Source: Candidatus Omnitrophota bacterium
Lineage (GTDB): Bacteria; Omnitrophota; Omnitrophia; Omnitrophales; Aquincolibacteriaceae
DNA: 64,000 nucleotides
Reading direction: 5' to 3'
NCBI GenBank assembly: GCA_030698625.1
Contig: JAUYMS010000048.1
Span: 218,404-282,403, forward strand
Shown here piece by piece: positions 1 to 64,000 of the stretch. Positions within the stretch are counted from its first letter, which is position 1. Each line of letters starts with the position of its first letter. Below the pieces are notes generated by a model. It saw only the letters and a list, made by a program, of their open reading frames with translations, did no database searches and was not told where the DNA came from. The position numbers and the translations under genes were made by a program.

Positions 1-692
1 CGCAACATGACGGTGACGTCAGCCTGAAACAGATACAGAGCGACGTCAAAAAGTACATCGTTCAAAAAGTTATTCCCGCCAAGTTTTTAGACTCGCGAAC
101 CAAAATTCATGTTAATCCGACGGGCCGCTTTGAAATAGGCGGTCCCCACGGGGATACGGGTCTGACCGGCCGTAAGATTATCGTCGATACCTACGGGGGT
201 GTTGGTGCGCACGGCGGTGGCGCCTTCAGCGGTAAGGATCCGACTAAAGTCGACCGGTCTGCTTCTTATTTTGCGCGGTATGTAGCCAAGAACCTGGTTG
301 GGGCAAAAGTTGCTCGCAGATGTGAAATCCAAGTCTCCTACGCTATCGGAGTTGCGGAGCCGGTTTCAATTATGGTGAATACCTTTGGCACGAGCTCGTA
401 TTCGGACGCTGAAGTGGTAGAAGCGGTTCGCAAGGTGTTCGACTTTCGGCCTGCAGGTATCATCAAGAAGCTCAACCTGCGCCGGCCAATTTTTAGGAAT
501 ACGGCCGCGTATGGGCACTTCGGTCGCAATGAAGAGGGCTTTACGTGGGAAAAGCTTGATTCCGTTAACAAAATTAAACAAGCACTCAAAGGAAAATCAA
601 CCAATTCGAGCAGAAAGGAATCCGCGACGAAGCGGAAAAGCAGACATGAAATTCGACATCAAGAAAGCCGGACTAGCCTCTCAAGGTACTAA
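1..692 (+). CDS. metK: S-adenosylmethionine synthetase, 5'-truncated by the window edge; carries a ~35-aa basic C-terminal tail
   Basis: The frame-3 translation is continuous from position 3 and reads ...[45 protein letters not shown]...[21 protein letters not shown], which matches the MetK central and C-terminal domains. The stop is at 692, overlapping ahcY. Confidence 0.9.
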
Positions 693-1902
693 ACGCATCG
701 TTTGGGCCGATCGGACGATGCCCGTTCTGGCTCAGATTCGCCAGCGTTTCACAAAGCAGAAGCCTCTCAAGGGCCTTCGGATCGCCGCTTGCCTGCATGT
801 GACGACTGAAACTGCCAATCTCATGAGAACCCTCAAGGCGGGGGGTGCCGATGTAGTGCTCTGTGCGTCAAATCCGCTGAGCACTCAGGATGACACGGCC
901 GCATCGCTCGTTAAAGAATATGGCATTAGTACCTACGCGATTAAGGGTGAGAACAACAAGAGCTATTACTCTCATATCCGCAGCACGCTTGAGCATCACC
1001 CCAACATTACGATGGATGACGGTGCCGATCTAGTCTCTGAGTTGCATGGTAAGATGCGCAGCCACATGAACGGCATTATCGGCGGGACGGAAGAAACGAC
1101 GACCGGTGTCATTCGTCTACGAAGTCTTCAGGCGCAAGGTTTGCTTGCTTACCCGATCGTTGCCATCAACGATGCCAACACGAAGCACTTCTTCGATAAT
1201 CGCTACGGAACGGGTCAATCGACGATTGACGGTATCATGCGCGCTACTAACTACCTCATTGCCGGAAGCGCATTTGTGGTTTGCGGCTATGGGTGGTGCG
1301 GCCGCGGTCTCGCGAGTCGTGCGCGCGGCATGGGTGCTCATGTCATTGTGACAGAAATTGATCCGTTGCGTGCTCTCGAAGCCGTGATGGATGGATTTGA
1401 AGTTATGCCGATCAAGGATGCTGCCAAGAAAGGCGATGTCTTTGTCACGGTAACGGGGAATCTCAACGTAATTCGCAAAGAGCATTTCCCAAAGATGAAG
1501 GACGGAGCAATTATTGCTAACTCCGGTCATTTCAATGCGGAAATCGAAATCCCGGCTCTTCGTAAGATGGCTCGGAAGGCCCGCATTGTTCGGGAATTTG
1601 TCGAAGAGTTCACTCTGGCAAACGGTCGGCGCATCTGCTTGTTGGCCGACGGTCGTTTGGTAAACTTATCTGCTGCCGAAGGGCATCCGGCGGCAGTGAT
1701 GGATATGTCGTTTGCCAATCAAGCCCTGGTTGTGGAGTATATGGTCAAGAGCGGCCGTATGCTGGAAAAGAGAGTTTATGACGTTCCCCCGCGTATCGAT
1801 GCGGAGGTGGCGCGGCTCAAGCTCGCGGCTATGGGTGTTTCGATTGATCGTCTCACTCCCGAGCAGAAGAAGTATCTCGCTTCCTGGGAGATGGGAACTT
1901 AA
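646..1902 (+). CDS. ahcY: adenosylhomocysteinase
   Basis: The ATG at 646 begins [28 protein letters not shown]..., the AhcY N-terminus. The protein contains the NAD-binding GYGWCGRG motif. The ORF-track start at 511 is an upstream in-frame extension. Confidence 0.93.
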
Positions 1903-1924
1903 GCCTAAAGTAGGAATCAGAATT

Positions 1925-1963
1925 AAAAAACCCCGGCGCCATTAACGGCGCCGGGGTTTTTTT
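1925..1963. terminator. bidirectional rho-independent terminator between the convergent genes ahcY and nuoN
   Basis: A perfect 10-bp stem, ccccggcgcc (1931-1940) and ggcgccgggg (1947-1956), around the loop attaac. It is followed by a T7 run and preceded by an A6 run. Confidence 0.8.
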
Positions 1964-1978
1964 GTGTCTGCTTAAGAC

Positions 1979-3397
1979 TTAAAGTGGAACGATCTGTGAG
2001 ATGAAACCGAGCAGGGGGCCAGGAAAGATACCTAAGGCGATGGTTCCTATGAGCATAAGACACAAAGCCAATGCCAACGAAAAGGAAGGGCTAATCGGGT
2101 CTTCGTCAGAAGCCGGCACCAGGTACATCTGCCGGATGACTCTGAAGTAATAATAGGCCGCAACCGCGCTGTTGAGCGCAGCAACAACGGCGATTGAAAC
2201 AAAACCTGCCTCAAGCGCACTCGTAAACACATAGAACTTTCCGATAAACCCCGCGAACGGCGGCATCCCTGCCAGCGACAATAGGAAAATAGTCAGGCTA
2301 GCCGCGAGCAAAGGTGCTCGACGCCCCAAGCCGGAATAAGATTCTAGTTCGTCACTTTGGAACCGGTTGGAGACCGCAATCACCACGACAAAAGCCCCGA
2401 GATTTGTAAAAGCATATGCAATGAGATAGATCAGCACAGCTCGCAACCCGGTGTCTGAAAAGGCAACGATCCCCATGAGGATGTAGCCCGCCTGAGCGAT
2501 GCTGGAGTAGGCCAAGAGGCGCTTAATGTTATTCTGGGCAATGGCTACGACATTACCGATCGTCATGGTAAGAATCGACAGGACAAAGATCAACGAACTC
2601 CAATGGCTGTATAAATGGTCAAATGACCCGGCGAGGACGCGTATAAGGACCGCAAAACCCAGCGCTTTGGGGCCTACCGTTAAAAAGGCCGTCACGGGTG
2701 TAGGCGCTCCCTGATACACATCGGGAGCCCACATATGGAACGGGGCCATGGAGATTTTGAAACCGAGACCTACGAGTATGAGCATGAGTGAAATAAGGCC
2801 GAGGTCGGCGAATCCGGAGCCTGCGAGTTGAGCTCGAATGACATCGAGGTCGAGCGAACCCGTAGCACCGAACAGAAGCGACATCCCAAAAAGCATAATG
2901 GCTGAAGCCAAGCTGCCGAACAGAAGATATTTCGCGGAAGCCTCTTTGGAGCCAGGATCGTCCTTGAGGAATCCGACGAGAAGATAAGACACTATAGAAA
3001 CAAATTCGACGGCAAGGAAAATCATAAGAAGATTAGTCGCGGCCGACATTAGAATTAAGCCGAATGCCATAAAGAGAAAGAGGGAATAATACTCGCTTTG
3101 ATAGGCCTTCGGCATTCGCGCATAAGACAGAGAGGTGAGGATTGTCACACCCACAATCCCGAGAGCCGCGTATCGGAAAAAATGCGTGAATGCATCCAGC
3201 TGGAAGAATCCTGAAAAAAGGGCCTGAGGTTCTGCCGGCAGCCGCGCCAGGCAGGCAGTGGCTACTAGGATGACAAGGCCCGTGATGCCGATGAGCTTTT
3301 TGTTTGTCACGAAGAAATCGGCAAACAGGACGGCAAAGGCGCCTATCAAGAGAAGAATCTCGGGTATAAAAAAGGGTATGCTGTCGATTGCGCTCAA
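1979..3397 (-). CDS. nuoN: NADH-quinone oxidoreductase subunit N
   Basis: A 472-aa polytopic membrane protein. Its N-terminus and the motifs KR.LAYSSI.Q.GY and MAPFH.W.PD are characteristic of the NuoN/ND2 antiporter-like family. It is the last gene of the nuo operon. Confidence 0.9.
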   Translation of the reverse strand: MSAIDSIPFFIPEILLLIGAFAVLFADFFVTNKKLIGITGLVILVATACLARLPAEPQALFSGFFQLDAFTHFFRYAALGIVGVTILTSLSYARMPKAYQSEYYSLFLFMAFGLILMSAATNLLMIFLAVEFVSIVSYLLVGFLKDDPGSKEASAKYLLFGSLASAIMLFGMSLLFGATGSLDLDVIRAQLAGSGFADLGLISLMLILVGLGFKISMAPFHMWAPDVYQGAPTPVTAFLTVGPKALGFAVLIRVLAGSFDHLYSHWSSLIFVLSILTMTIGNVVAIAQNNIKRLLAYSSIAQAGYILMGIVAFSDTGLRAVLIYLIAYAFTNLGAFVVVIAVSNRFQSDELESYSGLGRRAPLLAASLTIFLLSLAGMPPFAGFIGKFYVFTSALEAGFVSIAVVAALNSAVAAYYYFRVIRQMYLVPASDEDPISPSFSLALALCLMLIGTIALGIFPGPLLGFISQIVPL

Positions 3398-4866
3398 GGC
3401 AGAATCGCTCCCATGTTGGCCAACATGGCATCAATTGTCGGGGTCATGTATTGCAAAATAATGCTCGGGTAGATTCCCACGACAACAATCAAAATCATGA
3501 GGGGAACCAAGGTGAAGATCTCACGCCCGTTGATCTCAGCAAGCCCACGCCACTTTTCATTTAAAGGACCCAGTAAGATGCGCTGAAGCATATAGAGGAG
3601 ATAGGTGGCAGCCAGGATAATGCCGATACAGGCCAGGCCGGTGTAAAACTTGTGATACTGATAGCTGCCTAAAAGCGTCATGAATTCGCTGATGAAGCCG
3701 CTCAGCCCCGGCAGCCCTAAGGAAGCCATGGAGTAAAAGATTAATATTCCCGCGTATATGGGGACTTGGGAACCGATGCCGCCGAATGCGTTTAGGTCAC
3801 GGGTGTGTGTGCGGTCGTAAAGCACACCAACGAGCAAGAAGAGCCCCCCTGTGATGGTTCCATGGGTAAACATTTGAAGCATCGCACCGTTAAGCCCGAT
3901 CGAATTGAGTGCAGCGAGGCCCAACAGGACAAAGCCCATGTGACTTACGCTTGAATAAGCCACCATCTTCTTAAAATCGCTTTGGGCAAGGGCACAGAAC
4001 CCGCCGTAGACAATACCGATCACAGCCAATAGCGCCATGGCTGGCCGAAACCACATGGCGGCATCCGGAAATAGGGGGTAACTGAACCTAAAAAAGCCGT
4101 AAGTGCCCATTTTTAAAAGGACGCCCGCAAGAATGACGCTGATAGGCGTCGGGGCCTCGACATGCGCATCTGGAAGCCAGGTGTGAAAGGGGAAAATCGG
4201 AACCTTAATGGCGAATCCTAAAAAGAATGCCATGAAGATGATTTTCTGAAAGCCAAAATCAAACCCGGTTTGGGTAATAACCGTGAGATCAAAGGTGTGC
4301 GGGGAAGTCTTCAAGTAGAGAGCCAAGATGCCGAGCAACATAAAGAGACTACCCGCAAGGGTGTAGAGAAAAAACTTAATGGCCGCATACTCTTTTCTCG
4401 GGCCTCCCCATATGCCGATGAGAAAGTACATGGGGACGAGGACGATTTCCCAGAACACGTAGAATAGGAAAAGATCGAGCGCGAGAAATGTGCCCATCAT
4501 GCCCGTTTCAAGCAACAGGTAGAGCAGGTAGTACTCCTTCTGCCTTTCGGTGATGTTAAAGGACGCGACACAGGCTAAAAGCGACATGATCGCGGTAAGG
4601 AACACCATTGGAAAGCTGATGCCGTCGGTTCCGAGGATGTACTGGACATTAAACTGCGGAATCCAGGCATGCCTCTGTACAAGCTGAAAGCCGCTCTGTG
4701 ACGGGTCAAAGCGAAAAAGCGCCATGACCGCTAGCAACAGCACAATCGAAGTCACGGCCGTTGCAATCCATTTAATTTTATCGGTTGCCGCCTTGGGGGT
4801 AAGCATTATCAGAAAGGAACCGATAAGCGGTGTGAAAACAATCCATGTTAAAAGGTGTGATTCCAT
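3394..4866 (-). CDS. nuoM: NADH-quinone oxidoreductase subunit M
   Basis: A 490-aa antiporter-like subunit with the conserved motifs HTWLPDAHVEAPTP and KK.VAYSS.SHMGFV. It overlaps nuoN by 4 nt. Confidence 0.9.
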   Translation of the reverse strand: MESHLLTWIVFTPLIGSFLIMLTPKAATDKIKWIATAVTSIVLLLAVMALFRFDPSQSGFQLVQRHAWIPQFNVQYILGTDGISFPMVFLTAIMSLLACVASFNITERQKEYYLLYLLLETGMMGTFLALDLFLFYVFWEIVLVPMYFLIGIWGGPRKEYAAIKFFLYTLAGSLFMLLGILALYLKTSPHTFDLTVITQTGFDFGFQKIIFMAFFLGFAIKVPIFPFHTWLPDAHVEAPTPISVILAGVLLKMGTYGFFRFSYPLFPDAAMWFRPAMALLAVIGIVYGGFCALAQSDFKKMVAYSSVSHMGFVLLGLAALNSIGLNGAMLQMFTHGTITGGLFLLVGVLYDRTHTRDLNAFGGIGSQVPIYAGILIFYSMASLGLPGLSGFISEFMTLLGSYQYHKFYTGLACIGIILAATYLLYMLQRILLGPLNEKWRGLAEINGREIFTLVPLMILIVVVGIYPSIILQYMTPTIDAMLANMGAILP

Positions 4867-4878
4867 GTGTACTCCTTT

Positions 4879-6801
4879 TTATCTGAGCTCTAAATACATA
4901 AAGATTAAGACGCTCACAAACATGATGAGCATGTAGTTCTGTACAAACCCGGTTTGAATCCGTCGGATGACGGCACTCCAAAACTGCGTGAAATAACCCG
5001 TGAAATTGACCAACCCATCGACGACATACTTATCGAACAGGTCGTGAATGACGCTTGTAAACATCGTTCCTCTCCCCGTGCCGTTAACGGCCCCGTCGAC
5101 AACCTTTTGGTCAAAACCAAACATGATGCGGCCAAGCCAGTGGAAAGGGCGAATCAGGCACGCTACATAAAATTCGTCAAACCAGAGTTTGTTCAAAGAG
5201 GCCGTGTGTAGCGGGCGGAAAACTTTCGTTAGCGTTTCGGCAAGCAGGGGTTTGAGGATATACAGGATAAAAGCCAAGGATATGCCGCCAAGCCCGACAA
5301 TGACTGACGAGATCATGACGCCAATGTTGACTTCGTGATGGCCCTGATGGTGAAAGCCGTGGATGAAATTCTGATACCAATGGTGCATGAATGGTGAGCC
5401 CGGAAGGCCCATGACGATTGCCCCGACAGCTAATACCCAAAGAGGTAGAGTCATACTGAGAGGTGATTCATGCGCATGAATTTTTGGATTACGGGGTTTT
5501 CCGAAAAAGGTCAGGAATACGAGCCGAAACATATAAAACGCCGTCATGAAGGATGTCAGGATTAAAATCCAGTAAATCAAAGAGCTCTCTGACCGATAAG
5601 CTGTTAACAGGATTTCGTCTTTGCTCCAAAATCCCGACAGGGGAGGCACTCCGGCAATGGCGAGAGACGCGATTAAGAACGTCCAGGCCGTTGACTTCAT
5701 CTTGCCGAAAAGGCCGCCTAGTTCGCGGATATCCTGTGTCCCCGTGCCGTGAATAACGCTTCCGGCACCCATGAAGAGAAGCGCCTTGAAAAAGGCATGG
5801 GTCGTTAAGTGAAACGTTCCCGCTGCAAGTCCCCCCAAACCCAATGCTGTGACCATATAGCCGAGTTGAGATACGGTTGAATAGGCTAACACCTTCTTGA
5901 TGTCTGTCGCAGTGAGAGCAATGAAAGCGGCCATGAAGGCCGTAATCGTGCCGACAGTCGCGACAACCGTCATGGCCTGAGGGCAGGCCTCGAGAAGAGG
6001 AAAGGATCTGGCCACCAGGTATACTCCCGCGGCAACCATCGTCGCGGCGTGAATAAGTGCGCTGACAGGTGTCGGACCCTCCATGGCATCCGGAAGCCAC
6101 ACGTGCAGGGGAAACTGACCGGACTTCCCGATGGCTCCGCAGAATATCAGGACCATGGCCCAGGGAAGCAGCGCATTCTGCGCCTGGCTTTTTACGGCGT
6201 CTCCGAGCCCATCAAAATTGAGCGTTCCGATCGCGACGAATAAGGTCAGGATTCCAAGGAATAAACCTATGTCCCCGACGCGCGTCGTCAGGAATGCCTT
6301 CTTCGAGGCGTTCGCCGCAGAGTTTTTTTCAAACCAGAAACCGATTAAGAGGTATGAGCATAATCCCATAATCTCCCAGGACATAAAGAAGAGCATGTAG
6401 TTATTTGAAATCACCAGAGTGAGCATGGCAAACATAAAAAGCGAGACATAGGCGAAAAAACGGCTGAAGCGCGGGTCATCGTGCATGTAACCCATGGAAT
6501 AGATCTGAATCAGCGTTCCTACCAACGTCACCATGAAGAGAATCGTCGCTGAAAGGGGGTCTAGGAGATACCCCATCCGTACTGTGTACCCATCGAGAGC
6601 AAGCCAATCAAAGGCGTTCTGATAGACAGCGCCCGTAGACGCTACCTTCATGACAAGCGGCAAACTGATCGCAAAAGAGACCGCACTTGCGGCGATAGAG
6701 ATCCCGGCGCTCCTTTTCCCGACCTTCTTGCCAAAGAAAATATTGATCACAAAGGCAAGAAGCGGAAAAAGAGGAATGAGATAGGCGCTATCGGTTACCA
6801 T
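4879..6801 (-). CDS. nuoL: NADH-quinone oxidoreductase subunit L
   Basis: A 640-aa protein with the motifs LHVWLPDAMEGPTPVSALIHAATMV and KK.LAYSTVSQLGYM. The long C-terminal extension is typical of NuoL. Confidence 0.9.
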   Translation of the reverse strand: MVTDSAYLIPLFPLLAFVINIFFGKKVGKRSAGISIAASAVSFAISLPLVMKVASTGAVYQNAFDWLALDGYTVRMGYLLDPLSATILFMVTLVGTLIQIYSMGYMHDDPRFSRFFAYVSLFMFAMLTLVISNNYMLFFMSWEIMGLCSYLLIGFWFEKNSAANASKKAFLTTRVGDIGLFLGILTLFVAIGTLNFDGLGDAVKSQAQNALLPWAMVLIFCGAIGKSGQFPLHVWLPDAMEGPTPVSALIHAATMVAAGVYLVARSFPLLEACPQAMTVVATVGTITAFMAAFIALTATDIKKVLAYSTVSQLGYMVTALGLGGLAAGTFHLTTHAFFKALLFMGAGSVIHGTGTQDIRELGGLFGKMKSTAWTFLIASLAIAGVPPLSGFWSKDEILLTAYRSESSLIYWILILTSFMTAFYMFRLVFLTFFGKPRNPKIHAHESPLSMTLPLWVLAVGAIVMGLPGSPFMHHWYQNFIHGFHHQGHHEVNIGVMISSVIVGLGGISLAFILYILKPLLAETLTKVFRPLHTASLNKLWFDEFYVACLIRPFHWLGRIMFGFDQKVVDGAVNGTGRGTMFTSVIHDLFDKYVVDGLVNFTGYFTQFWSAVIRRIQTGFVQNYMLIMFVSVLIFMYLELR

Positions 6802-6815
6802 TTCAGCATATGATT

Positions 6816-7106
6816 TTAATCGGTGAAAATCGTCCTGCTAGTACGGTAAAGAGCCAGGACGATGGCCAAGCCCACAGCCGCGGCGGCAGCTGCCAAGGCG
6901 ATGACAAAAAAAGTAAAGATCTGGCCGGTGTCGGGACTCAATGCCGTGGTTCTGGAAAAAGCAACAAGATTGACGTTAACAGCATTCAGAATAAGTTCGA
7001 TGGAGATTAGGATCCCAATCAGATTACGGCGTACGAGAGTTCCATAGACCCCTATTGCAAAAAGCAACGTGCTGAACATGAGAATATGCTCCAAGGGAAT
7101 GATCAT
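6816..7106 (-). CDS. nuoK: NADH-quinone oxidoreductase subunit K
   Basis: A 96-aa protein with three transmembrane helices. The segment LIGILISIELILNAVNVNLVAFS matches NuoK/ND4L. Confidence 0.9.
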   Translation of the reverse strand: MIIPLEHILMFSTLLFAIGVYGTLVRRNLIGILISIELILNAVNVNLVAFSRTTALSPDTGQIFTFFVIALAAAAAAVGLAIVLALYRTSRTIFTD

Positions 7107-7633
7107 TGCTCTGCACCCTTCGGAGCGTCTTTGCGCGCGACGACAATGGCCCCGATTAATACTGCAAAAAGCACAATGGCGATAATCTCAAACGGAAGGA
7201 CGTAAGTCGTCATGAGTGATTCACCCAGGTCGCTTGCCGAAAAACTTGAAGTTACAGCTTCTTCTTTGACGGGCCACGGAGTCTTCCAAAGAATGCCTCC
7301 GAGCGTGACGACAAAACCGGCCGCTGCGACCGCGCCGAAAAGGCTCTGCTTGTTATTTTGTGCCACATCGCCGGCTCCGAGTCTTTGCGTCAACATAATG
7401 GCGAAGATGATAAGGGTCATGACGGCGCCGACATAGATGAGGATCTGTACCATCGCGAGAAATTCCGCGTGCATGGCCAGGTACATTCCGGCAACACCGA
7501 TCAAAACCCCTGCAAGTGCTAGGGCGCAATGGAACAGATTTCGAAGGGTTACCGCGGCAACCGCAGCAGCGAGGACGACGAACATCATCGCGTAGATGCC
7601 CAGCTGAGCAATAAATGTCAATTCTGTCATCTT
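7103..7633 (-). CDS. nuoJ: NADH-quinone oxidoreductase subunit J
   Basis: A NuoJ/ND6-like membrane protein. The start is placed at MTELTF so that it overlaps the nuoH stop; the ORF track extends it to 7672. Confidence 0.85.
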   Translation of the reverse strand, partial: KMTELTFIAQLGIYAMMFVVLAAAVAAVTLRNLFHCALALAGVLIGVAGMYLAMHAEFLAMVQILIYVGAVMTLIIFAIMLTQRLGAGDVAQNNKQSLFGAVAAAGFVVTLGGILWKTPWPVKEEAVTSSFSASDLGESLMTTYVLPFEIIAIVLFAVLIGAIVVARKDAPKGAEQ

Positions 7634-8771
7634 AGTTCTCCGCGAAGGTGTATTCGCGTTTTTCCGGCACATAGGGACGATTGAGAGCGGTCAGAACCAT
7701 AAAGGCAACGACTAAACAAGCAATAGACCCGAAGGTCCGGATGACTCCGGAGGACATATACCAGAAACCCGCGACAACCACGTTGACCAATGCCATGGGG
7801 AGCAGAAACTTCCAGGCCAGGCCCATGAGTTGATCGATGCGTAGGCGCGGCAGCGTTCCGCGAAACCAGATCATGACAAAGATCAAAATGTAGGTCTTTA
7901 GAAGAAACCAAAACCAGGAAGGCAGAAAAGGCCCATGCCATCCGCCCAGAAAGATCGTTGCGGCCAGCGCCGAGATCGTGAATGTATTCATGAATTCCGC
8001 CATATAAAAAAGTGCGAATTTCATACCGCTGTATTCGGTATGAAAACCGGCTACGATTTCGGATTCGGCTTCCGCAAGATCGAAAGGGGATCGGTTGACT
8101 TCGGCGACACCACAGAGATAAAAGATAATAAAGGCTACGAATCCCCAGGGGGTGAACGCAAACCAGCGTTCGGCTTGAGCAGCGACAATCGCACCCGTCG
8201 AGAGGCTGCCGGCGATCATCAAAGCCGGAACCAGGGAAAGGACCATGGGCACCTCATAGGAAACCATCTGCGCTACCGCACGCATGGCTCCGAGAAGGGC
8301 GAACTTGTTGTGTGACCCCCAACCGGCGATAAAAATCGAAATCGTTGTCGTCGAAGAGACCGCGAGGAAATAAAGGATCCCGACATTGAGGTCGGCAGCG
8401 ATCATGCCCCGCCCGAACGGCAGCACAGCGAAGACCATGAGGGCCGGAACCACGATGGTGATAGGTGCAAGCAGATGCAGCAACTTGTCGGCCTTGTAGG
8501 GAACAATATCTTCTTTCGTTAGCATCTTGATTCCGTCAGCCACCGGCTGCAGAAGGCCGAATTTGCCGACACGGTTGGGACCGAGACGGTTTTGCATCCG
8601 TGCCACAACCTTTCTTTCGATGAGCGTCAGATACATCATGGTCAAGGGGCCGAATATGGCAATGCCCGTTGCGCTGATAAGAACGGAATGCACAGTGACA
8701 AGCCAGTCGGGCATGAAGGTGCCCAACATGCTTAACAAGGCCGTTTTAATTCCGACAAACAATTGATCCAT
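7632..8771 (-). CDS. nuoH: NADH-quinone oxidoreductase subunit H
   Basis: A 379-aa protein containing LIERKVVARMQNRLGPNRVGKFGLLQPVADGIKMLTKED, the NuoH/ND1 signature. Confidence 0.92.
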   Translation of the reverse strand: MDQLFVGIKTALLSMLGTFMPDWLVTVHSVLISATGIAIFGPLTMMYLTLIERKVVARMQNRLGPNRVGKFGLLQPVADGIKMLTKEDIVPYKADKLLHLLAPITIVVPALMVFAVLPFGRGMIAADLNVGILYFLAVSSTTTISIFIAGWGSHNKFALLGAMRAVAQMVSYEVPMVLSLVPALMIAGSLSTGAIVAAQAERWFAFTPWGFVAFIIFYLCGVAEVNRSPFDLAEAESEIVAGFHTEYSGMKFALFYMAEFMNTFTISALAATIFLGGWHGPFLPSWFWFLLKTYILIFVMIWFRGTLPRLRIDQLMGLAWKFLLPMALVNVVVAGFWYMSSGVIRTFGSIACLVVAFMVLTALNRPYVPEKREYTFAEN

Positions 8772-8774
8772 AGT

Positions 8775-9341
8775 TTAACTAGCAGTGCTCGGTGGTTTCG
8801 GGGGTTCTTTTTTTACGGCCTGCTTTTTGGCTTCGTCTTCTTGACGACGCGTGTCGATCGCTGCCGCGTCGGTCGGACGTATTTTGTGAAAGTGTTCATT
8901 GGACTTTAGAAGGTCGTCTTTGTGATACAATAACGACCCCTGGCGCTCGCGGCCGCTGATCTCAAATTCGTGATCCATGTAAATGGCATCAAACGGGCAG
9001 GCTTCCTCGCAAATGCCGCAATTCATACAAACAGTGAGATCGATATCGAAGATTTTCGGCTTCTTAAGGGGTTTCCCGTCAGTATCAAAGTCCCTAATAA
9101 TATAGATGCATTTCGGAGGACATTCCTTGGCGCAGATATCGCATGCGACGCAACGGAGATTCTCAGGCTCCTTGTCATAAATGAGGAATGGAAAATTACG
9201 GAAACGCTCTTTCTCCGGAAGCCTCTTTTCCGGGTATTGCGAAGTAAAAAGCCCGCCGTCTTCCGGCTTGCAGAAGTAGGACTGAATCATGTTTTTAAGC
9301 GTCACAAGCATGCCGCGTAAAACCCCGGAACCGTAAAACAT
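8775..9341 (-). CDS. nuoI: NADH-quinone oxidoreductase subunit I, 2x[4Fe-4S], with a Lys/Pro-rich C-terminal tail
   Basis: Two ferredoxin-type cysteine clusters are present: CVACDICAKECP and CMNCGICEEACP. The gene lies upstream of nuoH, which is a non-canonical order. The tail reads ...RRQEDEAKKQAVKKEPPKPPSTAS. Confidence 0.9.
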   Translation of the reverse strand: MFYGSGVLRGMLVTLKNMIQSYFCKPEDGGLFTSQYPEKRLPEKERFRNFPFLIYDKEPENLRCVACDICAKECPPKCIYIIRDFDTDGKPLKKPKIFDIDLTVCMNCGICEEACPFDAIYMDHEFEISGRERQGSLLYHKDDLLKSNEHFHKIRPTDAAAIDTRRQEDEAKKQAVKKEPPKPPSTAS

Positions 9342-10495
9342 CAGCGGTCTACCTCCCCGAGAACGATATCAACGCTTCCCAGAATAACGACGGCATCTGC
9401 AACTTTGTGACCGACACACAAATCCTCGAGAATGGTCAGGTTTATAAAGGACGGGGCACGCACATGATAACGCCAGGGCTGCGGCGTGCCGTCGCTGACG
9501 ATATAGATGCCCAGTTCTCCTTTGGGCGCTTCGACACGAGCGTAGGATTCTCCGAGAGGAGGTTTGAAATTGCGCGGTGCCTTGACGAATGGAGCCATCT
9601 TCTTGGCCATGATCTCGCCGGCCGGGATTTCTTTAAGAGCCTGCTCCAGGATCTTGAGACTTTCGCGCATTTCCAAAATACGCACATAATAGCGGTCATA
9701 AACATCACCGACCTTGCCCAGAGGCACGCGGAACTTAAACCGGTCGTAGATCGAATAGTTATCAACCTTACGAATGTCGTAGTTGACTCCCGAGGCCCGC
9801 AGCATCGGGCCGGTGATGCTGGCACTAATGGCAAGCTCAGGCGAAAGAATACCCACATTCTGACAACGCATACATAGGATTTCATTTTTAGTCAGCAGTT
9901 TTTCGTACTCGTCTAGAAATTTGGGGAAACGGGAAACCACGTCTTTAATAGCTACGAGGGCCTCGCCCGAGAGATCGTATTTGACGCCGCCGAAACGGAA
10001 ATAATTGCACATCATGCGGGCTCCGGAAACCTCTTCAAAGATGTCCAGGATGCGCTCGCGTTCACGAAAGGCGTACAGCACCGGCGTGAAAAAAGCGCCC
10101 AAATCATTTAGTAGGAAGCCCGTCACCGAGACGTGGTTGACCAGGCGCGTTAGCTCCGACATGATAACGCGAATGTAATCGGCGCGTTCGGGTACTTCGA
10201 TCTGCGCCAGTTTTTCAACCGTGAGAGCATAGACGAAATTGTTGGTCATGGAGTTGAAGTAGTCGAGGCGATCGGTGTAGGGCATGGATCCCAGATAAAA
10301 CATGTTTTCCGCGATTTGTTCATGATTACGATGGAGATAGCCCATAACAGGCTTCAGCGAGACCACCGTTTCACCGTCGAGCTTCATATTCATTCGGAAT
10401 ACGCCGTGCGTGGACGGATGCTGAGGGCCTATATTAATATCGAGGGTCTGAGTGTCGATCGCGCCGGAATCTTGAAGAGTAACAGTCTTTTCCAT
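9341..10495 (-). CDS. nuoD: NADH-quinone oxidoreductase subunit D (49 kDa)
   Basis: A 384-aa protein whose N-terminus reads ...[15 protein letters not shown]...; the C-terminal half is also NuoD-like. It is not fused to nuoC. Confidence 0.92.
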
Positions 10496-10500
10496 ATATA

Positions 10501-11073
10501 TCAGCTCGCCGGCGGAGTTGCTGGTTTGTCTTCAGCCGGGGCCGGGGGATTGAGCGCCTTCTGCCGCATCTCATCCGGGACTTTGACCCCGTTGCGATCG
10601 AGCCACTCAATATCGTCTTTGTCGAGTGTCTCCGAGTCCTCCTGCTCGTAGTCTTTGCGCATGGGAAAACCCTCGAAGCCTTCCCACATAAAGATTCGCC
10701 TTAAATCGGGGTGGCCCTCATAAGTAATGCCGTAAGTGTCGTAAGCCTCGCGTTCCTGAAACTCGGCACCTCGATAAATTGCAACCAGCGAGGGAATCTT
10801 CGGGTTGTCGCGCTTGACACGGACGCGCAAAACAACCGGCCCGATTCGCTTATCTATTGAATAAAGGTGATAAACCGTCTCCAGGTAATCCACAAAATCG
10901 CTTGCCGTTAGGGAAGAAAGGTAGTCGAGTCGAAGATCGGAATCACTCTTGAGTGCAAGTACGACATTGTGGAGGTCTGCAGGGTTCTCCACGAGCAGGC
11001 TGTCCCTAACCACTTTAATCTTGGCGGAAGGAACATTCTTTTCCAGTTTCGCTCGGATGTCTTCAGCTTTCAT
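10501..11073 (-). CDS. nuoC: NADH-quinone oxidoreductase subunit C (30 kDa), with a Pro/Ala-rich acidic tail
   Basis: Contains the NuoC core sequence ...[36 protein letters not shown]. It is followed by a roughly 45-aa tail ending ...[16 protein letters not shown]. Confidence 0.88.
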
Positions 11074-11828
11074 ACAGTAGGTTTAGGGGGTTGTGTGGGC
11101 TGCGGTTTGGCGGCGGCCGGTCTCGGCGGTGCGGGGGCGGCATCCAGGTCTGGTGCCTTCGCTTTGCGTCGAATAACTATCGGCTGTCCGTAGCGCTCCT
11201 TGCGGTGATCCACTTCGCGGGGCTGCCACACTTCCGGATTAAACTTTGGAACAAGACCGCGGGGACCGAGTTCCGGTATGGGGAATTCGCGCGTCAGCCC
11301 CTTTTGATACCACTCCGTCTTTTCGATGACTTGGGAGTCAATTTTTTTTTGTAATTCCATAAGACCATACAGGAGGGCCTCCGGCCGGGGCGGGCAACCG
11401 GGCAGGTGAACATCCACGGGGATGAAACGATCGATACCCCGTAACACATTGTAGCCGTCGATAAAAGGCCCGCCCGCGATGGAACAAGCTCCCATGGTAA
11501 TGAGGTATTTGGGTTCCGCCATTTGATTATAGAGACGCACGACTTGAGGGGTCATCTTCTTGGTAACCGTGCCGGCGACGATCATGAGATCGGACTGGCG
11601 AGGAGAAGCCCTGAAGAGCTCAGCGCCGAAACGCGCGATGTCGTAACGGGCACAAGCTGTGGCAATCATCTCAATCGCACAACAGGCCAAGCCAAATTGC
11701 ATAGGCCAGATCGAGGAGCGCCTGCCCCAGTTGTACAACTCATTCATCGTTGTGACGACAATGCCCTTCTTGCTCAACTCACTTTTGAGGCCATCATCAA
11801 CAACGGTAGCGTTTTGTGTAAGTCCCAT
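11070..11828 (-). CDS. nuoB: NADH-quinone oxidoreductase subunit B (20 kDa, N2 cluster), with a ~90-aa proline-rich C-terminal extension
   Basis: The NuoB core is present, including CCAIEM and [13 protein letters not shown]. After ...ELQKKI comes an extension ending ...[28 protein letters not shown]. Confidence 0.9.
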
Positions 11829-11846
11829 ACCTGCCTTATTAATGAA

Positions 11847-12218
11847 TTATTCCCACTCAAGGGCCTTTTTGCGCCATTCATAGGCCAGTCCCACCAGCAG
11901 AATAAGCAAAAAGAAGATCATGGGGACAAATCCGCTCATCCCCAGCTTTTTAAAGGAAACGGCCCACGGGTAAATGAAGACGGTCTCCACGTCGAATATG
12001 ACAAATATAAGGGCATATATATAGAACTGAATCCGAAATTGTATCCAGGAGTCACCCGGAGACTCAAGGCCGCACTCATAGGTGGCATTTTTGATTGCCG
12101 AAGGTTTTCTGGGGGCCGCGACCCGCGCCACGACTAGGGGAAGCACCGCAAAGAAAACGGCAAAAAGAAAGAAGATACCGATAAAAAGGTAATGATAAAA
12201 GTAAGAATCTACGCTCAT
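11847..12218 (-). CDS. nuoA: NADH-quinone oxidoreductase subunit A
   Basis: A 123-aa protein with three transmembrane helices and the YECG.E motif, as in NuoA/ND3. It is the first gene of the operon. Confidence 0.9.
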   Translation of the reverse strand: MSVDSYFYHYLFIGIFFLFAVFFAVLPLVVARVAAPRKPSAIKNATYECGLESPGDSWIQFRIQFYIYALIFVIFDVETVFIYPWAVSFKKLGMSGFVPMIFFLLILLVGLAYEWRKKALEWE

Positions 12219-12295
12219 AACCCACTCATTATAAAAGGATAAGCGGGAATGTCAATCCATCTCAAATGAGCACTTCGCGACTTTTCTTGGAAGGT

Positions 12296-13480
12296 TTACC
12301 GATTATGCGACACTAATGATAGTACGCCTGAATAGTGATGCAGGTGATTGACATAGTCAAGCGGGGCAAGTTCTCCGTATGTGAAGAAGCCGATGATCGG
12401 AACATCTGGAAAAAACTTCCGAATCATGGATATGTCTTGGTTGGCCTCGCCGTAGAGCGTTTGGCCGCGCGTGCAGAAGTTGAAATAAAAACCGAAATCA
12501 GGTTTGTCGGGCTCGACACGGTGTTTCAGATTGTCCAGCATGTTGGTCATGTTCTGGCGCGCGCCCTTCGGATCACGCACCGTAAAAGTAACGAAGTCAC
12601 CCTGCTCTACCGGCGCGGCGCAGGATAGCATGCCCTTTTTCGCGTTAACGCTCAGGATGTTCCGGATAAGATAGTGGGACTCGGCAAAATCGGTCTGGAA
12701 ACTCCGAGTCGGAAGACCGAGGAATACGTTTTGAAACGCCTGCTCGGGGTTTCCGGACTCGATTTTGGAAACATGTTCCAAAAAGATGTCATAAGCCGGA
12801 CGGCCATTCATTTCGTAAATTTCATTGCCCGTGGCGCGAGTTATTTGCAGAGGTTCGCCGAAGGGTTGACAGGATTGCGTGATTCCGCTCGTGACTCTCA
12901 AGTTACCGCCGAATATGGCACCCGCTATGGCATCGTAGGTGGCCTCTTTACCCATGAATTGGTATACTTTCTGATCCATTTCATGTTCCGAAGAGATGCC
13001 GCCGATCATCGGAAGGTACCCGTAGGCTTGCTCGAACCCGTCAAAGAACATATGGCTTTGAAAACTAAAAGCATCGGGTAATAGCATAAGAAACGAAGGC
13101 AGAAGGCACTCACCCCGAATCAAATCACCGATATTGCGGCCGACAGTGAGGCTGCTCTCCTGAAGATTTTTCATTAAAAATGGCGTGCACTCGATGAAGT
13201 CCGATGCCACTAGCATGATTGCTACGGCATGGTCACTTTCGAGTTCGGCTTCTTCGGTGATTACCCCATACGCGCTCGAACCGATGATGTTTTTGGCGCC
13301 AGTGACACGACTGATCGTCTGCAGCAACGTCTCATGTTTTTGGGGTTCATGACAGGTCGTGAAAACAAAAGCAATATCGGCGCTTTGAATTTTTGCTTTT
13401 GCTAAGGCCGTGTGACAAGCTTGTTCTGCAGCTTTTGAAATGGAGTTCGATTCGGAATGGGCGGTTGCCGCACGTATCAT
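12296..13480 (-). CDS. FIST-domain (FIST_N + FIST_C) putative sensory protein
   Basis: A 394-aa soluble protein. The C-terminal ...IGFFTYGELAP... resembles the conserved FIST_C motif, and the overall length and layout fit stand-alone FIST proteins. It lies 77 nt upstream of nuoA on the same strand. Confidence 0.55.
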   Translation of the reverse strand: MIRAATAHSESNSISKAAEQACHTALAKAKIQSADIAFVFTTCHEPQKHETLLQTISRVTGAKNIIGSSAYGVITEEAELESDHAVAIMLVASDFIECTPFLMKNLQESSLTVGRNIGDLIRGECLLPSFLMLLPDAFSFQSHMFFDGFEQAYGYLPMIGGISSEHEMDQKVYQFMGKEATYDAIAGAIFGGNLRVTSGITQSCQPFGEPLQITRATGNEIYEMNGRPAYDIFLEHVSKIESGNPEQAFQNVFLGLPTRSFQTDFAESHYLIRNILSVNAKKGMLSCAAPVEQGDFVTFTVRDPKGARQNMTNMLDNLKHRVEPDKPDFGFYFNFCTRGQTLYGEANQDISMIRKFFPDVPIIGFFTYGELAPLDYVNHLHHYSGVLSLVSHNR

Positions 13481-13545
13481 ACGAGCGAATTATATAGTGC
13501 GTAGTGAAGCGAGTCTACAAACTATACAATGAATAGCAATTTTTC

Positions 13546-13574
13546 TTGACCGACTTCGAACCCGCTCTTATGCT
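13546..13574 (+). promoter_or_regulatory. candidate sigma70-type promoter: TTGACC, 17-bp spacer, TATGCT; it would give a leaderless or very short-leader mRNA for the rsmF-like gene
   Basis: -35 element TTGACC at 13546-13551. The 17-nt spacer is followed by -10 element TATGCT at 13569-13574. The ATG lies at 13581, only 7 nt after the -10 element. Confidence 0.35.
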
Positions 13575-13580
13575 CCCTTC

Positions 13581-14555
13581 ATGAACTCAATTCAGAAAGA
13601 TTTGCCCCCGGAATTTCTTGAACGACTCCGCCGGATCGTCCCAGAAAGTCGTTGGGGTGACGTGCTTCGCAGTTTTAGTGAGTCGAGGGCGACAACTTTC
13701 CGCGTAAATCCACTTAAGACGACACGTGATGAAATAAAAGAACAGCTGAAAAAACGAGACTTTGCCGTGCGTGAAGTCGCATGGTATGAAGATGCGTTCA
13801 TTTTTATGAACGGTCAGGTGCGTGACTTGCAATCCATGGAGGCTTACGCCCGAGGTGAAATCTATATCCAGGGCTTGGCCAGCATGCTTCCAGCGCTGTT
13901 CTTAAAACCGGAAGCAGGAATGGAAGTCCTGGACTTGGCTGCCGCGCCCGGAAGTAAGACGACTCAGATCGCTGCCATGATGTCGGGGCAGGGACGGCTT
14001 GTCGCTAACGACAACAATAGGAAAAGATATTACAAACTAAGGGCACTTGTGAAAGGCCAGGGAGCCGACTTTGCTACGCTTGAATGCCGGGACGGCGGGG
14101 CCTATGGGCGGCAGCCTGAAAATTGCTTTGATCGAGTGCTTTTGGACGCCCCCTGTTCGAGTGAGGCTCGATTTCGGGCAGGGGATCCGGCCACCTACCA
14201 GTATTGGAGACCCAGGAAGATCCACGAAATGGCTCATAAGCAACGACGCCTCCTGGAGGGCGCAGTTCGGGCTCTTAAGCCCGGGGGACTTTGTGTTTAT
14301 TCGACTTGTTCCTACGGGCCTGAGGAAAATGAGGCCATTTTGGATTTCGTGGTTCATAAATATAATCATAGTATAGAGTTAGAAGATCCAAGGCAGTGGC
14401 CAGACTCACCGCTCCTCTCCCTTTCAAATGCCGTCGAAGGCATGCCTCAGTGGGAGGACAAAACGTTTGACGCAAGCGTTACGCGAGCGGTTCGCATATT
14501 ACCGAATGAAGACATGGAAGGATTTTTTATTGCCTGCATCCGTAAGCTAAAATGA
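13581..14555 (+). CDS. 16S rRNA m5C methyltransferase, RsmB/RsmF (NOL1/NOP2/Sun) family
   Basis: A 324-aa protein with the SAM-binding motif DLAAAPGSKTT and the catalytic motifs DAPCSSE and YSTCS. Confidence 0.8.
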   Translation: MNSIQKDLPPEFLERLRRIVPESRWGDVLRSFSESRATTFRVNPLKTTRDEIKEQLKKRDFAVREVAWYEDAFIFMNGQVRDLQSMEAYARGEIYIQGLASMLPALFLKPEAGMEVLDLAAAPGSKTTQIAAMMSGQGRLVANDNNRKRYYKLRALVKGQGADFATLECRDGGAYGRQPENCFDRVLLDAPCSSEARFRAGDPATYQYWRPRKIHEMAHKQRRLLEGAVRALKPGGLCVYSTCSYGPEENEAILDFVVHKYNHSIELEDPRQWPDSPLLSLSNAVEGMPQWEDKTFDASVTRAVRILPNEDMEGFFIACIRKLK

Positions 14556-15007
14556 CTAAAAAGCCAAAAAAAACACCAAAAATGCCGTGGATTGAAGTGG
14601 GATGTGCAATCATTCAACATCAGGGCAAGCTTCTTATTGCACAGCGCAGGCCGAGCCCCGATTGGGGCGGGTACTGGGAATTTCCCGGGGGAAAGCGCTG
14701 GGAGAATGAGTCCATGGAAGACTGTCTCGTGCGCGAGGCGGCCGAGGAGCTGGGAGTTAGGATTACGCCCAAGTGTTTTCTGGCGAGGCGTCCTGTTATT
14801 GACCGTAACCGAAGGCTCATGCTGGAATTCTATCTGTGCGATTGGTCGGGCGGTGTGCCTGTCAGGCGAGAGTGCCTTAATTGGGAGTGGGTTCGCCCCA
14901 CGGAACTACGGCGATTCAATTTTTTGCCGGCGGACACTGAAATTATCAATCATCTGATTCAAATGCAGGGCTATTATTTCAGTCCCAGGGTACGCCCAGG
15001 GAAGTAA
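14552..15007 (+). CDS. NUDIX hydrolase (MutT-like)
   Basis: Contains a Nudix box, GGKRWENESMEDCLVREAAEELGV. It overlaps the upstream stop by 4 nt. Confidence 0.8.
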   Translation: MTKKPKKTPKMPWIEVGCAIIQHQGKLLIAQRRPSPDWGGYWEFPGGKRWENESMEDCLVREAAEELGVRITPKCFLARRPVIDRNRRLMLEFYLCDWSGGVPVRRECLNWEWVRPTELRRFNFLPADTEIINHLIQMQGYYFSPRVRPGK

Positions 15008-15080
15008 AGATTAGCCTTTTGATATACGTTATAATACAGACGGGTAGTCTCACGCGAACCGGGTTACAAGAAAGATAGCC

Positions 15081-16910
15081 GTGGCCAAGATTCCATCCAT
15101 AGTGAGTTCATTGCGAAAGGGTGTAAAGGATAAGAAAGCCATTCGCGTTTCTCTGCGCTACAAAGTTGCCGTCCCCGTCTTTATCATCGTTACACTGATG
15201 TTGTTCATGCTGTTTCAGACAACCTTCCGCTTCGCCCGCGATGTTTTACGCGAGCAGAATGAGCACCGGCTCTTGGCCATTGCGGAGGTCTTCATCGAGA
15301 CGTTGAAAGTGCCCTTGATTCTCGATAACCACCAAATCCTAGTGGCAAATCTCGACTGGATGGCGAAACGTCCCGACGTTATTGATGTGCGCGTTGAGGA
15401 TGATGAAGGGCAGGTTATTGGCAGCACGAACCCGGCGCGGCTTGAACTGCCCGAGAGCGTCAAGGATAAAGACTTCTTTGGTGTGCAGCAATTTGCAAAC
15501 GACCGCTATGCTGTTTCCGTGCCGATTAACGTGGGCGAGCGGCATTTGGGACGTTTGATGATTATCTTCGCGCAGTTAGGTTTCGAAGAGGAGTTACGCG
15601 GGATCTTTCAGGAGCGGATCCGGCTCGCCTTCGTCATGGGTATCGGTCTTGCGCTTATGACCGCAGGAGTCACGTGGCTCGCCTTAAGGCCGTTGATTAT
15701 TCTGAGGCACACAGTCAATGAAATCATGAACGGAGATATGAGTGCGCGTGCCGGAATTCACTCCTTTGACGAAATCCAAGATTTGGGCGAAGCATTCAAT
15801 GAAATGGTTTCTCGCCTGACACGCAGCTTGGATACCTTGCGCGCGAGAACCGAGGCGCTCGAAGAGTCGGAGGAGAAATACCGTCTCATTGTTGATAATG
15901 CAAGCGACATCATTTTCGCCTTAACCCCTGAGGGCGATATTGTTTTTCTCAACGAGGGATTTTCGGGATGCTCGCGGGAAGAGCTGTTGCATGAGGGCCT
16001 AAGCCTCATGCTGGACATGCACTCCCCCGACACGCGTGAAAAGTTTGAAGACGCACTCAGGGCCGTAGCCGAAAAGAAGACGTCAGTCACTAATGTGGAA
16101 ACCACGCATATTCACCGGCGCAACCGGGCCGAATTTTTTCATCTCACGAACCTGACCCCGCTTGTTGATCACGACGGCAGCGTCAAGCTGATCCAGGGTG
16201 TGATGCGTGACGTGACGGAACTCAAGCGCATCGAGCGCATGAAGGAGTCTCTGGTTCGCGACGTTGCGCACGAGCTGAAAACACCCACGGCAAAATTTGA
16301 GATGGCGGTCAGTTGGCTCGAGGCCGAAATGAAGAAGGACGAAGGTATGAAAAAATACGAGCAGCTTATCGAAATGATTAAGAACAACACCGACCGCTTG
16401 ATGCGCACCATTACGAGCATCATGGATCTGACGAAGCTGGAATCCGGCATGGCTCAAGTTGTCAACGACCCCTTGGATTTAAACGATGTCTTGGTGCAGG
16501 TGCGCCAGGATATGGTATCTCTTTGCGAGCGCAAAGGGCTCGTCTTGAAATACAACCCATGCTCGGAACCGCTGCCGATGAAGGGAGACCGCGATATGTT
16601 GTACCGCCTCCTGGTCAATCTTATCGGCAATGCCATTAAATTTACCGAAAAGGGCCAGATTATACTGTCGAGTCAGCGGGTGGAAGCGCAGGCCGTTATC
16701 GAAGTCCGTGATACGGGAATGGGTATTTCCAAGGAAGATTTGGAAACGGTTTTTGACCGTTTCGTTCAAAAAACGGCTTCATCGACGGGCATCGGAGTCG
16801 GGTTGACGATTTCGCGTGATATCGCCGCGCTTCACGAAGGCCGTATCTGGGCAGAGAGCTTGGGACCGGGAAAGGGAGCTAGCTTTAAAGTGGAGTTTCC
16901 ATTAAGCTAG
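15081..16910 (+). CDS. membrane sensor histidine kinase (two transmembrane helices, HAMP, PAS, HisKA, HATPase_c)
   Basis: Starts on GTG. The N-terminal transmembrane helix and a second helix near 190 aa are followed by a HAMP-like region, a PAS domain, the H-box VAHELKTPT, and the N/G boxes (NLIGNAIKFT, DTGMGI, GIGVGL). Confidence 0.85.
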   Translation: MAKIPSIVSSLRKGVKDKKAIRVSLRYKVAVPVFIIVTLMLFMLFQTTFRFARDVLREQNEHRLLAIAEVFIETLKVPLILDNHQILVANLDWMAKRPDVIDVRVEDDEGQVIGSTNPARLELPESVKDKDFFGVQQFANDRYAVSVPINVGERHLGRLMIIFAQLGFEEELRGIFQERIRLAFVMGIGLALMTAGVTWLALRPLIILRHTVNEIMNGDMSARAGIHSFDEIQDLGEAFNEMVSRLTRSLDTLRARTEALEESEEKYRLIVDNASDIIFALTPEGDIVFLNEGFSGCSREELLHEGLSLMLDMHSPDTREKFEDALRAVAEKKTSVTNVETTHIHRRNRAEFFHLTNLTPLVDHDGSVKLIQGVMRDVTELKRIERMKESLVRDVAHELKTPTAKFEMAVSWLEAEMKKDEGMKKYEQLIEMIKNNTDRLMRTITSIMDLTKLESGMAQVVNDPLDLNDVLVQVRQDMVSLCERKGLVLKYNPCSEPLPMKGDRDMLYRLLVNLIGNAIKFTEKGQIILSSQRVEAQAVIEVRDTGMGISKEDLETVFDRFVQKTASSTGIGVGLTISRDIAALHEGRIWAESLGPGKGASFKVEFPLS

Positions 16911-16915
16911 AAGTG

Positions 16916-17284
16916 ATGGCTGAAGGCAAAAAAATACTGATTGTAGACGATGACGAAGACCTGCAGTTGCTTTACGGACTTTTTCTGCAGGGTTTCAATT
17001 ATGTTGTTGTGAGAGCGGGCGATGGCGAGGAGGCGCTCCGCCAAATCGAGGCAGAAAAGCCTGATTTGGTTATCCTCGACATGATTATGCCTGTCATGGA
17101 CGGGGAGGAGTGCCTGACGAAACTCCGGACGGAGAAGAAAAATACGACGCCCGTCATCATCGCCAGTGTGAATGACAAGATTCCCCAGGAATTACTCGAT
17201 TTAGGCCATGTCTACACGACCCTCAAGAAGCCATTCACGATGGAAGCTCTGGTAGAAAAAATAGAGGGTGCCCTGGCGGGTTAA
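16916..17284 (+). CDS. single-domain response regulator (REC only)
   Basis: Contains ILIVDDDEDL...DLVILDMIMPVMDG...KKPF. There is no output domain. It lies 3 nt after the kinase gene. Confidence 0.85.
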   Translation: MAEGKKILIVDDDEDLQLLYGLFLQGFNYVVVRAGDGEEALRQIEAEKPDLVILDMIMPVMDGEECLTKLRTEKKNTTPVIIASVNDKIPQELLDLGHVYTTLKKPFTMEALVEKIEGALAG

Positions 17285-17295
17285 CCCACCTCTTC

Positions 17296-17727
17296 ATGAA
17301 GCCGTACGAACTTATCGATCATCCTGCCGACATCGGCCTTAAAATCCATGGCCGCAACTTGGAAGAGTTCTTCACAAATGCTGCCCACGGTTTCACGAAT
17401 CTAGTTACGGATCTTGACGCGTTAGGTCAGCGTACCGATGCGGGGCGGCAATCTCAAGAAATCAGCCTGAAGGCAGAAGACCTGAGCGCCTTGTTTTTCA
17501 CTTGGCTAAGGGAGCTGCTTTACCTGTTTTCTGCCAAGAATCTGGTTTTTTCGGAATACCGGTTTGAGCACTTGAGCCATTGCGAACTTAAAGTTCGAGC
17601 GACGGGTGAACGCTTCGATCCGGACTACCACAGCCAAAAGGTGGAGGTCAAAGCCGTGACCTATCACCAGTACTCTGTAAAGGAAACTGCTGAAGGGTGG
17701 CAGGGGCAGGTAATTTTCGACATATGA
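17296..17727 (+). CDS. archease
   Basis: A 143-aa protein whose N-terminus MKPYELIDHPADIGLKIHG..LEE.F..AA matches the archease signature (xDHTADIG). It overlaps rtcB through ATGA. Confidence 0.8.
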   Translation: MKPYELIDHPADIGLKIHGRNLEEFFTNAAHGFTNLVTDLDALGQRTDAGRQSQEISLKAEDLSALFFTWLRELLYLFSAKNLVFSEYRFEHLSHCELKVRATGERFDPDYHSQKVEVKAVTYHQYSVKETAEGWQGQVIFDI

Positions 17728-19181
17728 TGACCGCACATCCCCCGATCCGAAAGATCGACGATTACCGCTGGGAGATTCCCAAATCCTATAAGCCGGGAAT
17801 GCGTGTTCCGGGCCTGATATTCGCTACCGAAGAGATGATGAAATCGATTCGTTCTGACCAGGCCATTGAACAGGTTGCAAACGTGGCTCATCTCCCCGGG
17901 ATTGTACGATATTCGATTGCTATGCCGGACATCCATTGGGGCTACGGCTTTCCCATCGGCGGCGTTGCGGCAACCGATCCCAAAAACGGGGGCGTTATTT
18001 CCCCGGGTGGAATCGGTTTCGATATCAATTGCGGCGTAAGACTGCTTAGGACGGACCTTCGTGAAGAACAGGTCAGGCCGCGGCTCAGGGATTTGATAGG
18101 CAGTCTTTTTACCCGGGTTCCGTGTGGCGTCGGTGTGTCGGGAAAAATTCGGATTGCCGGTAAGGAGACAAGGAAGATGTTGGTCCGCGGAGCGCGTTGG
18201 GCGGTGGAGCAGGGTTATGGCGTCGCCGAAGACCTTGAGTATACGGAGGCCTCGGGCGTTCTTGAGGATGCCGACCCGGATGCCGTCTCGGAGCGTGCTT
18301 ATGAAAGGGGGCGGGATCAACTCGGAACCTTGGGGTCGGGAAATCATTTTCTGGAAGTTCAGGTCATCGACCAAATCCTGGAACCGGAAATTGCGGAAAG
18401 ACTAGAGCTTGAACTCGGGCAGATAACCATCATGATTCACTCCGGTTCAAGGGGATTCGGTTATCAGGTTTGCGATGACTATCTGCATCTCATGCGCCAG
18501 GCGCTCGGCAAATACAAGATCTCGCTGCCGGACCAGCAGCTGTCCTGTGCTCCCGTAAATTCCCCGGAAGGCAGGCGTTACCTTGGTGCGATGCGATGCG
18601 CCGCTAACTATGCCTGGAATAATCGACAATGTTTGATGTCGCTTACGAGGGATGTCTTTGAGCGGTGCTTCGGTGAGAGCTGGTCGAGTCTCGGCATGCG
18701 GCTCATCTATGATGTTGCGCACAATATCGCGAAATTCGAAAGGTATAGTGTCGACGGCGAGGAAAGGACTCTGTGTATTCATCGGAAGGGTGCGACGCGC
18801 GCCTTCGGGCCGGGCGCAGCAGAATTACCGGAAGATTACCGTGATATCGGTCAACCCGTGATTATCCCCGGAGACATGGGGCGGAACTCTTATCTTGCTG
18901 TGGGTACGGCCAAGGCCATGACTGAGACCTTCGCGTCTTCCTGTCATGGGGCGGGCAGGGCTATGTCTCGGCATGCGTCTGTTCGGCATGCCCGCGGTCG
19001 TTCCATTGAGAAAGAGCTAGAGGCCAAGGGGATTATTGTGATGGGGAAAGGTAAGAAAGGGATTGCTGAAGAGCAGCCCGCTGCCTATAAAGACGTCAAT
19101 CAAGTTGTCGATGTGGTCCATCAGGCGGGCATTATCCGCAAGGTCGTCCGCATGCGTCCGATAGGCGTTATTAAAGGGTAA
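17724..19181 (+). CDS. rtcB: RNA-splicing ligase RtcB
   Basis: The start MMTAHP... overlaps the archease stop. The protein has the motifs PDIHWGYGFPIGGV, IGFDINCGVR and SCHGAGR, and is about 485 aa long, which is typical of RtcB. Confidence 0.9.
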   Translation: MMTAHPPIRKIDDYRWEIPKSYKPGMRVPGLIFATEEMMKSIRSDQAIEQVANVAHLPGIVRYSIAMPDIHWGYGFPIGGVAATDPKNGGVISPGGIGFDINCGVRLLRTDLREEQVRPRLRDLIGSLFTRVPCGVGVSGKIRIAGKETRKMLVRGARWAVEQGYGVAEDLEYTEASGVLEDADPDAVSERAYERGRDQLGTLGSGNHFLEVQVIDQILEPEIAERLELELGQITIMIHSGSRGFGYQVCDDYLHLMRQALGKYKISLPDQQLSCAPVNSPEGRRYLGAMRCAANYAWNNRQCLMSLTRDVFERCFGESWSSLGMRLIYDVAHNIAKFERYSVDGEERTLCIHRKGATRAFGPGAAELPEDYRDIGQPVIIPGDMGRNSYLAVGTAKAMTETFASSCHGAGRAMSRHASVRHARGRSIEKELEAKGIIVMGKGKKGIAEEQPAAYKDVNQVVDVVHQAGIIRKVVRMRPIGVIKG

Positions 19182-19256
19182 AAGAAGCCCCCAGTCTGTC
19201 CTTGCTTTTCCTCCGGATTCCTTTTAGAGTACCGACGAAATTTAATGGAGGCAATT

Positions 19257-20135
19257 ATGTTCACAAATCGCACACATCAATCGATCGTTCTGTCAGGGCT
19301 CGTTTTTTTACTCGGTATATTCAGCCCCTCATGTGTCGATGCCCGTGAATATAAGATGCTTCAGATTAAGGGCTCGGACACCATGGTCAATTTGGGTCAA
19401 GCCTGGGCCGAAGAGTTTATGGTGAGCAGAAATGATGTCAGCATTGCGGTTACCGGCGGTGGATCCGGCACAGGTATTGCAGCCATCCTGTCGGGGACAT
19501 GCGACATTGCTCAGTCATCCCGCGATCTCAAAGGCGCCGAAGAGGCAAAAGCTGTAGAAAGCGGTGCCCCTATCGTGACGACCATCGTGGGGTTAGACGG
19601 CGTTGCGGTGGTTACGCATCCTTTGAATCCGATTTCGAATCTTACCATTACGCAGCTTTCCGATATTTTTACCGGCAAGGTTACGAATTGGAAAGAGGTC
19701 GGCGGTGCCGATCTTCCGATTTTGGCACTTTCACGCGAAAGAAATTCGGGGACGCATATTTTTTTCTTGGAGGAGGTTCTGAGAAAGGGAAACAGCAAGG
19801 GGCCCGAAGAATTTTCCTCGTCAGCATTGATGATGCCGTCGAATCAGGCTATTGTTCAGGAAGTCAAAACGAGTGAGGCCGGGATCGGTTATGTGGGTAT
19901 CGGTTATCTTTCCGACGAGCTCAAGGTGATTCCGGTCGGACATGACAGCCAAGGGCCTTTCATAGTACCTACCGTGCAATCCGTTGCAGACGGGCAGTAT
20001 CCGATTTCACGATCTCTCTTGTTTCTTACTCGCGGTGAACCTCAGGGAGATGTTAGGGCATTTATTAACTTCGTCCTGAGTGCCGAGGGTCAGGAGATCG
20101 TCGAAATTCTGGATTTTGTTCCGATTAATCACTAA
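19257..20135 (+). CDS. pstS: phosphate ABC transporter substrate-binding protein
   Basis: A GGAGG ribosome-binding site lies 5 nt before the ATG at 19257. The protein has a signal peptide and the PstS-family motifs IAVTGGGSGTG..., SSRDLK and LSRERNSGT. Confidence 0.85.
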   Translation: MFTNRTHQSIVLSGLVFLLGIFSPSCVDAREYKMLQIKGSDTMVNLGQAWAEEFMVSRNDVSIAVTGGGSGTGIAAILSGTCDIAQSSRDLKGAEEAKAVESGAPIVTTIVGLDGVAVVTHPLNPISNLTITQLSDIFTGKVTNWKEVGGADLPILALSRERNSGTHIFFLEEVLRKGNSKGPEEFSSSALMMPSNQAIVQEVKTSEAGIGYVGIGYLSDELKVIPVGHDSQGPFIVPTVQSVADGQYPISRSLLFLTRGEPQGDVRAFINFVLSAEGQEIVEILDFVPINH

Positions 20136-20151
20136 TCGGACTTCTTACTAC

Positions 20152-21042
20152 GTGAAATCTGTTCGCCGAATTTGGAATCGAATCGTCGAGTTTGTCATCG
20201 AGAAGGCCATTTTTCTCGCTGGCATTCTGTCAATTGTCTTTGTCGTTCTTATCTTTGTCTTCCTCTTGAAGGAAGGGCTTTCCCTCTTTAAGGAATACTC
20301 GCCGCTCGCCTTTCTGTTCGGAACCAAGTGGTATCCTATTTCACACCCGCCTAGTTTTGGCATCGTACCGCTCCTGCTCGGGTCGGTCGTGGTGACCCTC
20401 GGCTCAATTGTTATTGCAGTTCCGTTAGGAGTGGGGGCAGCGATTTATGTCGGCGAGGTGGCACCCGTCTGGCTCCGCGAAATTCTTAAAGCAACCGTTG
20501 AGTTCCTCGCGGCTATCCCGAGTATTGTCCTGGGCTTCATTGGTTTGGTGACGCTCGTTCCGTTGGTGAAGCAAGTTTTTCATTTGCAGACGGGGCTGAC
20601 GGCGATTTCGGGTTCGATCATGCTCGCTTTCATGGCCATGCCTACGATCGTCAGCATGATGGAAGATGCTTTGCGTGCCGTCCCAAGCAGTTATCGCTAT
20701 GGCGCGATTGCCCTTGGTGCGACGCGGTGGCAGACCATTTGGCGGGTGATGTTGCCGGCAGCCTCTTCAGGCATGTTGGCTGCTGTCATGTTGGGGATCG
20801 GGCGCGTGATCGGTGAAACCATGGCCGTGATGATGATCACCGGCAATGCCGCGGGCATTCCGACCAGTCTGATGCAGCCCGTGCGGACCATGACGGCCAC
20901 CATTGCCGCCGAGATGGGGGAAGCCGTTCAGGGCAGCGACCACTATTTCTCACTTTTCGCGATAGGTATTGTACTGTTTATTATCACGTTTGCGATTAAT
21001 CTGACGGCCGCCTTCTTCATTAATCGCAGGAGCAAGGCATGA
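20152..21042 (+). CDS. pstC: phosphate ABC transporter permease
   Basis: A PstC-like permease with six transmembrane helices and the EAA-like loop. The GTG start is placed just after the pstS stop; the ORF track extends it upstream into pstS. Confidence 0.8.
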   Translation: MKSVRRIWNRIVEFVIEKAIFLAGILSIVFVVLIFVFLLKEGLSLFKEYSPLAFLFGTKWYPISHPPSFGIVPLLLGSVVVTLGSIVIAVPLGVGAAIYVGEVAPVWLREILKATVEFLAAIPSIVLGFIGLVTLVPLVKQVFHLQTGLTAISGSIMLAFMAMPTIVSMMEDALRAVPSSYRYGAIALGATRWQTIWRVMLPAASSGMLAAVMLGIGRVIGETMAVMMITGNAAGIPTSLMQPVRTMTATIAAEMGEAVQGSDHYFSLFAIGIVLFIITFAINLTAAFFINRRSKA

Positions 21043-21890
21043 AGTTAGACGCAAGGCTTACTGAAAAGGTCGTGTTTTTTCTCTTGCTGCTGGCCACTCT
21101 GGTCATTGTTGTCCCGGTTTTCCTTATCGCGGGTCTTATCGTGAAGAATGGCTTCGCGGCTTTGAGTTGGGAGTTTTTGACACAGAGCCCCAGATTGGGA
21201 ATGCGCGCCGGGGGTATTTTTCCCGCTATTGTCGGAACGATGTATCTGGTGTTTGGTACGGCTGTCTTTGCTCTTCCTGCAGGGATCTTTGCGGCTGTGT
21301 ATCTGTGTGAATATGCCAAGGAAAGTCGGCTGACGCGGATCATTGACGTCGCCATTGTAAATCTTGCCGGTGTGCCGTCGGTTGTTTATGGACTCTTTGG
21401 GCTGGGTCTTTTCGTTGTTTTCTTGAAGTTCGGAACCTCTATTCTTTCCGGTTCGCTGACGCTGGCGATCATGAGCCTGCCGGTCATTGTTACGGCCTCA
21501 CGGGAGGCTCTCAATTCCGTACCACAGTCTTTTCGAGAGGTCAGTCTGGCGCTCGGCGCCACTCGTTGGCAAACGATAAGCCGGGTCGTTTTGCCGAATG
21601 CACTGCCGGGAATCATTACGGGGGCAATTCTGGCCATCAGTCGCGCGGCGGGGGAGACGGCGCCGATTCTTTTTACGGTAGCAGCGTTTTATTTACCGCG
21701 TCTGCCGCAGACTCTTTTTGATCAATGTATGGCGCTGCCCTACCACCTTTACGTCATCTCAACACAAGTCCCGAATCTTAAGCCGCATATACAGTATGGA
21801 ACGACGTTGGTCCTTATCCTTATGATCTTAATCATGAACCTTACGGCTGTGTTTATCCGGGCCCATTTCCGCAAGAAAAAGCAATGGTAG
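21039..21890 (+). CDS. pstA: phosphate ABC transporter permease
   Basis: A PstA-like permease that overlaps pstC by 4 nt. Confidence 0.85.
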   Translation: MKLDARLTEKVVFFLLLLATLVIVVPVFLIAGLIVKNGFAALSWEFLTQSPRLGMRAGGIFPAIVGTMYLVFGTAVFALPAGIFAAVYLCEYAKESRLTRIIDVAIVNLAGVPSVVYGLFGLGLFVVFLKFGTSILSGSLTLAIMSLPVIVTASREALNSVPQSFREVSLALGATRWQTISRVVLPNALPGIITGAILAISRAAGETAPILFTVAAFYLPRLPQTLFDQCMALPYHLYVISTQVPNLKPHIQYGTTLVLILMILIMNLTAVFIRAHFRKKKQW

Positions 21891-22651
21891 ACGAAACATC
21901 CAAAGACAAGCTTGTTGTGAAAGATCTGAACGTCAGATACGGCACCAAAGAGGTGCTGCGGCAGATCAGTTTTGCCGTTCGCTCTAATGAGATTTTGGGA
22001 ATCATTGGGCCTGCTAACAGCGGCAAGACTTCACTTCTGCGAACGCTTAATCGCCTAAATGATAATGACGCGGCGTTCAGTATGAGTGGGACAGTCACGC
22101 TAGACGGTCAAGATATTTACAAGAAGATGGCCCCGCATACTTTACGGCGGAAGATGGGAATCATCTTTGCGCTTCCTACTCCGTTACCGCTTTCGATCTA
22201 TGAAAACATTGCCTATGGTCCTAAACTACACGGGACGCGCAACAAGACTGCTCTCAATGAGATCATAGAGCGAACATTGCGCGCGTCATTTTTGTGGGAT
22301 GAAGTGAAGGATCGCTTAGACATGCCTGCGATGAAACTTTCAGGCGGACAACAGCAGCGGCTTTGCATCGCAAGGACACTCGCCGTCGAACCCGAAATTA
22401 TTCTTTATGACGAACCATGCTCCGGATTGGATCCGATTTCAACGGCAAAGGTTGAAGAGGCAATGACGTTGTTGACGAAGCAATTTACGCAGATTCTTGT
22501 TACCAATAACACCAAACAGGCGGCACGCGTTAGTGACCGAACCGCTTTTTTCCTGACGGGCGAGCTCGTTGAAATCGACGAGACCCAAAGGATTTTTACC
22601 GTTCCGTGCGACCAGCGGACAGAGGATTATGTCTCCGGCAGATTCGGTTGA
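21884..22651 (+). CDS. pstB: phosphate ABC transporter ATP-binding protein (copy 1)
   Basis: Walker A motif [12 protein letters not shown] signature LSGGQQQRL and Walker B motif ILYDEP. A PstB-type C-terminus is present. Confidence 0.9.
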
Positions 22652-23405
22652 TCAGCCCATTATTCGCGTCGAAGACTTCGACCTTTTCTATGGCGGTTTT
22701 CAAGCCTTGCTCAAGGTTAATATGTCTATTCGGCCCAGGCAGGTGACGGCGATTATCGGCCCGTCCGGATGCGGCAAATCTACGCTCTTGAGATCTATTA
22801 ACCGTATGAATGATCTTGCCGGTGAGGTGACGACGCGAGGCCAGATTATTATCGACAAACAGCCGATTTACGGCAAAGGCATCAATATGGTCGATTTAAG
22901 AAAACGTGTCGGCATGGTTTTTCAGCGCCCGAATCCGTTTCCTTTGTCAATCTTTGAGAACGTGGCATTCGGACCGCGCCTTCATTTAGGGCTGTCCAAG
23001 ACGGCTCTTCGGGAGGTTGTGGAGAAAAGTCTGACAGGTGTCGGACTTTGGGAAGAGATGAAAGACCGGCTGTATGCTCCGGCCCTTTCGTTGACGGGAG
23101 AAGAGCAGCAGCGCCTCTGCATTGCCCGTCTTATTGCGGTGAGTCCGGAGGTCCTGCTTATGGATGAACCCTGTTCGGCGCTGGATCCGATTGCTACGGA
23201 TCATATAGAAGAGTTGATTCGCGAACTCAAATCGCAATATACTATTGTCATCGTGACACACAACATGGCCCAAGCGGCGCGCGTGAGTGATGAAACGGCC
23301 TATTTCTATCTCGGCGAACTCATCGAGATGGGCCAGACCGAAAAAATCTTCACACGGCCTCAGAAGCGCGCGACAGAAGATTACATCACGGGTCGCTTTG
23401 GGTAA
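22629..23405 (+). CDS. pstB: phosphate ABC transporter ATP-binding protein (copy 2)
   Basis: Walker A motif GPSGCGKST. It ends ...[10 protein letters not shown], like copy 1, so this is a tandem paralogue. The start is placed at an internal ATG. Confidence 0.85.
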
Positions 23406-23419
23406 GTCGAGGAACTACA

Positions 23420-24085
23420 ATGAAACGTCATTTAGATCAAGAATTAAAGAAACTTAAGGAAAAGCTTTTTCGCATGGGCTTGCTGGTTCGGGAGGCTATT
23501 GACGAAGCCACGGCGGCGCTCTTTCAGAGAGACGCGGAGAAGGCCCGCCAAGTGATCAAGAAAGATCAGGAGATCAATCTCTGCGAAATCGAGATTGACG
23601 AGTTCGGTCATGAGTTGATCGCGCTTTATCAGCCGGCAGCCGTGGATCTGCGGCTGATTACGATGACCCTTAAAATCACTAACGACTTGGAGCGTATCGG
23701 AGACCAGGCCGTCAACCTGGCAGAAATTGCCCTCGTGGCGCGCGCGTGGCCGCTCAAGCCGTATGAAAATCTTGTCAAAATGGCAGAGCTCACGGTTAAA
23801 ATGATGCGGGATGCCCTGGACGCTTTCATGCAGCAAGACCATCGTAAGGCAAAGGATATTCTGGAGGGAGACGATGCCATCGATCACCTCAATGACGAGG
23901 TGTTTGAGCAGGTTCAAAACAGCCTCGAAAAGGAGCCTGAGAATATTCGTGCAGGCGTCAGTCTTATGCTGGCGTCACACAACTTGGAGCGCATCGCTGA
24001 CCTCGCCACGAATATTGCTGAAGATGTGATCTATCTGAAGCGAGGCGTGGATATCCGCCACCATATTCGACAGCGCCGCGAATAG
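23420..24085 (+). CDS. phoU: phosphate-specific transport system regulator PhoU
   Basis: A 221-aa protein with two PhoU repeats; DLERIGD and NLERIAD are the conserved repeat motifs. Confidence 0.9.
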   Translation: MKRHLDQELKKLKEKLFRMGLLVREAIDEATAALFQRDAEKARQVIKKDQEINLCEIEIDEFGHELIALYQPAAVDLRLITMTLKITNDLERIGDQAVNLAEIALVARAWPLKPYENLVKMAELTVKMMRDALDAFMQQDHRKAKDILEGDDAIDHLNDEVFEQVQNSLEKEPENIRAGVSLMLASHNLERIADLATNIAEDVIYLKRGVDIRHHIRQRRE

Positions 24086-24086
24086 T

Positions 24087-25415
24087 ATGAAAATCGTCAT
24101 GATCGGTATTGGGGAAATAGGTTACTACTTGGCGCAGGTGTTACTCAGCGAGGCGCACGAAGTCGTTTTGGTCGAGAAAGACGATGCCGTCTACCGCAAC
24201 GCGCAGGAGCATCTGGACGCAAAGATCGTCAAAGGCGACGGCTCTAATGCATTGCTGCTCGAACCCCTCATTGATGAAAAAACGGATCTCTTTGTCGCTG
24301 TTACCGACAGCGATGCTGTTAATATCATTTCGGTCCTCATCGCCCGCAAGTTTGGAGCTAAAAGGGCAATTGCGCGCATTTATGATCCCACCAATCTTAT
24401 CCACCCGCTCCTGACCGACGATCCTAAAGTGTCTGTCATCAATGCGGAAATGATTGTCGCTCGCGATCTGGCTCGCCTTGTCGGGAATCCCTCCGCCGAA
24501 GAAGTGGAAGTTTTCGCTCAAGGCAAGGCCGAAATGGTCAAATTCCAAATCGGTGAAGAAGCGAAAGTGTTAAACCAGAAACTCAGTGAAATCAAAATTC
24601 CTTCCGCGTGGATTTTTATTGCCCGGATTCGGGGAGGCGAATTTCAGATTGTTTCCGGTGAAACATCCTTCCAAGCGGGGGATCAGGTGATCCTGATGGG
24701 AGATCCGCACAAGCGCAAGGAGATCGAAGCGCTTCTGGGGTTACATCAGGAAAAAGTAAAACGGGTCATCTTGATCGGGTTTAACGCTATCTCTTCAAAA
24801 CTCGCGGTTACGCTGCGCAGCCGCGATATCGATGTTCGCTTCATTGAGGCGAATAAGGAAATCGCGGAACGGGCATCGGCGGAAATGGACGGTATCCTGG
24901 TTTTTCAAGGGGACGCAACCAGTGACGAGATTTTGGAACAAGCCGGGCTGGATGAATCCGTGAATGTGTTGGCTCTCTCCAACGATGACGAAACCAACAT
25001 CCTAATCTCGCTTCTCGCAAAGGAAAAGAAGGTTCGGCGCGTGGTGGCCCTGGCACAAAAGCCGCAATACAAACCGATTATTGAAAAAATCGGTATTGAC
25101 GCGGTTGTCAATCCGCGTTCCGCGATGGTTGATGAAATGATTAGATGTATCCATCACGAAGATCTCTCCGGAATCAGTATTCTCGAAGGAGGGATGGGTC
25201 GGATGATCGAATTCGTTGTGAAGGAAAAGACCAAGTTTGTGGACACCGCGCTTTCCCAGCTAAAATGGCCGAAGGGTATTTTGGTTGGTGCGATTGTACG
25301 CGGCGATCAGTTGATTATACCGAGAGGTGACGACCGCATCCATATCGGCGACCATCTCTTAATCTTTACGACTCGCTCAGCCCTCTCCCACGTCAAACGC
25401 CTTTTCGCGAATTAG
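24087..25415 (+). CDS. trkA: Trk potassium-uptake NAD-binding subunit
   Basis: A 442-aa protein with two Rossmann TrkA-N domains (IMIGIGEIGYYLA and ILIGFNAIS), each followed by a TrkA-C domain. Confidence 0.88.
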   Translation: MKIVMIGIGEIGYYLAQVLLSEAHEVVLVEKDDAVYRNAQEHLDAKIVKGDGSNALLLEPLIDEKTDLFVAVTDSDAVNIISVLIARKFGAKRAIARIYDPTNLIHPLLTDDPKVSVINAEMIVARDLARLVGNPSAEEVEVFAQGKAEMVKFQIGEEAKVLNQKLSEIKIPSAWIFIARIRGGEFQIVSGETSFQAGDQVILMGDPHKRKEIEALLGLHQEKVKRVILIGFNAISSKLAVTLRSRDIDVRFIEANKEIAERASAEMDGILVFQGDATSDEILEQAGLDESVNVLALSNDDETNILISLLAKEKKVRRVVALAQKPQYKPIIEKIGIDAVVNPRSAMVDEMIRCIHHEDLSGISILEGGMGRMIEFVVKEKTKFVDTALSQLKWPKGILVGAIVRGDQLIIPRGDDRIHIGDHLLIFTTRSALSHVKRLFAN

Positions 25416-25417
25416 GC

Positions 25418-26866
25418 ATGAATTTCGCCGCCATATTCTATCTTCTCGGCAAGCTGCTTATGATCATGGGTGCGCTTGTCCTGCTGCCTGCAGGAGTGGC
25501 TTGGTATTACGGTGAGTTGGTACCGCTTCAGCATTTTGTCATGACGGCTGCCGTGGCGGGGTTCCTAGGACTTTTCGCGATGATTCTTTGCCGCGGGTCC
25601 AGAGATGAAAGTTTGCGGGTGCGCGATGGTTTTCTGCTCGTAACACTTGCCTGGGTCCTTGTGTCACTTATCGGGGCCATTCCTTTTTTTCAATCCGAGC
25701 ACTTTCCTCTATTCATCGACGCGCTGTTCGAAGCCACTTCGGGTTTCACGACGACCGGGGCGAGTGTGCTCTCTGACGTTGAGGTCCTGTCACGGAGCCT
25801 CTTGTTCTGGCGGAGTTTCACCCACTGGATCGGGGGTATGGGGATCATTGTCCTGGTCATTGCCATCCTGCCGCAGCTTTCCGTCGGCGGCATGCAGCTC
25901 ATCAAGAACGAAATGCCGGGCCCGACGTTTGAACAGCTGAAGCCGCGCATTCAGCAGACGGCACTTAGCTTGTGGAGAATCTATCTCCTTTTTTCAATCG
26001 CGGAAATTATCTGCCTCTGGGTGGCCGGAATGTCTTTTTTCGACAGTGTCTGCCACATGTTCGGAACGATGGGCACCGGAGGTTTCTCGACGCGCAATGC
26101 GAGCATCGGGGCGTATTCGACGACCATACAAATGATCATTACGTTTTTTATGTTTCTCGCAGGCACTAATTTTGTGCTTCACTATACGAACCTGACGGGT
26201 AACCTCAAGAAGATGTTCCTGGATGCAGAGTGGCGTTTTTATGTCTCCCTGCTTGTCGTTTTTGCCGCGGTTATCTGCGTCGATCTTACTGTGCAGGGGA
26301 ATCTGCCTGTCTTGGAGTCGCTCAGGTTTTCGATTTTTCAGGTTACCTCAATCACTACGACGACGGGTTATGCCACCACGGATTTTGATACTTGGCCGTA
26401 TCTTTCCAAAGGAGTTCTGTTTCTCCTCATGTTTGTGGGCGGTTGTGCGGGATCGACGAGCGGTGGGTTGAAGCAGATGCGATTACTTCTGTTGTTTAAG
26501 AGAGCGAAACAATCCATCGTACAGCACATTTTTCCGAAGGCCGTTGTCACCGTCAAAGTGAATCAAAGGGCAGTTCCGGAAAGCGTTCTTTACGGTGTCA
26601 GTAGCTTTTTCCTGATTTACATCGTGATCTTTTCTTTTTGTACCCTCCCGCTGCTGGCTTTCAATATCGACTTTATTACAGCGACATCCGCAGTGGTGGC
26701 CTGCCTGAGCAATATCGGACCGGGTTTTGGCCTTGTGGGCGCTACCCAGAACTATGCCTTCTTCCCCTGGCTTATCAAGCTGCTCCTCTGTGCCTGCATG
26801 ATTATCGGACGCCTTGAAATATTCACCGTATTGGTCCTATTTTTTCCCGCAACATGGCGTAAATAA
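25418..26866 (+). CDS. trkH: Trk potassium-uptake membrane subunit
   Basis: A 482-aa polytopic protein with TTTG/TTG-type selectivity-like repeats (GFTTTGASV, ITTTTGYAT and GSTSGGLK). Confidence 0.88.
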   Translation: MNFAAIFYLLGKLLMIMGALVLLPAGVAWYYGELVPLQHFVMTAAVAGFLGLFAMILCRGSRDESLRVRDGFLLVTLAWVLVSLIGAIPFFQSEHFPLFIDALFEATSGFTTTGASVLSDVEVLSRSLLFWRSFTHWIGGMGIIVLVIAILPQLSVGGMQLIKNEMPGPTFEQLKPRIQQTALSLWRIYLLFSIAEIICLWVAGMSFFDSVCHMFGTMGTGGFSTRNASIGAYSTTIQMIITFFMFLAGTNFVLHYTNLTGNLKKMFLDAEWRFYVSLLVVFAAVICVDLTVQGNLPVLESLRFSIFQVTSITTTTGYATTDFDTWPYLSKGVLFLLMFVGGCAGSTSGGLKQMRLLLLFKRAKQSIVQHIFPKAVVTVKVNQRAVPESVLYGVSSFFLIYIVIFSFCTLPLLAFNIDFITATSAVVACLSNIGPGFGLVGATQNYAFFPWLIKLLLCACMIIGRLEIFTVLVLFFPATWRK

Positions 26867-26879
26867 AAGACTTACGCTG

Positions 26880-29342
<2,463 letters not shown>

Positions 29343-29346
<4 letters not shown>

Positions 29347-30404
29347 TCCCCCGCAAGAAAACACGCCAGGTGACCATCGGGGGTGTTAGCGTGGGGGGCG
29401 ATGCCCCGGTGCGCATTCAGTCGATGACAACGACGCACACACGCGACGTCGAGGCTACCGTCGATCAGATCCAGCAGCTTGCCGAACTCGGATGTGAGCT
29501 CGTGCGTGTGGCATGTCCCACCGAGGAAGACGCCCGCGCGCTCGGTCAAATCAAATCAAGAATCAAAATCCCCCTTATTGCGGATATCCATTTTAATTAT
29601 CGTCTTGCCCTCATTGCCTTGGACGAAGGCATTGATAAATTGCGCCTGAATCCCGGTAATATCGGTAAGAAGGAGCGAGTCGTGGAAGTGGTTGAAAAAG
29701 CCAAGTCGCGAGCCGTGCCGATTCGCATCGGCGTCAACGGAGGTTCGCTTGAAAAAGACCTCATGGAGAAATACGGTCCGACTGCCGAGGCGTTGGTTGA
29801 AAGTGCCCGCCGTCACGTTGCGATTCTCGAAGAACTGAATTTTGAGGACATTATCATATCCCTCAAGGCTTCGGATGTTCCGACGATGATCGCCGCCTAT
29901 CGGCTTGCCAGTGAGACTTTTCCTTACCCGCTGCATCTCGGGGTCACGGAGGCAGGCACGTTGCTTCGCGGCAGCATTTATAGTGCCATCGGAATCGGTA
30001 CTTTGCTGCAGGAAGGTATCGGCGACACGATTCGCGTGTCGCTAACGGCGGAGTCCGTTGAAGAAATCAAAGTTGCCAAGATGATTCTCGAGGCACTCGA
30101 ATTGAGACGCGGAGTGCGCGTCATTTCCTGTCCGAGTTGCGGCCGCGCGGAAGTGGATGTTTTCAAGCTTGCCGAAGAGATTGAGGGTCGGGCCATGAAG
30201 CTCAAGGAACCGATGACCATTTCCGTTCTGGGCTGTGTCGTGAACGGGCCGGGAGAAGCTCACGAGTCTGATTTTGGAGTTACCGGCGGTAAAGAGAAAG
30301 GTATGATCTATGTCGACGGAAAGCAACATCGGGTCGTTGATGAAGACAAACTGGTCGATAGTTTATTTGAAGAGATTAAGAACAAGAGGCCGTCCGCAGT
30401 ATGA
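29343..30404 (+). CDS. ispG: 4-hydroxy-3-methylbut-2-enyl diphosphate synthase (flavodoxin-type)
   Basis: An IspG/GcpE TIM-barrel N-terminus (VRIQSMT...) and a C-terminal cysteine cluster, CPSCGR...GCVVNGPGE. Confidence 0.92.
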
Positions 30405-31495
30405 GCAGTTATTTATCGTCCGGGCCCTTTGCCGACATTTGCGAAAAGGTGCAGGCCGGCGAGCGATTGAGTTTTGATGACGGCCTCAGGCTTTATCGTT
30501 CCAATGACCTCCCCGCATTGGGCACGCTTGCCCAGATCGTTCGTACGCGATTGAATGATAAGCGCGTTTACTTTTCGATTAATCTTCATATTAACCATAC
30601 CAACATCTGTACGGAGCGGTGTCTTTTTTGCGCCTTTGCGCGGAGGCCCGGCGAAGAGGGGGGCTATACCTTTTCCGCTGATGAAATTCAGGATACCGTC
30701 AGGCGGGGGCTTGCAAAATGGCAGATCAATGAAGTCCATATTGTGGGCGGGCATAATCCCGATCTTGGGATGGATTATTACCTGAGGATGATAAGTTTGA
30801 TTCGAGAAGTCAGCCCGTCGCTTTATATCAAGGCACTCACGGCACCCGAGATCAACGATATCTCAAAGCGTTCAGGACTGAGTCCCCGTGAAGTCTTGAC
30901 CGAGCTCAAAGACGCGGGGCTCGATGGCATGCCGGGCGGAGGTGCTGAAATCTTTCATCCGAAAACGCGGAAAAAAATATGTGCCGATAAGATTTCAGCC
31001 GACGTCTGGCTTGAAATTCACGCTATTGCCCACTCCCTAGGTTTACGCACAAACGCCACCATGCTTTACGGTCACATCGAAAGCGATGACGACCGTGTGG
31101 ATCATGTCCTGCGTTTGCGCCAGCTCCAGGATGAGACACGAGGGTTGTACTCTTTCATTCCTTTGGCCTACAATGCCGAAAACACGCCAATGGGCAAGAT
31201 CGGAGAGGCCGGAGGGTATCTCGATTTGAAGGTTTATGCGGTTTCGAGATTGTTGCTCGACAATGTCCCCCACATTAAGGCGCATTGGATCACGACGGGG
31301 CTTAAGTTGGGGCAGATAGCGCTATCTTTCGGAATTGATGATCTTGGGGGAACCAACCTGAACGAAAAGATCGTTCATGATGCCGGTTCCGAGACGCCTG
31401 TTGATTTGAGCCGTGAGGAGATGGAACATCTTATTCGCTCGGCGGGTTACGAACCTTGCCTGGTGGATAGTTCCTATCAGACCGTCGATGCCTAA
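30401..31495 (+). CDS. radical SAM enzyme of the MqnC/MqnE (futalosine menaquinone pathway)/CofH family
   Basis: Has the CTERCLFCAF radical SAM motif (CxxxCxxCAF). The length of 364 aa and the overall sequence fit the MqnE/MqnC family. Which member it is cannot be resolved by eye. Confidence 0.65.
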   Translation: MSSYLSSGPFADICEKVQAGERLSFDDGLRLYRSNDLPALGTLAQIVRTRLNDKRVYFSINLHINHTNICTERCLFCAFARRPGEEGGYTFSADEIQDTVRRGLAKWQINEVHIVGGHNPDLGMDYYLRMISLIREVSPSLYIKALTAPEINDISKRSGLSPREVLTELKDAGLDGMPGGGAEIFHPKTRKKICADKISADVWLEIHAIAHSLGLRTNATMLYGHIESDDDRVDHVLRLRQLQDETRGLYSFIPLAYNAENTPMGKIGEAGGYLDLKVYAVSRLLLDNVPHIKAHWITTGLKLGQIALSFGIDDLGGTNLNEKIVHDAGSETPVDLSREEMEHLIRSAGYEPCLVDSSYQTVDA

Positions 31496-32396
31496 ATTTA
31501 AAACGAACGAAAGCAACCTCGTTAAAATAGCCGTTCAGGGCCGCATTGCAAACGCCGCTCAATACGAGGCGTTTGAACTCTCGCATGACGGGCGGCCGTT
31601 TGCATGCCCGACGGTGGGGGGTATTGTCTACAACGTGAAAACCGGAGACAATACATTTGATTTAGCGGGCGATCATATCGAGCCCGGTGTTTCGGCGGTT
31701 TTGGATGAGAATAAGCGAAATTCCCGCGCTAACATGGGCTTTAATTTTCTGTCTTGCGTGGGCAATAGTGCGCGTATTACCAACGGTGCCGCAAAGGGTG
31801 CGCGTGGCGTGGTGACCGGTCACCACGGAGGCGTTGAACACGTAACGATTGATTTTGATCAGGCAACATTGAATAAGATGGACTTGGATTCTCGTGTACT
31901 CATTGAAGCTTATGGCCAGGGTTTGAAGTTGTCGGATTTTCCGGATGTCAAGGTTTACAGCCTGGATCCGGCCTTGCTCAAAAAGTTGCCGATCCGGGGT
32001 GCGCGCGGAGGCAAGCTTGAAATCGGAGTTACTACGATCGTTCCTGCTGAGCTCATGGGATCCGGAATGGGGCACAACAATATCGGTACAGGGGATTGTG
32101 ACATCATGACGCATGACGCTGATACGGTTCGCCGCCTGAAGCTCGATCAAATCTGCCTGGGCGATTTTGTTGCCGTGATGGATCATGATCATTCCTACGG
32201 CCGCACCTTTCGAAAGGGCGCAGTGACGGTGGGTGTCATTATTCACTCCAACAGCGAATTGGCGGGTCACGGGCCCGGCCTGACCACACTCTTCACTTCT
32301 TCTAAAGGAGCTATACGCCCCGTTTTGAATCCTAAAGCCAATCTGGCCCGTATTTTGGGCATTGGCCGCTACCGTCAGAAGGGCCGCCGGGGCTGA
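31488..32396 (+). CDS. conserved hypothetical protein (possibly DUF4438-like), translationally coupled to the upstream radical SAM gene
   Basis: The ATG at 31488 overlaps the upstream stop by 8 nt. The protein is about 302 aa, Gly/His-rich (GHHGGVEH, GSGMGHNNIGTGDCD) and has no recognisable catalytic motif. Confidence 0.5.
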   Translation: MPKFKTNESNLVKIAVQGRIANAAQYEAFELSHDGRPFACPTVGGIVYNVKTGDNTFDLAGDHIEPGVSAVLDENKRNSRANMGFNFLSCVGNSARITNGAAKGARGVVTGHHGGVEHVTIDFDQATLNKMDLDSRVLIEAYGQGLKLSDFPDVKVYSLDPALLKKLPIRGARGGKLEIGVTTIVPAELMGSGMGHNNIGTGDCDIMTHDADTVRRLKLDQICLGDFVAVMDHDHSYGRTFRKGAVTVGVIIHSNSELAGHGPGLTTLFTSSKGAIRPVLNPKANLARILGIGRYRQKGRRG

Positions 32397-32490
32397 AAAG
32401 AGCAGCCTGCTTTGGCAGGGCGGCATTCCATCGTGTATAATAATCATCAGAACCACCACGCAACCACTTAACCAAACGGTATTACTTTCC

Positions 32491-33543
32491 GTGAATAATT
32501 CTTCCCGTTACGAGAGGCAGCAAATTCTCAGACACATCGGACGCGAGGGGCAGGAGCGCCTGAGCCAAGCGCGCGTGGCGGTGGTCGGACTCGGCGCCCT
32601 GGGGACGGTGTCAGCGGGCTTGCTTGCACGAGCAGGCGTGGGGCATCTGCTTGTAGTGGATCGCGATTTCCTGGAGATGCATAACCTGCAGCGGCAGGTC
32701 CTCTATGATGAAGCCGATGTGCGCGAAAATCTACCCAAGGCTATAATCGCAAAACGCAAATTAGAGAGTATCAATTCGGAGATTTATATCCGTGCGGAAG
32801 TAGCCGATATTAATTCCGATACCGTCGATGAAGTTTTGGGCGGCGTGGATCTGGTAATCGACGGCACTGACAACGTCGAAACACGTTTTCTGATTAACGA
32901 TTATTGCCTTAAGAATCGAATTCCGTGGATCTACGGAGGAGCCATAGGTACGGAGGGGATGTCGTATGTGGTTCTTTCCGAGGGGCCGCCTTGTTTGCGG
33001 TGCCTCTTCGGCGAGGCTCCTGGCCCGGGAACGACGCAGACATGCGATCAGGTCGGTATCCTGGCGCCGGTTGCGCATCTCATTGCTTCTTTTCAAGCGA
33101 CGGAGGCTATCAAGCTGCTTGCCGGCAAAAAAGACATGATCGACCGCAAGCTCTGGAAGGTCGATCTGTGGAGCCGTCAATTTAAAGCCATTTCGGTCGA
33201 TCATTTGAAGGAATCCCCGTGTGGGGGATGCCGTGACGGCGATTACACGTACTTAAAGAGGCAGGAAGGTTCGCGAGCCGTCACCCTGTGTGGGCGCAAT
33301 GCGGTTCAAATTTACTCGCACCGCAAAGAGCAGATTGATTTCAAACGTCTTGCTGAGAATCTTGCAGACAGTGCCGAAGTCAGTTTTAATGATTACTTAT
33401 TGAATATTCGCACTTTGCCGTACGAGATCACGCTCTTTCAGAACGGGCGAGCCATTGTGAAAGGCACCGAAGACACAGGGCAGGCCAGAAGCCTTTATGC
33501 GAAATATGTGGGCCATAAACCGCGGAGGGAATCAGAGGCATGA
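32491..33543 (+). CDS. ThiF/MoeB/HesA-family E1-like adenylyltransferase with an extra ~100-aa C-terminal domain
   Basis: A GTG start placed at the E1 N-terminus (RYERQ...). The protein has the Rossmann motif VVGLGALG and two CxxC pairs (CLRC...CGGC). A tail follows that has no obvious rhodanese or ThiS-like features. Confidence 0.75.
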   Translation: MNNSSRYERQQILRHIGREGQERLSQARVAVVGLGALGTVSAGLLARAGVGHLLVVDRDFLEMHNLQRQVLYDEADVRENLPKAIIAKRKLESINSEIYIRAEVADINSDTVDEVLGGVDLVIDGTDNVETRFLINDYCLKNRIPWIYGGAIGTEGMSYVVLSEGPPCLRCLFGEAPGPGTTQTCDQVGILAPVAHLIASFQATEAIKLLAGKKDMIDRKLWKVDLWSRQFKAISVDHLKESPCGGCRDGDYTYLKRQEGSRAVTLCGRNAVQIYSHRKEQIDFKRLAENLADSAEVSFNDYLLNIRTLPYEITLFQNGRAIVKGTEDTGQARSLYAKYVGHKPRRESEA

Positions 33544-34013
33544 ATAAGGTTGTGATGACGCAAGAGGGTTATGAGAAAATGATGGAGGAACTGGGCTATC
33601 TCAAGTCCACTAAGCGCAAAGAGATTGCCGAACAGTTGGCGACGGCGCGGGCTCACGGTGATTTGAAGGAAAACGCCGAGTACGACGCAGCCAAGGAGGC
33701 CAAGCGCCACCTCGAGACGAAAATTGCGTCGCTAGAACTAAAGCTGTCGCAGGCGAAGATCGTGGACCTCAAGGATGTCGATCAAAGCAAGTCCTTTCTC
33801 GGGGCCACCCTTAAACTTAAGAACTTGGCATCGGGCGATGTCGTCAGCTACACGCTGGTCACCGAGGACGAAGCCAATATCGATACCGGGAAGATATCGA
33901 TTACGTCACCGATCGGAAAAGGCCTTTTGGGAAAAAGCACTAACGAGAAGGCTGAGATTCAAGTTCCCTCCGGAAAGATTACCTTCGAAGTTCAGGAGAT
34001 CAGTTATGGATAA
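33540..34013 (+). CDS. greA: transcription elongation factor GreA
   Basis: A 157-aa protein with a coiled-coil N-terminus and the invariant acidic tip, ...AHGDLKENAEYDAAKE. Confidence 0.9.
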   Translation: MNKVVMTQEGYEKMMEELGYLKSTKRKEIAEQLATARAHGDLKENAEYDAAKEAKRHLETKIASLELKLSQAKIVDLKDVDQSKSFLGATLKLKNLASGDVVSYTLVTEDEANIDTGKISITSPIGKGLLGKSTNEKAEIQVPSGKITFEVQEISYG

Positions 34014-34821
34014 GACGCCCATTCTTCAAGCACCGTTTCGCTCACTCTTTGACCGGAATTTTTATGCCGCTATGACACGTGAGAATGTCGGCCGCGGCAT
34101 GCTCTACCTGGTTTATCTGGCGGCGATTGCCACCCTCATCGGGTGGCTTTTCTTTTCCAATCGCGGTATTCCGGAACTAACACGATTCATCGACTGGGCC
34201 AAGCAGGAGGTTCCCCCTTTGACTTGGACTCCCGAGGGACTTGTCATGAATGCACAAAGCCCCTATGTGATGTTTCATGAAGAGATGGGCAATGTCGTGA
34301 CGTTTGATATGACAAAGTTCGAAGTAGGTCTCCAGGACCTTGCTGATTCGCTGGTCTTTGTTACCTCCACGAAGATTTTTGTAAGGCAGGGAACCGGAGA
34401 TGTCCGCGTTTATGATCTGCTGCAGCCTGAAATCACACGGCCTCCCGGAGAATTAGTTCTAAATATTGATGCGGATACCATTCAGAAATTTTATGATGCC
34501 CTGAAGCCGTGGCTCCACGTCTTTTTTATCCTAATTTTCTTCCCGGCATTTTTTGTCTGGAAGGTGCTGGAAGGTCTTCTTTATTCGCTCATCGGATTAT
34601 TGATCAATACGCGAAGGAGGGAAAAACTCCCGTACGGCGCGATCTTAAACGTGACTTTTTTTGCACTGACACCGCTGACAATTGTCCAGGGGTTGGGATT
34701 TATGGCGCTGCCGTTTCTGGATCAACAACCTGTGAGCTCGCTGTTGGCATTAGTTCTGATTTCGACTTATCTCTTCCTGGCTATCCGGAAAACAGAAGTT
34801 GAGATGCCGGATTCTATTTAG
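34006..34821 (+). CDS. membrane protein of unknown function (DUF1189-like?)
   Basis: The ATG at 34006 overlaps the greA stop. The protein has several hydrophobic helices and no recognisable catalytic motifs. Confidence 0.5.
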   Translation: MDKTPILQAPFRSLFDRNFYAAMTRENVGRGMLYLVYLAAIATLIGWLFFSNRGIPELTRFIDWAKQEVPPLTWTPEGLVMNAQSPYVMFHEEMGNVVTFDMTKFEVGLQDLADSLVFVTSTKIFVRQGTGDVRVYDLLQPEITRPPGELVLNIDADTIQKFYDALKPWLHVFFILIFFPAFFVWKVLEGLLYSLIGLLINTRRREKLPYGAILNVTFFALTPLTIVQGLGFMALPFLDQQPVSSLLALVLISTYLFLAIRKTEVEMPDSI

Positions 34822-35680
34822 ATTTTTTTCCCGAGCCGAAATAGGTAATCGCGGCCCCGCCTAAGATAATCAGAAAAGCGCCGGATAACGCTTTCCAGCT
34901 GAGTCTTTCCCCCCAGAAAAGGAGTCCGTAGATGAATGACAGGAGCGGGCTCAGATACGAAAATGGCCCGACGAGCGATGCCGGTGCGCGGCGCAACGAG
35001 ATGGTCATCCACAGTTGACCGTAGAAAGCCCCAATGCCGACACCTGCCAAGGCAAGCCATTCTATCGGTGTCGGCCAACGAAACCCAAAACTGAGCAATC
35101 CGGCCGATCCTACGGTCGAAATAAGCGTAAAATAAAAAATGACTGTTAATGGGGACTCCCTGTGTTTGATGGCTCGTATCGAGACATAGGCTACTCCCGC
35201 GGCAACAGCCGATAAGAGACCTAGCAGAACTGGTAGGCCGCTTCCGGGCAACCGGCTATCGACGAGCAGGTAGACTCCGAGAAATGATATGAGGGTCATA
35301 AAGAAGGTGATGATCCCGGGGCGCTCCTTAAGGAAAAGAGTGGCCAAAATGGCCGAAAAAATAGGGGACGTATAATTTAAGATAACGGCAGTCCCTAAGG
35401 GGAGTTTGGTCAGGGTGTAGAAAAACAAGGTAAGTGCCACAAAACCGCTTGTTCCCCGGAGCAGCAAAATACCGTGTGCTTTCCCGACAAAGGAAACCTT
35501 TTTGGCAATGAGTAAGGGAAGAATCATGAGTGTCCCGAGGAGGCTGCGGAAAAAGACAATCTCAAAACTCGGCAAACCGGAGCTCGCCCACTTGACGCAC
35601 ATGGCCATGATCGAGAAGCAAACGGAAGCCTTCATCATGAGGACGATGCCGGATAAGTGGGGCCTGGAATGCGTTTTCAA
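34814..35680 (-). CDS. EamA/DMT-superfamily transporter
   Basis: About ten transmembrane helices arranged as two EamA-like repeats. Confidence 0.75.
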   Translation of the reverse strand: MKTHSRPHLSGIVLMMKASVCFSIMAMCVKWASSGLPSFEIVFFRSLLGTLMILPLLIAKKVSFVGKAHGILLLRGTSGFVALTLFFYTLTKLPLGTAVILNYTSPIFSAILATLFLKERPGIITFFMTLISFLGVYLLVDSRLPGSGLPVLLGLLSAVAAGVAYVSIRAIKHRESPLTVIFYFTLISTVGSAGLLSFGFRWPTPIEWLALAGVGIGAFYGQLWMTISLRRAPASLVGPFSYLSPLLSFIYGLLFWGERLSWKALSGAFLIILGGAAITYFGSGKKSK

Positions 35681-35731
35681 AGTGAGCGCATCATAGCATG
35701 GGATGGGTTATAATGACCACTGACCAACGTC

Positions 35732-37444
35732 ATGAATAAACACGACATTACTCACATCCTGGACGAAATTGCCTTCCTGAAGGAACTGCTCGGAGAAAAC
35801 ATGTTTAAGGTGCGCGCGTTTCAGAACGCCGTGCGCGTGCTCGAGTCTGACCCCCGCGAAATTCCGGAGCTCGTCGAAACCGGTGAGCTTGAGAAACTTA
35901 AGGGTATCGGGAAGGGGCTTTCCGCCGTTATCCGTGACCTCGTGAAAACAGGGAAATCCCAGGAGCACATTGCGTTAAAAAAGCAGTTTCCCGCGGGCCT
36001 CCTGGATTTGACTCGTATCCAAGGTCTGGGAGCCAAGCGCATTAAGGGGCTCTACGACAAACTCGATATCAAGTCAGTCGGAGAGTTGGAGTATGCGTGC
36101 AAGGAAAACAGACTTGTCGACCTTGATGGTTTTGGAGAGAAGAGCCAGCGCAACATTCTGGCAAGCATTGAGCATTTTAAAAAATCACGCGGCCATTTCC
36201 TGCTGCCGCTTGTGCGGGAAGAAGCCGCGGCATTTTGCGATTACTTAAAGAAGAAAAAGGGTTGTGATAAAATCGAAATCGCCGGGAGTCTCCGAAGACA
36301 CAAAGAGATCGTTAAAGACATCGATATCCTTGTGAGCACAAAGACCCCAGAAGCGATTCACAATGCCTTCGCGAAGTACCCGGAAGTTGAATCGGTTCTT
36401 GCTCACGGAGACACCAAGTCGAGCGTTATTCTCAAATCGGGAGTGCAGTGTGATCTGCGTACGGTTTCGGCTGTGGAATTTCCTTATGCGTTGTACTACT
36501 TTACCGGCAGTAAGGAGCACAATGTGGCGGTTCGCACGATTGCGAAGAGAAGGGGGATCAAGATTAATGAGTACGGACTTTTTCGGGGTAAGAAGCTTAT
36601 CCCATGCAAGAGTGAAGAAGATATCTTTAAAACCCTCGGCTTTAATTATATTCCGCCGGAACTTCGCGAAAACACCGGAGAGATCGAAGCTGCCGCAAAG
36701 AAGAAGTTTGCACCTCTCATACGGGATGAAGATATCCGCGGCGTTTTCCACGTGCACTCGAACTATAGTGACGGCAGTGCCTCTCTTGAAAGGATGGTCG
36801 TCAGGGCCCAGGAACTGGGGTATGAATATATCGGAATTTCAGATCACAGTCAGTCGGCCTTTTACGCGCGGGGGCTTAAGGAAGATCGAGTGAAGGCGCA
36901 GTGGAAGGAAATCGACCGGCTCCAGAAGAAAGTGGGGATTAGAATTTTTAAAGGGATCGAATCGGATATACTTCCGGACGGGCGATTGGATTATCCCGAC
37001 GCCCTCCTGGCGCAGTTCGATTTCGTGATCGGGTCCGTGCACAGCCGTTTTCAAATGCCCGGAAAAGAAATGACGAAGCGAATGATGCGAGCCGTTCAGA
37101 ACAAATACCTCACTTTTGTCGGGCACCCGACAGGGCGTCTACTTCTCGGGCGTGATGGCTATCAAGTCAACCTTACGCAGATTATCGATGAAGCGAAAAA
37201 GTGCGGGGTCGTGCCGGAACTGAACGCCAATCCGCAGCGCTTGGATCTGGATTGGCGCATGTGTCAGTACGCTAAGAAAAAAGGCGTCCAAGTGGGTATT
37301 CATCCGGATGCCCATTCTCCGGAAGGCCTGGAGGATGTCTCTTACGGTGTGGGTATTGCGCGTAAGGGGTGGCTTGAGAAAAAGGATGTTCTCAATACGA
37401 TGCCGTGTGCCGAGATTGAAAAGTTTCTCGCCAAAAGACGATGA
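35732..37444 (+). CDS. polX: DNA polymerase/3'-5' exonuclease PolX (Pol beta-like domain + PHP domain)
   Basis: An N-terminal Pol X domain with HhH motifs (GIGKGL, GLGAKR) and the nucleotidyltransferase motif GSLRR..E...DIDIL. A C-terminal PHP domain follows (HVHSNYSDG, H-rich). Confidence 0.88.
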   Translation: MNKHDITHILDEIAFLKELLGENMFKVRAFQNAVRVLESDPREIPELVETGELEKLKGIGKGLSAVIRDLVKTGKSQEHIALKKQFPAGLLDLTRIQGLGAKRIKGLYDKLDIKSVGELEYACKENRLVDLDGFGEKSQRNILASIEHFKKSRGHFLLPLVREEAAAFCDYLKKKKGCDKIEIAGSLRRHKEIVKDIDILVSTKTPEAIHNAFAKYPEVESVLAHGDTKSSVILKSGVQCDLRTVSAVEFPYALYYFTGSKEHNVAVRTIAKRRGIKINEYGLFRGKKLIPCKSEEDIFKTLGFNYIPPELRENTGEIEAAAKKKFAPLIRDEDIRGVFHVHSNYSDGSASLERMVVRAQELGYEYIGISDHSQSAFYARGLKEDRVKAQWKEIDRLQKKVGIRIFKGIESDILPDGRLDYPDALLAQFDFVIGSVHSRFQMPGKEMTKRMMRAVQNKYLTFVGHPTGRLLLGRDGYQVNLTQIIDEAKKCGVVPELNANPQRLDLDWRMCQYAKKKGVQVGIHPDAHSPEGLEDVSYGVGIARKGWLEKKDVLNTMPCAEIEKFLAKRR

Positions 37445-38088
37445 GAGAATCGAAGGAAAAAAAGAAGATAAGGGTCCAGGCCATTGTAAAGCGTTTGCGG
37501 CGAGCCCATCCGGACGCAAAGTGCGCCCTCACGTTTTCGGACCCCTGGCAGCTGCTCGTGGCCACGATCCTATCGGCGCAATGCACCGATAAGCGCGTGA
37601 ATAGGGTGACGCCCCACCTATTTAAGCGATACAAGGCAATAAAAGATTATGCCGAAGCGGACCTGAAGGTTCTAGAAACCGAAATCCGGTCAACCGGTTT
37701 CTACAGACACAAGGCGAAGAACATTCTCGGGTCTGCAAAAAGGATAACCGAAGAATTCGGCGGCCGAGTCCCCCAAAAACTGGAAGAGTTGGTGACCTTG
37801 CCCGGAATTGGCCGCAAGACGGCCAACGTCGTTTTGGGGAACGCGTTCGGCGTGCCTGGTCTGACGGTGGATACGCATATGATTCGTCTCAACCGGCGTC
37901 TGGGACTTACGAAAAACACGGATGCTGTCAAAATCGAATTCGATCTTATGCCGCTCGTCCCCAACAATGAATGGACCGATTATTCTCACCTGATTATTCA
38001 CCACGGTAGGGCGCGCTGTAATGCGCGCAAGCCGGATTGCGCGGGATGCGAAATTAAAGATCTCTGTCCTTCGGCGGGGAAGGTCTGA
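37441..38088 (+). CDS. nth: endonuclease III
   Basis: HhH-GPD motif LPGIGRKTANVV, the catalytic residues, and the [4Fe-4S] loop C-x6-C-x2-C-x5-C. Confidence 0.9.
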   Translation: MRESKEKKKIRVQAIVKRLRRAHPDAKCALTFSDPWQLLVATILSAQCTDKRVNRVTPHLFKRYKAIKDYAEADLKVLETEIRSTGFYRHKAKNILGSAKRITEEFGGRVPQKLEELVTLPGIGRKTANVVLGNAFGVPGLTVDTHMIRLNRRLGLTKNTDAVKIEFDLMPLVPNNEWTDYSHLIIHHGRARCNARKPDCAGCEIKDLCPSAGKV

Positions 38089-38089
38089 G

Positions 38090-39220
38090 ATGGACGTCAA
38101 AGCGCTGGCTCGCGAAGTGGGTTTTGACGTAGTCGGTATCACGGAGATTGCATCCTTGGAGAAAGGGAAGGAGGCGATCCTTCAATGGGTCCGAGAGGGC
38201 AAGCACGGAACCATGCGGTATCTGGAGGATTACGCGGCACGTTTTGACCGGCTCTTTAAGGATTTTCCAGATGCACGCGGTGTGATTGTGCTTGGGACCA
38301 ATTATTACCAGAAAGCCCCGGAGGAATGGGCCGAGACTGAGACGCGGGGTCGCGGACGCGTGGCTCGCTACGCGTGGGGTCAGGACTACCACGAGGTGAT
38401 TCGGGAGCGCCATGCCAAGCTGATTGCAAGGTTGCGCGAAAAAACCGGTGAGGTACTGCGTGCGACTTCTTGTGTCGACACTCAACCGTTGCCGGAAAGG
38501 TTCGCTGCGCAGCAGGCAGGCCTGGGATTTTTTGGAAAGCATACGGGACTTTTAAGCAAGGACTTCGGCCCGTGGCTTTTTATCTCCGAGATTGTCACGA
38601 ATTTGGATTTGACCCCAGATATGCCGGATTCCGGTAACTGCGGCACTTGTGTCGAATGCCAGCGGATTTGTCCGACGGGCGCGCTCGATGAAGACTATCG
38701 CATGGACGCGCGTCTCTGTATTTCCTACCTGACCATTGAACACAAAGGTGTCATTCCTAGAGAGCTACGGCCTAAGATAAAAGATTGGATTTTTGGGTGT
38801 GATGAGTGTCTCGAGGTGTGTCCTTTTACGTCCAAAGCCAAGACGGAAATATGGGACGAATTTAAACCGGCGGCCGGAGCGGGATCTGTTCTGGATCTTG
38901 AGAAAATCATATCACTGACTACCAATTCCCGTCATGAGACGATGTTTCGATCGTCGGCGTTAAAACGTGCCGGTCGGAAGCAAATGTTGAGAAATGCCTG
39001 CATTGTCTTGGGCAACTCGGGCTCTCGAGGGGCCGTTGGCCTTCTCGAAAAGGCCCTTCAAGACTCCGCGCCTCTCGTCAGGCTGCATGCCGCTTGGGGC
39101 TTGGGGCAATTGCCCTACCCTGAGGCCCGAGGCATCCTTGAGAACCGCGCGGCTGTGGAATCCGACCCGGATGTCCAGGGTGAGATTCGAGCAGCCCTGA
39201 ATCCTCTTGAAATCCCCTAA
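38090..39220 (+). CDS. queG: epoxyqueuosine reductase
   Basis: The start is placed at MDVKALA..., 2 nt after the nth stop. A DUF1730-like N-terminus is followed by two 4Fe-4S ferredoxin motifs (CGTCVECQRICP and CDECLEVCP) and a C-terminal HEAT-like repeat region. Confidence 0.8.
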   Translation: MDVKALAREVGFDVVGITEIASLEKGKEAILQWVREGKHGTMRYLEDYAARFDRLFKDFPDARGVIVLGTNYYQKAPEEWAETETRGRGRVARYAWGQDYHEVIRERHAKLIARLREKTGEVLRATSCVDTQPLPERFAAQQAGLGFFGKHTGLLSKDFGPWLFISEIVTNLDLTPDMPDSGNCGTCVECQRICPTGALDEDYRMDARLCISYLTIEHKGVIPRELRPKIKDWIFGCDECLEVCPFTSKAKTEIWDEFKPAAGAGSVLDLEKIISLTTNSRHETMFRSSALKRAGRKQMLRNACIVLGNSGSRGAVGLLEKALQDSAPLVRLHAAWGLGQLPYPEARGILENRAAVESDPDVQGEIRAALNPLEIP

Positions 39221-39371
39221 AGACTCCCGCCTTAAGTCATTTCATATAAAAGAGTTAGCGCAGTTTTATGCGAGGCAATGATTTGCGCACATCATATAGC
39301 AATAACGATCTTTCATAAAAACTAACACCCAAAAATTTGCATTGGCATTCATTGTTATGTAATCTTATATA

Positions 39372-39400
39372 CAGATCATGATTGTGTTTACCATGATCTG
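39372..39400. promoter_or_regulatory. perfect 9-bp inverted repeat, CAGATCATG-n11-CATGATCTG: candidate operator 12 nt upstream of the HTH gene
   Basis: Read directly from the sequence. It is the only strong dyad in the 190-bp AT-rich intergenic region at 39221-39411. Confidence 0.5.
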
Positions 39401-39411
39401 GAAGGATATCT

Positions 39412-39669
39412 ATGGATAACGGTCACGAAAATCCCGAGGAAGCACCGATTCCGCCTCCACAGAATCAGATCATGACTCTTCAACAGGTCGCCGACTATCT
39501 TGGATTGCACCATCTGACTATCTACAAATTGGTGCAGGAGAGAAAAATTCCCGCCGCTAAAGTCGGCGGAAGCTGGCGATTCAAGAAAGATGTCCTCGAT
39601 CAGTGGATCGAGCAGGATATGGCGCAGAGGGGCAGTCGAAGCGGTCGAAACGGCCGCAACGGAAACTAG
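39412..39669 (+). CDS. small excisionase-family helix-turn-helix DNA-binding protein (HTH_17/MerR-superfamily)
   Basis: The segment [46 protein letters not shown] matches the excisionase-type HTH. It is followed by an Arg/Gly/Asn-rich tail. Confidence 0.75.
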
Positions 39670-39676
39670 AATCGAC

Positions 39677-41998
39677 ATGAACGACGAACAAAGGCTACCA
39701 CCGGCAGCCGATGATGTTAAGCGTCTCCGTGACGCTGAGTCAAAGGCTCGTACGATCCAAAAACAGAGCGAGCAGATTCTGTCCGCGATTACTTCGATTT
39801 TGATCGGCATCGACCGTGATGGGAAAGTGACCCATTGGAATTTGATTGCTGAGGAAACCTTCCGTATCGCGTCCAAGGATGCCATAAAACAGAGTTTGAG
39901 ATCCTGTAAGATCGATTGGGATTTTGAGCTTCTCAATCGGGCGATTTCCGAAGTGATGGAGAAAAGACAAAGTATCCGGATGAAAGATCTGAGATTCAAA
40001 CGAGTGAATGGGAAAGAAGGACTTCTTGGTTTTAGTGTGAATCCAATCGTCGGTGAAGCCGACGGCGACTGCGGCATACTTCTATTGGGAGCGGATATTA
40101 CCGAGCGGCGGCGGGAACAAGCGCAGCTCAAGAGCCATGCCGAGGCCCTTGAGATTGCCAAAGCACGCATCGAGGAAGAGAAGCTCAAGGATCATGCCCT
40201 CCTTGAAAGCATCGGTGACGGGGTTATCGCCACCGATCGAGAAGGACGCGTTATCCTAGCTAATACCCCTGCGGTATCCATGTTTGGATGGGATAGCCAG
40301 GCTATCCTCGGCAAGCCGATTACCGAATCGTTGGTACTCCAGGACGAGAGGCGCTCCTGGATCCCCGAAAACGAGCGCCCCATACCGGTAGCACTGAAGA
40401 CCGGCAAGAAGACTCGCATGGAGGCCTACTTCGTGCGTCCCGATGAATCGCGGTTTCCCATTGCCATAACCGCGTCGCCCATTATTTTTGAGAATAAGAT
40501 TATCGGCGTCATTGAAACAATTCGTGACATCTCTCAGGAAAAAGAGATCGACCGCATGAAAACGGAGTTTATTTCGACCGTCTCGCACGAGTTGCGGACT
40601 CCGCTTACCACGATCCGTGAAGGTGTGGCCCAGGTACTCGAAGAATTGCTCGGCCCGCTCAACGACGACCAAAAGGAATTCTTGGATATCGCACGCCGCG
40701 AAGTCGACCGCCTTGCGGCCATTATTAATGACCTGCTCGATATTTCGAAGATAGAATCCGGAAATATTACATTCAAAAGGGTCCATGTGAACGTGAATGA
40801 GCTCATTAAGAGGGTTGTCGCCAATTGTCAGAGTTTGATTAAGAGCAAAGAACTGACATTGGAAACCGTGTTGCCTGAGCATGCCGTTGAGGCTTTCCTG
40901 GATCAAGATAAGATGGTGCAGACAATCACTAACTTTGTTTCAAATGCCTATAAGTTTACCGAGCCGGGAGGATCGATTCGGGTGGGTCTTAAAGACTCTG
41001 AGACGGAGCTTTTCATCTATGTCGAAGACACAGGCATTGGCATCGGCGAAGACGACGTCCCAAAACTTTTCAACAAATTTGTTCAGATCGGACGTACAGC
41101 CGGTCCGGGCATTAAAGGCACGGGACTCGGACTGACCATCGCGAAGAATCTTATTCAGATGCACGGAGGGAAGGTCTGGGTAGAATCTGAAGTCGGAAAA
41201 GGCAGCAGGTTTACTTTTAGTATCCCGAAGACCAAAAAAGAATTTGTGGCTCAGGAAAATGTAAATCACGGAATTAGGGACTATTCCGGAAACGGAAAGC
41301 CGTTGTCGCTCATCCTCTGGAAAATGGAATCCGCAAACGGAGGTGCGAACGGTGCCTCAACCGACAATCTCCGCAGCGTTTTTGAAGCAGCGGGACGTAA
41401 TATCCAGGAGATCATGAACAACGAGGCAGAAGTTTACCCCATCGACGTCAACGAGGGATTTATTTTGCTGCCGGGTTACAGCAAGGAGAAGGCCATGGCG
41501 GTTCGTGACAAATTGACGCAGGGCACGCGCGAATTCGTCGACCAACTGCGAAAAGAGGGCCCCGTAGAGATGAACGTACAGTTTGGCGTTTCCACTTACC
41601 CCGAAGAGGCCGTCACCAGCAAGGACCTTCTACTCAAAGCCGAAATATCGCTGAAACAGGGCTATCTGGGTGCCGAGAGAAGGGCGCATACGCGTACGGC
41701 CTTTGAAATGAACATCAGTTTGGCGTCAGAGCCCGGGCAGGCGGTGGATTCGCAGACCGTCGACATCAGCGCTGGAGGCATGAGGATCTGCTGTGGTAAC
41801 GAGCTGCCGGTCGGTAGTGTCCACGAAGTCCTCTTCTCGCTTCCGAAGGATCATGGAGTCGTACAGGCGAAAGGAGTCGTCGTTTGGTCGCAGAAGGGCA
41901 ATGAGGACGCGGGGTATATCTGCGGCGTCAAATTTGTGGGCATGTCTGCGGCCCATCAAGAGAAACTTAACGGTTTTATAAAAAGAGAACTGGCTTAG
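39677..41998 (+). CDS. cytoplasmic multi-domain sensor histidine kinase: PAS x2, HisKA, HATPase_c, degenerate GGDEF-like domain, C-terminal PilZ
   Basis: The start is placed at MNDEQ, 8 nt after the HTH stop. The protein has no transmembrane helix. It carries the H-box [12 protein letters not shown] and the N/G boxes. A GGDEF-like segment follows (...[24 protein letters not shown]...[11 protein letters not shown]...) that lacks the GG[DE]EF motif. The C-terminal PilZ domain has the RAHTR and DISAGG motifs. Confidence 0.85.
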
Positions 41999-42016
41999 GA
42001 CGTGCAGGAGGAAACC

Positions 42017-42400
42017 ATGGGAAAGAAGAAAGTTTTATTTGTTGATGATGAACCGATGATTGTCAAAATTATGAAGAGTCGGCTGGAAGCTAATAATTAT
42101 GAGGTTTTTACAGCCCTCTCTGGGCAAGAGGCTATTGAACTGGCCCTGGGGCAGAAACCCGATCTCATCCTCTTGGATATCCTTATGCCCGATTTGAATG
42201 GCTATGAGGTATGCGGGCGTCTGAAATCCAACCCGAGGACAAAGGAAATTCCGGTGATCATGTTCACGGCGTTGCAGGAGGATGAATGCAAGGAGCGTTC
42301 CGAAGAAATGGGAGCCGTCGAAATCATCCGCAAGCCCTTTGTCGGCGATCTTGTGAGGGCTATCCGCAAAGTATTTGAGCAGGAATTCAGCAGCCAGTAG
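42017..42400 (+). CDS. single-domain response regulator (REC only)
   Basis: An AGGAGGA ribosome-binding site precedes the ATG at 42017. The protein has VLFVDDEP...DLILLDILMPDLNG...RKPF and no output domain. Confidence 0.85.
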   Translation: MGKKKVLFVDDEPMIVKIMKSRLEANNYEVFTALSGQEAIELALGQKPDLILLDILMPDLNGYEVCGRLKSNPRTKEIPVIMFTALQEDECKERSEEMGAVEIIRKPFVGDLVRAIRKVFEQEFSSQ

Positions 42401-42492
42401 CAGGTTTCGGCAGGAAATTATTGTCACTAGGAACGGTATCGTGGCTCTTGAGAAATTGAAGGGAGAATTCCTAACAGGAATCAAACCAGATC

Positions 42493-44877
42493 ATGCTAAA
42501 AGGCTCGAGTATCTCGTCACGGCTCATTTTCGGATTTTTGGCTATTGCGCTTCTCGTAGCCGGGGTGAGCATTTTTTCCTTTCGTGAGCTGCGGAAGGTT
42601 GAAGGACCTCTTCGAGCTGATATCCCCCGCGCCCTGACCGAAATCGAAACCACATCACGCCTCGACAGCCTTGCCACGAAAATCCGCCTCTATGACCAGA
42701 TCCTGACGGAAGCCGCGCGCGAATATGTATCTACGGGCGATCGGCAATGGAAATTCCGCTATAAGGATTTCGAGCCCAAGTTGGATGCGGCGATCAAGGA
42801 GGCCATTCACCGCGGAGATCATGAGGACGAGAGTCTTTTCTCGGAGCTTCAGAAGGCGAAGCTCGTTTTTGTCCACGTGGAACTCCAAGCGCTCGGTTAC
42901 GTAGGGCAGGGTCAACAGGAAGAGGCGGCTCAAGTGCTTGAGAGCCTTGATTACTGGAACGCTAAACGCGAATACAAGAAAATTCTGGAAGAGTATGCTG
43001 AAAGACGCAACCAGAAATTCGACGACACCTTTCAAGTCACGGCGAAAAATGTTGAATCTATTGTTCAGGCGACGAGGAAAACGGTTCGTGATTCCATTAA
43101 CCTGCTCTCCATTCTCAGCGGATTGGCCCTTGTGCTCGCCATAGCGCTGGGAATTTTCATTGCGCGCTCAATTTTGAATCCGCTTCGATCCTTGCAGCAG
43201 GGCACCGAGATCGTCGGTAAAGGCAATCTTGACCATCGCATTGAAACCAATTCCAAGGACGAAGTCGGGCAGTTGGCGCGGGCCTTTAACGAGATGTCTC
43301 TGAAATTAAAGAATTCCTATGCCGGTCTTGAAGGCAAGGTGAGGGAAAGGACCAAGGAACTCGGCGATGCTCTCGAGGATCTCGAGAAAGCCAAGTCTCA
43401 GATCGAAGAAGAAAAGGCCAAGGACGAAGCCATTCTTGCCAGCATCGGAGAGGGCATGATTGCAACCGATCGAGAGGGCAAGATCATGATGATGAACAAG
43501 CAAGCCGGGCTGATGCTCGACTTGCGCGAACGGGACGTTGTGGGCAAAGTCTTCGGGGATGTGATCCGCAACCAGAACGATAAGGGGGAACCCATTACGG
43601 GTGAGCAGTCTCCTCTTTACAACTCGTTGTCGACCGGAAAGAAAATCGTCGCAACAGCCTATTACGAGCGCAAGGACAGAACTAAATTTCCTGCCGCAAC
43701 TACGGTATCACCGATCGTTCGCGACGGGAAAACAGTAGGTGCCATTGGGATATTTAGGGACATTACGCACGAAAAAGAAGTTGATCGGATGAAAACTGAG
43801 TTTATATCTACCGTATCTCACGAATTGCGAACTCCTCTCACCGTCATTCGCGAGGGGGTTTCGCTTGTCATGGATAACATCCTGGGGCCGACAACCGAGG
43901 AGCAGCAGAACTTTCTTAATCTGGCGCTTAGCGACATTGATCGCCTAGCCCGCATTATCAATAATCTACTCGATGTCGCCAAGATTGAGGCCGGAAAAAT
44001 GGGTCTCAAGCGGGAGCGAACTGATGTTAACGAACTTGTCCGGGATGTTGTTTCCACTTTCAAGGCCAGTGCCGAGGGCAAGGGGTTAAAAATCAGGCCT
44101 AAAGTTCCGGCCGAAAAACTCGAGCTTTATATTGATCGGGATAAGATCATCCAGGCCTTTACCAATATTATCGGTAACTCCCTCAAGTTTACCGAGAAGG
44201 GACATATTGATGTTTATATCGAAGATAAAGGAGAGTGCTTGGAATGCGGCATATCTGACACGGGCCGAGGGATGTCCGAGCAGGATTTAGCAAAACTCTT
44301 CAGCAAGTTTCAGCAGTTTGGCCGTACTGACGGCGGCGGCGAGAAGGGAACCGGCTTAGGCCTGTCCATCGCAAAGGGGATTGTGGAACTCCATCAGGGA
44401 AAAATCTGGGTTGAAAGCGAACTCGACAAGGGGACAAGCTTTAAGTTTCAAATACCCAAGTATTCCCCGAAGGAGCTCTTCCGTGGGTATGTTGTGCGCG
44501 GACTGCGCGACGCTGTCAACCAGGGCTCGTCGCTTTCGGTGTTTTCCTTTGGCGTCAAGGATTGGGAAAACGTGAGACGGGACCTAGGATCCAATAAATC
44601 TCCCGAAGTTGTGGAATACCTGGAAGATGCCGTGAAGGCGCACCTCAAGAACCGAGAGGACCAGACAGTCACTGACGATAACGCCGTATTGATGGTGTTG
44701 CCGGCCATTGAAAAGAAGAAGGCGGAGTTCGTTGCCGCGGATGTTAAAAAATCGTTCGCCGATATTTTGGCCAAACACGGATTCAACGGCAACATTCAGA
44801 TGGACTACCGACTTGCAAGTTATCCTGACGATGGTAGTACGGAAGAAGATCTGCTCTGTATCGTGAGAGGAACTTAA
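42493..44877 (+). CDS. membrane sensor histidine kinase: TM, ~190-aa periplasmic domain, TM, HAMP, PAS, HisKA, HATPase_c, degenerate GGDEF-like domain
   Basis: It is a paralogue of the 39677 kinase: the two share a long block from EEEK(L/A)KD...IATDREG... through ...[25 protein letters not shown]. It carries the HAMP motif (LARAFNEM). The C-terminal segment ...TDDNAVLMVLP...YRLASYPDDGSTEEDLL is GGDEF-like without the motif. Confidence 0.85.
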   Translation: MLKGSSISSRLIFGFLAIALLVAGVSIFSFRELRKVEGPLRADIPRALTEIETTSRLDSLATKIRLYDQILTEAAREYVSTGDRQWKFRYKDFEPKLDAAIKEAIHRGDHEDESLFSELQKAKLVFVHVELQALGYVGQGQQEEAAQVLESLDYWNAKREYKKILEEYAERRNQKFDDTFQVTAKNVESIVQATRKTVRDSINLLSILSGLALVLAIALGIFIARSILNPLRSLQQGTEIVGKGNLDHRIETNSKDEVGQLARAFNEMSLKLKNSYAGLEGKVRERTKELGDALEDLEKAKSQIEEEKAKDEAILASIGEGMIATDREGKIMMMNKQAGLMLDLRERDVVGKVFGDVIRNQNDKGEPITGEQSPLYNSLSTGKKIVATAYYERKDRTKFPAATTVSPIVRDGKTVGAIGIFRDITHEKEVDRMKTEFISTVSHELRTPLTVIREGVSLVMDNILGPTTEEQQNFLNLALSDIDRLARIINNLLDVAKIEAGKMGLKRERTDVNELVRDVVSTFKASAEGKGLKIRPKVPAEKLELYIDRDKIIQAFTNIIGNSLKFTEKGHIDVYIEDKGECLECGISDTGRGMSEQDLAKLFSKFQQFGRTDGGGEKGTGLGLSIAKGIVELHQGKIWVESELDKGTSFKFQIPKYSPKELFRGYVVRGLRDAVNQGSSLSVFSFGVKDWENVRRDLGSNKSPEVVEYLEDAVKAHLKNREDQTVTDDNAVLMVLPAIEKKKAEFVAADVKKSFADILAKHGFNGNIQMDYRLASYPDDGSTEEDLLCIVRGT

Positions 44878-44881
44878 TTCT

Positions 44882-45247
44882 ATGCCTAAAAAGATCTTGG
44901 TTGTCGATGACGAAACGAATATTGTGCTTGTGATTAGTTCACGGTTGAAGGCAAACGGGTTTCAAGTTGTTACGGCCGAATGCGGACGGGATGCTCTCGA
45001 AAAAGCGGACAGCGAAAAACCGGACCTTATCGTGCTGGATGTCATGATGCCTTCACCCGATGGCTATGAGGTGTGCCGTATGCTGAAAGGAGACCCGAAA
45101 CATAAGAACGTGCCTGTCATTATTTTGACGGCGAAGGTCTCGGAGCAGGACCGGTCAAAAAGCGCTGAATGCGGGGCAGATGCGTTTGTCACAAAGCCCT
45201 ATAGCCCGAGCGAATTGCTGGGAAAAATAAAGGATCTCATTCCTTAA
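44882..45247 (+). CDS. single-domain response regulator (REC only, PilH-like)
   Basis: Contains ILVVDDETN...DLIVLDVMMPSPDG...TKPY. Confidence 0.85.
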   Translation: MPKKILVVDDETNIVLVISSRLKANGFQVVTAECGRDALEKADSEKPDLIVLDVMMPSPDGYEVCRMLKGDPKHKNVPVIILTAKVSEQDRSKSAECGADAFVTKPYSPSELLGKIKDLIP

Positions 45248-45263
45248 CGCGGAAGGAGCATTG

Positions 45264-46985
45264 ATGCTGGTGGATCACGATCAGAATGCCTTAGGTGAAA
45301 AACTGGTTCAGGCAGGAGCCCTGACGCAGGAGCAATTCTCTGCGTCGGCAGGCGATGCGACTGCGAACGGGACTTCTCTTGTTCGTCAGCTCTTGAGCTC
45401 CGGCTTGGTTTCCAAGGCAAAAGTTTACGAGACCCTGGCCGACGTCTACGGGGTGCCTTACATTGATATTTCGAATTTTCAAATATCCCCGGATGCCATC
45501 AAATGCCTCTCGGGAGAAATCGCTCACCGCTACCGGGCAATTCCCCTCTTCAAGATCGGCGAGACCTTAAATGTCACTATGGAGAATCCTGCTGATGTGG
45601 GGGCTGTGGACCGTATTACTCAGAAAAGCAAATGCCATGTCGATGTCTGTTTATCGGCGCCCGAAGATATCGAAGAGGCACTGCGAACTCATTACGGTTC
45701 CGGCAACGCCATCAATGAGTTGTTGGCAACTTTTAGCAAGGAGAGAAGCCATCGGTACAGGGAATTGCAGAAGAAACCCGCACAGGGTTTGTCCTTCATG
45801 CCGGCTCCGGTCAAGAAGGAGATGGGAGTCAAGCCTGTTATTCAGCTCGTGGATCTTATCATCAAGCAGGCCTACGAGGAGGGCGCCAGTGATATTCACA
45901 TCGAGCCGGAGGAAAAGATGCTCCGCGTACGCTATCGGGTCGATGGGGTTCTGCATGAGGCCGCTGAGCCGCCCAAAGAAATGGAGTCGGAGATCATTTC
46001 CCGTATTAAAGTACTTGCTGAAATGGACATTGCCGAAACGCGCATTCCACAAGACAGCCGCATTAAAATGGATATTCAAGGAAAGAACGTGGACATGCGT
46101 GTCTCCACCATGCCGACCGTTTATGGCGAAAATGTGGTAATCCGCATACTCAAGGACGCCGGCGCGGTTTTAGACCTTTCGAGTCTGGGTTTTACCGACG
46201 AGATGAAAAAGATGTTTGAAGGCATCATCCGGCATCCTTACGGCATGATCCTGGAGACGGGCCCGACCGGTTCCGGTAAAACGACCACACTCTATGCGGC
46301 GTTACGTATGATCAATACCGTTGAGCGCAACATTGTTACCATCGAAGATCCGGTGGAATACAAACTGCCGCTCATCCGCCAAATTCCAGTCAATGTGAAA
46401 GCAGGCCTGACTTTTCCGACGGCCCTGCGCTCGATCTTAAGGCAGGATCCCGATGTCATTATGGTCGGTGAAATACGCGACCAAGAAACCGCGGAAATCG
46501 CGATCCAGTCTGCACTGACAGGCCATCTCGTGCTCTCAACACTTCATGCCAACACGGCGGCTGGGGTGGTGACTCGTCTTGTTGATATGCATGTGGAGCC
46601 GTTTCTGGTCGCATCGTCTGTAATTGGGGTCGTATCTCAGCGTCTTATACGGTCTATTTGTTCCAAGTGCAAAGAGGAGCACAAGCCGACCGAGCTTGAA
46701 TTGACAGCGCTCAAGTGGGAAGGTCCGGAGCCGCTGCCGGCCTTCAAAGGGAAGGGCTGCCGCCAGTGTCACGACACGGGGTACAAGGGCCGTGTCGGTG
46801 TTTTTGAAATGATGCGCATGAATGATCGCATTCGAAAAAAGATCGTGTCAAACGCGTCAGCGGCCGAAATTCAAAGTGAGGCACGCGAGACCGGTAATGC
46901 AAGTTTGCGCGACGATGCCATCGTTAAAATCAAGATGGGAATGACGACAATTGAAGAAGCGTTAAAGTCAGTCGAGATAGAATAG
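45264..46985 (+). CDS. type II secretion/type IV pilus assembly ATPase (GspE/PilB family) with N-terminal GspE_N/MshEN-like domain
   Basis: Walker A motif GPTGSGKTT, with Asp and His boxes and a tetracysteine cluster (CSKC...CRQCHDTG). The N-terminal roughly 150 aa are GspE_N-like. Confidence 0.9.
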   Translation: MLVDHDQNALGEKLVQAGALTQEQFSASAGDATANGTSLVRQLLSSGLVSKAKVYETLADVYGVPYIDISNFQISPDAIKCLSGEIAHRYRAIPLFKIGETLNVTMENPADVGAVDRITQKSKCHVDVCLSAPEDIEEALRTHYGSGNAINELLATFSKERSHRYRELQKKPAQGLSFMPAPVKKEMGVKPVIQLVDLIIKQAYEEGASDIHIEPEEKMLRVRYRVDGVLHEAAEPPKEMESEIISRIKVLAEMDIAETRIPQDSRIKMDIQGKNVDMRVSTMPTVYGENVVIRILKDAGAVLDLSSLGFTDEMKKMFEGIIRHPYGMILETGPTGSGKTTTLYAALRMINTVERNIVTIEDPVEYKLPLIRQIPVNVKAGLTFPTALRSILRQDPDVIMVGEIRDQETAEIAIQSALTGHLVLSTLHANTAAGVVTRLVDMHVEPFLVASSVIGVVSQRLIRSICSKCKEEHKPTELELTALKWEGPEPLPAFKGKGCRQCHDTGYKGRVGVFEMMRMNDRIRKKIVSNASAAEIQSEARETGNASLRDDAIVKIKMGMTTIEEALKSVEIE

Positions 46986-46987
46986 AT

Positions 46988-48241
46988 ATGAATTTCAAAT
47001 ATAAAATTCGAGACGGTAAAGGTCATGTGTCGACAGGTTTTGGCCAGGCCGAAAGCCGCGATTCGTTGATGAGGGAATTGCGTGAACGCGGATTTTCTCC
47101 CATCGCGATCATTCCGGCGGCCAAGGACGAGACCGGAAAGGCCGGGGGGAATACTGTCGCCTCGCGTAAGAAGAAATCGATCTGGAATATGAAGATTGGG
47201 CGGGTCGTCAAAGACGAAGACCTTCTCCTCTTTACCCGAGATCTCTTGAGTTTGGTCCATGCCGGTTGCCCTCTGGTCTCCGGTATTCGTGATGTGGCAA
47301 GCCAAATCAAAAACGTGCACTTCCGGGATATTTTGGAGAATATTAGCGATGATATCAATGCCGGAAGCAAGCTGTCGGAGGCTCTAAGGCGGCACCCTGC
47401 CGTCTTCTCGCCCTTTTTTGTTAATACCATTCAGGCCGGCGAGCAGTCGGGAAGGCTTGAGGCAATTTTGGGACGGATGATTCAGACTTTGGACAACGAC
47501 CTTGAGACAAAGATGATGATAAAAAATGCAGTAAGATATCCGGTTATCGTTCTGTGCTTTTTGGGCGCTGCGTTTACAGTGATTGTCACGGTGGTCATTC
47601 CGAAGATATCCGGTGTCTTTACGAAATTTGACACAGCGCTTCCGCTACCGACCCGTATCCTGATTGCGATTGGAAATTTCAGCCAATCCTACGGACTTTT
47701 TATCGCCATTGCGTTGATCGGCGCTGTGATACTTGTCTCGTTTTATAAGAAGACAAAGCCGGGCCGCTTTGTGTGGGACGGCATAATGCTTCGATTACCT
47801 GTTTTTGGGGAACTGATCAAGAAGGCGGCGTTGGTGCGTTTCGCCACCGCACTGCAGACTTTATATGCAAGCGGCATCGTTATTACGGATGCCCTTGCGA
47901 CGTGTGCAGTGGTTGTGGGAAACGAGGTCGTGGGAGCCGCAATTCTGCAGTCTGCCGAGCGTATGAAAGAAGGGCTTTCACTTTCAGAGGCGCTCAAGGA
48001 GAATCAGCTATTTCCGCCCATGGTCATCGGCATCATTACGATGGGAGAAAAGACGGGAAATTTGGAAAACATGCTTGCGGAAATCGTGGAACATTACGGC
48101 CGCGATATCCGCTACATGACAAAAACTATCGGCACATTGATCGAACCCATCCTCACGGTCTTTTTGGGCCTGATGATTTTAGTTTTAGCTTTGGGGGTCT
48201 TTTTGCCGATGTGGAACGTGATGAAGCTATTTCGTCACTAG
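46988..48241 (+). CDS. type II secretion/type IV pilus platform protein (GspF/PilC family)
   Basis: A 417-aa protein with two T2SSF repeats and three transmembrane helices. It lies 2 nt after the ATPase gene. Confidence 0.88.
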   Translation: MNFKYKIRDGKGHVSTGFGQAESRDSLMRELRERGFSPIAIIPAAKDETGKAGGNTVASRKKKSIWNMKIGRVVKDEDLLLFTRDLLSLVHAGCPLVSGIRDVASQIKNVHFRDILENISDDINAGSKLSEALRRHPAVFSPFFVNTIQAGEQSGRLEAILGRMIQTLDNDLETKMMIKNAVRYPVIVLCFLGAAFTVIVTVVIPKISGVFTKFDTALPLPTRILIAIGNFSQSYGLFIAIALIGAVILVSFYKKTKPGRFVWDGIMLRLPVFGELIKKAALVRFATALQTLYASGIVITDALATCAVVVGNEVVGAAILQSAERMKEGLSLSEALKENQLFPPMVIGIITMGEKTGNLENMLAEIVEHYGRDIRYMTKTIGTLIEPILTVFLGLMILVLALGVFLPMWNVMKLFRH

Positions 48242-48292
48242 AGTAGCAGCCGTAGTAACAGAAGTAACACTGAACCAGAGGAGGTAAGTCAA

Positions 48293-48685
48293 GTGAAGTA
48301 TTCTAAGAAAAATCAAAGAGGGTTTACCTTAATTGAATTGGTCATGGTGATCGTCATCCTAGCCGTATTGGGTGCCGTAGCCATTCCGATTTATGTCGAC
48401 CTGTCGGGTGAGGCGAATTCGGCGGCAGAGGAGGGCGTTGTCGGCGGTGTTCGCGCCGGCGTTGCGACCTACTTTATCGATCCGGCTCGCGGAAACCGCA
48501 CATCGTATCCGTCGGCATTAGGTACGGCCACAAACGCCGCTTGTAGTAAAACCAATGCGTGTTTCGCCACTGTGTTGCAACAAGGCGGCGTGACGCAGGG
48601 TTGGACAAAGACCGGTGCGTTGGCGTATACGGGTCCGAATGGCGGAACCTATACCTTTAACACGACGACAGGGGCCTTCTCGTAA
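48293..48685 (+). CDS. major pilin/pseudopilin with prepilin-type N-terminal cleavage/methylation signal
   Basis: A GTG start preceded by an AGAGGAGG ribosome-binding site. The class III signal ...QRG|FTLIELVMVIVIL is present. The protein is 130 aa. Confidence 0.85.
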   Translation: MKYSKKNQRGFTLIELVMVIVILAVLGAVAIPIYVDLSGEANSAAEEGVVGGVRAGVATYFIDPARGNRTSYPSALGTATNAACSKTNACFATVLQQGGVTQGWTKTGALAYTGPNGGTYTFNTTTGAFS

Positions 48686-48770
48686 GCTAGGCACTTCATC
48701 TTCGGATGGTGGTGGGTTAGTCGCGGGGATTCTCGGCGTCTGAGCGTGTGTCGTCTTATGCAAGCGTACA

Positions 48771-48805
48771 TATAAAGACTGCGAGTGATTCTAAAGACTG
48801 CGAGT
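48771..48805. repeat. tandem direct repeat, AAAGACTGCGAGTG x2 with a 20-bp period, in the pilin/pseudopilin intergenic region
   Basis: The sequence reads tatAAAGACTGCGAGTGattctAAAGACTGCGAGTGgttc, about 35 bp upstream of the next gene. Confidence 0.6.
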
Positions 48806-48838
48806 GGTTCGTAAACTTTGCCGGGGAAGGGTCAATTT

Positions 48839-49384
48839 ATGGGAGGAAAGCCGAAAAAATGGATTTCCGGTTTTACCGTCATAGAATTGGTCATGGCCAT
48901 TGTTGTTATGACGGTCGTAAGTGTAACGGCCGTCCCTATCCTGCAAAACCAGCCGCGGACGCAGGCTCAGTATGCAATTTATAAGGTCCGCTCCGATCTC
49001 CGTTACGCGCAGATGACCGCCATACAGACGCAGTTACGCACGCGTGTCGTGTTTAACTCTGCCGCTGAATCCTATGACCTGGAAATCGAAACTTCGCCCG
49101 GCACATGGGTCGCTTTGGCCGAACCCAATGCCGGCCAGAACTATAGCGTTACGTTTCCTTCTGACGCCGACTTTCCAAACGTGGATATCTCTGACGTCGA
49201 TCTGAATAACTTAAATACGGTTATTTTCGACAGCGTAGGGGCGCCTTTTGATGCGAATGACACTGCACTGACAGAACCGGCTTATATGGAATTAAATTCA
49301 ATTTACCGTATCGAATTCCAGAGACAGACCGGCAACATGCTCATTACTGTAGTGGGCGGCGGCGGAGGTCCCTGCGGGGGGTAA
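48839..49384 (+). CDS. minor pseudopilin (GspH/FimT-like) with prepilin N-terminal signal
   Basis: ATG at 48839. Contains ...KKWISG|FTVIELVMAIVVM. The C-terminus ends in a Gly run, GGGGGPCGG. Confidence 0.75.
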   Translation: MGGKPKKWISGFTVIELVMAIVVMTVVSVTAVPILQNQPRTQAQYAIYKVRSDLRYAQMTAIQTQLRTRVVFNSAAESYDLEIETSPGTWVALAEPNAGQNYSVTFPSDADFPNVDISDVDLNNLNTVIFDSVGAPFDANDTALTEPAYMELNSIYRIEFQRQTGNMLITVVGGGGGPCGG

Positions 49385-49387
49385 AAT

Positions 49388-49780
49388 ATGCGGCGACAAA
49401 CAACATTCCAGCGCGGTTTCACGATGATTGAATTGATCATCGCTATCGTGGTCCTCTCTATTGCTATCGGCACGCTGGGGAATGTTCTGGCCAATATGAC
49501 AACTCAGGCGGTATTACCAAGGTCTCTGAATACATCGACCCATTTGGCGGAGCAAGAGCTCGAGCGCGTCTCCGGCCTTCGGTTTTCAGCGGTTGCTAAT
49601 GAGGGCCCCACATCTTACACGGGGAATTTTTCGGATTACAGTTACCAGGTGGCGGTTTCCGCCGTGCCTGCAACCCTCGCGACAGATCCGGCGCAGGCGC
49701 AATACAAACAGGTTGCTGTGACGGTTTCCCATGCGACGGGGGGGTCCGTCACCTTGACGACGGTGGTAACAAACAACTAG
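49388..49780 (+). CDS. minor pseudopilin (GspI-like) with prepilin N-terminal signal
   Basis: Contains ...FQRG|FTMIELIIAIVVL. The protein is 130 aa. Confidence 0.75.
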   Translation: MRRQTTFQRGFTMIELIIAIVVLSIAIGTLGNVLANMTTQAVLPRSLNTSTHLAEQELERVSGLRFSAVANEGPTSYTGNFSDYSYQVAVSAVPATLATDPAQAQYKQVAVTVSHATGGSVTLTTVVTNN

Positions 49781-49782
49781 AT

Positions 49783-50361
49783 ATGATACGAACAATCAAT
49801 GAAAAATGTTTTCGCCAACGCACGAGCTCGCAAAGAGGATTCACGTACTTAGAGATGATAATGGCCATCGTGATCATCAGCGTGATCGCGACGATCGCAG
49901 GGCCCGTCCTCGCCATGGCGGTGGATGCCATTACTCTGCATCTCGACGACGCGAACCTGGGAGAGGGGGGACGGATTGCCATCGCGCGAATGACGCGGGA
50001 AACACGCCGTCTTAGGAACGATGAAAGCGTTGTCACGGCGACGGGTGTCGAATTTGAATTTGTGGATGTCGATGACGTGCAGATCCGATATCGGCTTGTG
50101 GGCACTGACTTGATGCGGCGCGAAAGCGCGGCAGGGACAGAGTCTGACTTAATCGCGCAGGTGCAAGCCTCAGGCCTTGCCTTTATTTACTATGACGATG
50201 ACGGGAATACGATCGCTACGCCGGCCGCCGGACTGGGAACCAGTACCGATATCAGGCGTATCGAAATCCAGTTGACGCTGAGCGACGGGACCAACGCGCT
50301 GCCGCTTGTTACGATTGTCAGACCGAGGAACTTGAGACATGAGTCAAATCTATTTTCGTAA
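49783..50361 (+). CDS. minor pseudopilin (GspJ/PulJ-like) with prepilin N-terminal signal
   Basis: Contains ...SQRG|FTYLEMIMAIVII. The protein is 192 aa. Confidence 0.75.
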   Translation: MIRTINEKCFRQRTSSQRGFTYLEMIMAIVIISVIATIAGPVLAMAVDAITLHLDDANLGEGGRIAIARMTRETRRLRNDESVVTATGVEFEFVDVDDVQIRYRLVGTDLMRRESAAGTESDLIAQVQASGLAFIYYDDDGNTIATPAAGLGTSTDIRRIEIQLTLSDGTNALPLVTIVRPRNLRHESNLFS

Positions 50362-51853
50362 ACGAAAAGAGGAACGCGGGGTCGTCCTCGTGGGAACGCT
50401 GGGGCTGCTGGTGTTTCTGGGCCTGTTTGGCGCCGTCGGAACTTCTGTGACGTTGAGCAGCGTTGCGGTGCATGCGACCCATATCCAGGGGACTCAGTCT
50501 CTGGCGATTGCCGACGCGGGAGCGGAGTGGTATTTAGAGCAACTAGAGGGTGATGCGGACTGGACAAATGAGGTAAATCAAACCCTGACCTTTGCCGAAG
50601 GCAGTTTCACTATTTCTATTGCTGCTGCGACAGCGGCTCAAGTCACTTTTACTTCAACGGGATCCGTAGTATCACCGTTGAGCGGGGTTACCGTTCAGCG
50701 CACGGTGACCATGACCGCAGAAAAGCTTCCGCCCGCTTTTAAGTTTGCTCTGTACCAAGGCCGAGATCCGGGGAGCAACTTTCGTCTTACAACGACAAGT
50801 GGTAATCACACGACCGTCACCGGCGATATGTGGTCCCGCGGTGTTGTACGCATTGATGTTAACAACTCGGTAACGGGAACCACATATGTTGCCGACTCGG
50901 AGAGTGTGATCGGAGCCGGCACGTATACTGCAAAGCTGATTGCGGCGCCTTACCTTTCGATGCCCGTCATTGATGCTACCGCCTATACGACACTGATCTC
51001 TGGTTACAACGCGCTACTGGATGCGAACTCGTCAACGGTGAGCCGGACGCTCACGAATACAAATTTTGACATCGCAGTGGCGAGTCCGGATTGTTCGGGA
51101 AGTCCCGTCGTCTGTAACTTCCGCAATTTCACGACACGTGGTTTAGGCGGCACCGTGAATATTACCGGTAATGGAACGATTTGTATCAATCGTACGGGCA
51201 GCTTACATAACGGCAGTCAGGTAAATAGCACGAGTAATCTCGTCATCACGCCCGATGCCGGAGGCTCGATTACCGTCATCACGAACCGGAATCTGAATAT
51301 CGGAAAGAACAACAACCCGACTGTCAGCTGTAACGGGAATTGCACTTTTTACTCGAGGACGCAGGCGAGTAATCAACGTCTTCGCATCTTCGGGCAAAAT
51401 ACGTCTCTCAACGACGTGCTGCTGATGAGTAACCGCAGGGTCACGGTACAAAACGGTGCGGACATCGGATCCGATAGCGTTGCGTTTGTGAATTATGCGG
51501 GTGATAACAGTAATAACCGCTTTGAAATCTTTGGGGCCGCCGGTGTGACGACCTTCGACGGCACCTTGATAAGCCTGTCGCGGCGTACCGATGGACTCAC
51601 GATCAGAAACGGCGGCGCCAGCAAAGCGAATGTCTCGGTGACGGGGCTCGTCTATGAGCGGGGAACCGCAACGACGGGGGGATGCTTCATTGAGGATGCG
51701 TCCGTGTCCGGGAGCGTGGTTTGTAACGTTTATCAGAATAATCGAATCCGAAACGCTGCGATTATCTACAGTACGGCCAGTTTGCCGTCAACACCGCCGG
51801 CCGGCTTTGAAAACTCCGTATCTGTCCAATCTAATTCCTGGGACGGACTCTAG
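50339..51853 (+). CDS. large PilX_N-domain/GspK-like pilus-associated protein; Ser/Thr/Asn/Gly-rich and beta-helix-like
   Basis: The N-terminus ...RGVVLVGTLGLLVFLGLFGAVGTSV resembles PilX_N. About 400 aa of low-complexity T/S/N/G-rich sequence follow, with many N-x-S/T triplets. Confidence 0.65.
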   Translation: MSQIYFRKRKEERGVVLVGTLGLLVFLGLFGAVGTSVTLSSVAVHATHIQGTQSLAIADAGAEWYLEQLEGDADWTNEVNQTLTFAEGSFTISIAAATAAQVTFTSTGSVVSPLSGVTVQRTVTMTAEKLPPAFKFALYQGRDPGSNFRLTTTSGNHTTVTGDMWSRGVVRIDVNNSVTGTTYVADSESVIGAGTYTAKLIAAPYLSMPVIDATAYTTLISGYNALLDANSSTVSRTLTNTNFDIAVASPDCSGSPVVCNFRNFTTRGLGGTVNITGNGTICINRTGSLHNGSQVNSTSNLVITPDAGGSITVITNRNLNIGKNNNPTVSCNGNCTFYSRTQASNQRLRIFGQNTSLNDVLLMSNRRVTVQNGADIGSDSVAFVNYAGDNSNNRFEIFGAAGVTTFDGTLISLSRRTDGLTIRNGGASKANVSVTGLVYERGTATTGGCFIEDASVSGSVVCNVYQNNRIRNAAIIYSTASLPSTPPAGFENSVSVQSNSWDGL

Positions 51854-51866
51854 AAAGGACAACTCT

Positions 51867-52088
51867 ATGCTCTACTCAGCAATGATTCTTGGGGCTTTGA
51901 CCTTGGTCTTTGGCTGCTTACTCCTATTTGGCCGGGAGAAGCTGAAGGCGATGAGTGATAAGCTCAACCGCGTTGTACTTGCGGAAACCTGGATGTGGGA
52001 CCACCGGGTCGCCATCGGAATTCTCTTGATCGGGCTCTCGGGTTTTCTTTTTGCCGGGGCCTACTTCCTGGTGAAGTTCAACTCATAA
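51867..52088 (+). CDS. small membrane protein (74 aa, two transmembrane helices), unknown function
   Basis: An AAAGGA ribosome-binding site lies 8 nt before the ATG at 51867. It has two hydrophobic helices. The ORF track extends it upstream. Confidence 0.5.
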   Translation: MLYSAMILGALTLVFGCLLLFGREKLKAMSDKLNRVVLAETWMWDHRVAIGILLIGLSGFLFAGAYFLVKFNS

Positions 52089-52154
52089 AAATCCGCCAAA
52101 ATTCCCGTCTAAACATTTCCCTGATATCTCCGATATTTAATACGAGCCCTAAGG

Positions 52155-52191
52155 AACAGAGAACAGGGAAGTGCTCCTAACTTGTTCTCAG
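52155..52191. promoter_or_regulatory. imperfect inverted repeat cAGAGAACAgg-n14-cTTGTTCTCAG upstream of the MerR-type gene: candidate operator
   Basis: The arms GAGAACA (52159-52165) and TGTTCTC (52183-52189) are exact, and 9 of 11 positions match over the extended arms. It lies about 45 nt upstream of ATG 52234. Confidence 0.4.
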
Positions 52192-52233
52192 TTACCGATC
52201 CGAGAAACCCTTGGCCTCAAGGAGAGTCTATCT

Positions 52234-52476
52234 ATGAAACGTTTAATGCGCCGCACGGAATTAGCGAGGGCACTCGGCACAACCCCGCCCACGGTGAAGT
52301 ATTACACCTCTCTCGGGCTTTTCCCAGTTGAGAAGAAGACCGACCACGGCCAATACTTATACAACTACGAAGCGGTCAAAGGGCGATATGTGCGAATTCT
52401 TGAGTTGAAAGAAAAGCGTTTGAGGATTGATGAAATCAAAGACCGCTTAAGAATAGAAGTCTTAATCCAGAACTGA
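52234..52476 (+). CDS. small MerR-family HTH transcriptional regulator
   Basis: An AAGGAGAG ribosome-binding site precedes the ATG at 52234. The N-terminus MKRLMRRTELARALGTTPPTVKYYTSLGL is a MerR-type HTH. The C-terminal helix is short and the protein is about 80 aa. Confidence 0.7.
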   Translation: MKRLMRRTELARALGTTPPTVKYYTSLGLFPVEKKTDHGQYLYNYEAVKGRYVRILELKEKRLRIDEIKDRLRIEVLIQN

Positions 52477-52507
52477 TTCAGCAAAAAACTCCGCGAAGGA
52501 GGCCAAA

Positions 52508-53338
52508 ATGAAGACCATTGCCATTGCAAACCAGAAGGGTGGATGCGGTAAGACCACAACTGCCGTCAATCTCAGCGCTTGTCTCGCACAGCGAGGGTGC
52601 CGCGTCCTGCTCGTCGACCTCGATCCCCAGGCACACGCGACTCTGGGTGTCGGGATTGATCCGTACAAATTGGAGGAATCCGTCTACGACGTCCTCCTTA
52701 AACCGGACCGTTCGGTGCAGGATATCGTCCGGCGTACCGAGGTCAAAAACCTGTGGGTTGCGCCGTCGAACATTCTGCTTTCGGGTGCCGATATCGAGTT
52801 GGTCAATCGCATGGGACGCGAGAGGGTTCTGGAGGAGGTCTTTTCGAATGTTACAACTCTGTATGACTACGTCATCATCGACTGTGCGCCTTCCCTGAGC
52901 CTGCTCACCGTGAATGCCATGAATTTTGTGCAGGAGATCCTTATCCCGATTCAGGCCCATTACTATGCCATGGAGGGCATGAAGCAGCTCTTCAGCACCA
53001 TCGATGAAGTCAAAAAGCGCCTAAACCCCGATCTGAAAATCCTAGGCATTCTGTTGACCATGGTGGACACGCGCACGAACATCTGCCGGGAAGTCGTCCG
53101 AGGGGTTCGTGATTATTTTCAGGATAAGGTTTTTAAGACTGAAATCCACATCAACGTAAAATTAACCGAAGCGCCGAGTGCCGGTAAACCCATTACGGTC
53201 TATGACCCCTGTTCGGTAGGGGCAAAGGAATACGAAGATTTGGCCAGCGAGGTTCTCGGCGTCGAGAAGGAAGTTCCTCGGGAAACGACAACCGCACCCC
53301 AAGGAGAAACGGTCTTCCATGGCGAAGAAGCGGTCTAG
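52508..53338 (+). CDS. ParA/MinD-family P-loop ATPase
   Basis: Deviant Walker A motif KGGCGKTTTAVNL, together with DLDPQ and IIDCAPSLS. The protein is 276 aa. It lies between the pseudopilin genes and the PilM-like gene. Confidence 0.85.
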   Translation: MKTIAIANQKGGCGKTTTAVNLSACLAQRGCRVLLVDLDPQAHATLGVGIDPYKLEESVYDVLLKPDRSVQDIVRRTEVKNLWVAPSNILLSGADIELVNRMGRERVLEEVFSNVTTLYDYVIIDCAPSLSLLTVNAMNFVQEILIPIQAHYYAMEGMKQLFSTIDEVKKRLNPDLKILGILLTMVDTRTNICREVVRGVRDYFQDKVFKTEIHINVKLTEAPSAGKPITVYDPCSVGAKEYEDLASEVLGVEKEVPRETTTAPQGETVFHGEEAV

Positions 53339-55058
53339 CGGCCTTAGCAAGAAAATACCGGCGATATTTCAAGGTGTTCCCGACATCGAATCGACTTCGC
53401 GGCGGGCGTCCGCTCAGGAGCACCGTGCACAGAGCGGCACGAAAAAGGGCTTCGGAGCACGGCGCGCCCCCGGAACCTTTCGTATCCTGTTTGAAGTAGG
53501 CGGTTCTACTGCCAAGGCAATGGGTGTTGCGAAGCGGGGCGGGCGATGGACAGTCGTCGAATGCCGGACGTTTCATGCGCTTACGGACAAGCAAGGAAAA
53601 GTTGACTTCAAATGGGATGAACTCGGCAAGTGGATCGCCGAGACAACGGCGGAAATTGCGGGCAACTCGTCCTATGAAGCACGTTTACTGCTTGTAGATT
53701 CAGGGATTTATTTAGGGGAGACAGAAAGGCCGGACGTTGCGGCGAAGGAGCTCAAGGAAGCCTTGATATGGCAGGTTGCCGAAAATCTTCCTTTTCCCGC
53801 CGAAGAGTCGACGCTCCGCTTTGAAGAGCATGAAGACAAGGTCCTTGTTGCGGCGGTAGAGAATGTCTATTTAGAGACCGTTTTAAAGTGTTTCCACAGT
53901 GCCGATGTCTATCCGGCTGTGGTGACTTTACTGCCGGTTGCTTATCAGGCCCTCAACGACCAATATGCACCCATTACATCGGGCAATGTTATGGTTATCC
54001 ACATCTCAAAGTTCCGCACTTTTATTTTGGCCTTTCGCGGCGGGGTCTTTCACTCAATACGCGAGCTATCGCTTGGCGGAGATCATATTACGCAGGCCAT
54101 GATGGGTACCCTTGTCGTGGATGCCAATCAAATCAACATTGGTTATGATGAGGCTCAGGCGCTCAAAGAGTCCCTCGGTCTTCCGACCCACAACCTCATG
54201 CCGGACCCCAGCGAACCGAAGCATTCCCAACTCTCAGCGAGAATTCGACCTATCTTCGAGAAAATGGCCAGCGAATTTCGCAGCTCGAGCACTCAATTTG
54301 AACAGGCGATCGGCGGCGAGAAGGTAGAATCGATTTTTCTGGCCGGCGGTGGCGCCGAAATGAATGGCATTCAGGAATATTTTTCCGGTCAATTGAATTT
54401 GCCGGTTAAAAATCTCGATCTCTCGAGCGTTGACCCTTCGTTAAGTACTGCATTGGCCGGTGTGGCAGGCATGGCCTTTGTTCCCGAAAATCGTCTGAAT
54501 TTTGCAAGCACGGAAGACCGCTTGAAGCCGCGCTTTGAAAAGTATCGCGACATTCTAAAGATTGTCATGCTGGGGATAGGGGGTCTCTTATGCCTGGTCT
54601 TGTTGGGTCTGGGGATGCAGATTGTGGGCAAGAAGCAGGAGCTCCGGGAACAGCATGCGGCTTTCCGTGAGATGGGCGGTAGTGATGAAAAGCTAATTCA
54701 GCTCGACTTTATGCTGGAAAAAATCACGGCGACGAAGGATTTGCGCAAAAGCGTAATCAAGCCCGATCCGCCTCATGGCACCGTACTGCGTGAATTAAGC
54801 CACCTGGTAATGCCGGCAATGGTATTTCGCGAGATGGACTTTCGGAGGGCTCCGAGCCCGACAGCGCAGTTTAAAGGGATTATTCAATTGGGGCCGCGTT
54901 CTCCGGACATCATCCTATCGGAATTTCTCGAGGGCTTGAACAAATCATCCGTGTTCCGCGATGCCCGCCTCACATCCCGCAGCGGGTCCGAAGAGGGGAC
55001 TGCAGGTGAATTGCAGTTCAACGTTCAAACGGAATTGGTGGTGGGCGATGAATCTTAA
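53319..55058 (+). CDS. PilM(actin-like)-TM-PilN fusion, GspL-like inner-membrane assembly protein with a ~55-aa basic N-terminal extension
   Basis: An AAGGAG ribosome-binding site precedes the ATG at 53319. A PilM-like actin fold (FEVGGSTAKAMGV...) is followed by the single transmembrane helix ILKIVMLGIGGLLCLVLLGLGM and a periplasmic PilN-like domain. Confidence 0.75.
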   Translation: MAKKRSSGLSKKIPAIFQGVPDIESTSRRASAQEHRAQSGTKKGFGARRAPGTFRILFEVGGSTAKAMGVAKRGGRWTVVECRTFHALTDKQGKVDFKWDELGKWIAETTAEIAGNSSYEARLLLVDSGIYLGETERPDVAAKELKEALIWQVAENLPFPAEESTLRFEEHEDKVLVAAVENVYLETVLKCFHSADVYPAVVTLLPVAYQALNDQYAPITSGNVMVIHISKFRTFILAFRGGVFHSIRELSLGGDHITQAMMGTLVVDANQINIGYDEAQALKESLGLPTHNLMPDPSEPKHSQLSARIRPIFEKMASEFRSSSTQFEQAIGGEKVESIFLAGGGAEMNGIQEYFSGQLNLPVKNLDLSSVDPSLSTALAGVAGMAFVPENRLNFASTEDRLKPRFEKYRDILKIVMLGIGGLLCLVLLGLGMQIVGKKQELREQHAAFREMGGSDEKLIQLDFMLEKITATKDLRKSVIKPDPPHGTVLRELSHLVMPAMVFREMDFRRAPSPTAQFKGIIQLGPRSPDIILSEFLEGLNKSSVFRDARLTSRSGSEEGTAGELQFNVQTELVVGDES

Positions 55059-55650
55059 CGCATCGATCAAGCTGCCCCCTGGCTCCGCTGCCCTGCTTCG
55101 CATGGCAGTGAGGACGCAATTCGCGCATTGGGCAGCGGCCGTAATTGTCTCATTGGCTGTTGCCGTAACGGTTGTTGTTTTGCCGCTGACAAGGCATCTG
55201 AGGGTGCTCCATGAGCGTGTCGAGAAAGTTCAGGTGAAGATGGAAAAGGTAGAGGGGATCTCGCGCGGAGCTCGGGATTTCAACAGAATATTGGATGAAC
55301 TTTCCGACGAATTCCGCGAGCTCAAAACGCAAGTGCTTCAGCCCGGGGAGCAGGCCAAGGTCATTTCATTACTGACACAGACCGCCGAAGATCTGAATAT
55401 CACAATCTTGAGCATGAACCCCATTTTGAAGAAAGAGACCGCGGAAGCAGGGGAAGAGAAAAAGATCCGTCCGGCCCTCTTCGAGGTAGAAATGTCCTGT
55501 CATTATAAAACCCTGGGTGTCTTTTTTGAGCGATTAACGGCAGCTCCGTTGATTCTTACGGTCGAAGGTTTCGACGCGCGGCCTGAGGTGCCGAATGCAC
55601 CCGTGCTTAATGTCCGCCTCTTGGTGGCGGCGTATGTCGAGTGGCTATGA
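55048..55650 (+). CDS. PilO/GspM-like bitopic assembly protein
   Basis: The ATG at 55048 overlaps the upstream stop. The protein has an N-terminal transmembrane helix, a coiled coil and a periplasmic domain. Confidence 0.65.
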   Translation: MNLNASIKLPPGSAALLRMAVRTQFAHWAAAVIVSLAVAVTVVVLPLTRHLRVLHERVEKVQVKMEKVEGISRGARDFNRILDELSDEFRELKTQVLQPGEQAKVISLLTQTAEDLNITILSMNPILKKETAEAGEEKKIRPALFEVEMSCHYKTLGVFFERLTAAPLILTVEGFDARPEVPNAPVLNVRLLVAAYVEWL

Positions 55651-56039
55651 TGAAGGCGAGCCGAGCAGCGAAATTTTTGGGGTTAATCGCGGTGATTGCG
55701 TGGGCGGTATTTGAGGGCCCCGCGGTGTCCGTTAACGCAGCTGTTGAAGGAGGAATGATTCAGCGCGGCTGGGGAAGGGATCCGTTTGTTCCCCTCGATT
55801 ACGAGCGGGCAGCGGTAGCGGCCAAAGAGAAGCTCATGCCGGAGGCGGAGACTAAAGATGAAAGTTATTGGCTTTCGGGTGTGCTCTATCGCAAAGGGCG
55901 CAGCGTTGCGATCATTAACCGGGTTTTGGTGCGAGAGGGTGATGAAATCTTCGGTGCGAAAGTCGTTAAGATATTGCCGGACCGTGTTCTGATGAGTAAA
56001 GCAGGCAAAGAAATCATAATTCGATTGGGCGTGGGATGA
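55647..56039 (+). CDS. PilP/GspC-like periplasmic protein
   Basis: A signal or anchor sequence, with a C-terminal beta domain (...GVLYRKGRSVAIINRVLVREGDEIFGAKVVKILPDRVLM) typical of PilP. Confidence 0.6.
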   Translation: MMKASRAAKFLGLIAVIAWAVFEGPAVSVNAAVEGGMIQRGWGRDPFVPLDYERAAVAAKEKLMPEAETKDESYWLSGVLYRKGRSVAIINRVLVREGDEIFGAKVVKILPDRVLMSKAGKEIIIRLGVG

Positions 56040-57787
56040 GACATTCATTCGTGAAGAAAATCTTTGGAATCAGCCTCAGCTTCATGATGGCTCTGACCGG
56101 TCCAGGGTTAGTCCGGGCGGAAGTTACGGGGCCGCAATTCGGCCAAAACGGGGCCGGCGAGGAGGATACTTACCTGCAACTCCACAACGCGGATATTCAG
56201 GACGTGCTTCGTCTTATCGCGGAGGAATATGATCTTAACATTGTCATCGCTGACGATGTTGTCGGCACGATTTCAATGCGTCTTAAACGTGCGACTCTTG
56301 TCAACACGCTTGATGCGATTCTTCTTGCACGCGGTTATGATTATGACATCCACGACAACATCATTCGCGTGGCACCCGTCGCCATTGTTGATGCCGAGCG
56401 GGCCAAGCGCGTGGATAAGCAAGAGTTGGAGGCCTTGGTTCCGGAAGTCATTGCTCTGAGTTATCTTGATGCCAACGACATCCTTGGGGTGGTTCAGTCG
56501 CTACTCACATCGCGCGGGTCCGTTCGGGCTCTGGAACGGCGCGCTCATAAGGGATTCCGTTTCGGGTCGGGATCCTCCGGTGACACCGGGGGTTCTTCCT
56601 CGTCGGGAGGGAACTCTGCGTCTTCCGGAGGTGATTTCGGCGGGCTCATCAGGTCGCGCGTCGAGGGCGATAACGACAAGCCGCGCTCAAATACCTTGCT
56701 TGTGGTTGATATCCGATCTCAGATTGAGCGGATCAAAGAAGTGATTCGTGAAGTTGATGTGGCTCCGCAACAAGTTCTGATTGATGCCAGAATCCTTGAG
56801 GTCGATACCGACACGCTCGAAGACCTCGGTCTCGATTTTAACAGTGAGAATTCTTTGACTGCGAGCGGAGATAAGAGCAACGCCCTGAACTTTGACCTTA
56901 ACAGCGATACTTCCTCCACGGGTGTCAATTCAGGCATTTTCACGACCGCCTTTCCGGGGGCATCAGATGCCGGGCTACGCACGATCTTCCGCCGTTTAAA
57001 CGGAGAAGATTTCACGGCGATATTGCATCTCCTTTTACAGGATGAACGGACTAAGACGCTTTCGGCGCCCAAGATTTTAACCATAGAAAATCAGGAGGCA
57101 GCCATTCTGGTCGGTGAGCAATTTCCGATCTTTGAGTCGAATGTCTCCGATCAGGGTACGGTTACTGAAACCCTGTCGTTTTTTCAACCGATCGGCATCA
57201 GCTTGCAGGTTCTTGTCCAGGTCACTCCGAATAAAGATATCAACATGATCATCCATCCGACAGTAAGCTCTATCGGAGCCTTTGTGACGGGAACGAGCGG
57301 GCTGACTCAGCCGCGAATCAATATCCGCGAAGCCGATACGCGCGTACTTATCAAGAACGGAGAAACGCTGGTAATCGGAGGCCTGCTTGAGGATATTGTC
57401 GATGAGAAAAAATATGGTATCCCTTTCCTGAAGGATATGCCCCTCGTGGGGAATCTGTTCACACGCAGACAAGTTGACATCGATCAGCGCAACTTGCTTA
57501 TCTTTATTACACCGCGTGTTGTCGGTTTGGATGATGCAGCGCTTTCTGAGACCGAACAGCTGACTTATCAGGCGCTCGAAGACCCGGCCGCATACGGTTT
57601 TCTCCACGAGCGGCGCTCAACGATCGACAGCATTTTCGAGGGCGCAAAAACGAACTTTGAAACGGGTCATCCTACCGTTGCCCGCGCACAATTCCTGCGC
57701 GTGTTAAGTCTGGACCCGCATCACAAGGGGGCTATCAAGCATCTTAAGGAGTTGGAGGCCCTGCCGCGGGAGCGGCCCATTGGGTAA
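56036..57787 (+). CDS. secretin (GspD/PilQ family) outer-membrane channel
   Basis: A signal peptide, then N-domains, a Gly/Ser-rich linker and the secretin domain (...VLIKNGETLVIGGLLED...GIPFLKDMPLVGNLF...LLIFITPRVV). Confidence 0.9.
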   Translation: MRHSFVKKIFGISLSFMMALTGPGLVRAEVTGPQFGQNGAGEEDTYLQLHNADIQDVLRLIAEEYDLNIVIADDVVGTISMRLKRATLVNTLDAILLARGYDYDIHDNIIRVAPVAIVDAERAKRVDKQELEALVPEVIALSYLDANDILGVVQSLLTSRGSVRALERRAHKGFRFGSGSSGDTGGSSSSGGNSASSGGDFGGLIRSRVEGDNDKPRSNTLLVVDIRSQIERIKEVIREVDVAPQQVLIDARILEVDTDTLEDLGLDFNSENSLTASGDKSNALNFDLNSDTSSTGVNSGIFTTAFPGASDAGLRTIFRRLNGEDFTAILHLLLQDERTKTLSAPKILTIENQEAAILVGEQFPIFESNVSDQGTVTETLSFFQPIGISLQVLVQVTPNKDINMIIHPTVSSIGAFVTGTSGLTQPRINIREADTRVLIKNGETLVIGGLLEDIVDEKKYGIPFLKDMPLVGNLFTRRQVDIDQRNLLIFITPRVVGLDDAALSETEQLTYQALEDPAAYGFLHERRSTIDSIFEGAKTNFETGHPTVARAQFLRVLSLDPHHKGAIKHLKELEALPRERPIG

Positions 57788-57791
57788 GGCT

Positions 57792-58172
57792 TTAGGCGGG
57801 GGAAGTCTCTCCTAGTAATTCTTTGACCTTGTTGAGCAATACTTCGGACTGGAAGGGTTTGGTGAGATAGGCATTGGCACCGACCTGCATTCCCGCTTTC
57901 CTCTCATCGTCCTGAACTTTTGCGCTGCACATCATAATCGGAATCTGTTTGAACTGGTCGTCGAGTTTCAGGATCTGAGCGACACGATACCCGTCCATCT
58001 TAGGAAGCATGACATCCAAGATGATAAGATCAGGTTTTTCGCTGCGCGCTTTATGAAGACCTTCTTGGCCGTCCATGGCCGTAATGACTTCATAGCCGTT
58101 CGCCTTAAGACGAGCCTGCATGATCGTCAAAATCGGAGCCTCATCGTCAACAACTAATATCTTTTTTCCCAC
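57792..58172 (-). CDS. single-domain response regulator (REC only)
   Basis: Contains ILVVDDEAP...DLIILDVMLPKMDG...TKPF. It converges on the end of the secretin gene. Confidence 0.85.
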   Translation of the reverse strand: MGKKILVVDDEAPILTIMQARLKANGYEVITAMDGQEGLHKARSEKPDLIILDVMLPKMDGYRVAQILKLDDQFKQIPIMMCSAKVQDDERKAGMQVGANAYLTKPFQSEVLLNKVKELLGETSPA

Positions 58173-58189
58173 CCGAAATTTTAAAACCC

Positions 58190-58555
58190 TTATCCTATTA
58201 ATTCAGTAACCTTCGAGATTAATAATTCGGGATCACATGGCTTTGTCAAATAGGCTTCGGCTCCCGTCAGTCGCCCGGTCTCCCTGTCTTGTTCCTGAAC
58301 CTTTGCCGTCAGAAAGATGATCGGGATGCCCTTATACAGATCGTCGAGCTTTAGCATTTTGGCGACACGGTATCCGTCCATCTTCGGCATCATGACATCC
58401 AGGATAATCAGATCCGGTTTGTCAGCTCTCGCCCGACTCAGACCCTCCTGCCCGTCTGAGGCCGTGATGGTTTCGTAGCCGTGCGCTTGAAGCCTGGAGG
58501 CGATTAACTTCAAAATTGTTGGTTCGTCGTCGACGATCAGAATTTTCTTAGGCAT
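58190..58555 (-). CDS. single-domain response regulator (REC only), tandem paralogue of the 57792 gene
   Basis: Contains ILIVDDEPT...DLIILDVMMPKMDG...TKPC. It is more than 60% identical to its neighbour by eye. Confidence 0.85.
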   Translation of the reverse strand: MPKKILIVDDEPTILKLIASRLQAHGYETITASDGQEGLSRARADKPDLIILDVMMPKMDGYRVAKMLKLDDLYKGIPIIFLTAKVQEQDRETGRLTGAEAYLTKPCDPELLISKVTELIG

Positions 58556-58776
58556 TTTGACTCGGGATTATCGTACCACTTTGACGGTGCATGGACATCG
58601 GAATACAAGGAATGCGATTATAAAGAGGCCCCCAGGGGAATGCAATCGCTAATGGCGGGCCAAGTGGGCGCTCCTAGGGCCCTCTAGACAAATAATAGCC
58701 GCTGGGGTATATTATCCCTTCAATGAGATTCGAGTTGGTTCTGGATTATTCATAACCCTAATTAATGGAGTGACTT

Positions 58777-59106
58777 ATGGCAAATGAAAAGATATTTACC
58801 GACGCGAACTTTCAAGCGGAAGTGCTTAAATCAGAGACGCCCGTATTAGTCGATTTCTGGGCCGAGTGGTGTGGTCCTTGCCGCATGCTGGCGCCTGTCA
58901 TCGAGCGTATCGCTACTGCTAACGGTGAGAAACTCGTTGTAGGGAAGCTTAATGTAGATGAGAATCAACAAACCCCGCAGCAATTTGGCATCCAGGGTAT
59001 TCCGACTGTCATCATTTTTAAGGGCGGCAATGTGGCCCGTCAGATCGTGGGATTTCAGTCCCAAGAGAATATTCAAAAAGCCGTAGACGAAACGCTCGAG
59101 GCTTAA
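58777..59106 (+). CDS. trxA: thioredoxin
   Basis: A WCGPC active site; the protein is 109 aa. Confidence 0.93.
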   Translation: MANEKIFTDANFQAEVLKSETPVLVDFWAEWCGPCRMLAPVIERIATANGEKLVVGKLNVDENQQTPQQFGIQGIPTVIIFKGGNVARQIVGFQSQENIQKAVDETLEA

Positions 59107-59122
59107 TTTAAGGAGATTTGCA

Positions 59123-60133
59123 ATGAAGATATCAGCAGGAAAACTTAGAGGAATGGAAGCCTTGAGCGATGCCTCAGGTATTATTAGTGCCGCGGCCATG
59201 GACCAGCGCGGTTCTTTAAAAAAAGCGATTGCCAAGGAAAAGGGCGTGGACCCGAAAGAGATTACGTCAGAAATGATGGCGGAATTCAAAGTGGCTGTTT
59301 GTAAGGTTCTCACGCCGCATGCCAGCGCCATTCTGTTGGATCCCGAGTACGGTCTTCCGGCCGTCCGAGCCAAAGCGCCGAATGCAGGCGTTCTGCTGGC
59401 CTACGAAAACAGCGGTTATGATAATACGCGCCCCGGTAGAATTCCCGAGCTGCTTGACGATGTAACCGTTCGGCAGTTGGCGCAAGCCGGCGCCGATGCC
59501 ATTAAGATTCTGCTTTATTACACGCCCTTTGAATCGAAAGAAGTTAACGCTTTTAAACACGCCTGGACGGAGCGTATTGGCGCCGAGTGCGCAGATCGTG
59601 ATATCCCGTATTTCCTGGAATTTGTCGGCTATGATCCTGCAGGCGGGGATGTGAATACGTTGGAATATGCCAAGAAGAAGCCCGAGATCGTGGCCGCAAG
59701 CATGCAGGAGTTTTCAAAGCCGCAGTATCAAGTAGATGTGCTCAAGGCCGAGATCCCGGTGAACATGAAGTTCACGGAGGGCACCAAATCTTACAAGGGC
59801 GAGAAGGCTTACAGCAAAAGCCAGGCTCTCGATTATTACCGCAATACGGCAAAGGTAACGCGGAAGCCGTTTATCTACTTGAGTGCCGGTGTGGACGACG
59901 ATGAGTTCCGCGAGAGCCTCGAATTGGCAGCAGAGGCCGGTGTTGCGTACAATGGTGTCCTTTGCGGTCGCGCTACTTGGAAAGAAGGTATTCCTGTTTA
60001 CGCAAAGCAGGGAGTCAAGGCGTTGGAGGCTTGGCTCAGCGACCGTGGCGTCAAGAATATCAAGGCGCTCAATGACGTATTGGCCAAGGGAGCAAAGCCT
60101 TGGGCCGCGGCATACGAATCGGCATCGGCCTAA
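59123..60133 (+). CDS. class I aldolase of the LacD/tagatose-1,6-bisphosphate aldolase family
   Basis: The N-terminus MKISAGKLRGMEALSDASGIISAAAMDQRGSL resembles LacD (…KLRHLQQLSDDNGIISALAFDQRG…). An AAGGAG ribosome-binding site is present. Confidence 0.65.
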   Translation: MKISAGKLRGMEALSDASGIISAAAMDQRGSLKKAIAKEKGVDPKEITSEMMAEFKVAVCKVLTPHASAILLDPEYGLPAVRAKAPNAGVLLAYENSGYDNTRPGRIPELLDDVTVRQLAQAGADAIKILLYYTPFESKEVNAFKHAWTERIGAECADRDIPYFLEFVGYDPAGGDVNTLEYAKKKPEIVAASMQEFSKPQYQVDVLKAEIPVNMKFTEGTKSYKGEKAYSKSQALDYYRNTAKVTRKPFIYLSAGVDDDEFRESLELAAEAGVAYNGVLCGRATWKEGIPVYAKQGVKALEAWLSDRGVKNIKALNDVLAKGAKPWAAAYESASA

Positions 60134-60175
60134 TCGTACTCGCCTGCGTGACCCCTAGCCCGTCTTATGGGACTA

Positions 60176-61138
60176 ATGAAATATCGGCAGTTGGGCCGCA
60201 CCCAACTCAAAATTTCTGAAGTCGGTTTCGGTTGTTGGGCAATCGGCGGTTCTAGTTATGGGCCAACGAAAGACGAAGAATCCCTCGAAGCCTTAGAGGT
60301 CGCGCGTGATCATGGCATCAACTTCTTAGACACGGCGGATACCTACGGGCACGGTCATAGCGAAGAACTGATTGCGCGCTTTTTGAAGGGAAAACCCCGA
60401 GAATCAATCATCATAGCTTCCAAGGTAGGGTGGGATTTCTACCACGGAGGTGCCCGCAAGAATTTCGATCCCGGATATATTCGGTTTGCCTGTGAGGAGA
60501 GCCTCAAGCGTTTAGGCATTGAAACGCTGGATCTTTATCAACTGCACAACCCGAAGGTTGAAGAGATTGAGCGCGAAGAAGCTGTGGGGGTGTTGGAACA
60601 GCTGAAGCGGGAAGGGAAAATCCGTTTTATCGGCATATCCATCGGCCGGCAGGATGAGGCCTATGCCGCACTTGAAGACCCGCGGGTGGATGCCATTCAG
60701 TTGATCTTCAACATGATTGACCAGCGCATGGCTGACGGTGTTTTTGAGCTGGCCGCCGGCAGGAAGGTCGGCATTATTGCACGGGAGCCCTTGGCCTGCG
60801 GCATTTTAACGGGAAAGTACGGGGCGGAGCATGAATTCGCCAAGGACGACCATCGCCGTCGTTGGAACAAAGAGAAGATGGCGCTTGATATTGAGAAATT
60901 GAAGAAGATTCAGCAAATCGTGTCGTCGGACCGCATGTCTATTGTGCGTGCGGCGTTGGAATACGTGTTACACTTTCCGGAAGTGAGCACGGTGATTCCG
61001 GGGGCAAAGACTAAGGAACAGGTCCTGGAGAATTTAAAGGCAACGCTCGATCCAAAGCTGCGCATTCAAGAGGCCTCGCACCTGCGCGATTTGTATGACC
61101 GAGACGAAATTTTCTCAAAAGGACTTATACCAAGCTAA
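60176..61138 (+). CDS. aldo/keto reductase
   Basis: Contains MKYRQLGRTQLKISEVGFGCWAIGG, DTADTYG and an AKR fold. Confidence 0.85.
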   Translation: MKYRQLGRTQLKISEVGFGCWAIGGSSYGPTKDEESLEALEVARDHGINFLDTADTYGHGHSEELIARFLKGKPRESIIIASKVGWDFYHGGARKNFDPGYIRFACEESLKRLGIETLDLYQLHNPKVEEIEREEAVGVLEQLKREGKIRFIGISIGRQDEAYAALEDPRVDAIQLIFNMIDQRMADGVFELAAGRKVGIIAREPLACGILTGKYGAEHEFAKDDHRRRWNKEKMALDIEKLKKIQQIVSSDRMSIVRAALEYVLHFPEVSTVIPGAKTKEQVLENLKATLDPKLRIQEASHLRDLYDRDEIFSKGLIPS

Positions 61139-62308
61139 ATGGGAGAACCAGTCACGATGGATTTAACGCCGGAACAACTACAACGCTACAGCCGCCATTT
61201 TATCCTTCCTGAAATCGGTCTCGAAGGGCAAAAGAAGCTGCTCGCGGCGAAGGTCCTTCTGATCGGAACAGGCGGTCTGGGGTCGCCACTCGGCCTTTAT
61301 CTGGCAGCGGCAGGTGTGGGAACATTGGGCCTTGTGGATTTCGATACCGTCGATCTGTCGAATCTTCAGCGCCAAATTTTGCATACCAACGACTCGATCG
61401 GGATGTCCAAATTGGATTCGGCGGAGAAGAGAATCAATGCCATGAATCCCGATACCCGTATTATTAAGCATGAGGTGAGATTGGATTCAAGTAATGCTCT
61501 GGGCATCATGAAAGACTACGACGTGATCGTGGACGGGACCGATAATTTTCCTACGCGTTATCTGACAAGTGATGCTTGTGTGTTACTAGGCAAGCCGAAT
61601 GTATACGGATCGATCTTCCGTTTCGACGGCCTGGCAACGGTTTTTAAGCCTGACGAGGGGCCTTGTTACCGCTGCCTCTATCCGGAACCTCCTCCTCCGG
61701 GCATGGTGCCCAGTTGCGCCGAAGGTGGAGTTCTCGGAATTCTTCCCGGTGTGATCGGTTTGATCCAGGCGACGGAAGTCGTGAAGCTCATCGTCGGTAT
61801 CGGCCGGACCTTGGTCGGCAGGTTGATGGTTTATGATGCCCTGCAAATGACGTTTCGCGAGTTGAAGTTGCAAAAGGATCCGAGCTGCCCGTCTTGCGGT
61901 ACGAACCCCACCGTGACAGAACTCATCGATTACGAACAGTTCTGCGGTTTGGGCCGAGGTGCGGCGCCTGAGCAAGAAGGCGTCGTCGTTGACATCAGTG
62001 TCGAGGCTCTCAAACAGAAGTTAGACAGCAAGGACGATTTCTTTTTCCTGGATGTCCGCGAGTCGTTTGAGTATGAGATCGCCAAGATCGAGGGGACGAA
62101 GCTCATCCCTCTCGGTGAAATTGAGCAGCGGTTGCAGGAGCTCGAGCCGTTCAAGGATAAAGAAATCGTAGCCCACTGTCATCATGGCGGTAGAAGCCGG
62201 AGGGCACTCGAAATCCTTGAGGCGAAGGGCTTCAGGAAGCTTAAGAATGTTGCCGGCGGTATTGATGAATGGTCGATTAACATCGACTCATCGGTACCTC
62301 GCTACTAA
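61139..62308 (+). CDS. MoeZ/MoeB-type E1-like adenylyltransferase fused to a C-terminal rhodanese domain
   Basis: Contains RYSRH..L.E.G..GQ, GTGGLGSP and two CxxC pairs. The rhodanese domain is recognised by its active-site loop, CHHGGRS. Confidence 0.85.
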   Translation: MGEPVTMDLTPEQLQRYSRHFILPEIGLEGQKKLLAAKVLLIGTGGLGSPLGLYLAAAGVGTLGLVDFDTVDLSNLQRQILHTNDSIGMSKLDSAEKRINAMNPDTRIIKHEVRLDSSNALGIMKDYDVIVDGTDNFPTRYLTSDACVLLGKPNVYGSIFRFDGLATVFKPDEGPCYRCLYPEPPPPGMVPSCAEGGVLGILPGVIGLIQATEVVKLIVGIGRTLVGRLMVYDALQMTFRELKLQKDPSCPSCGTNPTVTELIDYEQFCGLGRGAAPEQEGVVVDISVEALKQKLDSKDDFFFLDVRESFEYEIAKIEGTKLIPLGEIEQRLQELEPFKDKEIVAHCHHGGRSRRALEILEAKGFRKLKNVAGGIDEWSINIDSSVPRY

Positions 62309-62342
62309 TTTGACTTTCCACCTTCCGTTTCGAATCTAACTC

Positions 62343-63455
62343 ATGTCATCTCTCTGGATTCAACTACGACGTGACTTCGCAAATGTCGGACGCTCAGTTT
62401 ATCTTGATCATGCCGCCGGGGGTCCTGTGCCTCGTCCCGTGCTGGCCGAACTCGAACGCTACCAGCGCGAGCTCGCCCGGGAGGCTGACTTTGCCTGGCC
62501 GCGCTGGATTCGCCGAAGGGAAGAGGTGCGCCGGGACGTTGCTCGATTTATAGGCGCGAGCCCCGAAGAGGTAACCTTCACGCACAGTACTTCTGAGGGT
62601 ATGAACTATATCGCGGAGCTCCTAGTCAATCAGGGGCGAGTGCTTACCAATGCAGACGAATTTCCTTCCAGCACCCTTCCGTGGATTTGGCGAAAAGCCA
62701 AAATGACTTATCAGAAAAGCGAAGACAATGTCATCAGTCTTAGAAAGCTCAGCTCCCTCATCGCGCCCTCGACTAAGACGATTGTGTCCAGCTTCGTGCA
62801 ATATGCGACCGGGTTCCGTCAGGACATGGTCAAACTGGGAAAAGTGAAGCGCGGACGTTTTTTGGTGGTGAACGCGACGCAGGGTTGCGGAGCCTTCCCG
62901 ATCAACGTCAAAAAATGGAATGCGGATTTTCTCTGTACGAACAGCTACAAATGGATGCTCGCCGGGTACGGCGGGGGCATTCTGTATATTCGGAAAAAAT
63001 GGCTGGCGCGTTTCCGCCCGTCTTTTATTAGCTGGCGAAGCATGAAAGAACCCGACCGCATGGATAACCGCCGTATTGATATGCTAAAAACGGCAGCGCG
63101 CTATGAATGGGGTTGCCCGAGTTTTGCGTCCATCTTTGCGGTGGGAGCCGCCGTGCGGTATTTCAGCTCCATCGGGATTGAAAAAATCGAAAAGCGTATT
63201 TTGGCCCTGACCGATTTTGCTATCGAAGAACTGGAGCGGAGCAGTTTTGAAGTTACCTCACCCCGGGCGCCCGAACACCGGTCCGGTATCGTCGTCTTTA
63301 AGGTGAAAGAAGCCGGCCGCTTATTCAAGCGGTTGCTCGGCGACAAGATCTATGTGTCGCCGCGCGGAGAGGGGATGCGTATCGCTCCGCACTTCTATAA
63401 CACTTTCGAAGAAATTGAGATCTTAATCAAGAGCTTGAAGAAATACCGGAAGTGA
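62343..63455 (+). CDS. class-V aminotransferase/cysteine desulfurase-family PLP enzyme
   Basis: A 370-aa protein with a fold-type I layout and a PLP lysine in the context TNSYKWMLAGYGGG. It lies directly after the E1-rhodanese gene. Confidence 0.7.
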   Translation: MSSLWIQLRRDFANVGRSVYLDHAAGGPVPRPVLAELERYQRELAREADFAWPRWIRRREEVRRDVARFIGASPEEVTFTHSTSEGMNYIAELLVNQGRVLTNADEFPSSTLPWIWRKAKMTYQKSEDNVISLRKLSSLIAPSTKTIVSSFVQYATGFRQDMVKLGKVKRGRFLVVNATQGCGAFPINVKKWNADFLCTNSYKWMLAGYGGGILYIRKKWLARFRPSFISWRSMKEPDRMDNRRIDMLKTAARYEWGCPSFASIFAVGAAVRYFSSIGIEKIEKRILALTDFAIEELERSSFEVTSPRAPEHRSGIVVFKVKEAGRLFKRLLGDKIYVSPRGEGMRIAPHFYNTFEEIEILIKSLKKYRK

Positions 63456-63551
63456 TCTCACGAGTCGCGAGAGAATAGCCGATAGGATACTAATGCAAAG
63501 ACACCGCCTGCCATCTAAGATTTCGAAGCGTCCAACCGAGGCCTGCCGTCT

Positions 63552-64000
63552 ATGAAATCCGGATTTGTAGCCATTGTCGGGCGTCCTAATGTAGGGAAAT
63601 CAACTCTCCTCAACCAACTCGTTGGCGAGAAACTGGCGGGTGTTTCCAATAAACCTCAGACCACACGTAACTGCATTCGCGGTATTGTGACTCGCCCTCA
63701 AGGACAAATTGTCTTTCTCGACACGCCCGGTATGCATACTCCACGCGATCGTCTGGGGAGATGGATGGTCAAAGAGGCGCAAACAAGCTTGGACGGGGCC
63801 GACGTCGTTTACTGGATGGTTCTGCCCGGCGAGATTAACTCGCATGATGGAAAGATCCTTAAACTCGTGCGCGAGTTGAAGAAGCCTATATACCTGGTCA
63901 TTAATCAAGTGGATCGCTATCCGAAGCCGCACATTTTGCCGGTGCTTGAATATTATCACAAAGCCTTTCAGTTTCAGGAGATGATACCGGTATCGGCATT
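63552..64000 (+). CDS. era: GTPase Era, 3'-truncated by the window edge
   Basis: MKSGFVAIVGRPNVGKSTLLN (G1), DTPG (G3) and NQVD (G4). The ORF is open to the end of the window and is absent from the ORF track for that reason. Confidence 0.85.
   Translation, partial: MKSGFVAIVGRPNVGKSTLLNQLVGEKLAGVSNKPQTTRNCIRGIVTRPQGQIVFLDTPGMHTPRDRLGRWMVKEAQTSLDGADVVYWMVLPGEINSHDGKILKLVRELKKPIYLVINQVDRYPKPHILPVLEYYHKAFQFQEMIPVSA

Follow-up and report, generated by a model that had tools for sequence, protein, structure and literature searches.

A type IV filament locus of an Omnitrophota bacterium with a ParA ATPase and a ParB-like peptide on its PilM-PilN fusion protein

In a 64,000-nucleotide stretch of a contig from an uncultured Candidatus Omnitrophota bacterium (contig JAUYMS010000048.1, positions 218,404 to 282,403; hereafter the window), we identified a compact type IV filament locus in which a Soj-type ParA ATPase is followed immediately by a PilM-PilN fusion protein (PilMN) whose N-terminal peptide resembles the motif with which ParB activates ParA. 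The explanation we lean towards, with only modest confidence, is an adhesive-pilus machine with a built-in ParA module that is positioned through the ParB-mimicking peptide, together with an adjoining two-component module. The location of such a peptide beside a conserved ParA suggests that the cell may place its pili in a manner not described before. We found no earlier description of a ParA-ParB-peptide pilus arrangement, and if ParA does position the machine, the mode of placement would be new.

The block (39221-58555) consists of two parts, a two-component module at 39.4-45.2 kb and a filament machine at 45.3-58.6 kb. An earlier reading made from the sequence alone (the sequence-only reading) had listed the genes of these 19 kb. 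All 21 were recovered at the same positions with the same domains from the open reading frames and from Pfam and NCBIfam searches, and its domain calls were reproduced except for small overstatements. The features are as follows.

39221-39411, no strand: AT-rich control region (34.6% GC) upstream of the HTH_17 gene
39412-39669, plus: small HTH_17 DNA-binding protein (excisionase/MerR superfamily; Pfam, TIGR01764), first gene of the module
39677-41998, plus: sensor kinase 1, cytoplasmic; PAS-PAS-HisKA-HATPase, degenerate GGDEF-like domain, PilZ (Pfam)
42002-42400, plus: REC1, single-domain response regulator (Pfam Response_reg, 90.6 bits)
42493-44877, plus: sensor kinase 2, membrane; TM, extracytoplasmic domain, TM, HAMP, PAS, HisKA, HATPase, degenerate GGDEF-like tail (Pfam)
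44882-45247, plus: REC2, single-domain response regulator (Pfam, 101.4 bits)
45261-46985, plus: assembly ATPase, MshEN-type N-domain and GspE/PilB core (Pfam T2SSE, MshEN)
46988-48241, plus: inner-membrane platform protein, GspF/PilC family (Pfam T2SSF, 168.3 bits)
48293-48685, plus: major prepilin, cleavage RG|FTLIE, mature length about 120 aa (N_methyl, 38.2 bits)
48818-49384, 49388-49780 and 49783-50361, plus: three minor prepilins in H-, I/PilV- and J-like positions (N_methyl or weak GspH)
50339-51853, plus: K-position protein, 504 aa, GspK-like pilin-type hydrophobic N-terminus ERG|VVLVG without Glu5 (TM at 12-44)
51867-52088, plus: small two-TM membrane protein, about 74 aa (TM at 1-25 and 47-72)
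52234-52476, plus: MerR-type HTH protein, about 80 aa, without an effector domain (MerR_1, 38.6 bits)
52508-53338, plus: Soj-type ParA ATPase, deviant Walker A KGGCGKT, motif 2 DPQAH (AAA_31, 215.9 bits)
53319-53390, plus: ParB-like N-terminal peptide of the PilM-PilN fusion, MAKKRSSGLSKKIPAIFQGVPDIE, overlapping the end of parA
53319-55058, plus: PilM-PilN fusion, 579 aa (Pfam PilM_2, 42.2 bits)
55048-55650, plus: PilO/GspM-like bitopic protein (PilO, 19 bits, below cut-off)
55641-56039, plus: PilP/GspC-HR-like periplasmic protein (weak T2SSB/T2SSC and GspC matches; conserved position)
56036-57787, plus: outer-membrane secretin with N0, one Secretin_N and the secretin domain (Pfam Secretin, 148.7 bits)
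57792-58172 and 58190-58555, minus: REC3 and REC4, single-domain response regulators (Pfam, 101-103 bits), convergent with the secretin gene

The peptide, of the form KKxxGLxKxΦxAIF, always opens the gene immediately 3' of parA, and its residues G8, L9, S10, K11, P14, I16 and F17 are invariant. Its pattern G8-L9-x-K11-x-I13-x-A15-I16-F17 has the same spacing as SGLGRGLEALL of Thermus thermophilus Spo0J (PDB 1VZ0). The ParA-binding residues of Myxococcus xanthus ParB are L11, R13, L15, L18 and I19 (PMC12462528), and the spacing i, i+2, i+4, i+7, i+8 is common to all three proteins. The peptide region is disordered in the AF2 model of PilMN, as it is in ParB. The motif was present in 23 of 151 PilMN-family representatives and absent from all 240 other proteins, and in none of the six reading frames of the window does another ORF of gene size start with it. 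A related locus with a different layout (L016; related loci are cited by such numbers) shows that the motif tracks parA rather than pilM, as PilM there is unfused and encoded upstream, and the peptide instead heads a 250-aa PilP-like protein directly after parA. Many members carry a proline at i+5 of the peptide, which could disturb a helix. The sequence-only reading had overlooked this peptide, the most unusual feature of the block.

Each of the 14 related loci that have sequence at this place encodes ParA (L001-L008 and L012-L016 are named; L005 and L012 are possibly copies of one locus); they come from Omnitrophota, one Chlamydiota MAG and others. ParA is also the best conserved protein across L001-L008, at 65-84% identity compared with 59-70% for the assembly ATPase and 33-43% for PilMN, and filament loci still hold ParA homologues as distant as 52-57% identity. 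Loci of Omnitrophota and the Chlamydiota MAG repeat the order E-F-pilins-big protein-(MerR)-ParA-PilMN-PilO-PilP-secretin, and in one related locus PilT-like ATPases adjoin ParA-PilM. The MerR-like orthologues (75-83 aa, 55-72% identity) lie immediately 5' of parA in most loci and are missing in L005/L012, L015 and L016. These comparisons support ParA and MerR as conserved parts of the machine rather than passengers, with MerR dispensed with in some members; the sequence-only reading was right to count both within the ensemble.

The window ParA most resembles, among solved structures, M. xanthus ParA (8RAY, 239 bits) and T. thermophilus Soj, and is Soj-like in fold and sequence as in ParABS. 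Most residues of the ParB pocket and activation site are kept (M. xanthus Y81, E82, E117, L150 and L152 correspond to Y60, D61, E97, L130 and L132), as is the DNA-binding residue R238 (K218). Two positions differ from the ParABS proteins. D110 of M. xanthus ParA, which matters for ParB-stimulated hydrolysis, is L90 here, and the catalytic N64 in motif 2 is replaced by His in the window protein and in 111 of 120 members of the ParA subfamily, so the ATPase cycle may differ. Unlike ParABS, the window machine has no ParB domain, CTPase or parS, and the disordered N-terminal G-L-x-(K/R)-x-hydrophobic-x-A-hydrophobic-hydrophobic sequence with ParB spacing sits on a protein of an envelope machine.

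The sequence comparisons support the view, proposed in the sequence-only reading, that one locus encodes a T2SS/T4P-like machine of the type IV filament kind that matches neither catalogued architecture. Every part missed the NCBIfam equivalog cut-offs for T2SS, T4aP and MSH systems (GspE/F/D/G/L/C, PilB/C/Q/M and MshL). The same reading had called the machine self-contained. A single locus does encode it, but the window ORFs that were scanned yielded neither a prepilin peptidase nor a PilT-type ATPase, so it is not fully self-contained. The parts lean in two directions: the major pilin, the secretin and the PilM fold towards pili, and the ATPase core, the platform protein and the gene order towards T2SS.

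The machine most likely builds an adhesive pilus and not a pseudopilus for secretion. The major prepilin finds its best PDB matches in MshA (41.8 bits), Geopilin, PilA5 and PilE, whereas GspG reaches just 15.6 bits and the TIGR GspG model 27.8 against a cut-off of 88.85. The secretin, in which neither an AMIN nor an S domain was detected, is nearer PilQ (142.5 bits in PDB matches) than GspD (104 bits), and its NCBIfam scores follow the same order (PilQ, 261 against 284.35; GspD, 239.3 against 351.35; MshL, 129.4 against 250.2). The fusion protein runs from the peptide through a disordered linker, an actin-like PilM domain, a TM segment (409-438) and a coiled coil to a PilN-like periplasmic domain. 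Foldseek searches with its AF2 model (pLDDT 77) placed PilM first (5EQ6/2YCH, E 1e-19) and GspL at rank 46. Its neighbour, the PilO-like protein, has a TM segment at 53-83 of the long ORF and same-position orthologues of 30-40% identity. The K-position protein, probably the tip subunit, had no family match in Pfam, NCBIfam or PDB. Its orthologues share 33-53% identity, and at 504 aa it is not the giant that the sequence-only reading had described. An NHL propeller protein occupies the K position in the Chlamydiota locus, as do DUF7305/ice-binding-like adhesive proteins in L016. The small two-TM protein that follows is weakly conserved in L002, L003, L006 and L007.

A possible but less probable alternative is a type II secretion system, in which a short periplasmic pseudopilus would push folded proteins through the secretin and ParA and MerR would be accessory. 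The genes are arranged E F G H I J K ... L M C D, which we confirmed, and this order is T2SS-like. In its core the ATPase shares 50-51% identity with XcpR/GspE (51% with XcpR) as against 46-47% with PilB/PilF (46% with PilB); its best PDB match is Geobacter PilB. GspF is the top NCBIfam match of the platform protein (314.3 against a cut-off of 424), above PilC (284 against 700). The L-position protein is one polypeptide, like GspL; the K-like subunit lacks Glu5; the PilP-like protein weakly matches GspC/T2SSB; and PilT was not seen among the scanned window ORFs. Against secretion stand the pilin, secretin and PilM-fold matches given above, the adhesin-like K-position proteins of relatives, a C-position protein without PDZ, and a locus without a conserved candidate substrate gene. 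The GspL, GspC, GspD, GspE and GspF equivalog cut-offs were all missed, those for GspL, GspC and GspD widely.

Among pili, the closest parallels are with T4aP (PilBC, PilMNOPQ, FimU-PilVWX) and the MSHA pilus of Vibrio and Shewanella. The window machine shares with T4aP a PilB-like ATPase with an MshEN-type N-domain (Pfam T2SSE 466.7 bits, MshEN 59.3 bits), a PilC-type platform protein, the G|FTLIE pilin signal, four minor pilins (signal peptides of the three minor prepilins, G|FT(V/M/Y)(I/L)E), the M-N-O-P-Q order, the PilM fold and a PilQ-like secretin. It differs in being one locus of T2SS-like order with PilM and PilN fused and ParA and MerR before PilM, in lacking detectable PilT/PilU, PilD, PilY1 and AMIN, and in missing every equivalog or subfamily cut-off (for the ATPase, PilB 619.6 against 675.65 and GspE 574.4 against 630.25). 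With MSHA it has in common a single large locus, an MshEN-domain ATPase and a c-di-GMP-linked context, with TPR and PilZ genes as additions in the relative L014; MshA is also the top solved-structure match of its major pilin. MshI is likewise a single PilM/PilN-like protein. Msh loci are nevertheless without ParA and MerR and differ in gene order, MshM and MshN are not in the window, MshL falls short of its cut-off, and the MshEN c-di-GMP motif of the window ATPase is without its Arg.

In the adhesive-pilus explanation that we prefer, the MshEN-type ATPase and the GspF/PilC platform would polymerise the small T4P/MshA-like pilin, primed by an H-I-J-K-type minor-pilin complex whose large K subunit differs among relatives and is adhesin-like in some. 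Assembly would pass through an alignment complex of the PilM-PilN fusion, PilO and PilP and through the PilQ-like secretin. The disordered peptide at the cytoplasmic N-terminus of the fusion would mimic the ParA-activating motif of ParB; nucleoid-bound ATP-ParA dimers would bind it and be switched off by it. We propose that the envelope-spanning machine would in this way be a cargo of ParA, which would position it, space it or license its assembly with the nucleoid or the poles as reference, in a manner comparable to that of ParABS, McdAB or TadZ with their respective cargos. Conserved synteny, the gene content, the homologies of the domains and the ParB-like motif with its association with parA are seen directly in the sequences, whereas we infer that the machine works as a pilus rather than in secretion, that ParA binds the peptide and has a positioning role, and that the two-component module exerts control.

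ParA may alternatively regulate assembly or machine number, or act as a polar hub in the manner of FlhG or TadZ/CpaE, without a nucleoid-based ratchet. It would then bind the platform protein and the MerR/HTH regulators, coupling assembly state to transcription. We think this rather unlikely. TadZ/CpaE, a polar hub, is the sole ParA/MinD ATPase known for pili (PMC11407121); it is encoded inside a type IV filament locus, as is the window ParA, and is required for machine placement (PMC11407121, PMC6668835). FlhG switches between structural-protein and transcription-factor partners (PMC11407121), and the location of a DNA-binding MerR-like gene directly 5' of parA in most loci and the widespread His at N64, which hints at an altered ATPase cycle, would suit such a role. 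TadZ, however, resembles MinD/FleN and has an atypical Walker A as well as an N-domain of receiver-like type, whereas the window ParA is of the Soj type, has neither a membrane-targeting helix nor a receiver-like N-domain, and retains its DNA-binding Arg/Lys; the peptide match, moreover, is specific to the ParB motif. The rest of the machine is not Tad-like either: the ATPase scores 57.5 against a TadA cut-off of 373, and TadB/C-type platform genes, a Flp-type pilin and an RcpA-type secretin were not seen among the locus genes.

A pilus for DNA uptake (competence) or DNA handling, with ParA and MerR/HTH binding DNA at the cytoplasmic face like VirC1/VirC2, is very improbable. VirC1 does set a precedent for ParA-guided delivery of DNA to a secretion machine (PMC11407121), and the block encodes, besides a ParA of the DNA-binding type, two small proteins that bind DNA. 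The minor prepilins have weak NCBIfam matches to ComGD, XpsI/PilV and ComGF, but the Com matches are far under their cut-offs, ComEA, ComEC and DprA were not seen among the locus genes or scanned window ORFs, and the peptide sits on a structural protein rather than a DNA-binding one. Hardly credible is the notion that MerR and ParA are passengers, such as a partition-module remnant, with no functional link and a chance likeness of the peptide to ParB: the ParA is near chromosomal Soj and no ParB or parS was identified here, yet synteny already disfavours this, with ParA adjacency kept across phyla and rearranged architectures, and so do the overlapping parA and pilMN reading frames, the top conservation of ParA in close loci, the move of the peptide with parA onto a different protein in L016, and the absence of the motif from the control proteins.

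The module comprises, in order, HTH_17, a PAS kinase with intact PilZ, a REC, a HAMP-PAS kinase and a REC. Its HTH_17 protein and two kinases, together with the four output-less receivers of the block, probably set expression or activity in response to c-di-GMP and an extracytoplasmic cue. The sequence-only reading saw the machine as embedded in a module of its own. In keeping with this, kinase 2-REC lies immediately 5' of the ATPase gene in the window, L009 and L002, in the last of which the genes 3' of the machine are unlike those of the window. L007, where the contig ends upstream of the ATPase, shows the REC alone, and REC2 after kinase 2 is kept in L009, L011, L002 and L007. On the other hand, HTH_17-kinase-REC-kinase-REC occupies the same chromosomal site, syntenic on both flanks, in two relatives without the machine (L010, L011), relative to which the machine is a 13.3-kb insertion or deletion; the module may therefore control something else. 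More distant machine loci have different neighbouring kinases or none. The block closes with opposite-strand receivers, as the sequence-only reading had noted, and a REC gene on that strand is again found 3' of the secretin in L001, L002 and L013, the Chlamydiota locus; REC3 and REC4 are 60-68% identical to those of L001 and L002 and 48% to that of L013.

The c-di-GMP wiring proposed for the block stood in part. PilZ of kinase 1 (773 aa from ATG 39677, in agreement with an NCBI Omnitrophota protein of 100% identity) has both expected motifs intact, RRAHTR (668-673) for RxxxR and DISAGG (696-701) for DxSxxG. The MshEN motifs of the window ATPase and its orthologues are without the leading Arg, and with a score of 21.9 the c-di-GMP motif model of NCBIfam stays under its cut-off of 38, so direct c-di-GMP input to the motor is doubtful. 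The GGDEF domains assigned to both kinases are degenerate in motif (VNEGF, TDDNA); that of kinase 1 scores 18.3 bits, under the Pfam cut-off of 23.8, and that of kinase 2 went undetected by Pfam in the window copy, and precomputed PF00990 matches are present on some kinase orthologues. Kinase 1 orthologues are about 870-911 aa at 40-47% identity, and most have a precomputed receiver-domain match (PF00072), placed first in L010, the sole locus giving the domain order; Pfam detected no receiver on the window copy. Kinase 2 has TM segments at 4-33 and 200-231 with an extracytoplasmic domain of about 170 aa between them, and REC1 orthologues in L009-L011 are 51-59% identical.

At the head of the module, the excisionase-type HTH protein was readily verified (Pfam HTH_17 59.9 bits; TIGR01764 63.8 bits, above the cut-off of 28.8) and has orthologues at the same position in L009-L011. 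The AT-rich control region before it is also as had been described, at 34.6% GC compared with 51.5% across the window and with a perfect inverted repeat, CAGATCATG-N11-CATGATCTG, at 39372-39400; arms of 9 nt were reached in only 1% of shuffles. The repeat is not kept in the L009-L011 counterparts of the region. These are 30-38% GC and share with the window a promoter-like block, TTTGC..TG..AT.C.T..TTATGTAA.

The feature that lifts this block above a routine pilus locus is the coupling of a ParA ATPase to a peptide that mimics ParB. The parts list, the synteny, the match of the peptide motif and its linkage to parA were all established directly. Every gene named in the sequence-only reading was recovered, in the same order, by an ORF list combined with Pfam and NCBIfam searches; the PilX/GspK-like protein it had called giant has an actual size of 504 aa.

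Genes of the block, in order
39412-39669, + strand: HTH_17 gene (ORF list, Pfam)
true start ATG 39677, + strand: kinase 1, PAS-PAS-HisKA-HATPase-PilZ, 773 aa
between kinase 1 and kinase 2, + strand: REC1
between REC1 and REC2, + strand: kinase 2, TM-HAMP-PAS-HisKA-HATPase
after kinase 2 and before the ATPase gene, + strand: REC2
from 45261, + strand: ATPase, MshEN+T2SSE, first machine gene
after the ATPase gene, + strand: platform protein, T2SSF
after the platform gene, + strand: prepilin, RG|FTLIE, then three minor prepilins
after the minor prepilins, + strand: K-position protein, 504 aa, GspK-like N-terminus without Glu5
between the K-position and MerR-type genes, + strand: small 2-TM protein
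directly before parA, + strand: MerR-type HTH protein, ~80 aa
52508-53338, + strand: ParA, deviant Walker A KGGCGKT
after parA, + strand: PilM-PilN fusion (PilMN), 579 aa
between the PilMN and secretin genes, + strand: PilO-like protein, then PilP/GspC-HR-like protein
last + strand gene of the block: secretin, 583 aa
convergent with the + strand genes, - strand: two REC genes (REC3, REC4)

Successive genes overlap by 4-23 nt at 50339-50361 (J/K position), 53319-53338 (parA/pilMN), 55641-55650 (pilO/pilP) and 56036-56039 (pilP/secretin), a pattern that fits translational coupling within operons. PilMN, kinase 1 and ParA each show 100% identity to proteins from a Candidatus Omnitrophota bacterium MAG in NCBI, encoded on a contig of 346,779 bp.

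The first ~20 residues of PilMN are near-invariant among homologues (MxKKKxSGLSKKVPAIFQGLPDI). Residues G8, L9, S10, K11, P14, I16 and F17 do not vary; the linker after this stretch is variable, and the AF2 model shows residues 1-51 as disordered. The peptide sequence S-G-L-S-K-K-I-P-A-I-F agrees with S-G-L-G-R-G-L-E-A-L-L of T. thermophilus Spo0J (PDB 1VZ0); the agreement between PilMN and ParB covers the Gly, four hydrophobic residues (i, i+4, i+7, i+8), a basic one at i+2 and the Ala at i+6. The ParA-related activity of M. xanthus ParB needs L11, L15, L18 and I19 together with a central R13, a position occupied by Lys in about half of ParBs (PMC12462528).

This motif is present in Chlamydiota and other distant members of the family. 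In the related locus L016, PilM is separate and lies upstream, and the peptide (MAKRKPGLHKEVTSIFGGVP) stands at the start of a 250-aa PilP/T2SSB-like protein encoded directly after parA. With its Pro/Gln-rich linker and one TM segment, this 250-aa protein has a predicted topology that puts the peptide in the cytoplasm. The arrangement argues that the peptide tracks parA, not one protein family. Searched as a loose regular expression, the motif heads no further ORF of gene size in any of the window's six frames and gave one spurious match in the related loci; the strict motif occurs in 23 of the 151 top PilMN-family representatives and in none of 240 other proteins. A PDB search with the 24-aa peptide alone, too short a query, gave no matches. 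A search of 1.84 billion representatives with the fusion profile gave 302 representative clusters at E < 1e-30, about 25 of them strong full-length matches, and the system is, to judge from these sequences, rare and spread across several lineages.

ParA itself is of the Soj type, scoring 239 bits against M. xanthus ParA (8RAY) and 190 against T. thermophilus Soj. It combines the features that mark a ParA/Soj partition ATPase, namely the deviant Walker A KGGxxK[ST], a Soj-like sequence and a basic DNA-binding residue, and scores 111.3 against a cut-off of 180 for the NCBIfam ParA_partition equivalog. Alignment to 8RAY shows Y81, E82, E117, L150 and L152 kept as Y60, D61, E97, L130 and L132, and the DNA-binding R238 kept as K218; D110 and N64 are altered to L90 and H43. 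L130, L132 and Y60 correspond to the pocket into which ParB has been modelled in M. xanthus. The His at residue 43 belongs to motif 2, which reads DPQAH in the window and DPQGN in Soj/ParA; DPQxH is found in 111 of the 120 closest homologues. In M. xanthus ParA, the Asn of motif 2 coordinates the catalytic water. The DPQxH His defines a ParA subfamily, which may have altered ATPase kinetics. No gene of the locus gave a ParB-family match in Pfam or NCBIfam; of the cognate ParB (ParB/Srx CTPase domain, HTH) and parS of a ParABS system, the locus has the ParB-like N-terminal peptide alone, carried on PilMN.

Across the related loci L001-L008, tblastn of the window proteins identified ParA as the best conserved protein of the cluster, at 65-84% identity, compared with 59-70% for the ATPase, 59-66% for the secretin, 55-72% for MerR and 33-43% for PilMN. 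Searches with the PilMN profile contributed no more than three loci from GTDB representatives and one from JGI metagenomes, owing to the narrowness of the degenerate patterns; ParA is the better probe for further loci. Its homologues form a continuous series, with a filament locus in every context examined.

Filament loci found through ParA, with ParA identity to the window
L012, Omnitrophota: 66%; filament locus
L014, Omnitrophota: 63%; extra PilZ and TPR genes
L013, Chlamydiota MAG: 62%; full E-F-pilins-NHL-MerR-ParA-PilMN-PilO-PilP-secretin-REC
L015: 57%; two PilT-like ATPases, ParA, 636-aa PilM-like protein, secretin
L016: 54%; unfused PilM, two small proteins, ParA, PilP-like protein, secretin

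L005 (GTDB Omnitrophota ZLKRG04) and L012 (an ENA contig) are identical over the first 90 fusion residues; they may come from the same or nearly the same organism and are perhaps not two independent loci. The MerR-like protein is missing in L005/L012, L015 and L016. Two genes are inserted before MerR-ParA in L014 (7128-9382), encoding a PilZ protein that stands alone and a TPR protein of 619 aa; they are reminiscent of MshN and the PilZ adaptors of other pilus systems. Some ParA-linked members of the family are probably retractile, since two PilT-like ATPases directly precede parA in L015 (6862-9720).

We propose a way in which these parts would work together. ParA-ATP dimers, probably bound to the nucleoid, would dock on the peptide that the inner-membrane alignment complex exposes; the peptide would stimulate ATP hydrolysis and then release. 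With the nucleoid or the poles as reference, machines would in this way be placed, spaced out or licensed. Analogues are ParB/parS, McdB with carboxysomes and, in terms of function, the TadZ of Tad pili (PMC11407121). The MerR-like protein may act as regulator of the merR-parA-pilMN-...-secretin operon or as a tether for ParA. Expression or activity is probably tuned by the kinases together with the four output-less receivers. Our overall proposal, which we put forward tentatively and rate as somewhat short of probable, is that type IV filament machines are an unrecognised cargo class of Soj-type ParA. A DPQxH subfamily, in Omnitrophota, environmental Chlamydiota and other lineages, would recognise a ParB-mimicking peptide grafted onto whichever inner-membrane alignment protein follows parA, and the nucleoid would then set the place or number of pili in very small cells.

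To our knowledge, envelope placement of T2SS and T4P is understood in only a few model organisms, through peptidoglycan/AMIN domains, polar landmarks and, for Tad pili, TadZ. Full-text literature searches, of incomplete coverage, turned up no report of T2SS- or T4aP-like loci with a Soj-type ParA among their genes, and none of PilM or GspL homologues bearing a ParB-like peptide. In a 2024 review of ParA/MinD cargos, TadZ/CpaE is the sole case for pili (PMC11407121). If our proposal is true, the ParA family gains a new cargo class, and the case shows how a positioning ATPase can be recruited by transplanting a short linear motif. Omnitrophota pili are thought to mediate host-cell attachment (PMC10066038), and a peptide such as MAKKRSSGLSKKIPAIFQGV, together with purified ParA, would offer a testable handle on their placement.

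Classification of the machine rests on pairwise core identities and HMM scores. The sequence-only reading had suggested an unusual and possibly undescribed system. No component of the machine reaches an NCBIfam equivalog or subfamily cut-off.

Scores of machine components against family models, all below cut-off (bits; cut-off)
PilB equivalog TIGR02538: 619.6; 675.65 (closest miss of all components)
GspE equivalog TIGR02533: 574.4; 630.25
GspF equivalog TIGR02120: 314.3; 424
PilC: 284; 700
PilQ subfamily TIGR02515: 261; 284.35
GspD secretin equivalog TIGR02517: 239.3; 351.35
MshL secretin equivalog TIGR02519: 129.4; 250.2
PilM TIGR01175: 51.8; 133
GspL TIGR01709: 17.0; 65
GspC TIGR01713: 19.5; 101.6
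GspG major pseudopilin TIGR01710: 27.8, N-terminus only; 88.85
TadA family: 57.5; 373

At its core, the ATPase shares 50-51% identity with XcpR and Comamonas GspE, themselves only 53% identical to each other, and 46-47% with A. baumannii PilB and N. gonorrhoeae PilF. Among solved structures, the major pilin best matches MshA (41.8 bits), Geopilin, T. thermophilus PilA5 and PilE, with GspG at 15.6 bits; the secretin in a PDB search matches PilQ (142.5 bits) better than GspD (104), and RcpA reaches only 71.5. The PilMN AF2 model (pLDDT 77) matches PilM at E 1e-19, with GspL at rank 46, after PilM, FtsA and MreB. As in type IVa pili, the PilM fold is present, but here it is fused to a PilN-like domain instead of being a separate protein. 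The gene order is T2SS-like, and the platform protein scores best with GspF. The pilin, the secretin and the PilM fold thus point to a pilus, and the gene order, the platform protein and the ATPase core to T2SS. In contrast to the Tad pilus, the locus has a ParA of the Soj and not of the TadZ type, and no TadB/C platform, Flp pilin or RcpA secretin was seen among its genes.

A generic type IV filament system comprises an ATPase, an inner-membrane platform and a major pilin, with the secretin optional (Denise et al. 2019, PMC6668835). In this locus an ATPase, a platform protein, a pilin with a class III signal peptide and a secretin are co-located, and by that definition (PMC6668835) the machine is at least a generic type IV filament system. 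We read it as a putative compact single-locus pilus, between T4aP/MSH and T2SS. The claim that it is self-contained holds in that it occupies a single locus; it may not extend to PilT/PilU or the prepilin peptidase PilD, none of which was found in a scan of the locus genes and the larger ORFs of the window. TXSScan calls "T4aP" in nearly all Omnitrophota (Seymour et al., PMC10066038), and such homology-only classification may hide distinct sub-architectures in their genomes.

The K-position protein belongs to no family recognisable by profile searches of PDB and Pfam, and its single-sequence AF2 model is unusable (pLDDT 37.5). Its position fits a variable adhesive tip, because it is occupied by a 673-aa NHL-propeller protein in the Chlamydiota locus L013 and by two DUF7305/ice-binding-like adhesive proteins in L016.

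The two-component module was described by the sequence-only reading as the machine's own, which is true in part. L009/L001 have the same arrangement as the window. In L010 (GCA_964434115.1) and L011 (GCA_035495615.1), the order HTH_17-kinase 1-REC-(extra REC protein)-kinase 2-(REC) leads directly to thioredoxin, with no ATPase or secretin at the module site and flanks of 55-85% protein identity on both sides. The machine with REC3/REC4 (45261-58555, 13.3 kb) is therefore an insertion or deletion relative to these two loci, and the module is not exclusive to the machine. Some regulatory linkage between them is plausible, because kinase 2-REC lies immediately before the ATPase gene in L002 and an opposite-strand REC gene, 48-68% identical to REC3/REC4, follows the secretin gene in L001, L002 and L013. 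Downstream of the machine, the genes of L002 differ from those of the window; more distant members have other kinases or none nearby.

Gene content around the module varies further. An extra receiver-domain protein of ~280 aa lies between REC1 and kinase 2 in L010 (13156-13995) and L011 (13082-13924) and is missing from the window and L009. L001, the closest long relative, has three extra genes (423-1919, 2140-2340, 14454-16301), possibly with a cargo or accessory role. Two lie between REC2 and the ATPase, one encoding a 498-aa protein of no known family and the other a second HTH_17 gene; the third follows the secretin and encodes a protein of 615 aa, likewise of no known family.

The PilZ domain of kinase 1 (58.1 bits, Pfam cut-off 22.5) is the only credible c-di-GMP input. 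It has both the RxxxR and (D/N)xSxxG motifs, as RRAHTR and DISAGG 23 residues apart, and is predicted to bind the nucleotide. The GGDEF domains ascribed to both kinases proved degenerate and sub-threshold (Pfam 18.3 against 23.8 bits in kinase 1, no match in kinase 2), and the active-site motif GG[DE]EF occurs in neither. Binding of c-di-GMP by the ATPase is unsupported. Its Pfam MshEN fold domain is present (59.3 bits), the MshEN c-di-GMP motif model NF053729 gives 21.9 bits against a cut-off of 38, and its motifs ALGEKLVQAG and SLVRQLLSSG lack the leading Arg of RLGxxLV, as do those of its orthologues.

The intergenic region upstream of the block has a GC content of 34.6%, against 51.5% for the window. 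Its perfect 9+9 inverted repeat (39372-39400) is statistically unusual in the window, being equalled in 1% of shuffles, yet it is not kept in L009-L011, and we rejected it as a conserved operator. Ahead of the HTH_17 gene, four genomes have a block in common, TTTGC..TG..AT.C.T..TTATGTAAC, which resembles a conserved promoter or operator for the two-component module.

Positions of the common upstream block
39320-39360, window
9680-9720, L009
9650-9700, L010
9575-9620, L011

Judged by GC content and flank synteny, a mobile island seems unlikely: GC is flat across the block and the housekeeping flanks are syntenic with relatives. The left flank is shared as ThiC-NadA-IspG-MqnC-ThiF-GreA-DUF1189-EamA-HhH-GPD and the right flank as thioredoxin-aldolase-aldo/keto reductase-ThiF/rhodanese-aminotransferase. 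Genes upstream of the block in the window include Trk, ThiC, NadA, IspG, MqnC-like, ThiF, PolX and QueG; no ATP synthase genes occur among the scanned window ORFs. A FIST-domain protein (12296-13480, - strand) and a HAMP-PAS histidine kinase (15081-16910), ~25 kb upstream of the block, appear unrelated to the finding. In the stretch from EamA to the HTH_17 gene, PolX (35732-37444) and QueG (38021-39220) lie one on each side of the conserved HhH-GPD gene; they are a second small insertion or deletion adjoining the module, because both are missing from the otherwise syntenic L009-L011.

Follow-up and report, generated by a model that had tools for sequence, protein, structure and literature searches.

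Tandem histidine kinases ending in degenerate GGDEF domains, one also carrying a PilZ domain, directly upstream of a type IV filament cluster in a Candidatus Omnitrophota bacterium

In the PilS–PilR and Chp systems, kinases and CheY-like receivers (the single-domain receivers PilG and PilH in the case of Chp) are encoded with type IV pilus genes and control them. PilS, whose target is a sigma-54 activator, is not known to carry a GGDEF or PilZ tail, and the Chp kinase is of the CheA type. In FimX–PilZ–PilB and the MshEN-type ATPases, c-di-GMP controls the pilus ATPase through degenerate GGDEF/EAL, PilZ or MshEN domains and no kinase is known to take part; pilus ATPases are known to have partners among PilZ proteins and among GGDEF-EAL proteins of the degenerate kind. 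The kinases CckA, ShkA and RavS bind c-di-GMP directly, with a switch from kinase to phosphatase or altered phosphotransfer as the outcome. The site is the ATPase domain in CckA and RavS and a pseudo-receiver in ShkA, and none of the three relies on a PilZ domain or a GGDEF-derived module. In Pseudomonas aeruginosa the PilZ c-di-GMP receptor HapZ (PA2799), a separate adaptor acting in trans on the hybrid kinase SagS, alters its phosphotransfer, as described in PMC10333796. Among kinases that end in a GGDEF receptor only one has been studied, SgmT of Myxococcus xanthus (GAF, kinase, REC, GGDEF; partner DigR), which has a degenerate A-site and is tied to type IV pilus-dependent behaviour; c-di-GMP left its kinase activity unchanged in vitro (PMC3509222).

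We analysed a window of 64 kb from a Candidatus Omnitrophota bacterium, in which all of the features described below lie on the plus strand. The initial annotation had placed a tandem pair of paralogous histidine kinases at 39677–44877, and these coordinates proved to be exact. The first kinase, HK1 (39677..41998, 773 aa), has the Pfam architecture PAS-PAS-HisKA-HATPase_c followed by a degenerate GGDEF domain and a PilZ domain, and is identical to NCBI protein P0001 of a Candidatus Omnitrophota MAG. A hydropathy scan found no transmembrane-like segment in HK1, which is soluble. The second, HK2 (42493..44877, 794 aa), is a membrane kinase with the order TM-sensor-TM-HAMP-PAS-HisKA-HATPase_c and a degenerate GGDEF domain; its two transmembrane-like segments (approximately residues 5–33 and 200–231) enclose a helical periplasmic sensor of about 170 aa. 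In HK1 the kinase core (40556..41233) consists of HisKA at residues 294–362 (73.8 bits) and HATPase_c at residues 409–519 (98.6 bits), and the corresponding scores in HK2 are 68.3 and 99.1 bits. A pattern search located the class I (HisKA) features SHELRTP, DTG.G. and GTGLGL in both proteins (in HK1 the H-box is SHELRTP at residues 303–309, G1 is DTGIGI and G2 is GTGLGL), and judged by these motifs both kinase cores are intact. The two proteins are 41% identical over 510 aa (BLASTP, E = 2e-113) in an alignment that spans the post-ATPase tail, reaching residue 652 of HK1 and 788 of HK2; on this comparison they are old paralogs. Pfam detects no receiver domain fused to either protein, and they are thus not hybrid histidine kinases. 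HK1 orthologs of about 900 aa have an N-terminal REC-like domain, which is absent from the HK1 of the window. Neither kinase could be assigned to a named NCBIfam equivalog (WalK, PnpS, PhoR, AtoS and others), since both score below every cut-off; the best match, WalK, gives 287.9 bits for HK1 and 303.9 bits for HK2 against a cut-off of 725.

The degenerate GGDEF domain occupies residues 521–663 of HK1 (41237..41665) and residues 659–794 of HK2 (44467..44874), where it forms the C-terminus of the protein. The initial annotation had described these tails as related to the C-terminal half of GGDEF domains and had proposed a Pfam search, which by itself returns only sub-threshold GGDEF matches (HK1, 18.4 bits, residues 568–661; HK2, 13.0 bits, residues 666–787; PF00990 cut-off, 23.8 bits). 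More sensitive comparisons bear out the homology. A profile built from 34 family tails matches solved GGDEF domains over nearly the whole domain (E = 7.9e-16 and weaker), profile A4, built from HK2-type tails alone, also matches solved GGDEF domains (E = 9.9e-10), and some relatives exceed the Pfam threshold directly (for example P0122, 52.1 bits, and P0125, 41.4 bits). AlphaFold2 models, also proposed at the outset, are GGDEF folds in both cases. The HK1 tail (pLDDT 86.7) matches the GGDEF domain 4urq in Foldseek with a target-normalised TM-score of 0.73, the maximum obtained, and an r.m.s. difference of 2.7. For the HK2 tail (pLDDT 92.4, pTM 0.85) all of the top 50 Foldseek matches are GGDEF domains, with query-normalised TM-scores of 0.7–0.83. 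In the models the tail of about 140 aa is the whole compact GGDEF fold minus only the last helix and strand, and the 'half domain' description does not hold.

Residue mapping indicates that the catalytic apparatus has been lost, in agreement with the initial annotation, which had noted the absence of the GG[DE]EF motif from both kinases. The motif position reads V-NEG in HK1 (residues 591–594) and D-NAV in HK2, each with one residue deleted. The positions of the metal-binding Asp and the guanine-binding Asn and Asp are K, A and R in HK1 and G, R and P in HK2, which rules out an active diguanylate cyclase. The I-site RxxD, five residues upstream of the GG[DE]EF position, is replaced by NEAE in HK1 and NRED in HK2, so that neither tail has the signature of an I-site receptor of the SgmT, PopA or PelD type. 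SgmT differs in this respect, as its RxxD is intact (RHPD) and it binds c-di-GMP; in SgmT a receiver domain also separates kinase and GGDEF domain, the latter following the ATPase domain directly in HK1 and HK2, and SgmT lacks the PilZ domain found in HK1. Because both the A-site and the I-site have been lost, the cyclase-like domain is unlikely to offer either kinase a further site for c-di-GMP or GTP.

We considered whether the degenerate domain could nevertheless be the ligand sensor itself, binding GTP as in allosteric GGDEF domains of the PdeA type, c-di-GMP at the I-site as in SgmT, PopA and PelD, or some other nucleotide, with the PilZ domain secondary. In favour of this, 93 of 110 family tails retain the Asp of RxxD and 48 the Arg, RVTD is intact in a short group of kinases with a degenerate GGDEF and a PilZ domain (P0075 type), and HK1 orthologs invariably have Glu at the fourth position of GG[DE]EF. 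However, in both HK1 and HK2 the I-site Arg has become Asn (and in HK1 the Asp has become Glu), substitutions or deletions have removed the GG turn, the metal Asp and the guanine-binding Asn and Asp, and the C-terminal helix with the phosphate-binding Lys/Arg has been lost or replaced. We therefore regard a sensory role of this kind as quite improbable.

The PilZ domain of HK1 (residues 667–768, 41675..41980) had been called canonical from the outset, and this assignment stands. It scores 58.2 bits against a PF07238 cut-off of 22.5 bits and covers profile positions 1–100 of 102; Pfam finds no PilZ domain in HK2. The RxxxR motif is RAHTR (residues 669–673, 41681–41695), located in the flexible linker between the degenerate GGDEF and PilZ domains, and the DxSxxG motif is DISAGG (residues 696–701, 41762–41779), located on the barrel. 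The two are separated by 22 residues, within the 20–30 expected of PilZ domains. The model shows the six-stranded barrel and C-terminal helix of the fold (strands within tail residues 163–238, helix 242–256), and Foldseek matches it to 4xrn with a target-normalised TM-score of 0.79 and to MotI (5vx6) with E = 1e-7. Both motifs are invariant or nearly so across eight orthologs aligned with HK1, the tails of which are only 26–34% identical to it. HK1 thus ends in a canonical, predicted c-di-GMP receptor domain with both motifs intact, and it is the conservation of these motifs, kept together in 30 of 32 PilZ-bearing kinases, that suggests c-di-GMP binding. The pLDDT drops to between <50 and 69 precisely at the RxxxR linker, as expected for a switch that is ordered by its ligand. 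The AlphaFold2 model of the two-domain tail, with a pTM of only 0.60, predicts no fixed interface between the degenerate GGDEF and PilZ domains or contact with the kinase core.

GGDEF–PilZ fusions of approximately 390–410 aa (for example P0139 and P0199) have the same two domains arranged in the order seen in HK1, and the HK1 tail profile matches them in one stretch spanning both domains. These fusions differ in having no kinase core, and 20 of 28 keep GG[DE]EF and score at least 160 bits on Pfam GGDEF and are thus presumed to be active cyclases. In contrast, GG[DE]EF occurs in none of the 178 kinases collected with this tail. Of the 110 family tails, 12 retain the metal Asp and 93 have a deletion of the first Gly. 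Most members of the family, HK2 included, have no PilZ domain, and all are from uncultured organisms. The tail-bearing proteins are a large, undescribed family of class I histidine kinases in which a dead GGDEF domain follows straight after the ATPase domain; profile hits number roughly 14,000.

The kinase genes belong to a cassette directly upstream of pilus and secretion genes. Immediately 5' of HK1 is a gene for a small HTH_17 (excisionase/MerR-like) DNA-binding protein of 85 aa (39412..39669; 59.9 bits). Its orthologs occupy the same place before the kinase in L001, L004, L005, L008 and L010 and are 54–63% identical in HK1-type loci, making it a conserved cassette member; it is the only DNA-binding protein of the cassette, in which respect the cassette differs from PilS–PilR and Chp. 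HK1 is followed by the single-domain receiver RR1 (42017..42400; Response_reg, 90.6 bits), for which ATG at 42017, preceded by AGGAGG, is the probable start, the open reading frame beginning with GTG at 42002. A second single-domain receiver, RR2 (44882..45247; 101.4 bits), which is 48% identical to RR1, lies 4 nt 3' of HK2 and 13 nt 5' of a gene for a PilB/GspE-type ATPase with an N-terminal MshEN domain (45261..46985; T2SSE, 466.7 bits; MshEN, 59.3 bits). Next are a PilC/GspF-type platform protein (46988..48241; T2SSF, 168.3 bits) and four pilin or pseudopilin genes (48293–48685, 48818–49384, 49388–49780 and 49783–50361). Three of the four products exceed the Pfam N_methyl threshold, and that of 48818–49384 has a GspH match alone, slightly short of threshold (20.9 versus 21 bits). 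A PilM-like protein (53319–55058; PilM_2, 42.2 bits) and a secretin (56036–57787; 148.7 bits) are part of the same filament/secretion cluster. Most cassette genes are separated by gaps of 4–18 nt and no plus-strand terminator was found between them, which fits co-transcription.

Nine loci that represent different clades of these kinases were compared. In seven (the window, L001, L005, L006, L007, L008 and L010) the kinase is followed by a single-domain receiver or two such receivers and then by T2SSE with MshEN, T2SSF and pilins, and five of the seven open with the HTH_17 gene. The link to the downstream genes drawn in the initial annotation is thereby upheld and, as the family adjoins pilus or secretion genes in many genomes, it is probably their dedicated, so far undescribed regulator. 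We note that L004 and L009 have kinase and receiver genes with no pilus genes adjoining, and that the window, L001 and L005 share a long stretch of upstream synteny, so that these three loci are not independent. This lack of independence, and the retention of the kinases in L004 without pilus genes, might suggest that the tails are functionless, decaying relics of an ancestral kinase–cyclase fusion and that their proximity to the pilus genes is inherited synteny only. Such decay seems very improbable, however, as 110 of the 120 nearest kinase homologs have kept the tail, across deep clades, the folded models are confident (pLDDT 87–92) and the PilZ ligand motifs are clearly constrained. Moreover, this gene order is found again in four more loci whose upstream genes are unrelated, giving five different upstream contexts for the seven ordered loci.

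In our view, the observations above may be accommodated by a two-component regulator dedicated to the type IV filament system, with c-di-GMP as an input through the PilZ domain of HK1, a reading to which, taken as a whole, we give roughly even chances. The cassette would comprise the kinases, one or two CheY-like single-domain receivers and usually the HTH_17 protein, placed directly upstream of a cluster for a pilus or a T2SS-like system (MshEN-type ATPase, platform protein, pilins and secretin). The TM-sensor-HAMP-PAS input of HK2 would respond to a signal from outside the cytoplasm, and cytoplasmic HK1 would combine PAS-sensed signals with c-di-GMP. The ligand would be clamped jointly by the linker RxxxR and the barrel DxSxxG, fixing the C-terminal module relative to the ATPase domain and shifting the balance between kinase and phosphatase activities. 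Phosphorylation of RR1 and RR2 would be altered as a result, and with it how the filament system is assembled or expressed. The dead GGDEF domain would serve as a structural adapter or docking module with no nucleotide site. CckA, ShkA, RavS and HapZ–SagS, in which c-di-GMP acts on kinases, count in favour of such control of HK1, although the HK1 PilZ domain is part of the kinase polypeptide itself (in cis), where it follows a dead GGDEF domain. SgmT, in which c-di-GMP alters localisation and not kinase activity, counts against gating of phosphotransfer.

The SgmT precedent, in which c-di-GMP at the C-terminal GGDEF domain sequesters a kinase of unchanged in vitro activity (PMC3509222), instead raises the possibility that c-di-GMP on the HK1 PilZ domain, perhaps with the degenerate GGDEF domain, sets the location or partners of the kinase, for example by docking on the MshEN-type ATPase or the pilus base, and leaves the phosphorylation chemistry unchanged. 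The FimX–PilZ–PilB complex is a second precedent, the PilZ protein of which is among the weak PDB matches (4f48 and 3dsg); the neighbouring ATPase of the window likewise has an MshEN domain, but here the degenerate GGDEF and PilZ domains belong to a kinase. The kinase gene is also tightly linked to the T2SSE (MshEN) gene, as seen in seven of the nine loci. Any contact with the ATPase or the pilus base is conjectural, however, and, with both the kinase core and the neighbouring receivers intact and conserved, phosphotransfer is clearly part of the function. We consider a role in localisation or partner binding alone to be doubtful, although it is compatible with c-di-GMP control of phosphotransfer and the two could operate together. 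It counts against c-di-GMP control that no gene for an active cyclase or phosphodiesterase was found within the window, and in its favour that Omnitrophota have GGDEF domains and small pilZ genes (bioRxiv 10.1101/2023.11.21.568195).

HK1 (39677–41998, plus strand) and HK2 (42493–44877, plus strand) are neighbouring histidine kinases of 773 and 794 residues, the domain composition of which was taken from Pfam and from the sequence. HK1 contains two PAS domains, a HisKA domain (residues 294–362), an HATPase_c domain (residues 409–519) and a PilZ domain (residues 667–768), and has no TM-like segments. HK2 has a helical sensor of approximately 170 residues between two TM-like segments, followed by HAMP, PAS, HisKA and HATPase_c domains. 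Both kinases are intact, with HK1 being cytoplasmic and HK2 membrane-bound. Neither reaches any NCBIfam equivalog cut-off, and an NCBI protein identical to HK1 (from a Candidatus Omnitrophota MAG) is named only 'ATP-binding protein'. The initial annotation described tandem paralogous kinases with degenerate GGDEF-like tails, one of them also carrying PilZ, and this is confirmed by BLAST-level identity (41% over 510 residues, E = 2e-113), sequence profiles, structural models and the Pfam PilZ match. In Pfam the PilZ domain of HK1 lies well above the cut-off (58.2 versus 22.5 bits), but the GGDEF matches are sub-threshold, with 18.4 bits against 23.8 in HK1 (residues 568–661) and 13.0 bits in HK2 (residues 666–787; profile positions 18–143 of 161).

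Beside the kinases are encoded two CheY-like single-domain receivers, RR1 and RR2, which share 48% identity. The RR1 ORF (plus strand) opens at 42002, with a likely ATG start at 42017 behind AGGAGG, and RR2 (44882–45247, plus strand) lies just past the interval 39677–44877. We note that the RR1 ORF is in the HK1 reading frame, with a TAG and one codon between them (window 41996–42004). That HK1 and RR1 form one split or read-through gene was considered and rejected, as RR1 has its own AGGAGG and ATG. Nor do orthologs longer by about 130 residues serve as evidence of a split gene, since their extra residues are an N-terminal REC-like domain. This domain (about 125 residues) is present in every 870–911-residue ortholog (the database homologs P0002–P0014) and absent from the window HK1 (39412–39800). 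Misannotation does not account for its loss, which is a clean deletion, because the gene for HTH_17, a small DNA-binding protein (39412–39669, plus strand), leaves just 7 nt ahead of the HK1 start. On our reading of the sequence, the REC of at least P0002 is without the usual acidic pair and may be a pseudo-receiver. A promoter and terminator scan gave counts no higher than in shuffled sequence.

A tail of approximately 140 residues homologous to that of HK1 is found in 110 of the 120 closest kinase homologs. The profile built from 34 such tails matches the solved GGDEF domains 6d9m (E = 7.9e-16), 5euh (1.5e-14), 9t28 (4.4e-13) and PleD (2.7e-6), with the 9t28 match covering profile positions 5–144 on residues 12–157 of a 168-residue chain. 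The profile of HK2-type tails alone finds solved GGDEF domains at E = 9.9e-10, and several relatives exceed the Pfam GGDEF threshold (for example P0122 with 52.1 bits and P0125 with 41.4 bits). AlphaFold models of the C-terminal regions match GGDEF structures for both tails and PilZ structures for HK1, in agreement with the initial domain calls. As modelled by AlphaFold2 (pLDDT 86.7), the HK1 tail superposes on the GGDEF structure 4urq with a target-normalised TM-score of 0.73 and an r.m.s.d. of 2.7, and on the PilZ structure 4xrn with a target-normalised TM-score of 0.79. For the HK2 tail model (pLDDT 92.4, pTM 0.85) the top 50 matches are all GGDEF domains, with query-normalised TM-scores of 0.7–0.83. 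The segment had been read as the C-terminal half of a GGDEF domain; the homology holds, but the tail is a whole compact GGDEF fold rather than a half. What is absent or replaced is confined to the final helix and strand, where active enzymes have their phosphate-binding Lys/Arg. By profile and model, we assign the post-ATPase tail as a GGDEF domain.

Alignment of 110 tails with three solved GGDEF sequences indicates which functional residues have been lost. The strand-1 metal-binding Asp is retained in 12 of the tails, the first Gly of the GG[DE]EF motif is deleted in 93, and the guanine-binding Asn and Asp are substituted. HK1 has K...V-NEG at the catalytic positions and HK2 has G...D-NAV. 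The GG[DE]EF motif is found in none of the 178 kinases with a tail, compared with 20 of 28 non-kinase GGDEF-PilZ proteins. At the RxxD I-site the Arg is present in 48 and the Asp in 93 of the 110 tails, with a short group around P0075 having RVTD, and the site is gone in both window kinases (NEAE in HK1 and NRED in HK2). The residues argue firmly for a catalytically dead tail. Because the catalytic and I-site residues are lost, neither c-di-GMP synthesis nor binding of c-di-GMP or GTP in a known mode is expected of the HK1 and HK2 tails. An SgmT-like role for the dead GGDEF, as an I-site receptor, is ruled out for HK1 and HK2 by the same loss, although other family members may differ. Several family members (in the clusters of P0193, P0094 and P0102) bear the JGI label 'diguanylate cyclase (GGDEF)-like protein'. 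Since the catalytic motif occurs in 0 of 178 kinases, such cyclase annotations of the kinase family are probably wrong.

The PilZ domain of HK1, in contrast to its dead GGDEF, has canonical motifs: RxxxR as RAHTR (residues 669–673) and DxSxxG as DISAGG (residues 696–701), with 22 residues between them. Across HK1 and eight orthologs, the tails of which are only 26–34% identical to that of HK1, ERR...R never varies and neither does the final Gly, while the Asp and Ser are present in eight of the nine. Both motifs are retained in 30 of 32 kinase-PilZ proteins. The sole poorly ordered segment of the HK1 tail model is the RxxxR region (pLDDT from below 50 to 69), which is where a hinge ordered by ligand would be expected to lie. 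The two-domain pTM of 0.60 suggests that the dead GGDEF and PilZ domains have no fixed interface in the apo form. No further GGDEF or PilZ gene was found in the 64-kb window as a source of c-di-GMP. The C-termini of P0002 and P0004–P0013 (alignment A3) run on for 10–20 residues after the PilZ helix and close with a conserved [FYNIR]-R-K-[STI]-A (for example FRKSA, NRKIA or FRKTA), which could be a targeting or degradation tag and is missing from the window HK1 and P0003.

We propose that, in HK1, c-di-GMP would bind between the barrel of PilZ and the RxxxR linker and would fix the C-terminal module beside the ATPase domain, since about five residues separate the last strand of that domain from the N-terminal helix of the dead GGDEF. 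The fixed module would shift the kinase/phosphatase balance of HK1 and hence the phosphorylation of RR1 and RR2. The dead GGDEF would act as an adapter in both kinases, with or without PilZ, possibly docking towards the ATPase or the receivers.

HK1 and HK2 are akin to c-di-GMP-responsive two-component kinases. A handful of histidine kinases are known targets of c-di-GMP: CckA, RavS and ShkA through ad hoc sites, SgmT through an I-site GGDEF domain, with an effect on localisation rather than activity (PMC3509222), and SagS through HapZ, a free PilZ adaptor for a kinase (as described in PMC10333796). HK1 differs from all of these in having a canonical PilZ domain inside the kinase itself, behind a dead GGDEF. 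The proposed switch would resemble that of CckA, but via a built-in PilZ, and would be the HapZ–SagS arrangement made in cis. A literature search aimed at published kinase-PilZ fusions or kinase-GGDEF families turned up SgmT alone as a characterised kinase that ends in a GGDEF domain. SgmT keeps its I-site and has a receiver between kinase and GGDEF, whereas HK1 and HK2 have lost the I-site. The PilZ fusions given by Galperin and Chou include those joined to REC, GGDEF, EAL, HD-GYP, MCP and CheC; histidine kinases are not among them. In a study of Omnitrophota, T2SS-like loci are reported as conserved, and GGDEF domains are noted along with small pilZ genes, but the kinase family is not mentioned (bioRxiv 10.1101/2023.11.21.568195). 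The family is present in databases yet undescribed. If the mechanism holds, HK1 would offer a simple, soluble, single-protein model for a PilZ switch over kinase output, a function would be found for a pseudoenzyme domain now sometimes labelled 'diguanylate cyclase-like', and the kinases would be likely regulators of the Omnitrophota pilus/T2SS-like loci proposed for attachment and predation. The phylum comprises putative predators or epibionts and has almost no experimental genetics.

Only 13 nt past RR2 begins a filament cluster consisting of a T2SSE ATPase (PilB/GspE-type) with an MshEN domain, the platform protein T2SSF, four pilin-like genes, and then genes for a PilM-like protein and a secretin. 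The neighbourhood was compared with eight further long loci holding family members from different clades. The order kinase-dead GGDEF, one or two single-domain receivers, T2SSE(MshEN), T2SSF and pilins is found in six of the eight: L001, L005 and L010, L006 (where the kinase is a short kinase-dead GGDEF-PilZ protein), L007 (a GAF-PAS kinase) and L008 (a REC-kinase). L004 and L009 have kinases and receivers without adjoining pilus genes. Because upstream synteny is shared by the window, L001 and L005, these three are counted as a single context; together with the other four pilus-linked loci, whose upstream genes are unrelated, the independent contexts number five. Six of the nine loci encode an HTH_17 protein ahead of the kinase, and these small proteins are orthologous. 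The recurrence of the order indicates a conserved cassette and not a local accident. The link to pilus or secretion genes made in the initial annotation finds its strongest support here (seven of nine loci, five contexts); together with the domain calls it stands, and in these two respects the accompanying interpretation is supported in part, whereas the gating of phosphotransfer to the receivers by c-di-GMP is a proposed mechanism. The domain fusion alone would not be surprising, but a uniformly dead GGDEF tail in fixed association with filament clusters is a concrete, testable lead. We consider it possible, if rather unlikely, that the dead tail is an output or docking domain tying the kinases to the MshEN-type ATPase or to the receivers, with PilZ in HK1, or an I-site kept by other members, adding c-di-GMP control. 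If true, the family would constitute a new regulator class among two-component systems, one that acts on type IV filament systems in Omnitrophota and in candidate phyla close to it, and could govern an attachment or predation apparatus in the Omnitrophota lineage.

MshE-type proteins have two N-terminal RLGxxLLxxGLL...Q motifs that bind c-di-GMP. The MshEN domain of the window ATPase (45261–46985) scores 59.3 bits, and at what we take to be the Arg/Gln positions of these motifs it has A/S and A/V (ALGEKLVQAGAL..., SLVRQLLSSGLV...). As the Arg and Gln positions are replaced, the ATPase may not itself bind c-di-GMP. Inside the cluster, just before the PilM-like gene, is a ParA/MinD-type ATPase (52508–53338; AAA_31, 215.9 bits), and large ORFs that match no Pfam model occur in or next to the filament genes of the window (50339–51853, 504 residues) and of L001 (15978–17474, 498 residues). 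L001 has a second HTH_17 gene directly before the ATPase gene. In L009 (Candidatus Saelkia tenebricola, of the Omnitrophota), where the tailed kinase has neither PilZ nor adjoining pilus genes, a second kinase gene directly precedes it and a stand-alone 116-residue PilZ gene (2363–2713) lies about 3 kb upstream.

The alignment of HK1 and HK2 runs through the post-ATPase tail to a few residues short of the HK2 stop. A rough neighbour-joining tree, calculated without support values from 177 kinase cores with tails and used only for this placement, puts the two in different clades. Orthologs of both occur in other Omnitrophota, and L001, L004 and L005 again hold the tandem pair. Taken together, these observations indicate that the duplication is old. 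The residues after the phospho-accepting His in DHp helix 1 are nearly alike in the two kinases (TVIREGVSLV in HK2), and HK1 and HK2 may therefore converge on both RR1 and RR2.

When 1.84 billion representatives were searched exhaustively by profile, 98 matches passed E ≤ 1e-30, and the looser limit of E ≤ 1e-10 admitted 14,390. Three groups make up the best 150 matches: kinases whose extreme C-terminus is the tail, a less numerous set of kinase-dead GGDEF-PilZ proteins, and proteins of about 400 residues with GGEEF and PilZ. Where source names are present, the few named sources on which the taxonomic spread rests are Candidatus Omnitrophota/Omnitrophica and one MAG each from Auribacterota, Spirochaetales, 'Verrucomicrobiae' and 'Actinobacteria'. 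P0139, P0199 and approximately 25 others, of about 390–410 residues, have an apparently active GGDEF domain (GGEEF; Pfam at least 160 bits) and a C-terminal PilZ. Proteins of the P0139 type match the HK1 tail across both domains in one stretch, and could represent either the origin of the module or a class of product-sensing cyclases. In one relative, P0122 (851 residues), the dead GGDEF tail comes after two complete HisKA-HATPase_c cores arranged in tandem.

Follow-up and report, generated by a model that had tools for sequence, protein, structure and literature searches.

A ParA ATPase is a fixed part of a T4P/T2SS-like pilus/secretion locus in Omnitrophota and related phyla and is not an incidental insertion. 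We consider it probable that this ATPase and a ParB-like peptide carried by its downstream partner form a dedicated module that controls the placement, number or assembly of the pilus machine, with a MerR-like protein as an accessory regulator of the operon. The locus lies in the window, by which we mean the whole 64-kb stretch of Omnitrophota DNA that was analyzed, and its genes are as follows.

45261..51853, + strand: upstream part of the pilus locus, from profile matches and gene calls
45261-46985, + strand: PilB/GspE with an MshEN domain
46988-48241, + strand: PilC/GspF
48293-50361, + strand: four pilin-like genes, the last at 49783-50361
50339-51853, + strand: conserved 504-aa protein, between the last pilin-like gene and merR
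51867-52088: 73-aa two-TM ORF, between the 504-aa protein and merR
52234..52476, + strand: MerR-like gene, 80 aa, ATG at 52234
52508..53338, + strand: ParA/Soj-derived ATPase, 276 aa, ATG at 52508, TAG at 53338
53319..55058, + strand: PilM-PilN fusion, a cytoplasmic/inner-membrane platform protein of 579 aa (Pfam PilM_2; NCBIfam pilM and Amuc_1101_fam)
54961..55650, + strand: PilO-like protein, likely start near 55048 (Pfam PilO 0.0017, below cut-off)
55641..56039, + strand: PilP/GspC/GspB-like small periplasmic protein (weak T2SSB and T2SSC matches; position conserved)
56036..57787, + strand: secretin, PilQ/GspD-like (Pfam Secretin 1.6e-43)

Pfam and NCBIfam matches give the locus the gene set of a T4aP or T2SS, namely PilB/GspE, PilC/GspF, pilins, a PilM/N/O/P platform and a secretin. 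We refer to it as T4P/T2SS-like, which could be either T4aP or T2SS, because the NCBIfam equivalogs for PilB, GspF and PilQ all fell below their curated cut-offs; the secretin matched PilQ at 1.9e-77 and GspD at 7.8e-71, both under the respective cut-offs. No AMIN domain was detected in the secretin (56036..57787), and no PilT-like ATPase was found within the 64-kb window. The gene order of the upstream part (45261..51853) is repeated in loci L001, L007, L009 and L100, and the PilO-like gene keeps its place in all Omnitrophota-type loci. Two-component and c-di-GMP signaling genes lie around the locus. A sequence-only reading of this DNA had placed a MerR-type gene and a KGGCGKTT ParA inside the pilus operon, between the pseudopilin and PilM/N genes. 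Both genes were confirmed by Pfam at the positions it gave, with the correction that the 504-aa protein and the 73-aa ORF intervene before merR. The RBS it had assigned to merR is present (AAGGAG at 52219-52224), and parA has GAAGGAGG at 52495-52502, ahead of its ATG. The parA stop does overlap the start of the PilM-PilN gene, whose ATG at 53319 falls within parA, 20 nt from its 3' end, giving a 20-nt overlap rather than an ATGA-type junction. In most loci ParA either overlaps the next gene or abuts it, so the argument for co-expression with the platform holds.

The linkage between ParA and pilus genes is conserved across related genomes. ParAs with a Cys Walker A motif (KGGCGKT) sit in T4P/T2SS-like loci in all 19 of the distinct contexts that could be read, and their carriers are Omnitrophota, Auribacterota, Chlamydiota-labelled MAGs and loci resembling a Sedimentisphaerales protein. 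Omnitrophota-type loci run (MerR)-ParA-PilMN-PilO-PilP-secretin, with the variant ParA-PilM-PilN-PilO-secretin-PilC also occurring in Omnitrophota; a second order is PilM-PilN-PilO-ParA-(GspC/PilP-like)-secretin and a third is PilT-PilT-ParA-PilM...secretin. In every related locus fetched, ParA is directly beside platform genes. The locus scan with PilM used a 4-sequence alignment, which returned 7 loci, as a 7-sequence alignment was too divergent. When 94 distinct ParAs were sorted by Walker A residue and by context, Cys occurred with T4P genes in 17 and with ParB in 0, while Val occurred with ParB in 61 and with T4P genes in 0. The control set came from a metagenome scan with a generic second pattern and consisted mostly of canonical ParA-ParB loci, and ParB was found within 6 kb of 62 of the 76 non-T4P control ParAs, nearly always directly downstream. 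No ParB homologue was found in the 64-kb window or in any T4P-type locus. In a neighbor-joining (NJ) tree, the ParAs from T4P contexts group as one clade and are separated from the 62 ParB-linked ParAs by a bipartition with moderate support (bootstrap 76/100).

These data bear on the possibility that ParA reached the pilus operon as an incidental insertion or as a hitch-hiking mobile par module, which the earlier reading had said would be indicated if the pair were absent from orthologous loci or clustered with parB-linked ParAs. For ParA neither is the case, as it belongs to a clade of its own and lacks a parB. The unusual gene content favors an insertion, and nothing further does. Synteny contradicts it, for the gene keeps its position across several phyla and three locus architectures; the genes overlap, and there is neither a ParB nor any mobile-element gene near the window ParA. 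GC content across the window is flat (0.50-0.53), giving no sign of a recently acquired island, which was ruled out on that basis. We regard an incidental insertion as exceedingly improbable.

Judged by its sequence, the ATPase is a derivative of chromosomal Soj/ParA and not a relative of TadZ/CpaE, MinD or FlhG. It matches Pfam AAA_31 (E=5.1e-64) and CbiA (E=6.9e-27), and a protein identical to it is present in the homology database as P0001. Its PDB sequence matches are led by a ParA (8RAY, 6e-70), T. thermophilus Soj (1WCV, 6e-55) and H. pylori Soj (6IUB, 8e-50), whereas MinD (3e-16) and FleN (3e-6) match far more weakly. The NCBIfam ParA_partition model gives 111 bits against a cut-off of 180, and MinD models score far under their cut-offs. 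The ATPase domain starts at residue 1 and is not preceded by a receiver-like domain of the TadZ type; the PDB sequence matches at E<=1e-5 include no chain named TadZ, and the NCBIfam model for CpaE homologues matches residues 3-42 only (E=6e-6). Membership in the TadZ/CpaE, MinD or FlhG families was rejected on these PDB matches and NCBIfam scores. The pipeline label "chromosome partitioning protein" is probably wrong for these ParAs.

The precedent of TadZ/CpaE, which the sequence-only reading had invoked, survives as a functional analogy but not as kinship, because the ATPase is Soj/ParA-derived. TadZ/CpaE is needed for the localization and assembly of Tad/Flp pili (PMC11407121), and as a ParA/MinD-superfamily gene inside a type IV filament locus it is the closest functional analogy to the gene described here. 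However, it belongs to another branch of the superfamily, while the window ParA has no receiver-like N-domain and a complete set of catalytic motifs; the locus here is of the PilB/PilC/PilMNOPQ type and not Tad; and the 2024 review mentions no partner peptide of the kind described below for TadZ (PMC11407121). We considered that ParA could be a static scaffold that recruits platform components or PilB to a landmark, with hydrolysis being unimportant and the partner's tail serving as a docking site. This would accord with the only published pilus precedent in the ParA/MinD family, the pole-localized hub TadZ/CpaE (PMC11407121). The conservation of all catalytic residues across the clade, including the signature Lys and D39, and the retention in the tail of the basic residue by which ParB stimulates hydrolysis both argue against it, as does the lack of a TadZ-type N-domain, and we therefore judge a static hub to be very unlikely.

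The Walker A motif of the window ParA occupies residues 10-17 (nt 52535-52558), and the residues characteristic of the ParA/MinD superfamily (K10, K15, T16, D37, D39 and D125) are kept in 18/18 clade members. What sets the clade apart is a signature of C13, H43, H/Q151, A225 and the loss of Arg at 215. Position 151 is H or Q in all 18 members but E in every one of the 62 ParB-linked ParAs, and position 215, where R is equally invariant in the ParB-linked set, is I, V, K, R or another residue in the clade; P214 is replaced by H, R or N. Of the residues involved in DNA binding, R189 (the equivalent of Bs Soj R189), R194 and K218 are kept. The HpParA K227 equivalent is Ile in the window ParA and variable in the clade but Arg in 62/62 ParB-linked ParAs, and the K247 equivalent is Cys in the window ParA. 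With these two positions changed and the DNA-binding patch partly kept, nucleoid binding may be weak or lost. The C-terminal 26 residues are acidic, rich in Pro/Thr and variable in length, and they form no MinD/FlhG-type membrane-targeting helix. A C-terminal EEKxxGxV was rejected as a motif, given that its codons overlap the MxKKK start of the partner in another frame.

These features also bear on whether ParA could instead act as an FlhG/FleN-like ATP-dependent switch on machine number or assembly, working via the platform tail and perhaps modulating the MerR-like protein, with no nucleoid gradient or spatial role. The loss or variability of the K227-equivalent Arg/Lys would suit such a regulator, as would a cargo embedded in the membrane, the gene for a DNA-binding protein directly upstream in many loci and the two-component and c-di-GMP genes surrounding the locus. 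It is at odds with the retention of R189, R194 and K218, with the many loci where ParA and the tail occur without MerR, and with a C-terminal tail that is acidic and variable in place of a membrane-targeting helix. We consider a purely regulatory switch to be unlikely.

The strongest evidence for the ParA/activator module is the tail of the downstream partner, a feature that was absent from the earlier reading. In the window it is encoded as follows.

53319..53381, + strand: ParB-like N-terminal peptide of PilM-PilN (MAKKRSSGLSKKIPAIFQGVP), the predicted ParA-interacting/-activating tail; its first 20 nt overlap parA

The first ~20 residues of PilM-PilN read KKRSSGLSKKIPAIFQGVP and lie on a disordered cytoplasmic tail of ~50 residues. 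In the AF2 model, residues 1-51 have a pLDDT of <50 except for residue 6 and are followed by a confident PilM fold, which is actin-like and continues into a long transmembrane/coiled-coil helix (398-452) and a C-terminal alpha/beta domain; the PilM_2 match spans residues 143-367. The tail precedes a single TM segment (residues 409-427 in PilM-PilN), which places it in the cytoplasm. In every locus, the pattern KKxSGLSKKISSIFxGVP is found in the disordered N-terminal tail of the gene directly downstream of ParA, and whether the carrier is the PilM-PilN fusion or the PilP/GspC-like protein depends on which of them is the downstream neighbor. Thus, in L017 and L018 PilM is not adjacent to ParA and is without the motif, and the GspC/PilP-like neighbor has it. 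The motif occurs once per locus, apart from L009, where it occurs twice in tandem, and in L021 the partner carries Ser in place of the key basic residue. It is present in about 21 of 150 PilM-N relatives, mostly the closest ones, while typical fusions begin directly with the actin fold.

The motif resembles the N-terminal ParA-activating peptide of ParB, GLGRGLxALL, as seen when the consensus sequences are compared (KKxSGLsKKISSIF versus ParB kkkGLGRGLdALL), a likeness that rests on about 10 residues. The N-terminus of T. thermophilus Spo0J is SGLGRGLEALLPK. A regular expression derived from the motif matched ParB N-termini in 40 of the ~62 control ParA-ParB loci and gave ~4 off-target matches in ~0.6 Mb read in six frames. 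A PDB profile search with the 25-residue tail alignment returned no match at E<=10, the profile being too short. It has been reported that the HpParB peptide MAKNKVLGRG binds HpParA, with L7 and R9 conserved, and that ATPase stimulation needs R10 of TtSpo0J or K3/K7 of BsSpo0J (PMC11229316). From this resemblance we infer that the PilM-PilN tail would bind and activate ParA.

Such an arrangement can be compared with several known systems. As in ParABS, the ATPase is closest in sequence to ParA/Soj and has the deviant Walker A with its signature Lys, D37/D39, the Walker B motif and R189, and the partner has the N-terminal basic peptide G-L-x-K/R-x-[ILV]-x-[AS]-[ILV]-[FLI] found in ParB. It differs from ParABS in that the pilus loci are without ParB, the peptide has been grafted onto a subunit of the pilus platform, and the ATPases form a separate clade with C13, H43, H/Q151 and A225 and with R215 lost. 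PomXYZ, McdAB, ParC-ParP and PpfA-TlpT likewise pair a ParA-type ATPase with a non-ParB partner that has an N-terminal tail, but here the cargo would be a trans-envelope pilus/secretion machine and the peptide has moved between machine subunits (the PilM-N fusion or the GspC/PilP-like protein). Compared with the tails of PomX or McdB, the pilus-locus peptide is, we presume, far nearer to the ParB consensus. Non-ParB partners activate ParA by a short, positively charged, unstructured N-terminal extension in a modular architecture (PMC7993993; PMC11407121), and the pilus-locus tail is short, positively charged and unstructured.

The MerR-like protein scores above the curated cut-offs of two Pfam models, MerR_1 (E=5.6e-10) and MerR (E=7.8e-7), while all NCBIfam MerR equivalog models fell far under theirs for the 80-aa protein. 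Its AF2 model (pLDDT 93.8) has as its best PDB fold match in Foldseek the MtaN-DNA complex 1R8D (TM 0.77, rmsd 1.4 A over 70 residues). It is a winged-HTH DNA-binding domain only, with no long dimerization helix and no effector domain; helix 1 begins at about residue 7 with no N-terminal basic tail, and the last helix is about 15 residues, the chain ending at residue 80. It shares the winged-HTH MerR fold with MtaN, CadR and TnrA (TM 0.72-0.81) and matches GlnR, BldC and RacA at lower TM (0.5-0.74), and TnrA, GlnR and BldC resemble it in having about 80 aa and no effector domain. It differs from MtaN, TnrA/GlnR, BldC and RacA in belonging to a tight family of its own that is linked to ParA, with a PTVKYYT recognition helix and a dimerization helix of only ~15 residues. 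Apart from one chimera of 145 aa, this family is made up of some 80 proteins of 65-94 aa, with a sharp drop in E-value beyond, and the next-nearest relative outside it sits in an unrelated context. A protein joining ParA residues 1-65 to a MerR-like domain (P0193) was rejected as Rosetta-stone evidence, since it lies on a 1.3-kb contig in reversed order with a truncated ParA, and it is probably a chimera.

The MerR-like gene is directly upstream of the pilus-locus ParA in 8/8 loci whose context was read, and each of these 8 distinct loci is either Omnitrophota or Chlamydiota-labelled. One Omnitrophota lineage lacks it, as do Auribacterota and the loci with the P0080/P0087-type order. The expectation that related loci would keep the MerR-ParA pair was consequently borne out for ParA and only in part for MerR, and because the pair is not universal we treat the MerR-like protein as accessory. 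Two elements lie upstream of its gene.

52130..52139, + strand: conserved box CCGATATTTA, a possible promoter element upstream of the palindrome
52155..52193, + strand: imperfect palindrome (inverted repeat), candidate operator of the MerR-like protein

The palindrome noted in the sequence-only reading was recovered (arms 52155-52165 and 52183-52193, 91% complementary) and is conserved in orthologues, with a conserved half-site, GAGAACAGGGAAGT, at 52159-52172. The motif GAGAACGGGGAAGT-n-ACTTCCCCGTTC is kept upstream of merR in L001, L010, L011 and L013 and partly in L005, lies 40-80 bp from the gene and has a single occurrence in the 64-kb window; L002, a locus without MerR, does not have it upstream of ParA. 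An RNA element or terminator was rejected as an explanation for the palindrome, as it has no Rfam match and no terminator-like site and the 1-3 nt center in orthologues suits a protein operator better. The palindrome is likely to be the operator of the MerR-like protein. In an alignment of six merR upstream regions, the CGAT of the CCGATATTTA box is invariant; a sigma-70 consensus scan gave no match at 52130..52139, so the box is only a putative promoter element.

A MerR-fold protein beside a palindrome also raises the possibility of a working chromosome-partition ParA in which the two would form a non-ParB centromere-binding module and the platform tail would be a polar or membrane anchor. 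Chromosomal ParA/Soj proteins are the closest solved relatives of the ATPase, MerR-fold proteins can anchor chromosomes (a RacA-DNA complex is among the fold matches, at low rank), and a single conserved palindrome adjoins the genes. Yet a lone palindrome placed 40-80 bp ahead of merR resembles an operator and not a centromere array, MerR and palindrome are missing from many loci, the MerR-like protein is without an N-terminal basic tail while the ParB-like peptide is on a pilus protein instead, and residues that never vary in ParB-linked ParAs have been lost from the clade. A role in chromosome partition is, in our judgment, quite unlikely.

We hypothesize that the ATPase is a dedicated component of the T4P/T2SS-like machine and not a chromosomal partition ParA. 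ATP-bound ParA dimers would occupy a matrix, the nucleoid being the likeliest, where the platform tail (that of PilM-PilN in the window) would bind them and trigger hydrolysis, and the resulting gradient or occupancy of ParA could set the sites or the number of platforms that assemble, or the daughter cell in which they do so. The MerR-like protein would most likely bind the palindrome upstream of its own gene and regulate the merR-parA-pilMNOPQ operon. ParA may in this way be a localization factor and MerR a transcriptional switch, as had been suggested. A secretin-anchored trans-envelope machine is not obviously a mobile cargo, and ParA may gate assembly rather than transport. Model T4aP systems use an AMIN-domain/septal-peptidoglycan route. 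More tentatively, these loci could represent a new ParA/activator class in several PVC-group lineages, with a trans-envelope type IV filament machine as cargo. The ParB-type activating peptide would have been moved onto whichever platform subunit follows ParA, linking the machine to the nucleoid in place of the AMIN-domain/septal-peptidoglycan route, so that an ultra-small cell would have one or few machines and their inheritance would be ensured. In that case E151H/Q, R215x, C13 and H43, together with the change from GLGRGL to GLSKKI, might insulate the pair from chromosomal ParAB.

ParA/MinD ATPases are a general bacterial means of positioning large cargo. To our knowledge, the placing and counting of pilus/secretion machines is understood in only a few model bacteria, through polar landmarks, PilQ AMIN domains and TadZ/CpaE. 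We found no description of a ParA/activator module of pilus machines in the open-access literature, and the 2024 review names TadZ/CpaE alone for pili, with no Soj-type ParA for PilMNOPQ-type T4P/T2SS (PMC11407121). Collectively, our findings suggest that these machines are placed or counted in a way not yet described, and this type of locus provides an ATPase and a peptide that are defined by sequence and can be tested directly as a pair. If the proposed module is correct, a trans-envelope nanomachine would join the list of ParA cargos, and the ParB activating peptide would be a portable module that evolution has moved between proteins. Omnitrophota are ultra-small and probably host-dependent, with type IV pili regarded as central to their lifestyle (PMC10066038); the module may provide a handle on Omnitrophota cell organization.

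By sequence, the closest solved relatives of the ATPase are chromosomal ParA/Soj proteins: its best PDB match was the ParA 8RAY (E=6e-70), and T. thermophilus Soj (1WCV, E=6e-55) and H. pylori Soj (6IUB, E=8e-50) lay far ahead of MinD (3e-16), McdA (1e-13) and FleN (3e-6). No TadZ-named chain appeared among the PDB matches at E<=1e-5. Given this ranking, the ATPase is not a TadZ/CpaE, MinD or FlhG relative, and the TadZ/CpaE precedent invoked in the sequence-only reading does not carry over as kinship. Two rival explanations are a static TadZ-like hub, for which TadZ/CpaE offers the functional precedent, and an FlhG/FleN-like switch of machine number or assembly. The ParA lies within the following locus of a Candidatus Omnitrophota MAG.

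Genes of the window locus
39590-45247, + strand: two histidine kinase/response regulator pairs
45261-46985, + strand: PilB/GspE with MshEN domain
46988-48241, + strand: PilC/GspF
48293-50361, + strand: four pilin-like genes
50339-51853, + strand: conserved 504-aa protein
51867-52088, + strand: two-TM ORF, 73 aa
52234-52476, + strand: MerR-like gene
52508-53338, + strand: ParA
53319-55058, + strand: PilM-PilN fusion (PilM-N)
ends at 55650, + strand: PilO-like gene
55641-56039, + strand: PilP/GspC-like gene
56036-57787, + strand: secretin

The window sequence confirmed the merR and parA coordinates first read from it, together with the Walker A motif KGGCGKTT, both ribosome-binding sites, an imperfect palindrome upstream of merR (52155-52193) and an overlap between the ParA and PilM-N genes, which measures 20 nt. 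GC content was flat over the whole window, and an identical ParA (P0001) sits on a 346,779-bp contig. No ParB, second ParA or PilT was found in the 64-kb window, no AMIN domain was detected in the secretin, and all NCBIfam PilQ/GspD models scored under their cut-offs on it; the machine may thus be a retractile type IVa pilus (T4aP) or a T2SS-like exporter.

Several neighbouring features were also recorded. The 504-aa protein had no Pfam match, its position after the pilin-like genes is conserved in Omnitrophota-type loci where the region was recovered, and relatives in L017/L018-type loci (PilM away from ParA) have a DUF7305 or pAdhesive_15 match; a role at the pilus tip or as an adhesin is possible. 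The 73-aa ORF, between that gene and merR, has two predicted TM helices. The related locus L010 encodes a homologue in the equivalent place (E=2.5e-9), and L019 a weaker homologue; the ORF probably represents a genuine small membrane protein belonging to the locus. Cyclic di-GMP inputs surround the locus, among them a histidine kinase (39590-41998) that has a degenerate GGDEF and carries PilZ at its C-terminus, and the MshEN domain of PilB; in some relatives a separate PilZ gene immediately precedes merR (L005 5128-5517; L100 7365-7772).

In a sampling of loci guided by similarity to the window, a type IV pilus/T2SS-like locus surrounded every close ParA homologue with a readable neighbourhood. 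These included Omnitrophota homologues (80%, 66%, 63% and 59% identity), one from a MAG labelled Chlamydiae (62%) and one from Candidatus Theseobacter exili (Auribacterota, PVC group; 57%). Two homologues at 54-56% are flanked by PilM-PilN-PilO on one side and by a GspC/PilP-like gene and a secretin on the other, and one of them, P0080, has a C-terminal sequence in common with P0081, named Sedimentisphaerales by NCBI. Another locus was ordered PilT-PilT-ParA-PilM...secretin. A scan seeded with PilM-N, using two peptide patterns of which one was the PilM-N tail motif described below, returned seven loci, all with ParA immediately upstream.

Controls came from a metagenome scan that returned 80 loci, with mostly canonical ParAs. 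Among 94 distinct ParAs, a Cys in Walker A occurred in 17 with T4P context and none with ParB context, and Val in none and 61, respectively. The T4P-context ParAs formed a single clade in a tree built by neighbour-joining only (bipartition in 76/100 bootstrap replicates), and clustering with parB-linked chromosomal ParA, which would have indicated an incidental insertion, was not seen. Catalytic residues were intact throughout this clade. Compared with 62 ParB-linked ParAs, the clade has C13 (Val in controls), H43 (Asn), A225 (aromatic), H/Q151 in place of an invariant Glu and H/R/N214 in place of Pro, and it differs at position 215, where Arg is invariant in the controls. The ParA at L098 (2887-3684) has KGGCGKT yet a canonical IPRNVRL, and the N-terminus encoded after it, NALGKGLDALI, resembles that of ParB; the Walker A Cys alone is thus not diagnostic of the pilus clade. 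The H. pylori DNA-contact residues K199, K227, K230 and K247 (PMC11229316) correspond to R194, I215, K218 and C235 in the window ParA, which keeps the equivalent of Bs Soj R189. Given this mixed retention, DNA binding by the window ParA is plausible but not assured.

All PilM-N proteins downstream of ParA carry a conserved basic N-terminal motif, in the window MAKKRSSGLSKKIPAIFQGVPD followed by a variable linker. Where PilM does not adjoin ParA, PilM begins at the actin fold and the motif is on the gene after ParA (for example, MSKPRGGLQKRISSIFDGVP and MAKRKPGLHKEVTSIFGGVP). The product of that gene is bitopic and resembles GspC/PilP, with a single TM segment between a Pro-rich linker on the cytoplasmic side and a domain in the periplasm. 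The motif tracks ParA rather than PilM: a six-frame search of all loci found it once per locus, always on the gene after ParA, with two tandem copies in the Auribacterota partner protein. It was present in ~21/150 representatives of PilM-N relatives, nearly all of them the closest ones. The L021 partner is an exception, with Ser at the key basic position. The same regular expression matched genuine ParB N-termini in 40 of ~62 control loci (for example, RKRGLGRGLDALLP), with ~4 off-target matches in ~0.6 Mb read in six frames. The consensus is maKKksGLsKKISSIFsGvP for pilus partners and kkkGLGRGLdALLp for ParB; the T. thermophilus Spo0J N-terminus reads SGLGRGLEALLPK. ATPase stimulation by the ParB peptide, which binds ParA, requires a conserved Leu and Arg/Lys in the peptide (PMC11229316); activators of ParA/MinD ATPases are modular and generally act via an N-terminal extension that is short, unstructured and positively charged (PMC7993993). 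AF2 modelled window PilM-N residues 1-51 as disordered (pLDDT <50 except residue 6), ahead of a PilM fold predicted with confidence, followed by a TM/coiled-coil helix and a domain resembling PilN.

The conserved acidic ParA C-terminus (…EEK..G.V) was rejected as a protein motif: it is a by-product of gene overlap, since its nucleotides also encode, in another frame, the partner MxKKK start (window 53319-53338), as also at the homologous junctions of L001, L002, L007, L009, L017 and L018. Nine distant PilM-like proteins of 520-950 aa (P0271, P0278, P0282, P0291, P0307, P0333, P0339, P0344 and P0347) share another conserved N-terminal peptide, roughly (K/D)KE(L/I)ATN(R/K)LL(E/N)(V/L)LRG, which may be another portable docking module on pilus platform proteins.

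The MerR-like protein has a winged-HTH domain with a high-confidence predicted structure (pLDDT 93.8; MtaN-DNA match TM 0.77, rmsd 1.4 A), a dimerisation helix that stops after ~15 residues and no effector domain. Its family comprised ~80 proteins of 65-94 aa in a profile search (E<1e-20, with a sharp drop beyond), and the next-nearest relative (E=4e-11) was in a phage-like or mobile-element-like context. Every context-read member (window, L001, L005, L007, L010, L011, L013 and L100) lies directly upstream of a pilus-locus ParA, and the longest contig of at least 20 further members equals in size that of a top ParA match, suggesting that the two lie on one contig. In P0193 (145 aa, on a 1267-bp ENA contig), ParA residues 1-65 are fused to an entire MerR-like domain; it was set aside as evidence, being the product of a chimeric assembly or else of a locus rearrangement. 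Of the MerR-ParA pair noticed in the window, orthologous loci retained ParA, while MerR was absent from one Omnitrophota lineage (L002), L008, Auribacterota, L017/L018-type loci and L019, and is thus accessory. A conserved CCGATATTTA box precedes merR, with a palindrome, GAGAACGGGGAAGT-n-ACTTCCCCGTTC, ~20 bp further on. The palindrome was present in L001, L010, L011 and L013, partial in L005 and not found in MerR-less L002; the single window copy is degenerate, with an exact half-site at 52159-52172, and no Rfam family or terminator was found at its position. The simplest reading would make it an operator for merR autoregulation and operon control. A rival explanation, a chromosome-partition protein with MerR as its centromere protein, fits the Soj kinship; it would have to accommodate the clade's changes at residues invariant in ParB-linked ParAs, the loci that keep ParA without MerR and a palindrome that occurs once in the window.

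For a ParA that acts on the pilus machine, we infer every functional step. ParA-ATP dimers would sit on a matrix, probably the nucleoid, and the platform protein would engage them with its cytoplasmic tail and drive turnover, which could control the machine's assembly site, its number and the daughter cell that receives it. In Myxococcus, the T4aP machine is brought to septal peptidoglycan by AMIN domains; the window secretin lacks them, and a cytoplasmic route would fill this gap. We speculate that paired changes in ParA (E151, R215, C13 and H43) and peptide (GLGRGL to GLSKKI) could prevent cross-talk between the system and a chromosomal ParAB.

For pili, a 2024 review of positioning by ParA/MinD ATPases lists only TadZ/CpaE, besides VirC1 for T4SS and BcsQ for cellulose secretion (PMC11407121). 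T4aP clusters are described in an Omnitrophota genomics paper, where a search for pilus-related terms returned no mention of ParA in them (PMC10066038). Searches of the open-access full-text literature for the tail motif, or for ParA together with PilM/PilN/PilO/secretin, gave nothing relevant, and no NCBIfam model captures the pilus-locus ParA clade, whose members are named chromosome partitioning proteins in source annotations. We would rate the system as a putative ParA plus activating peptide, in which the class of cargo is new and the ParB tail a transplant, and we consider this ParB-like tail on a neighbouring machine subunit to be the key new finding.
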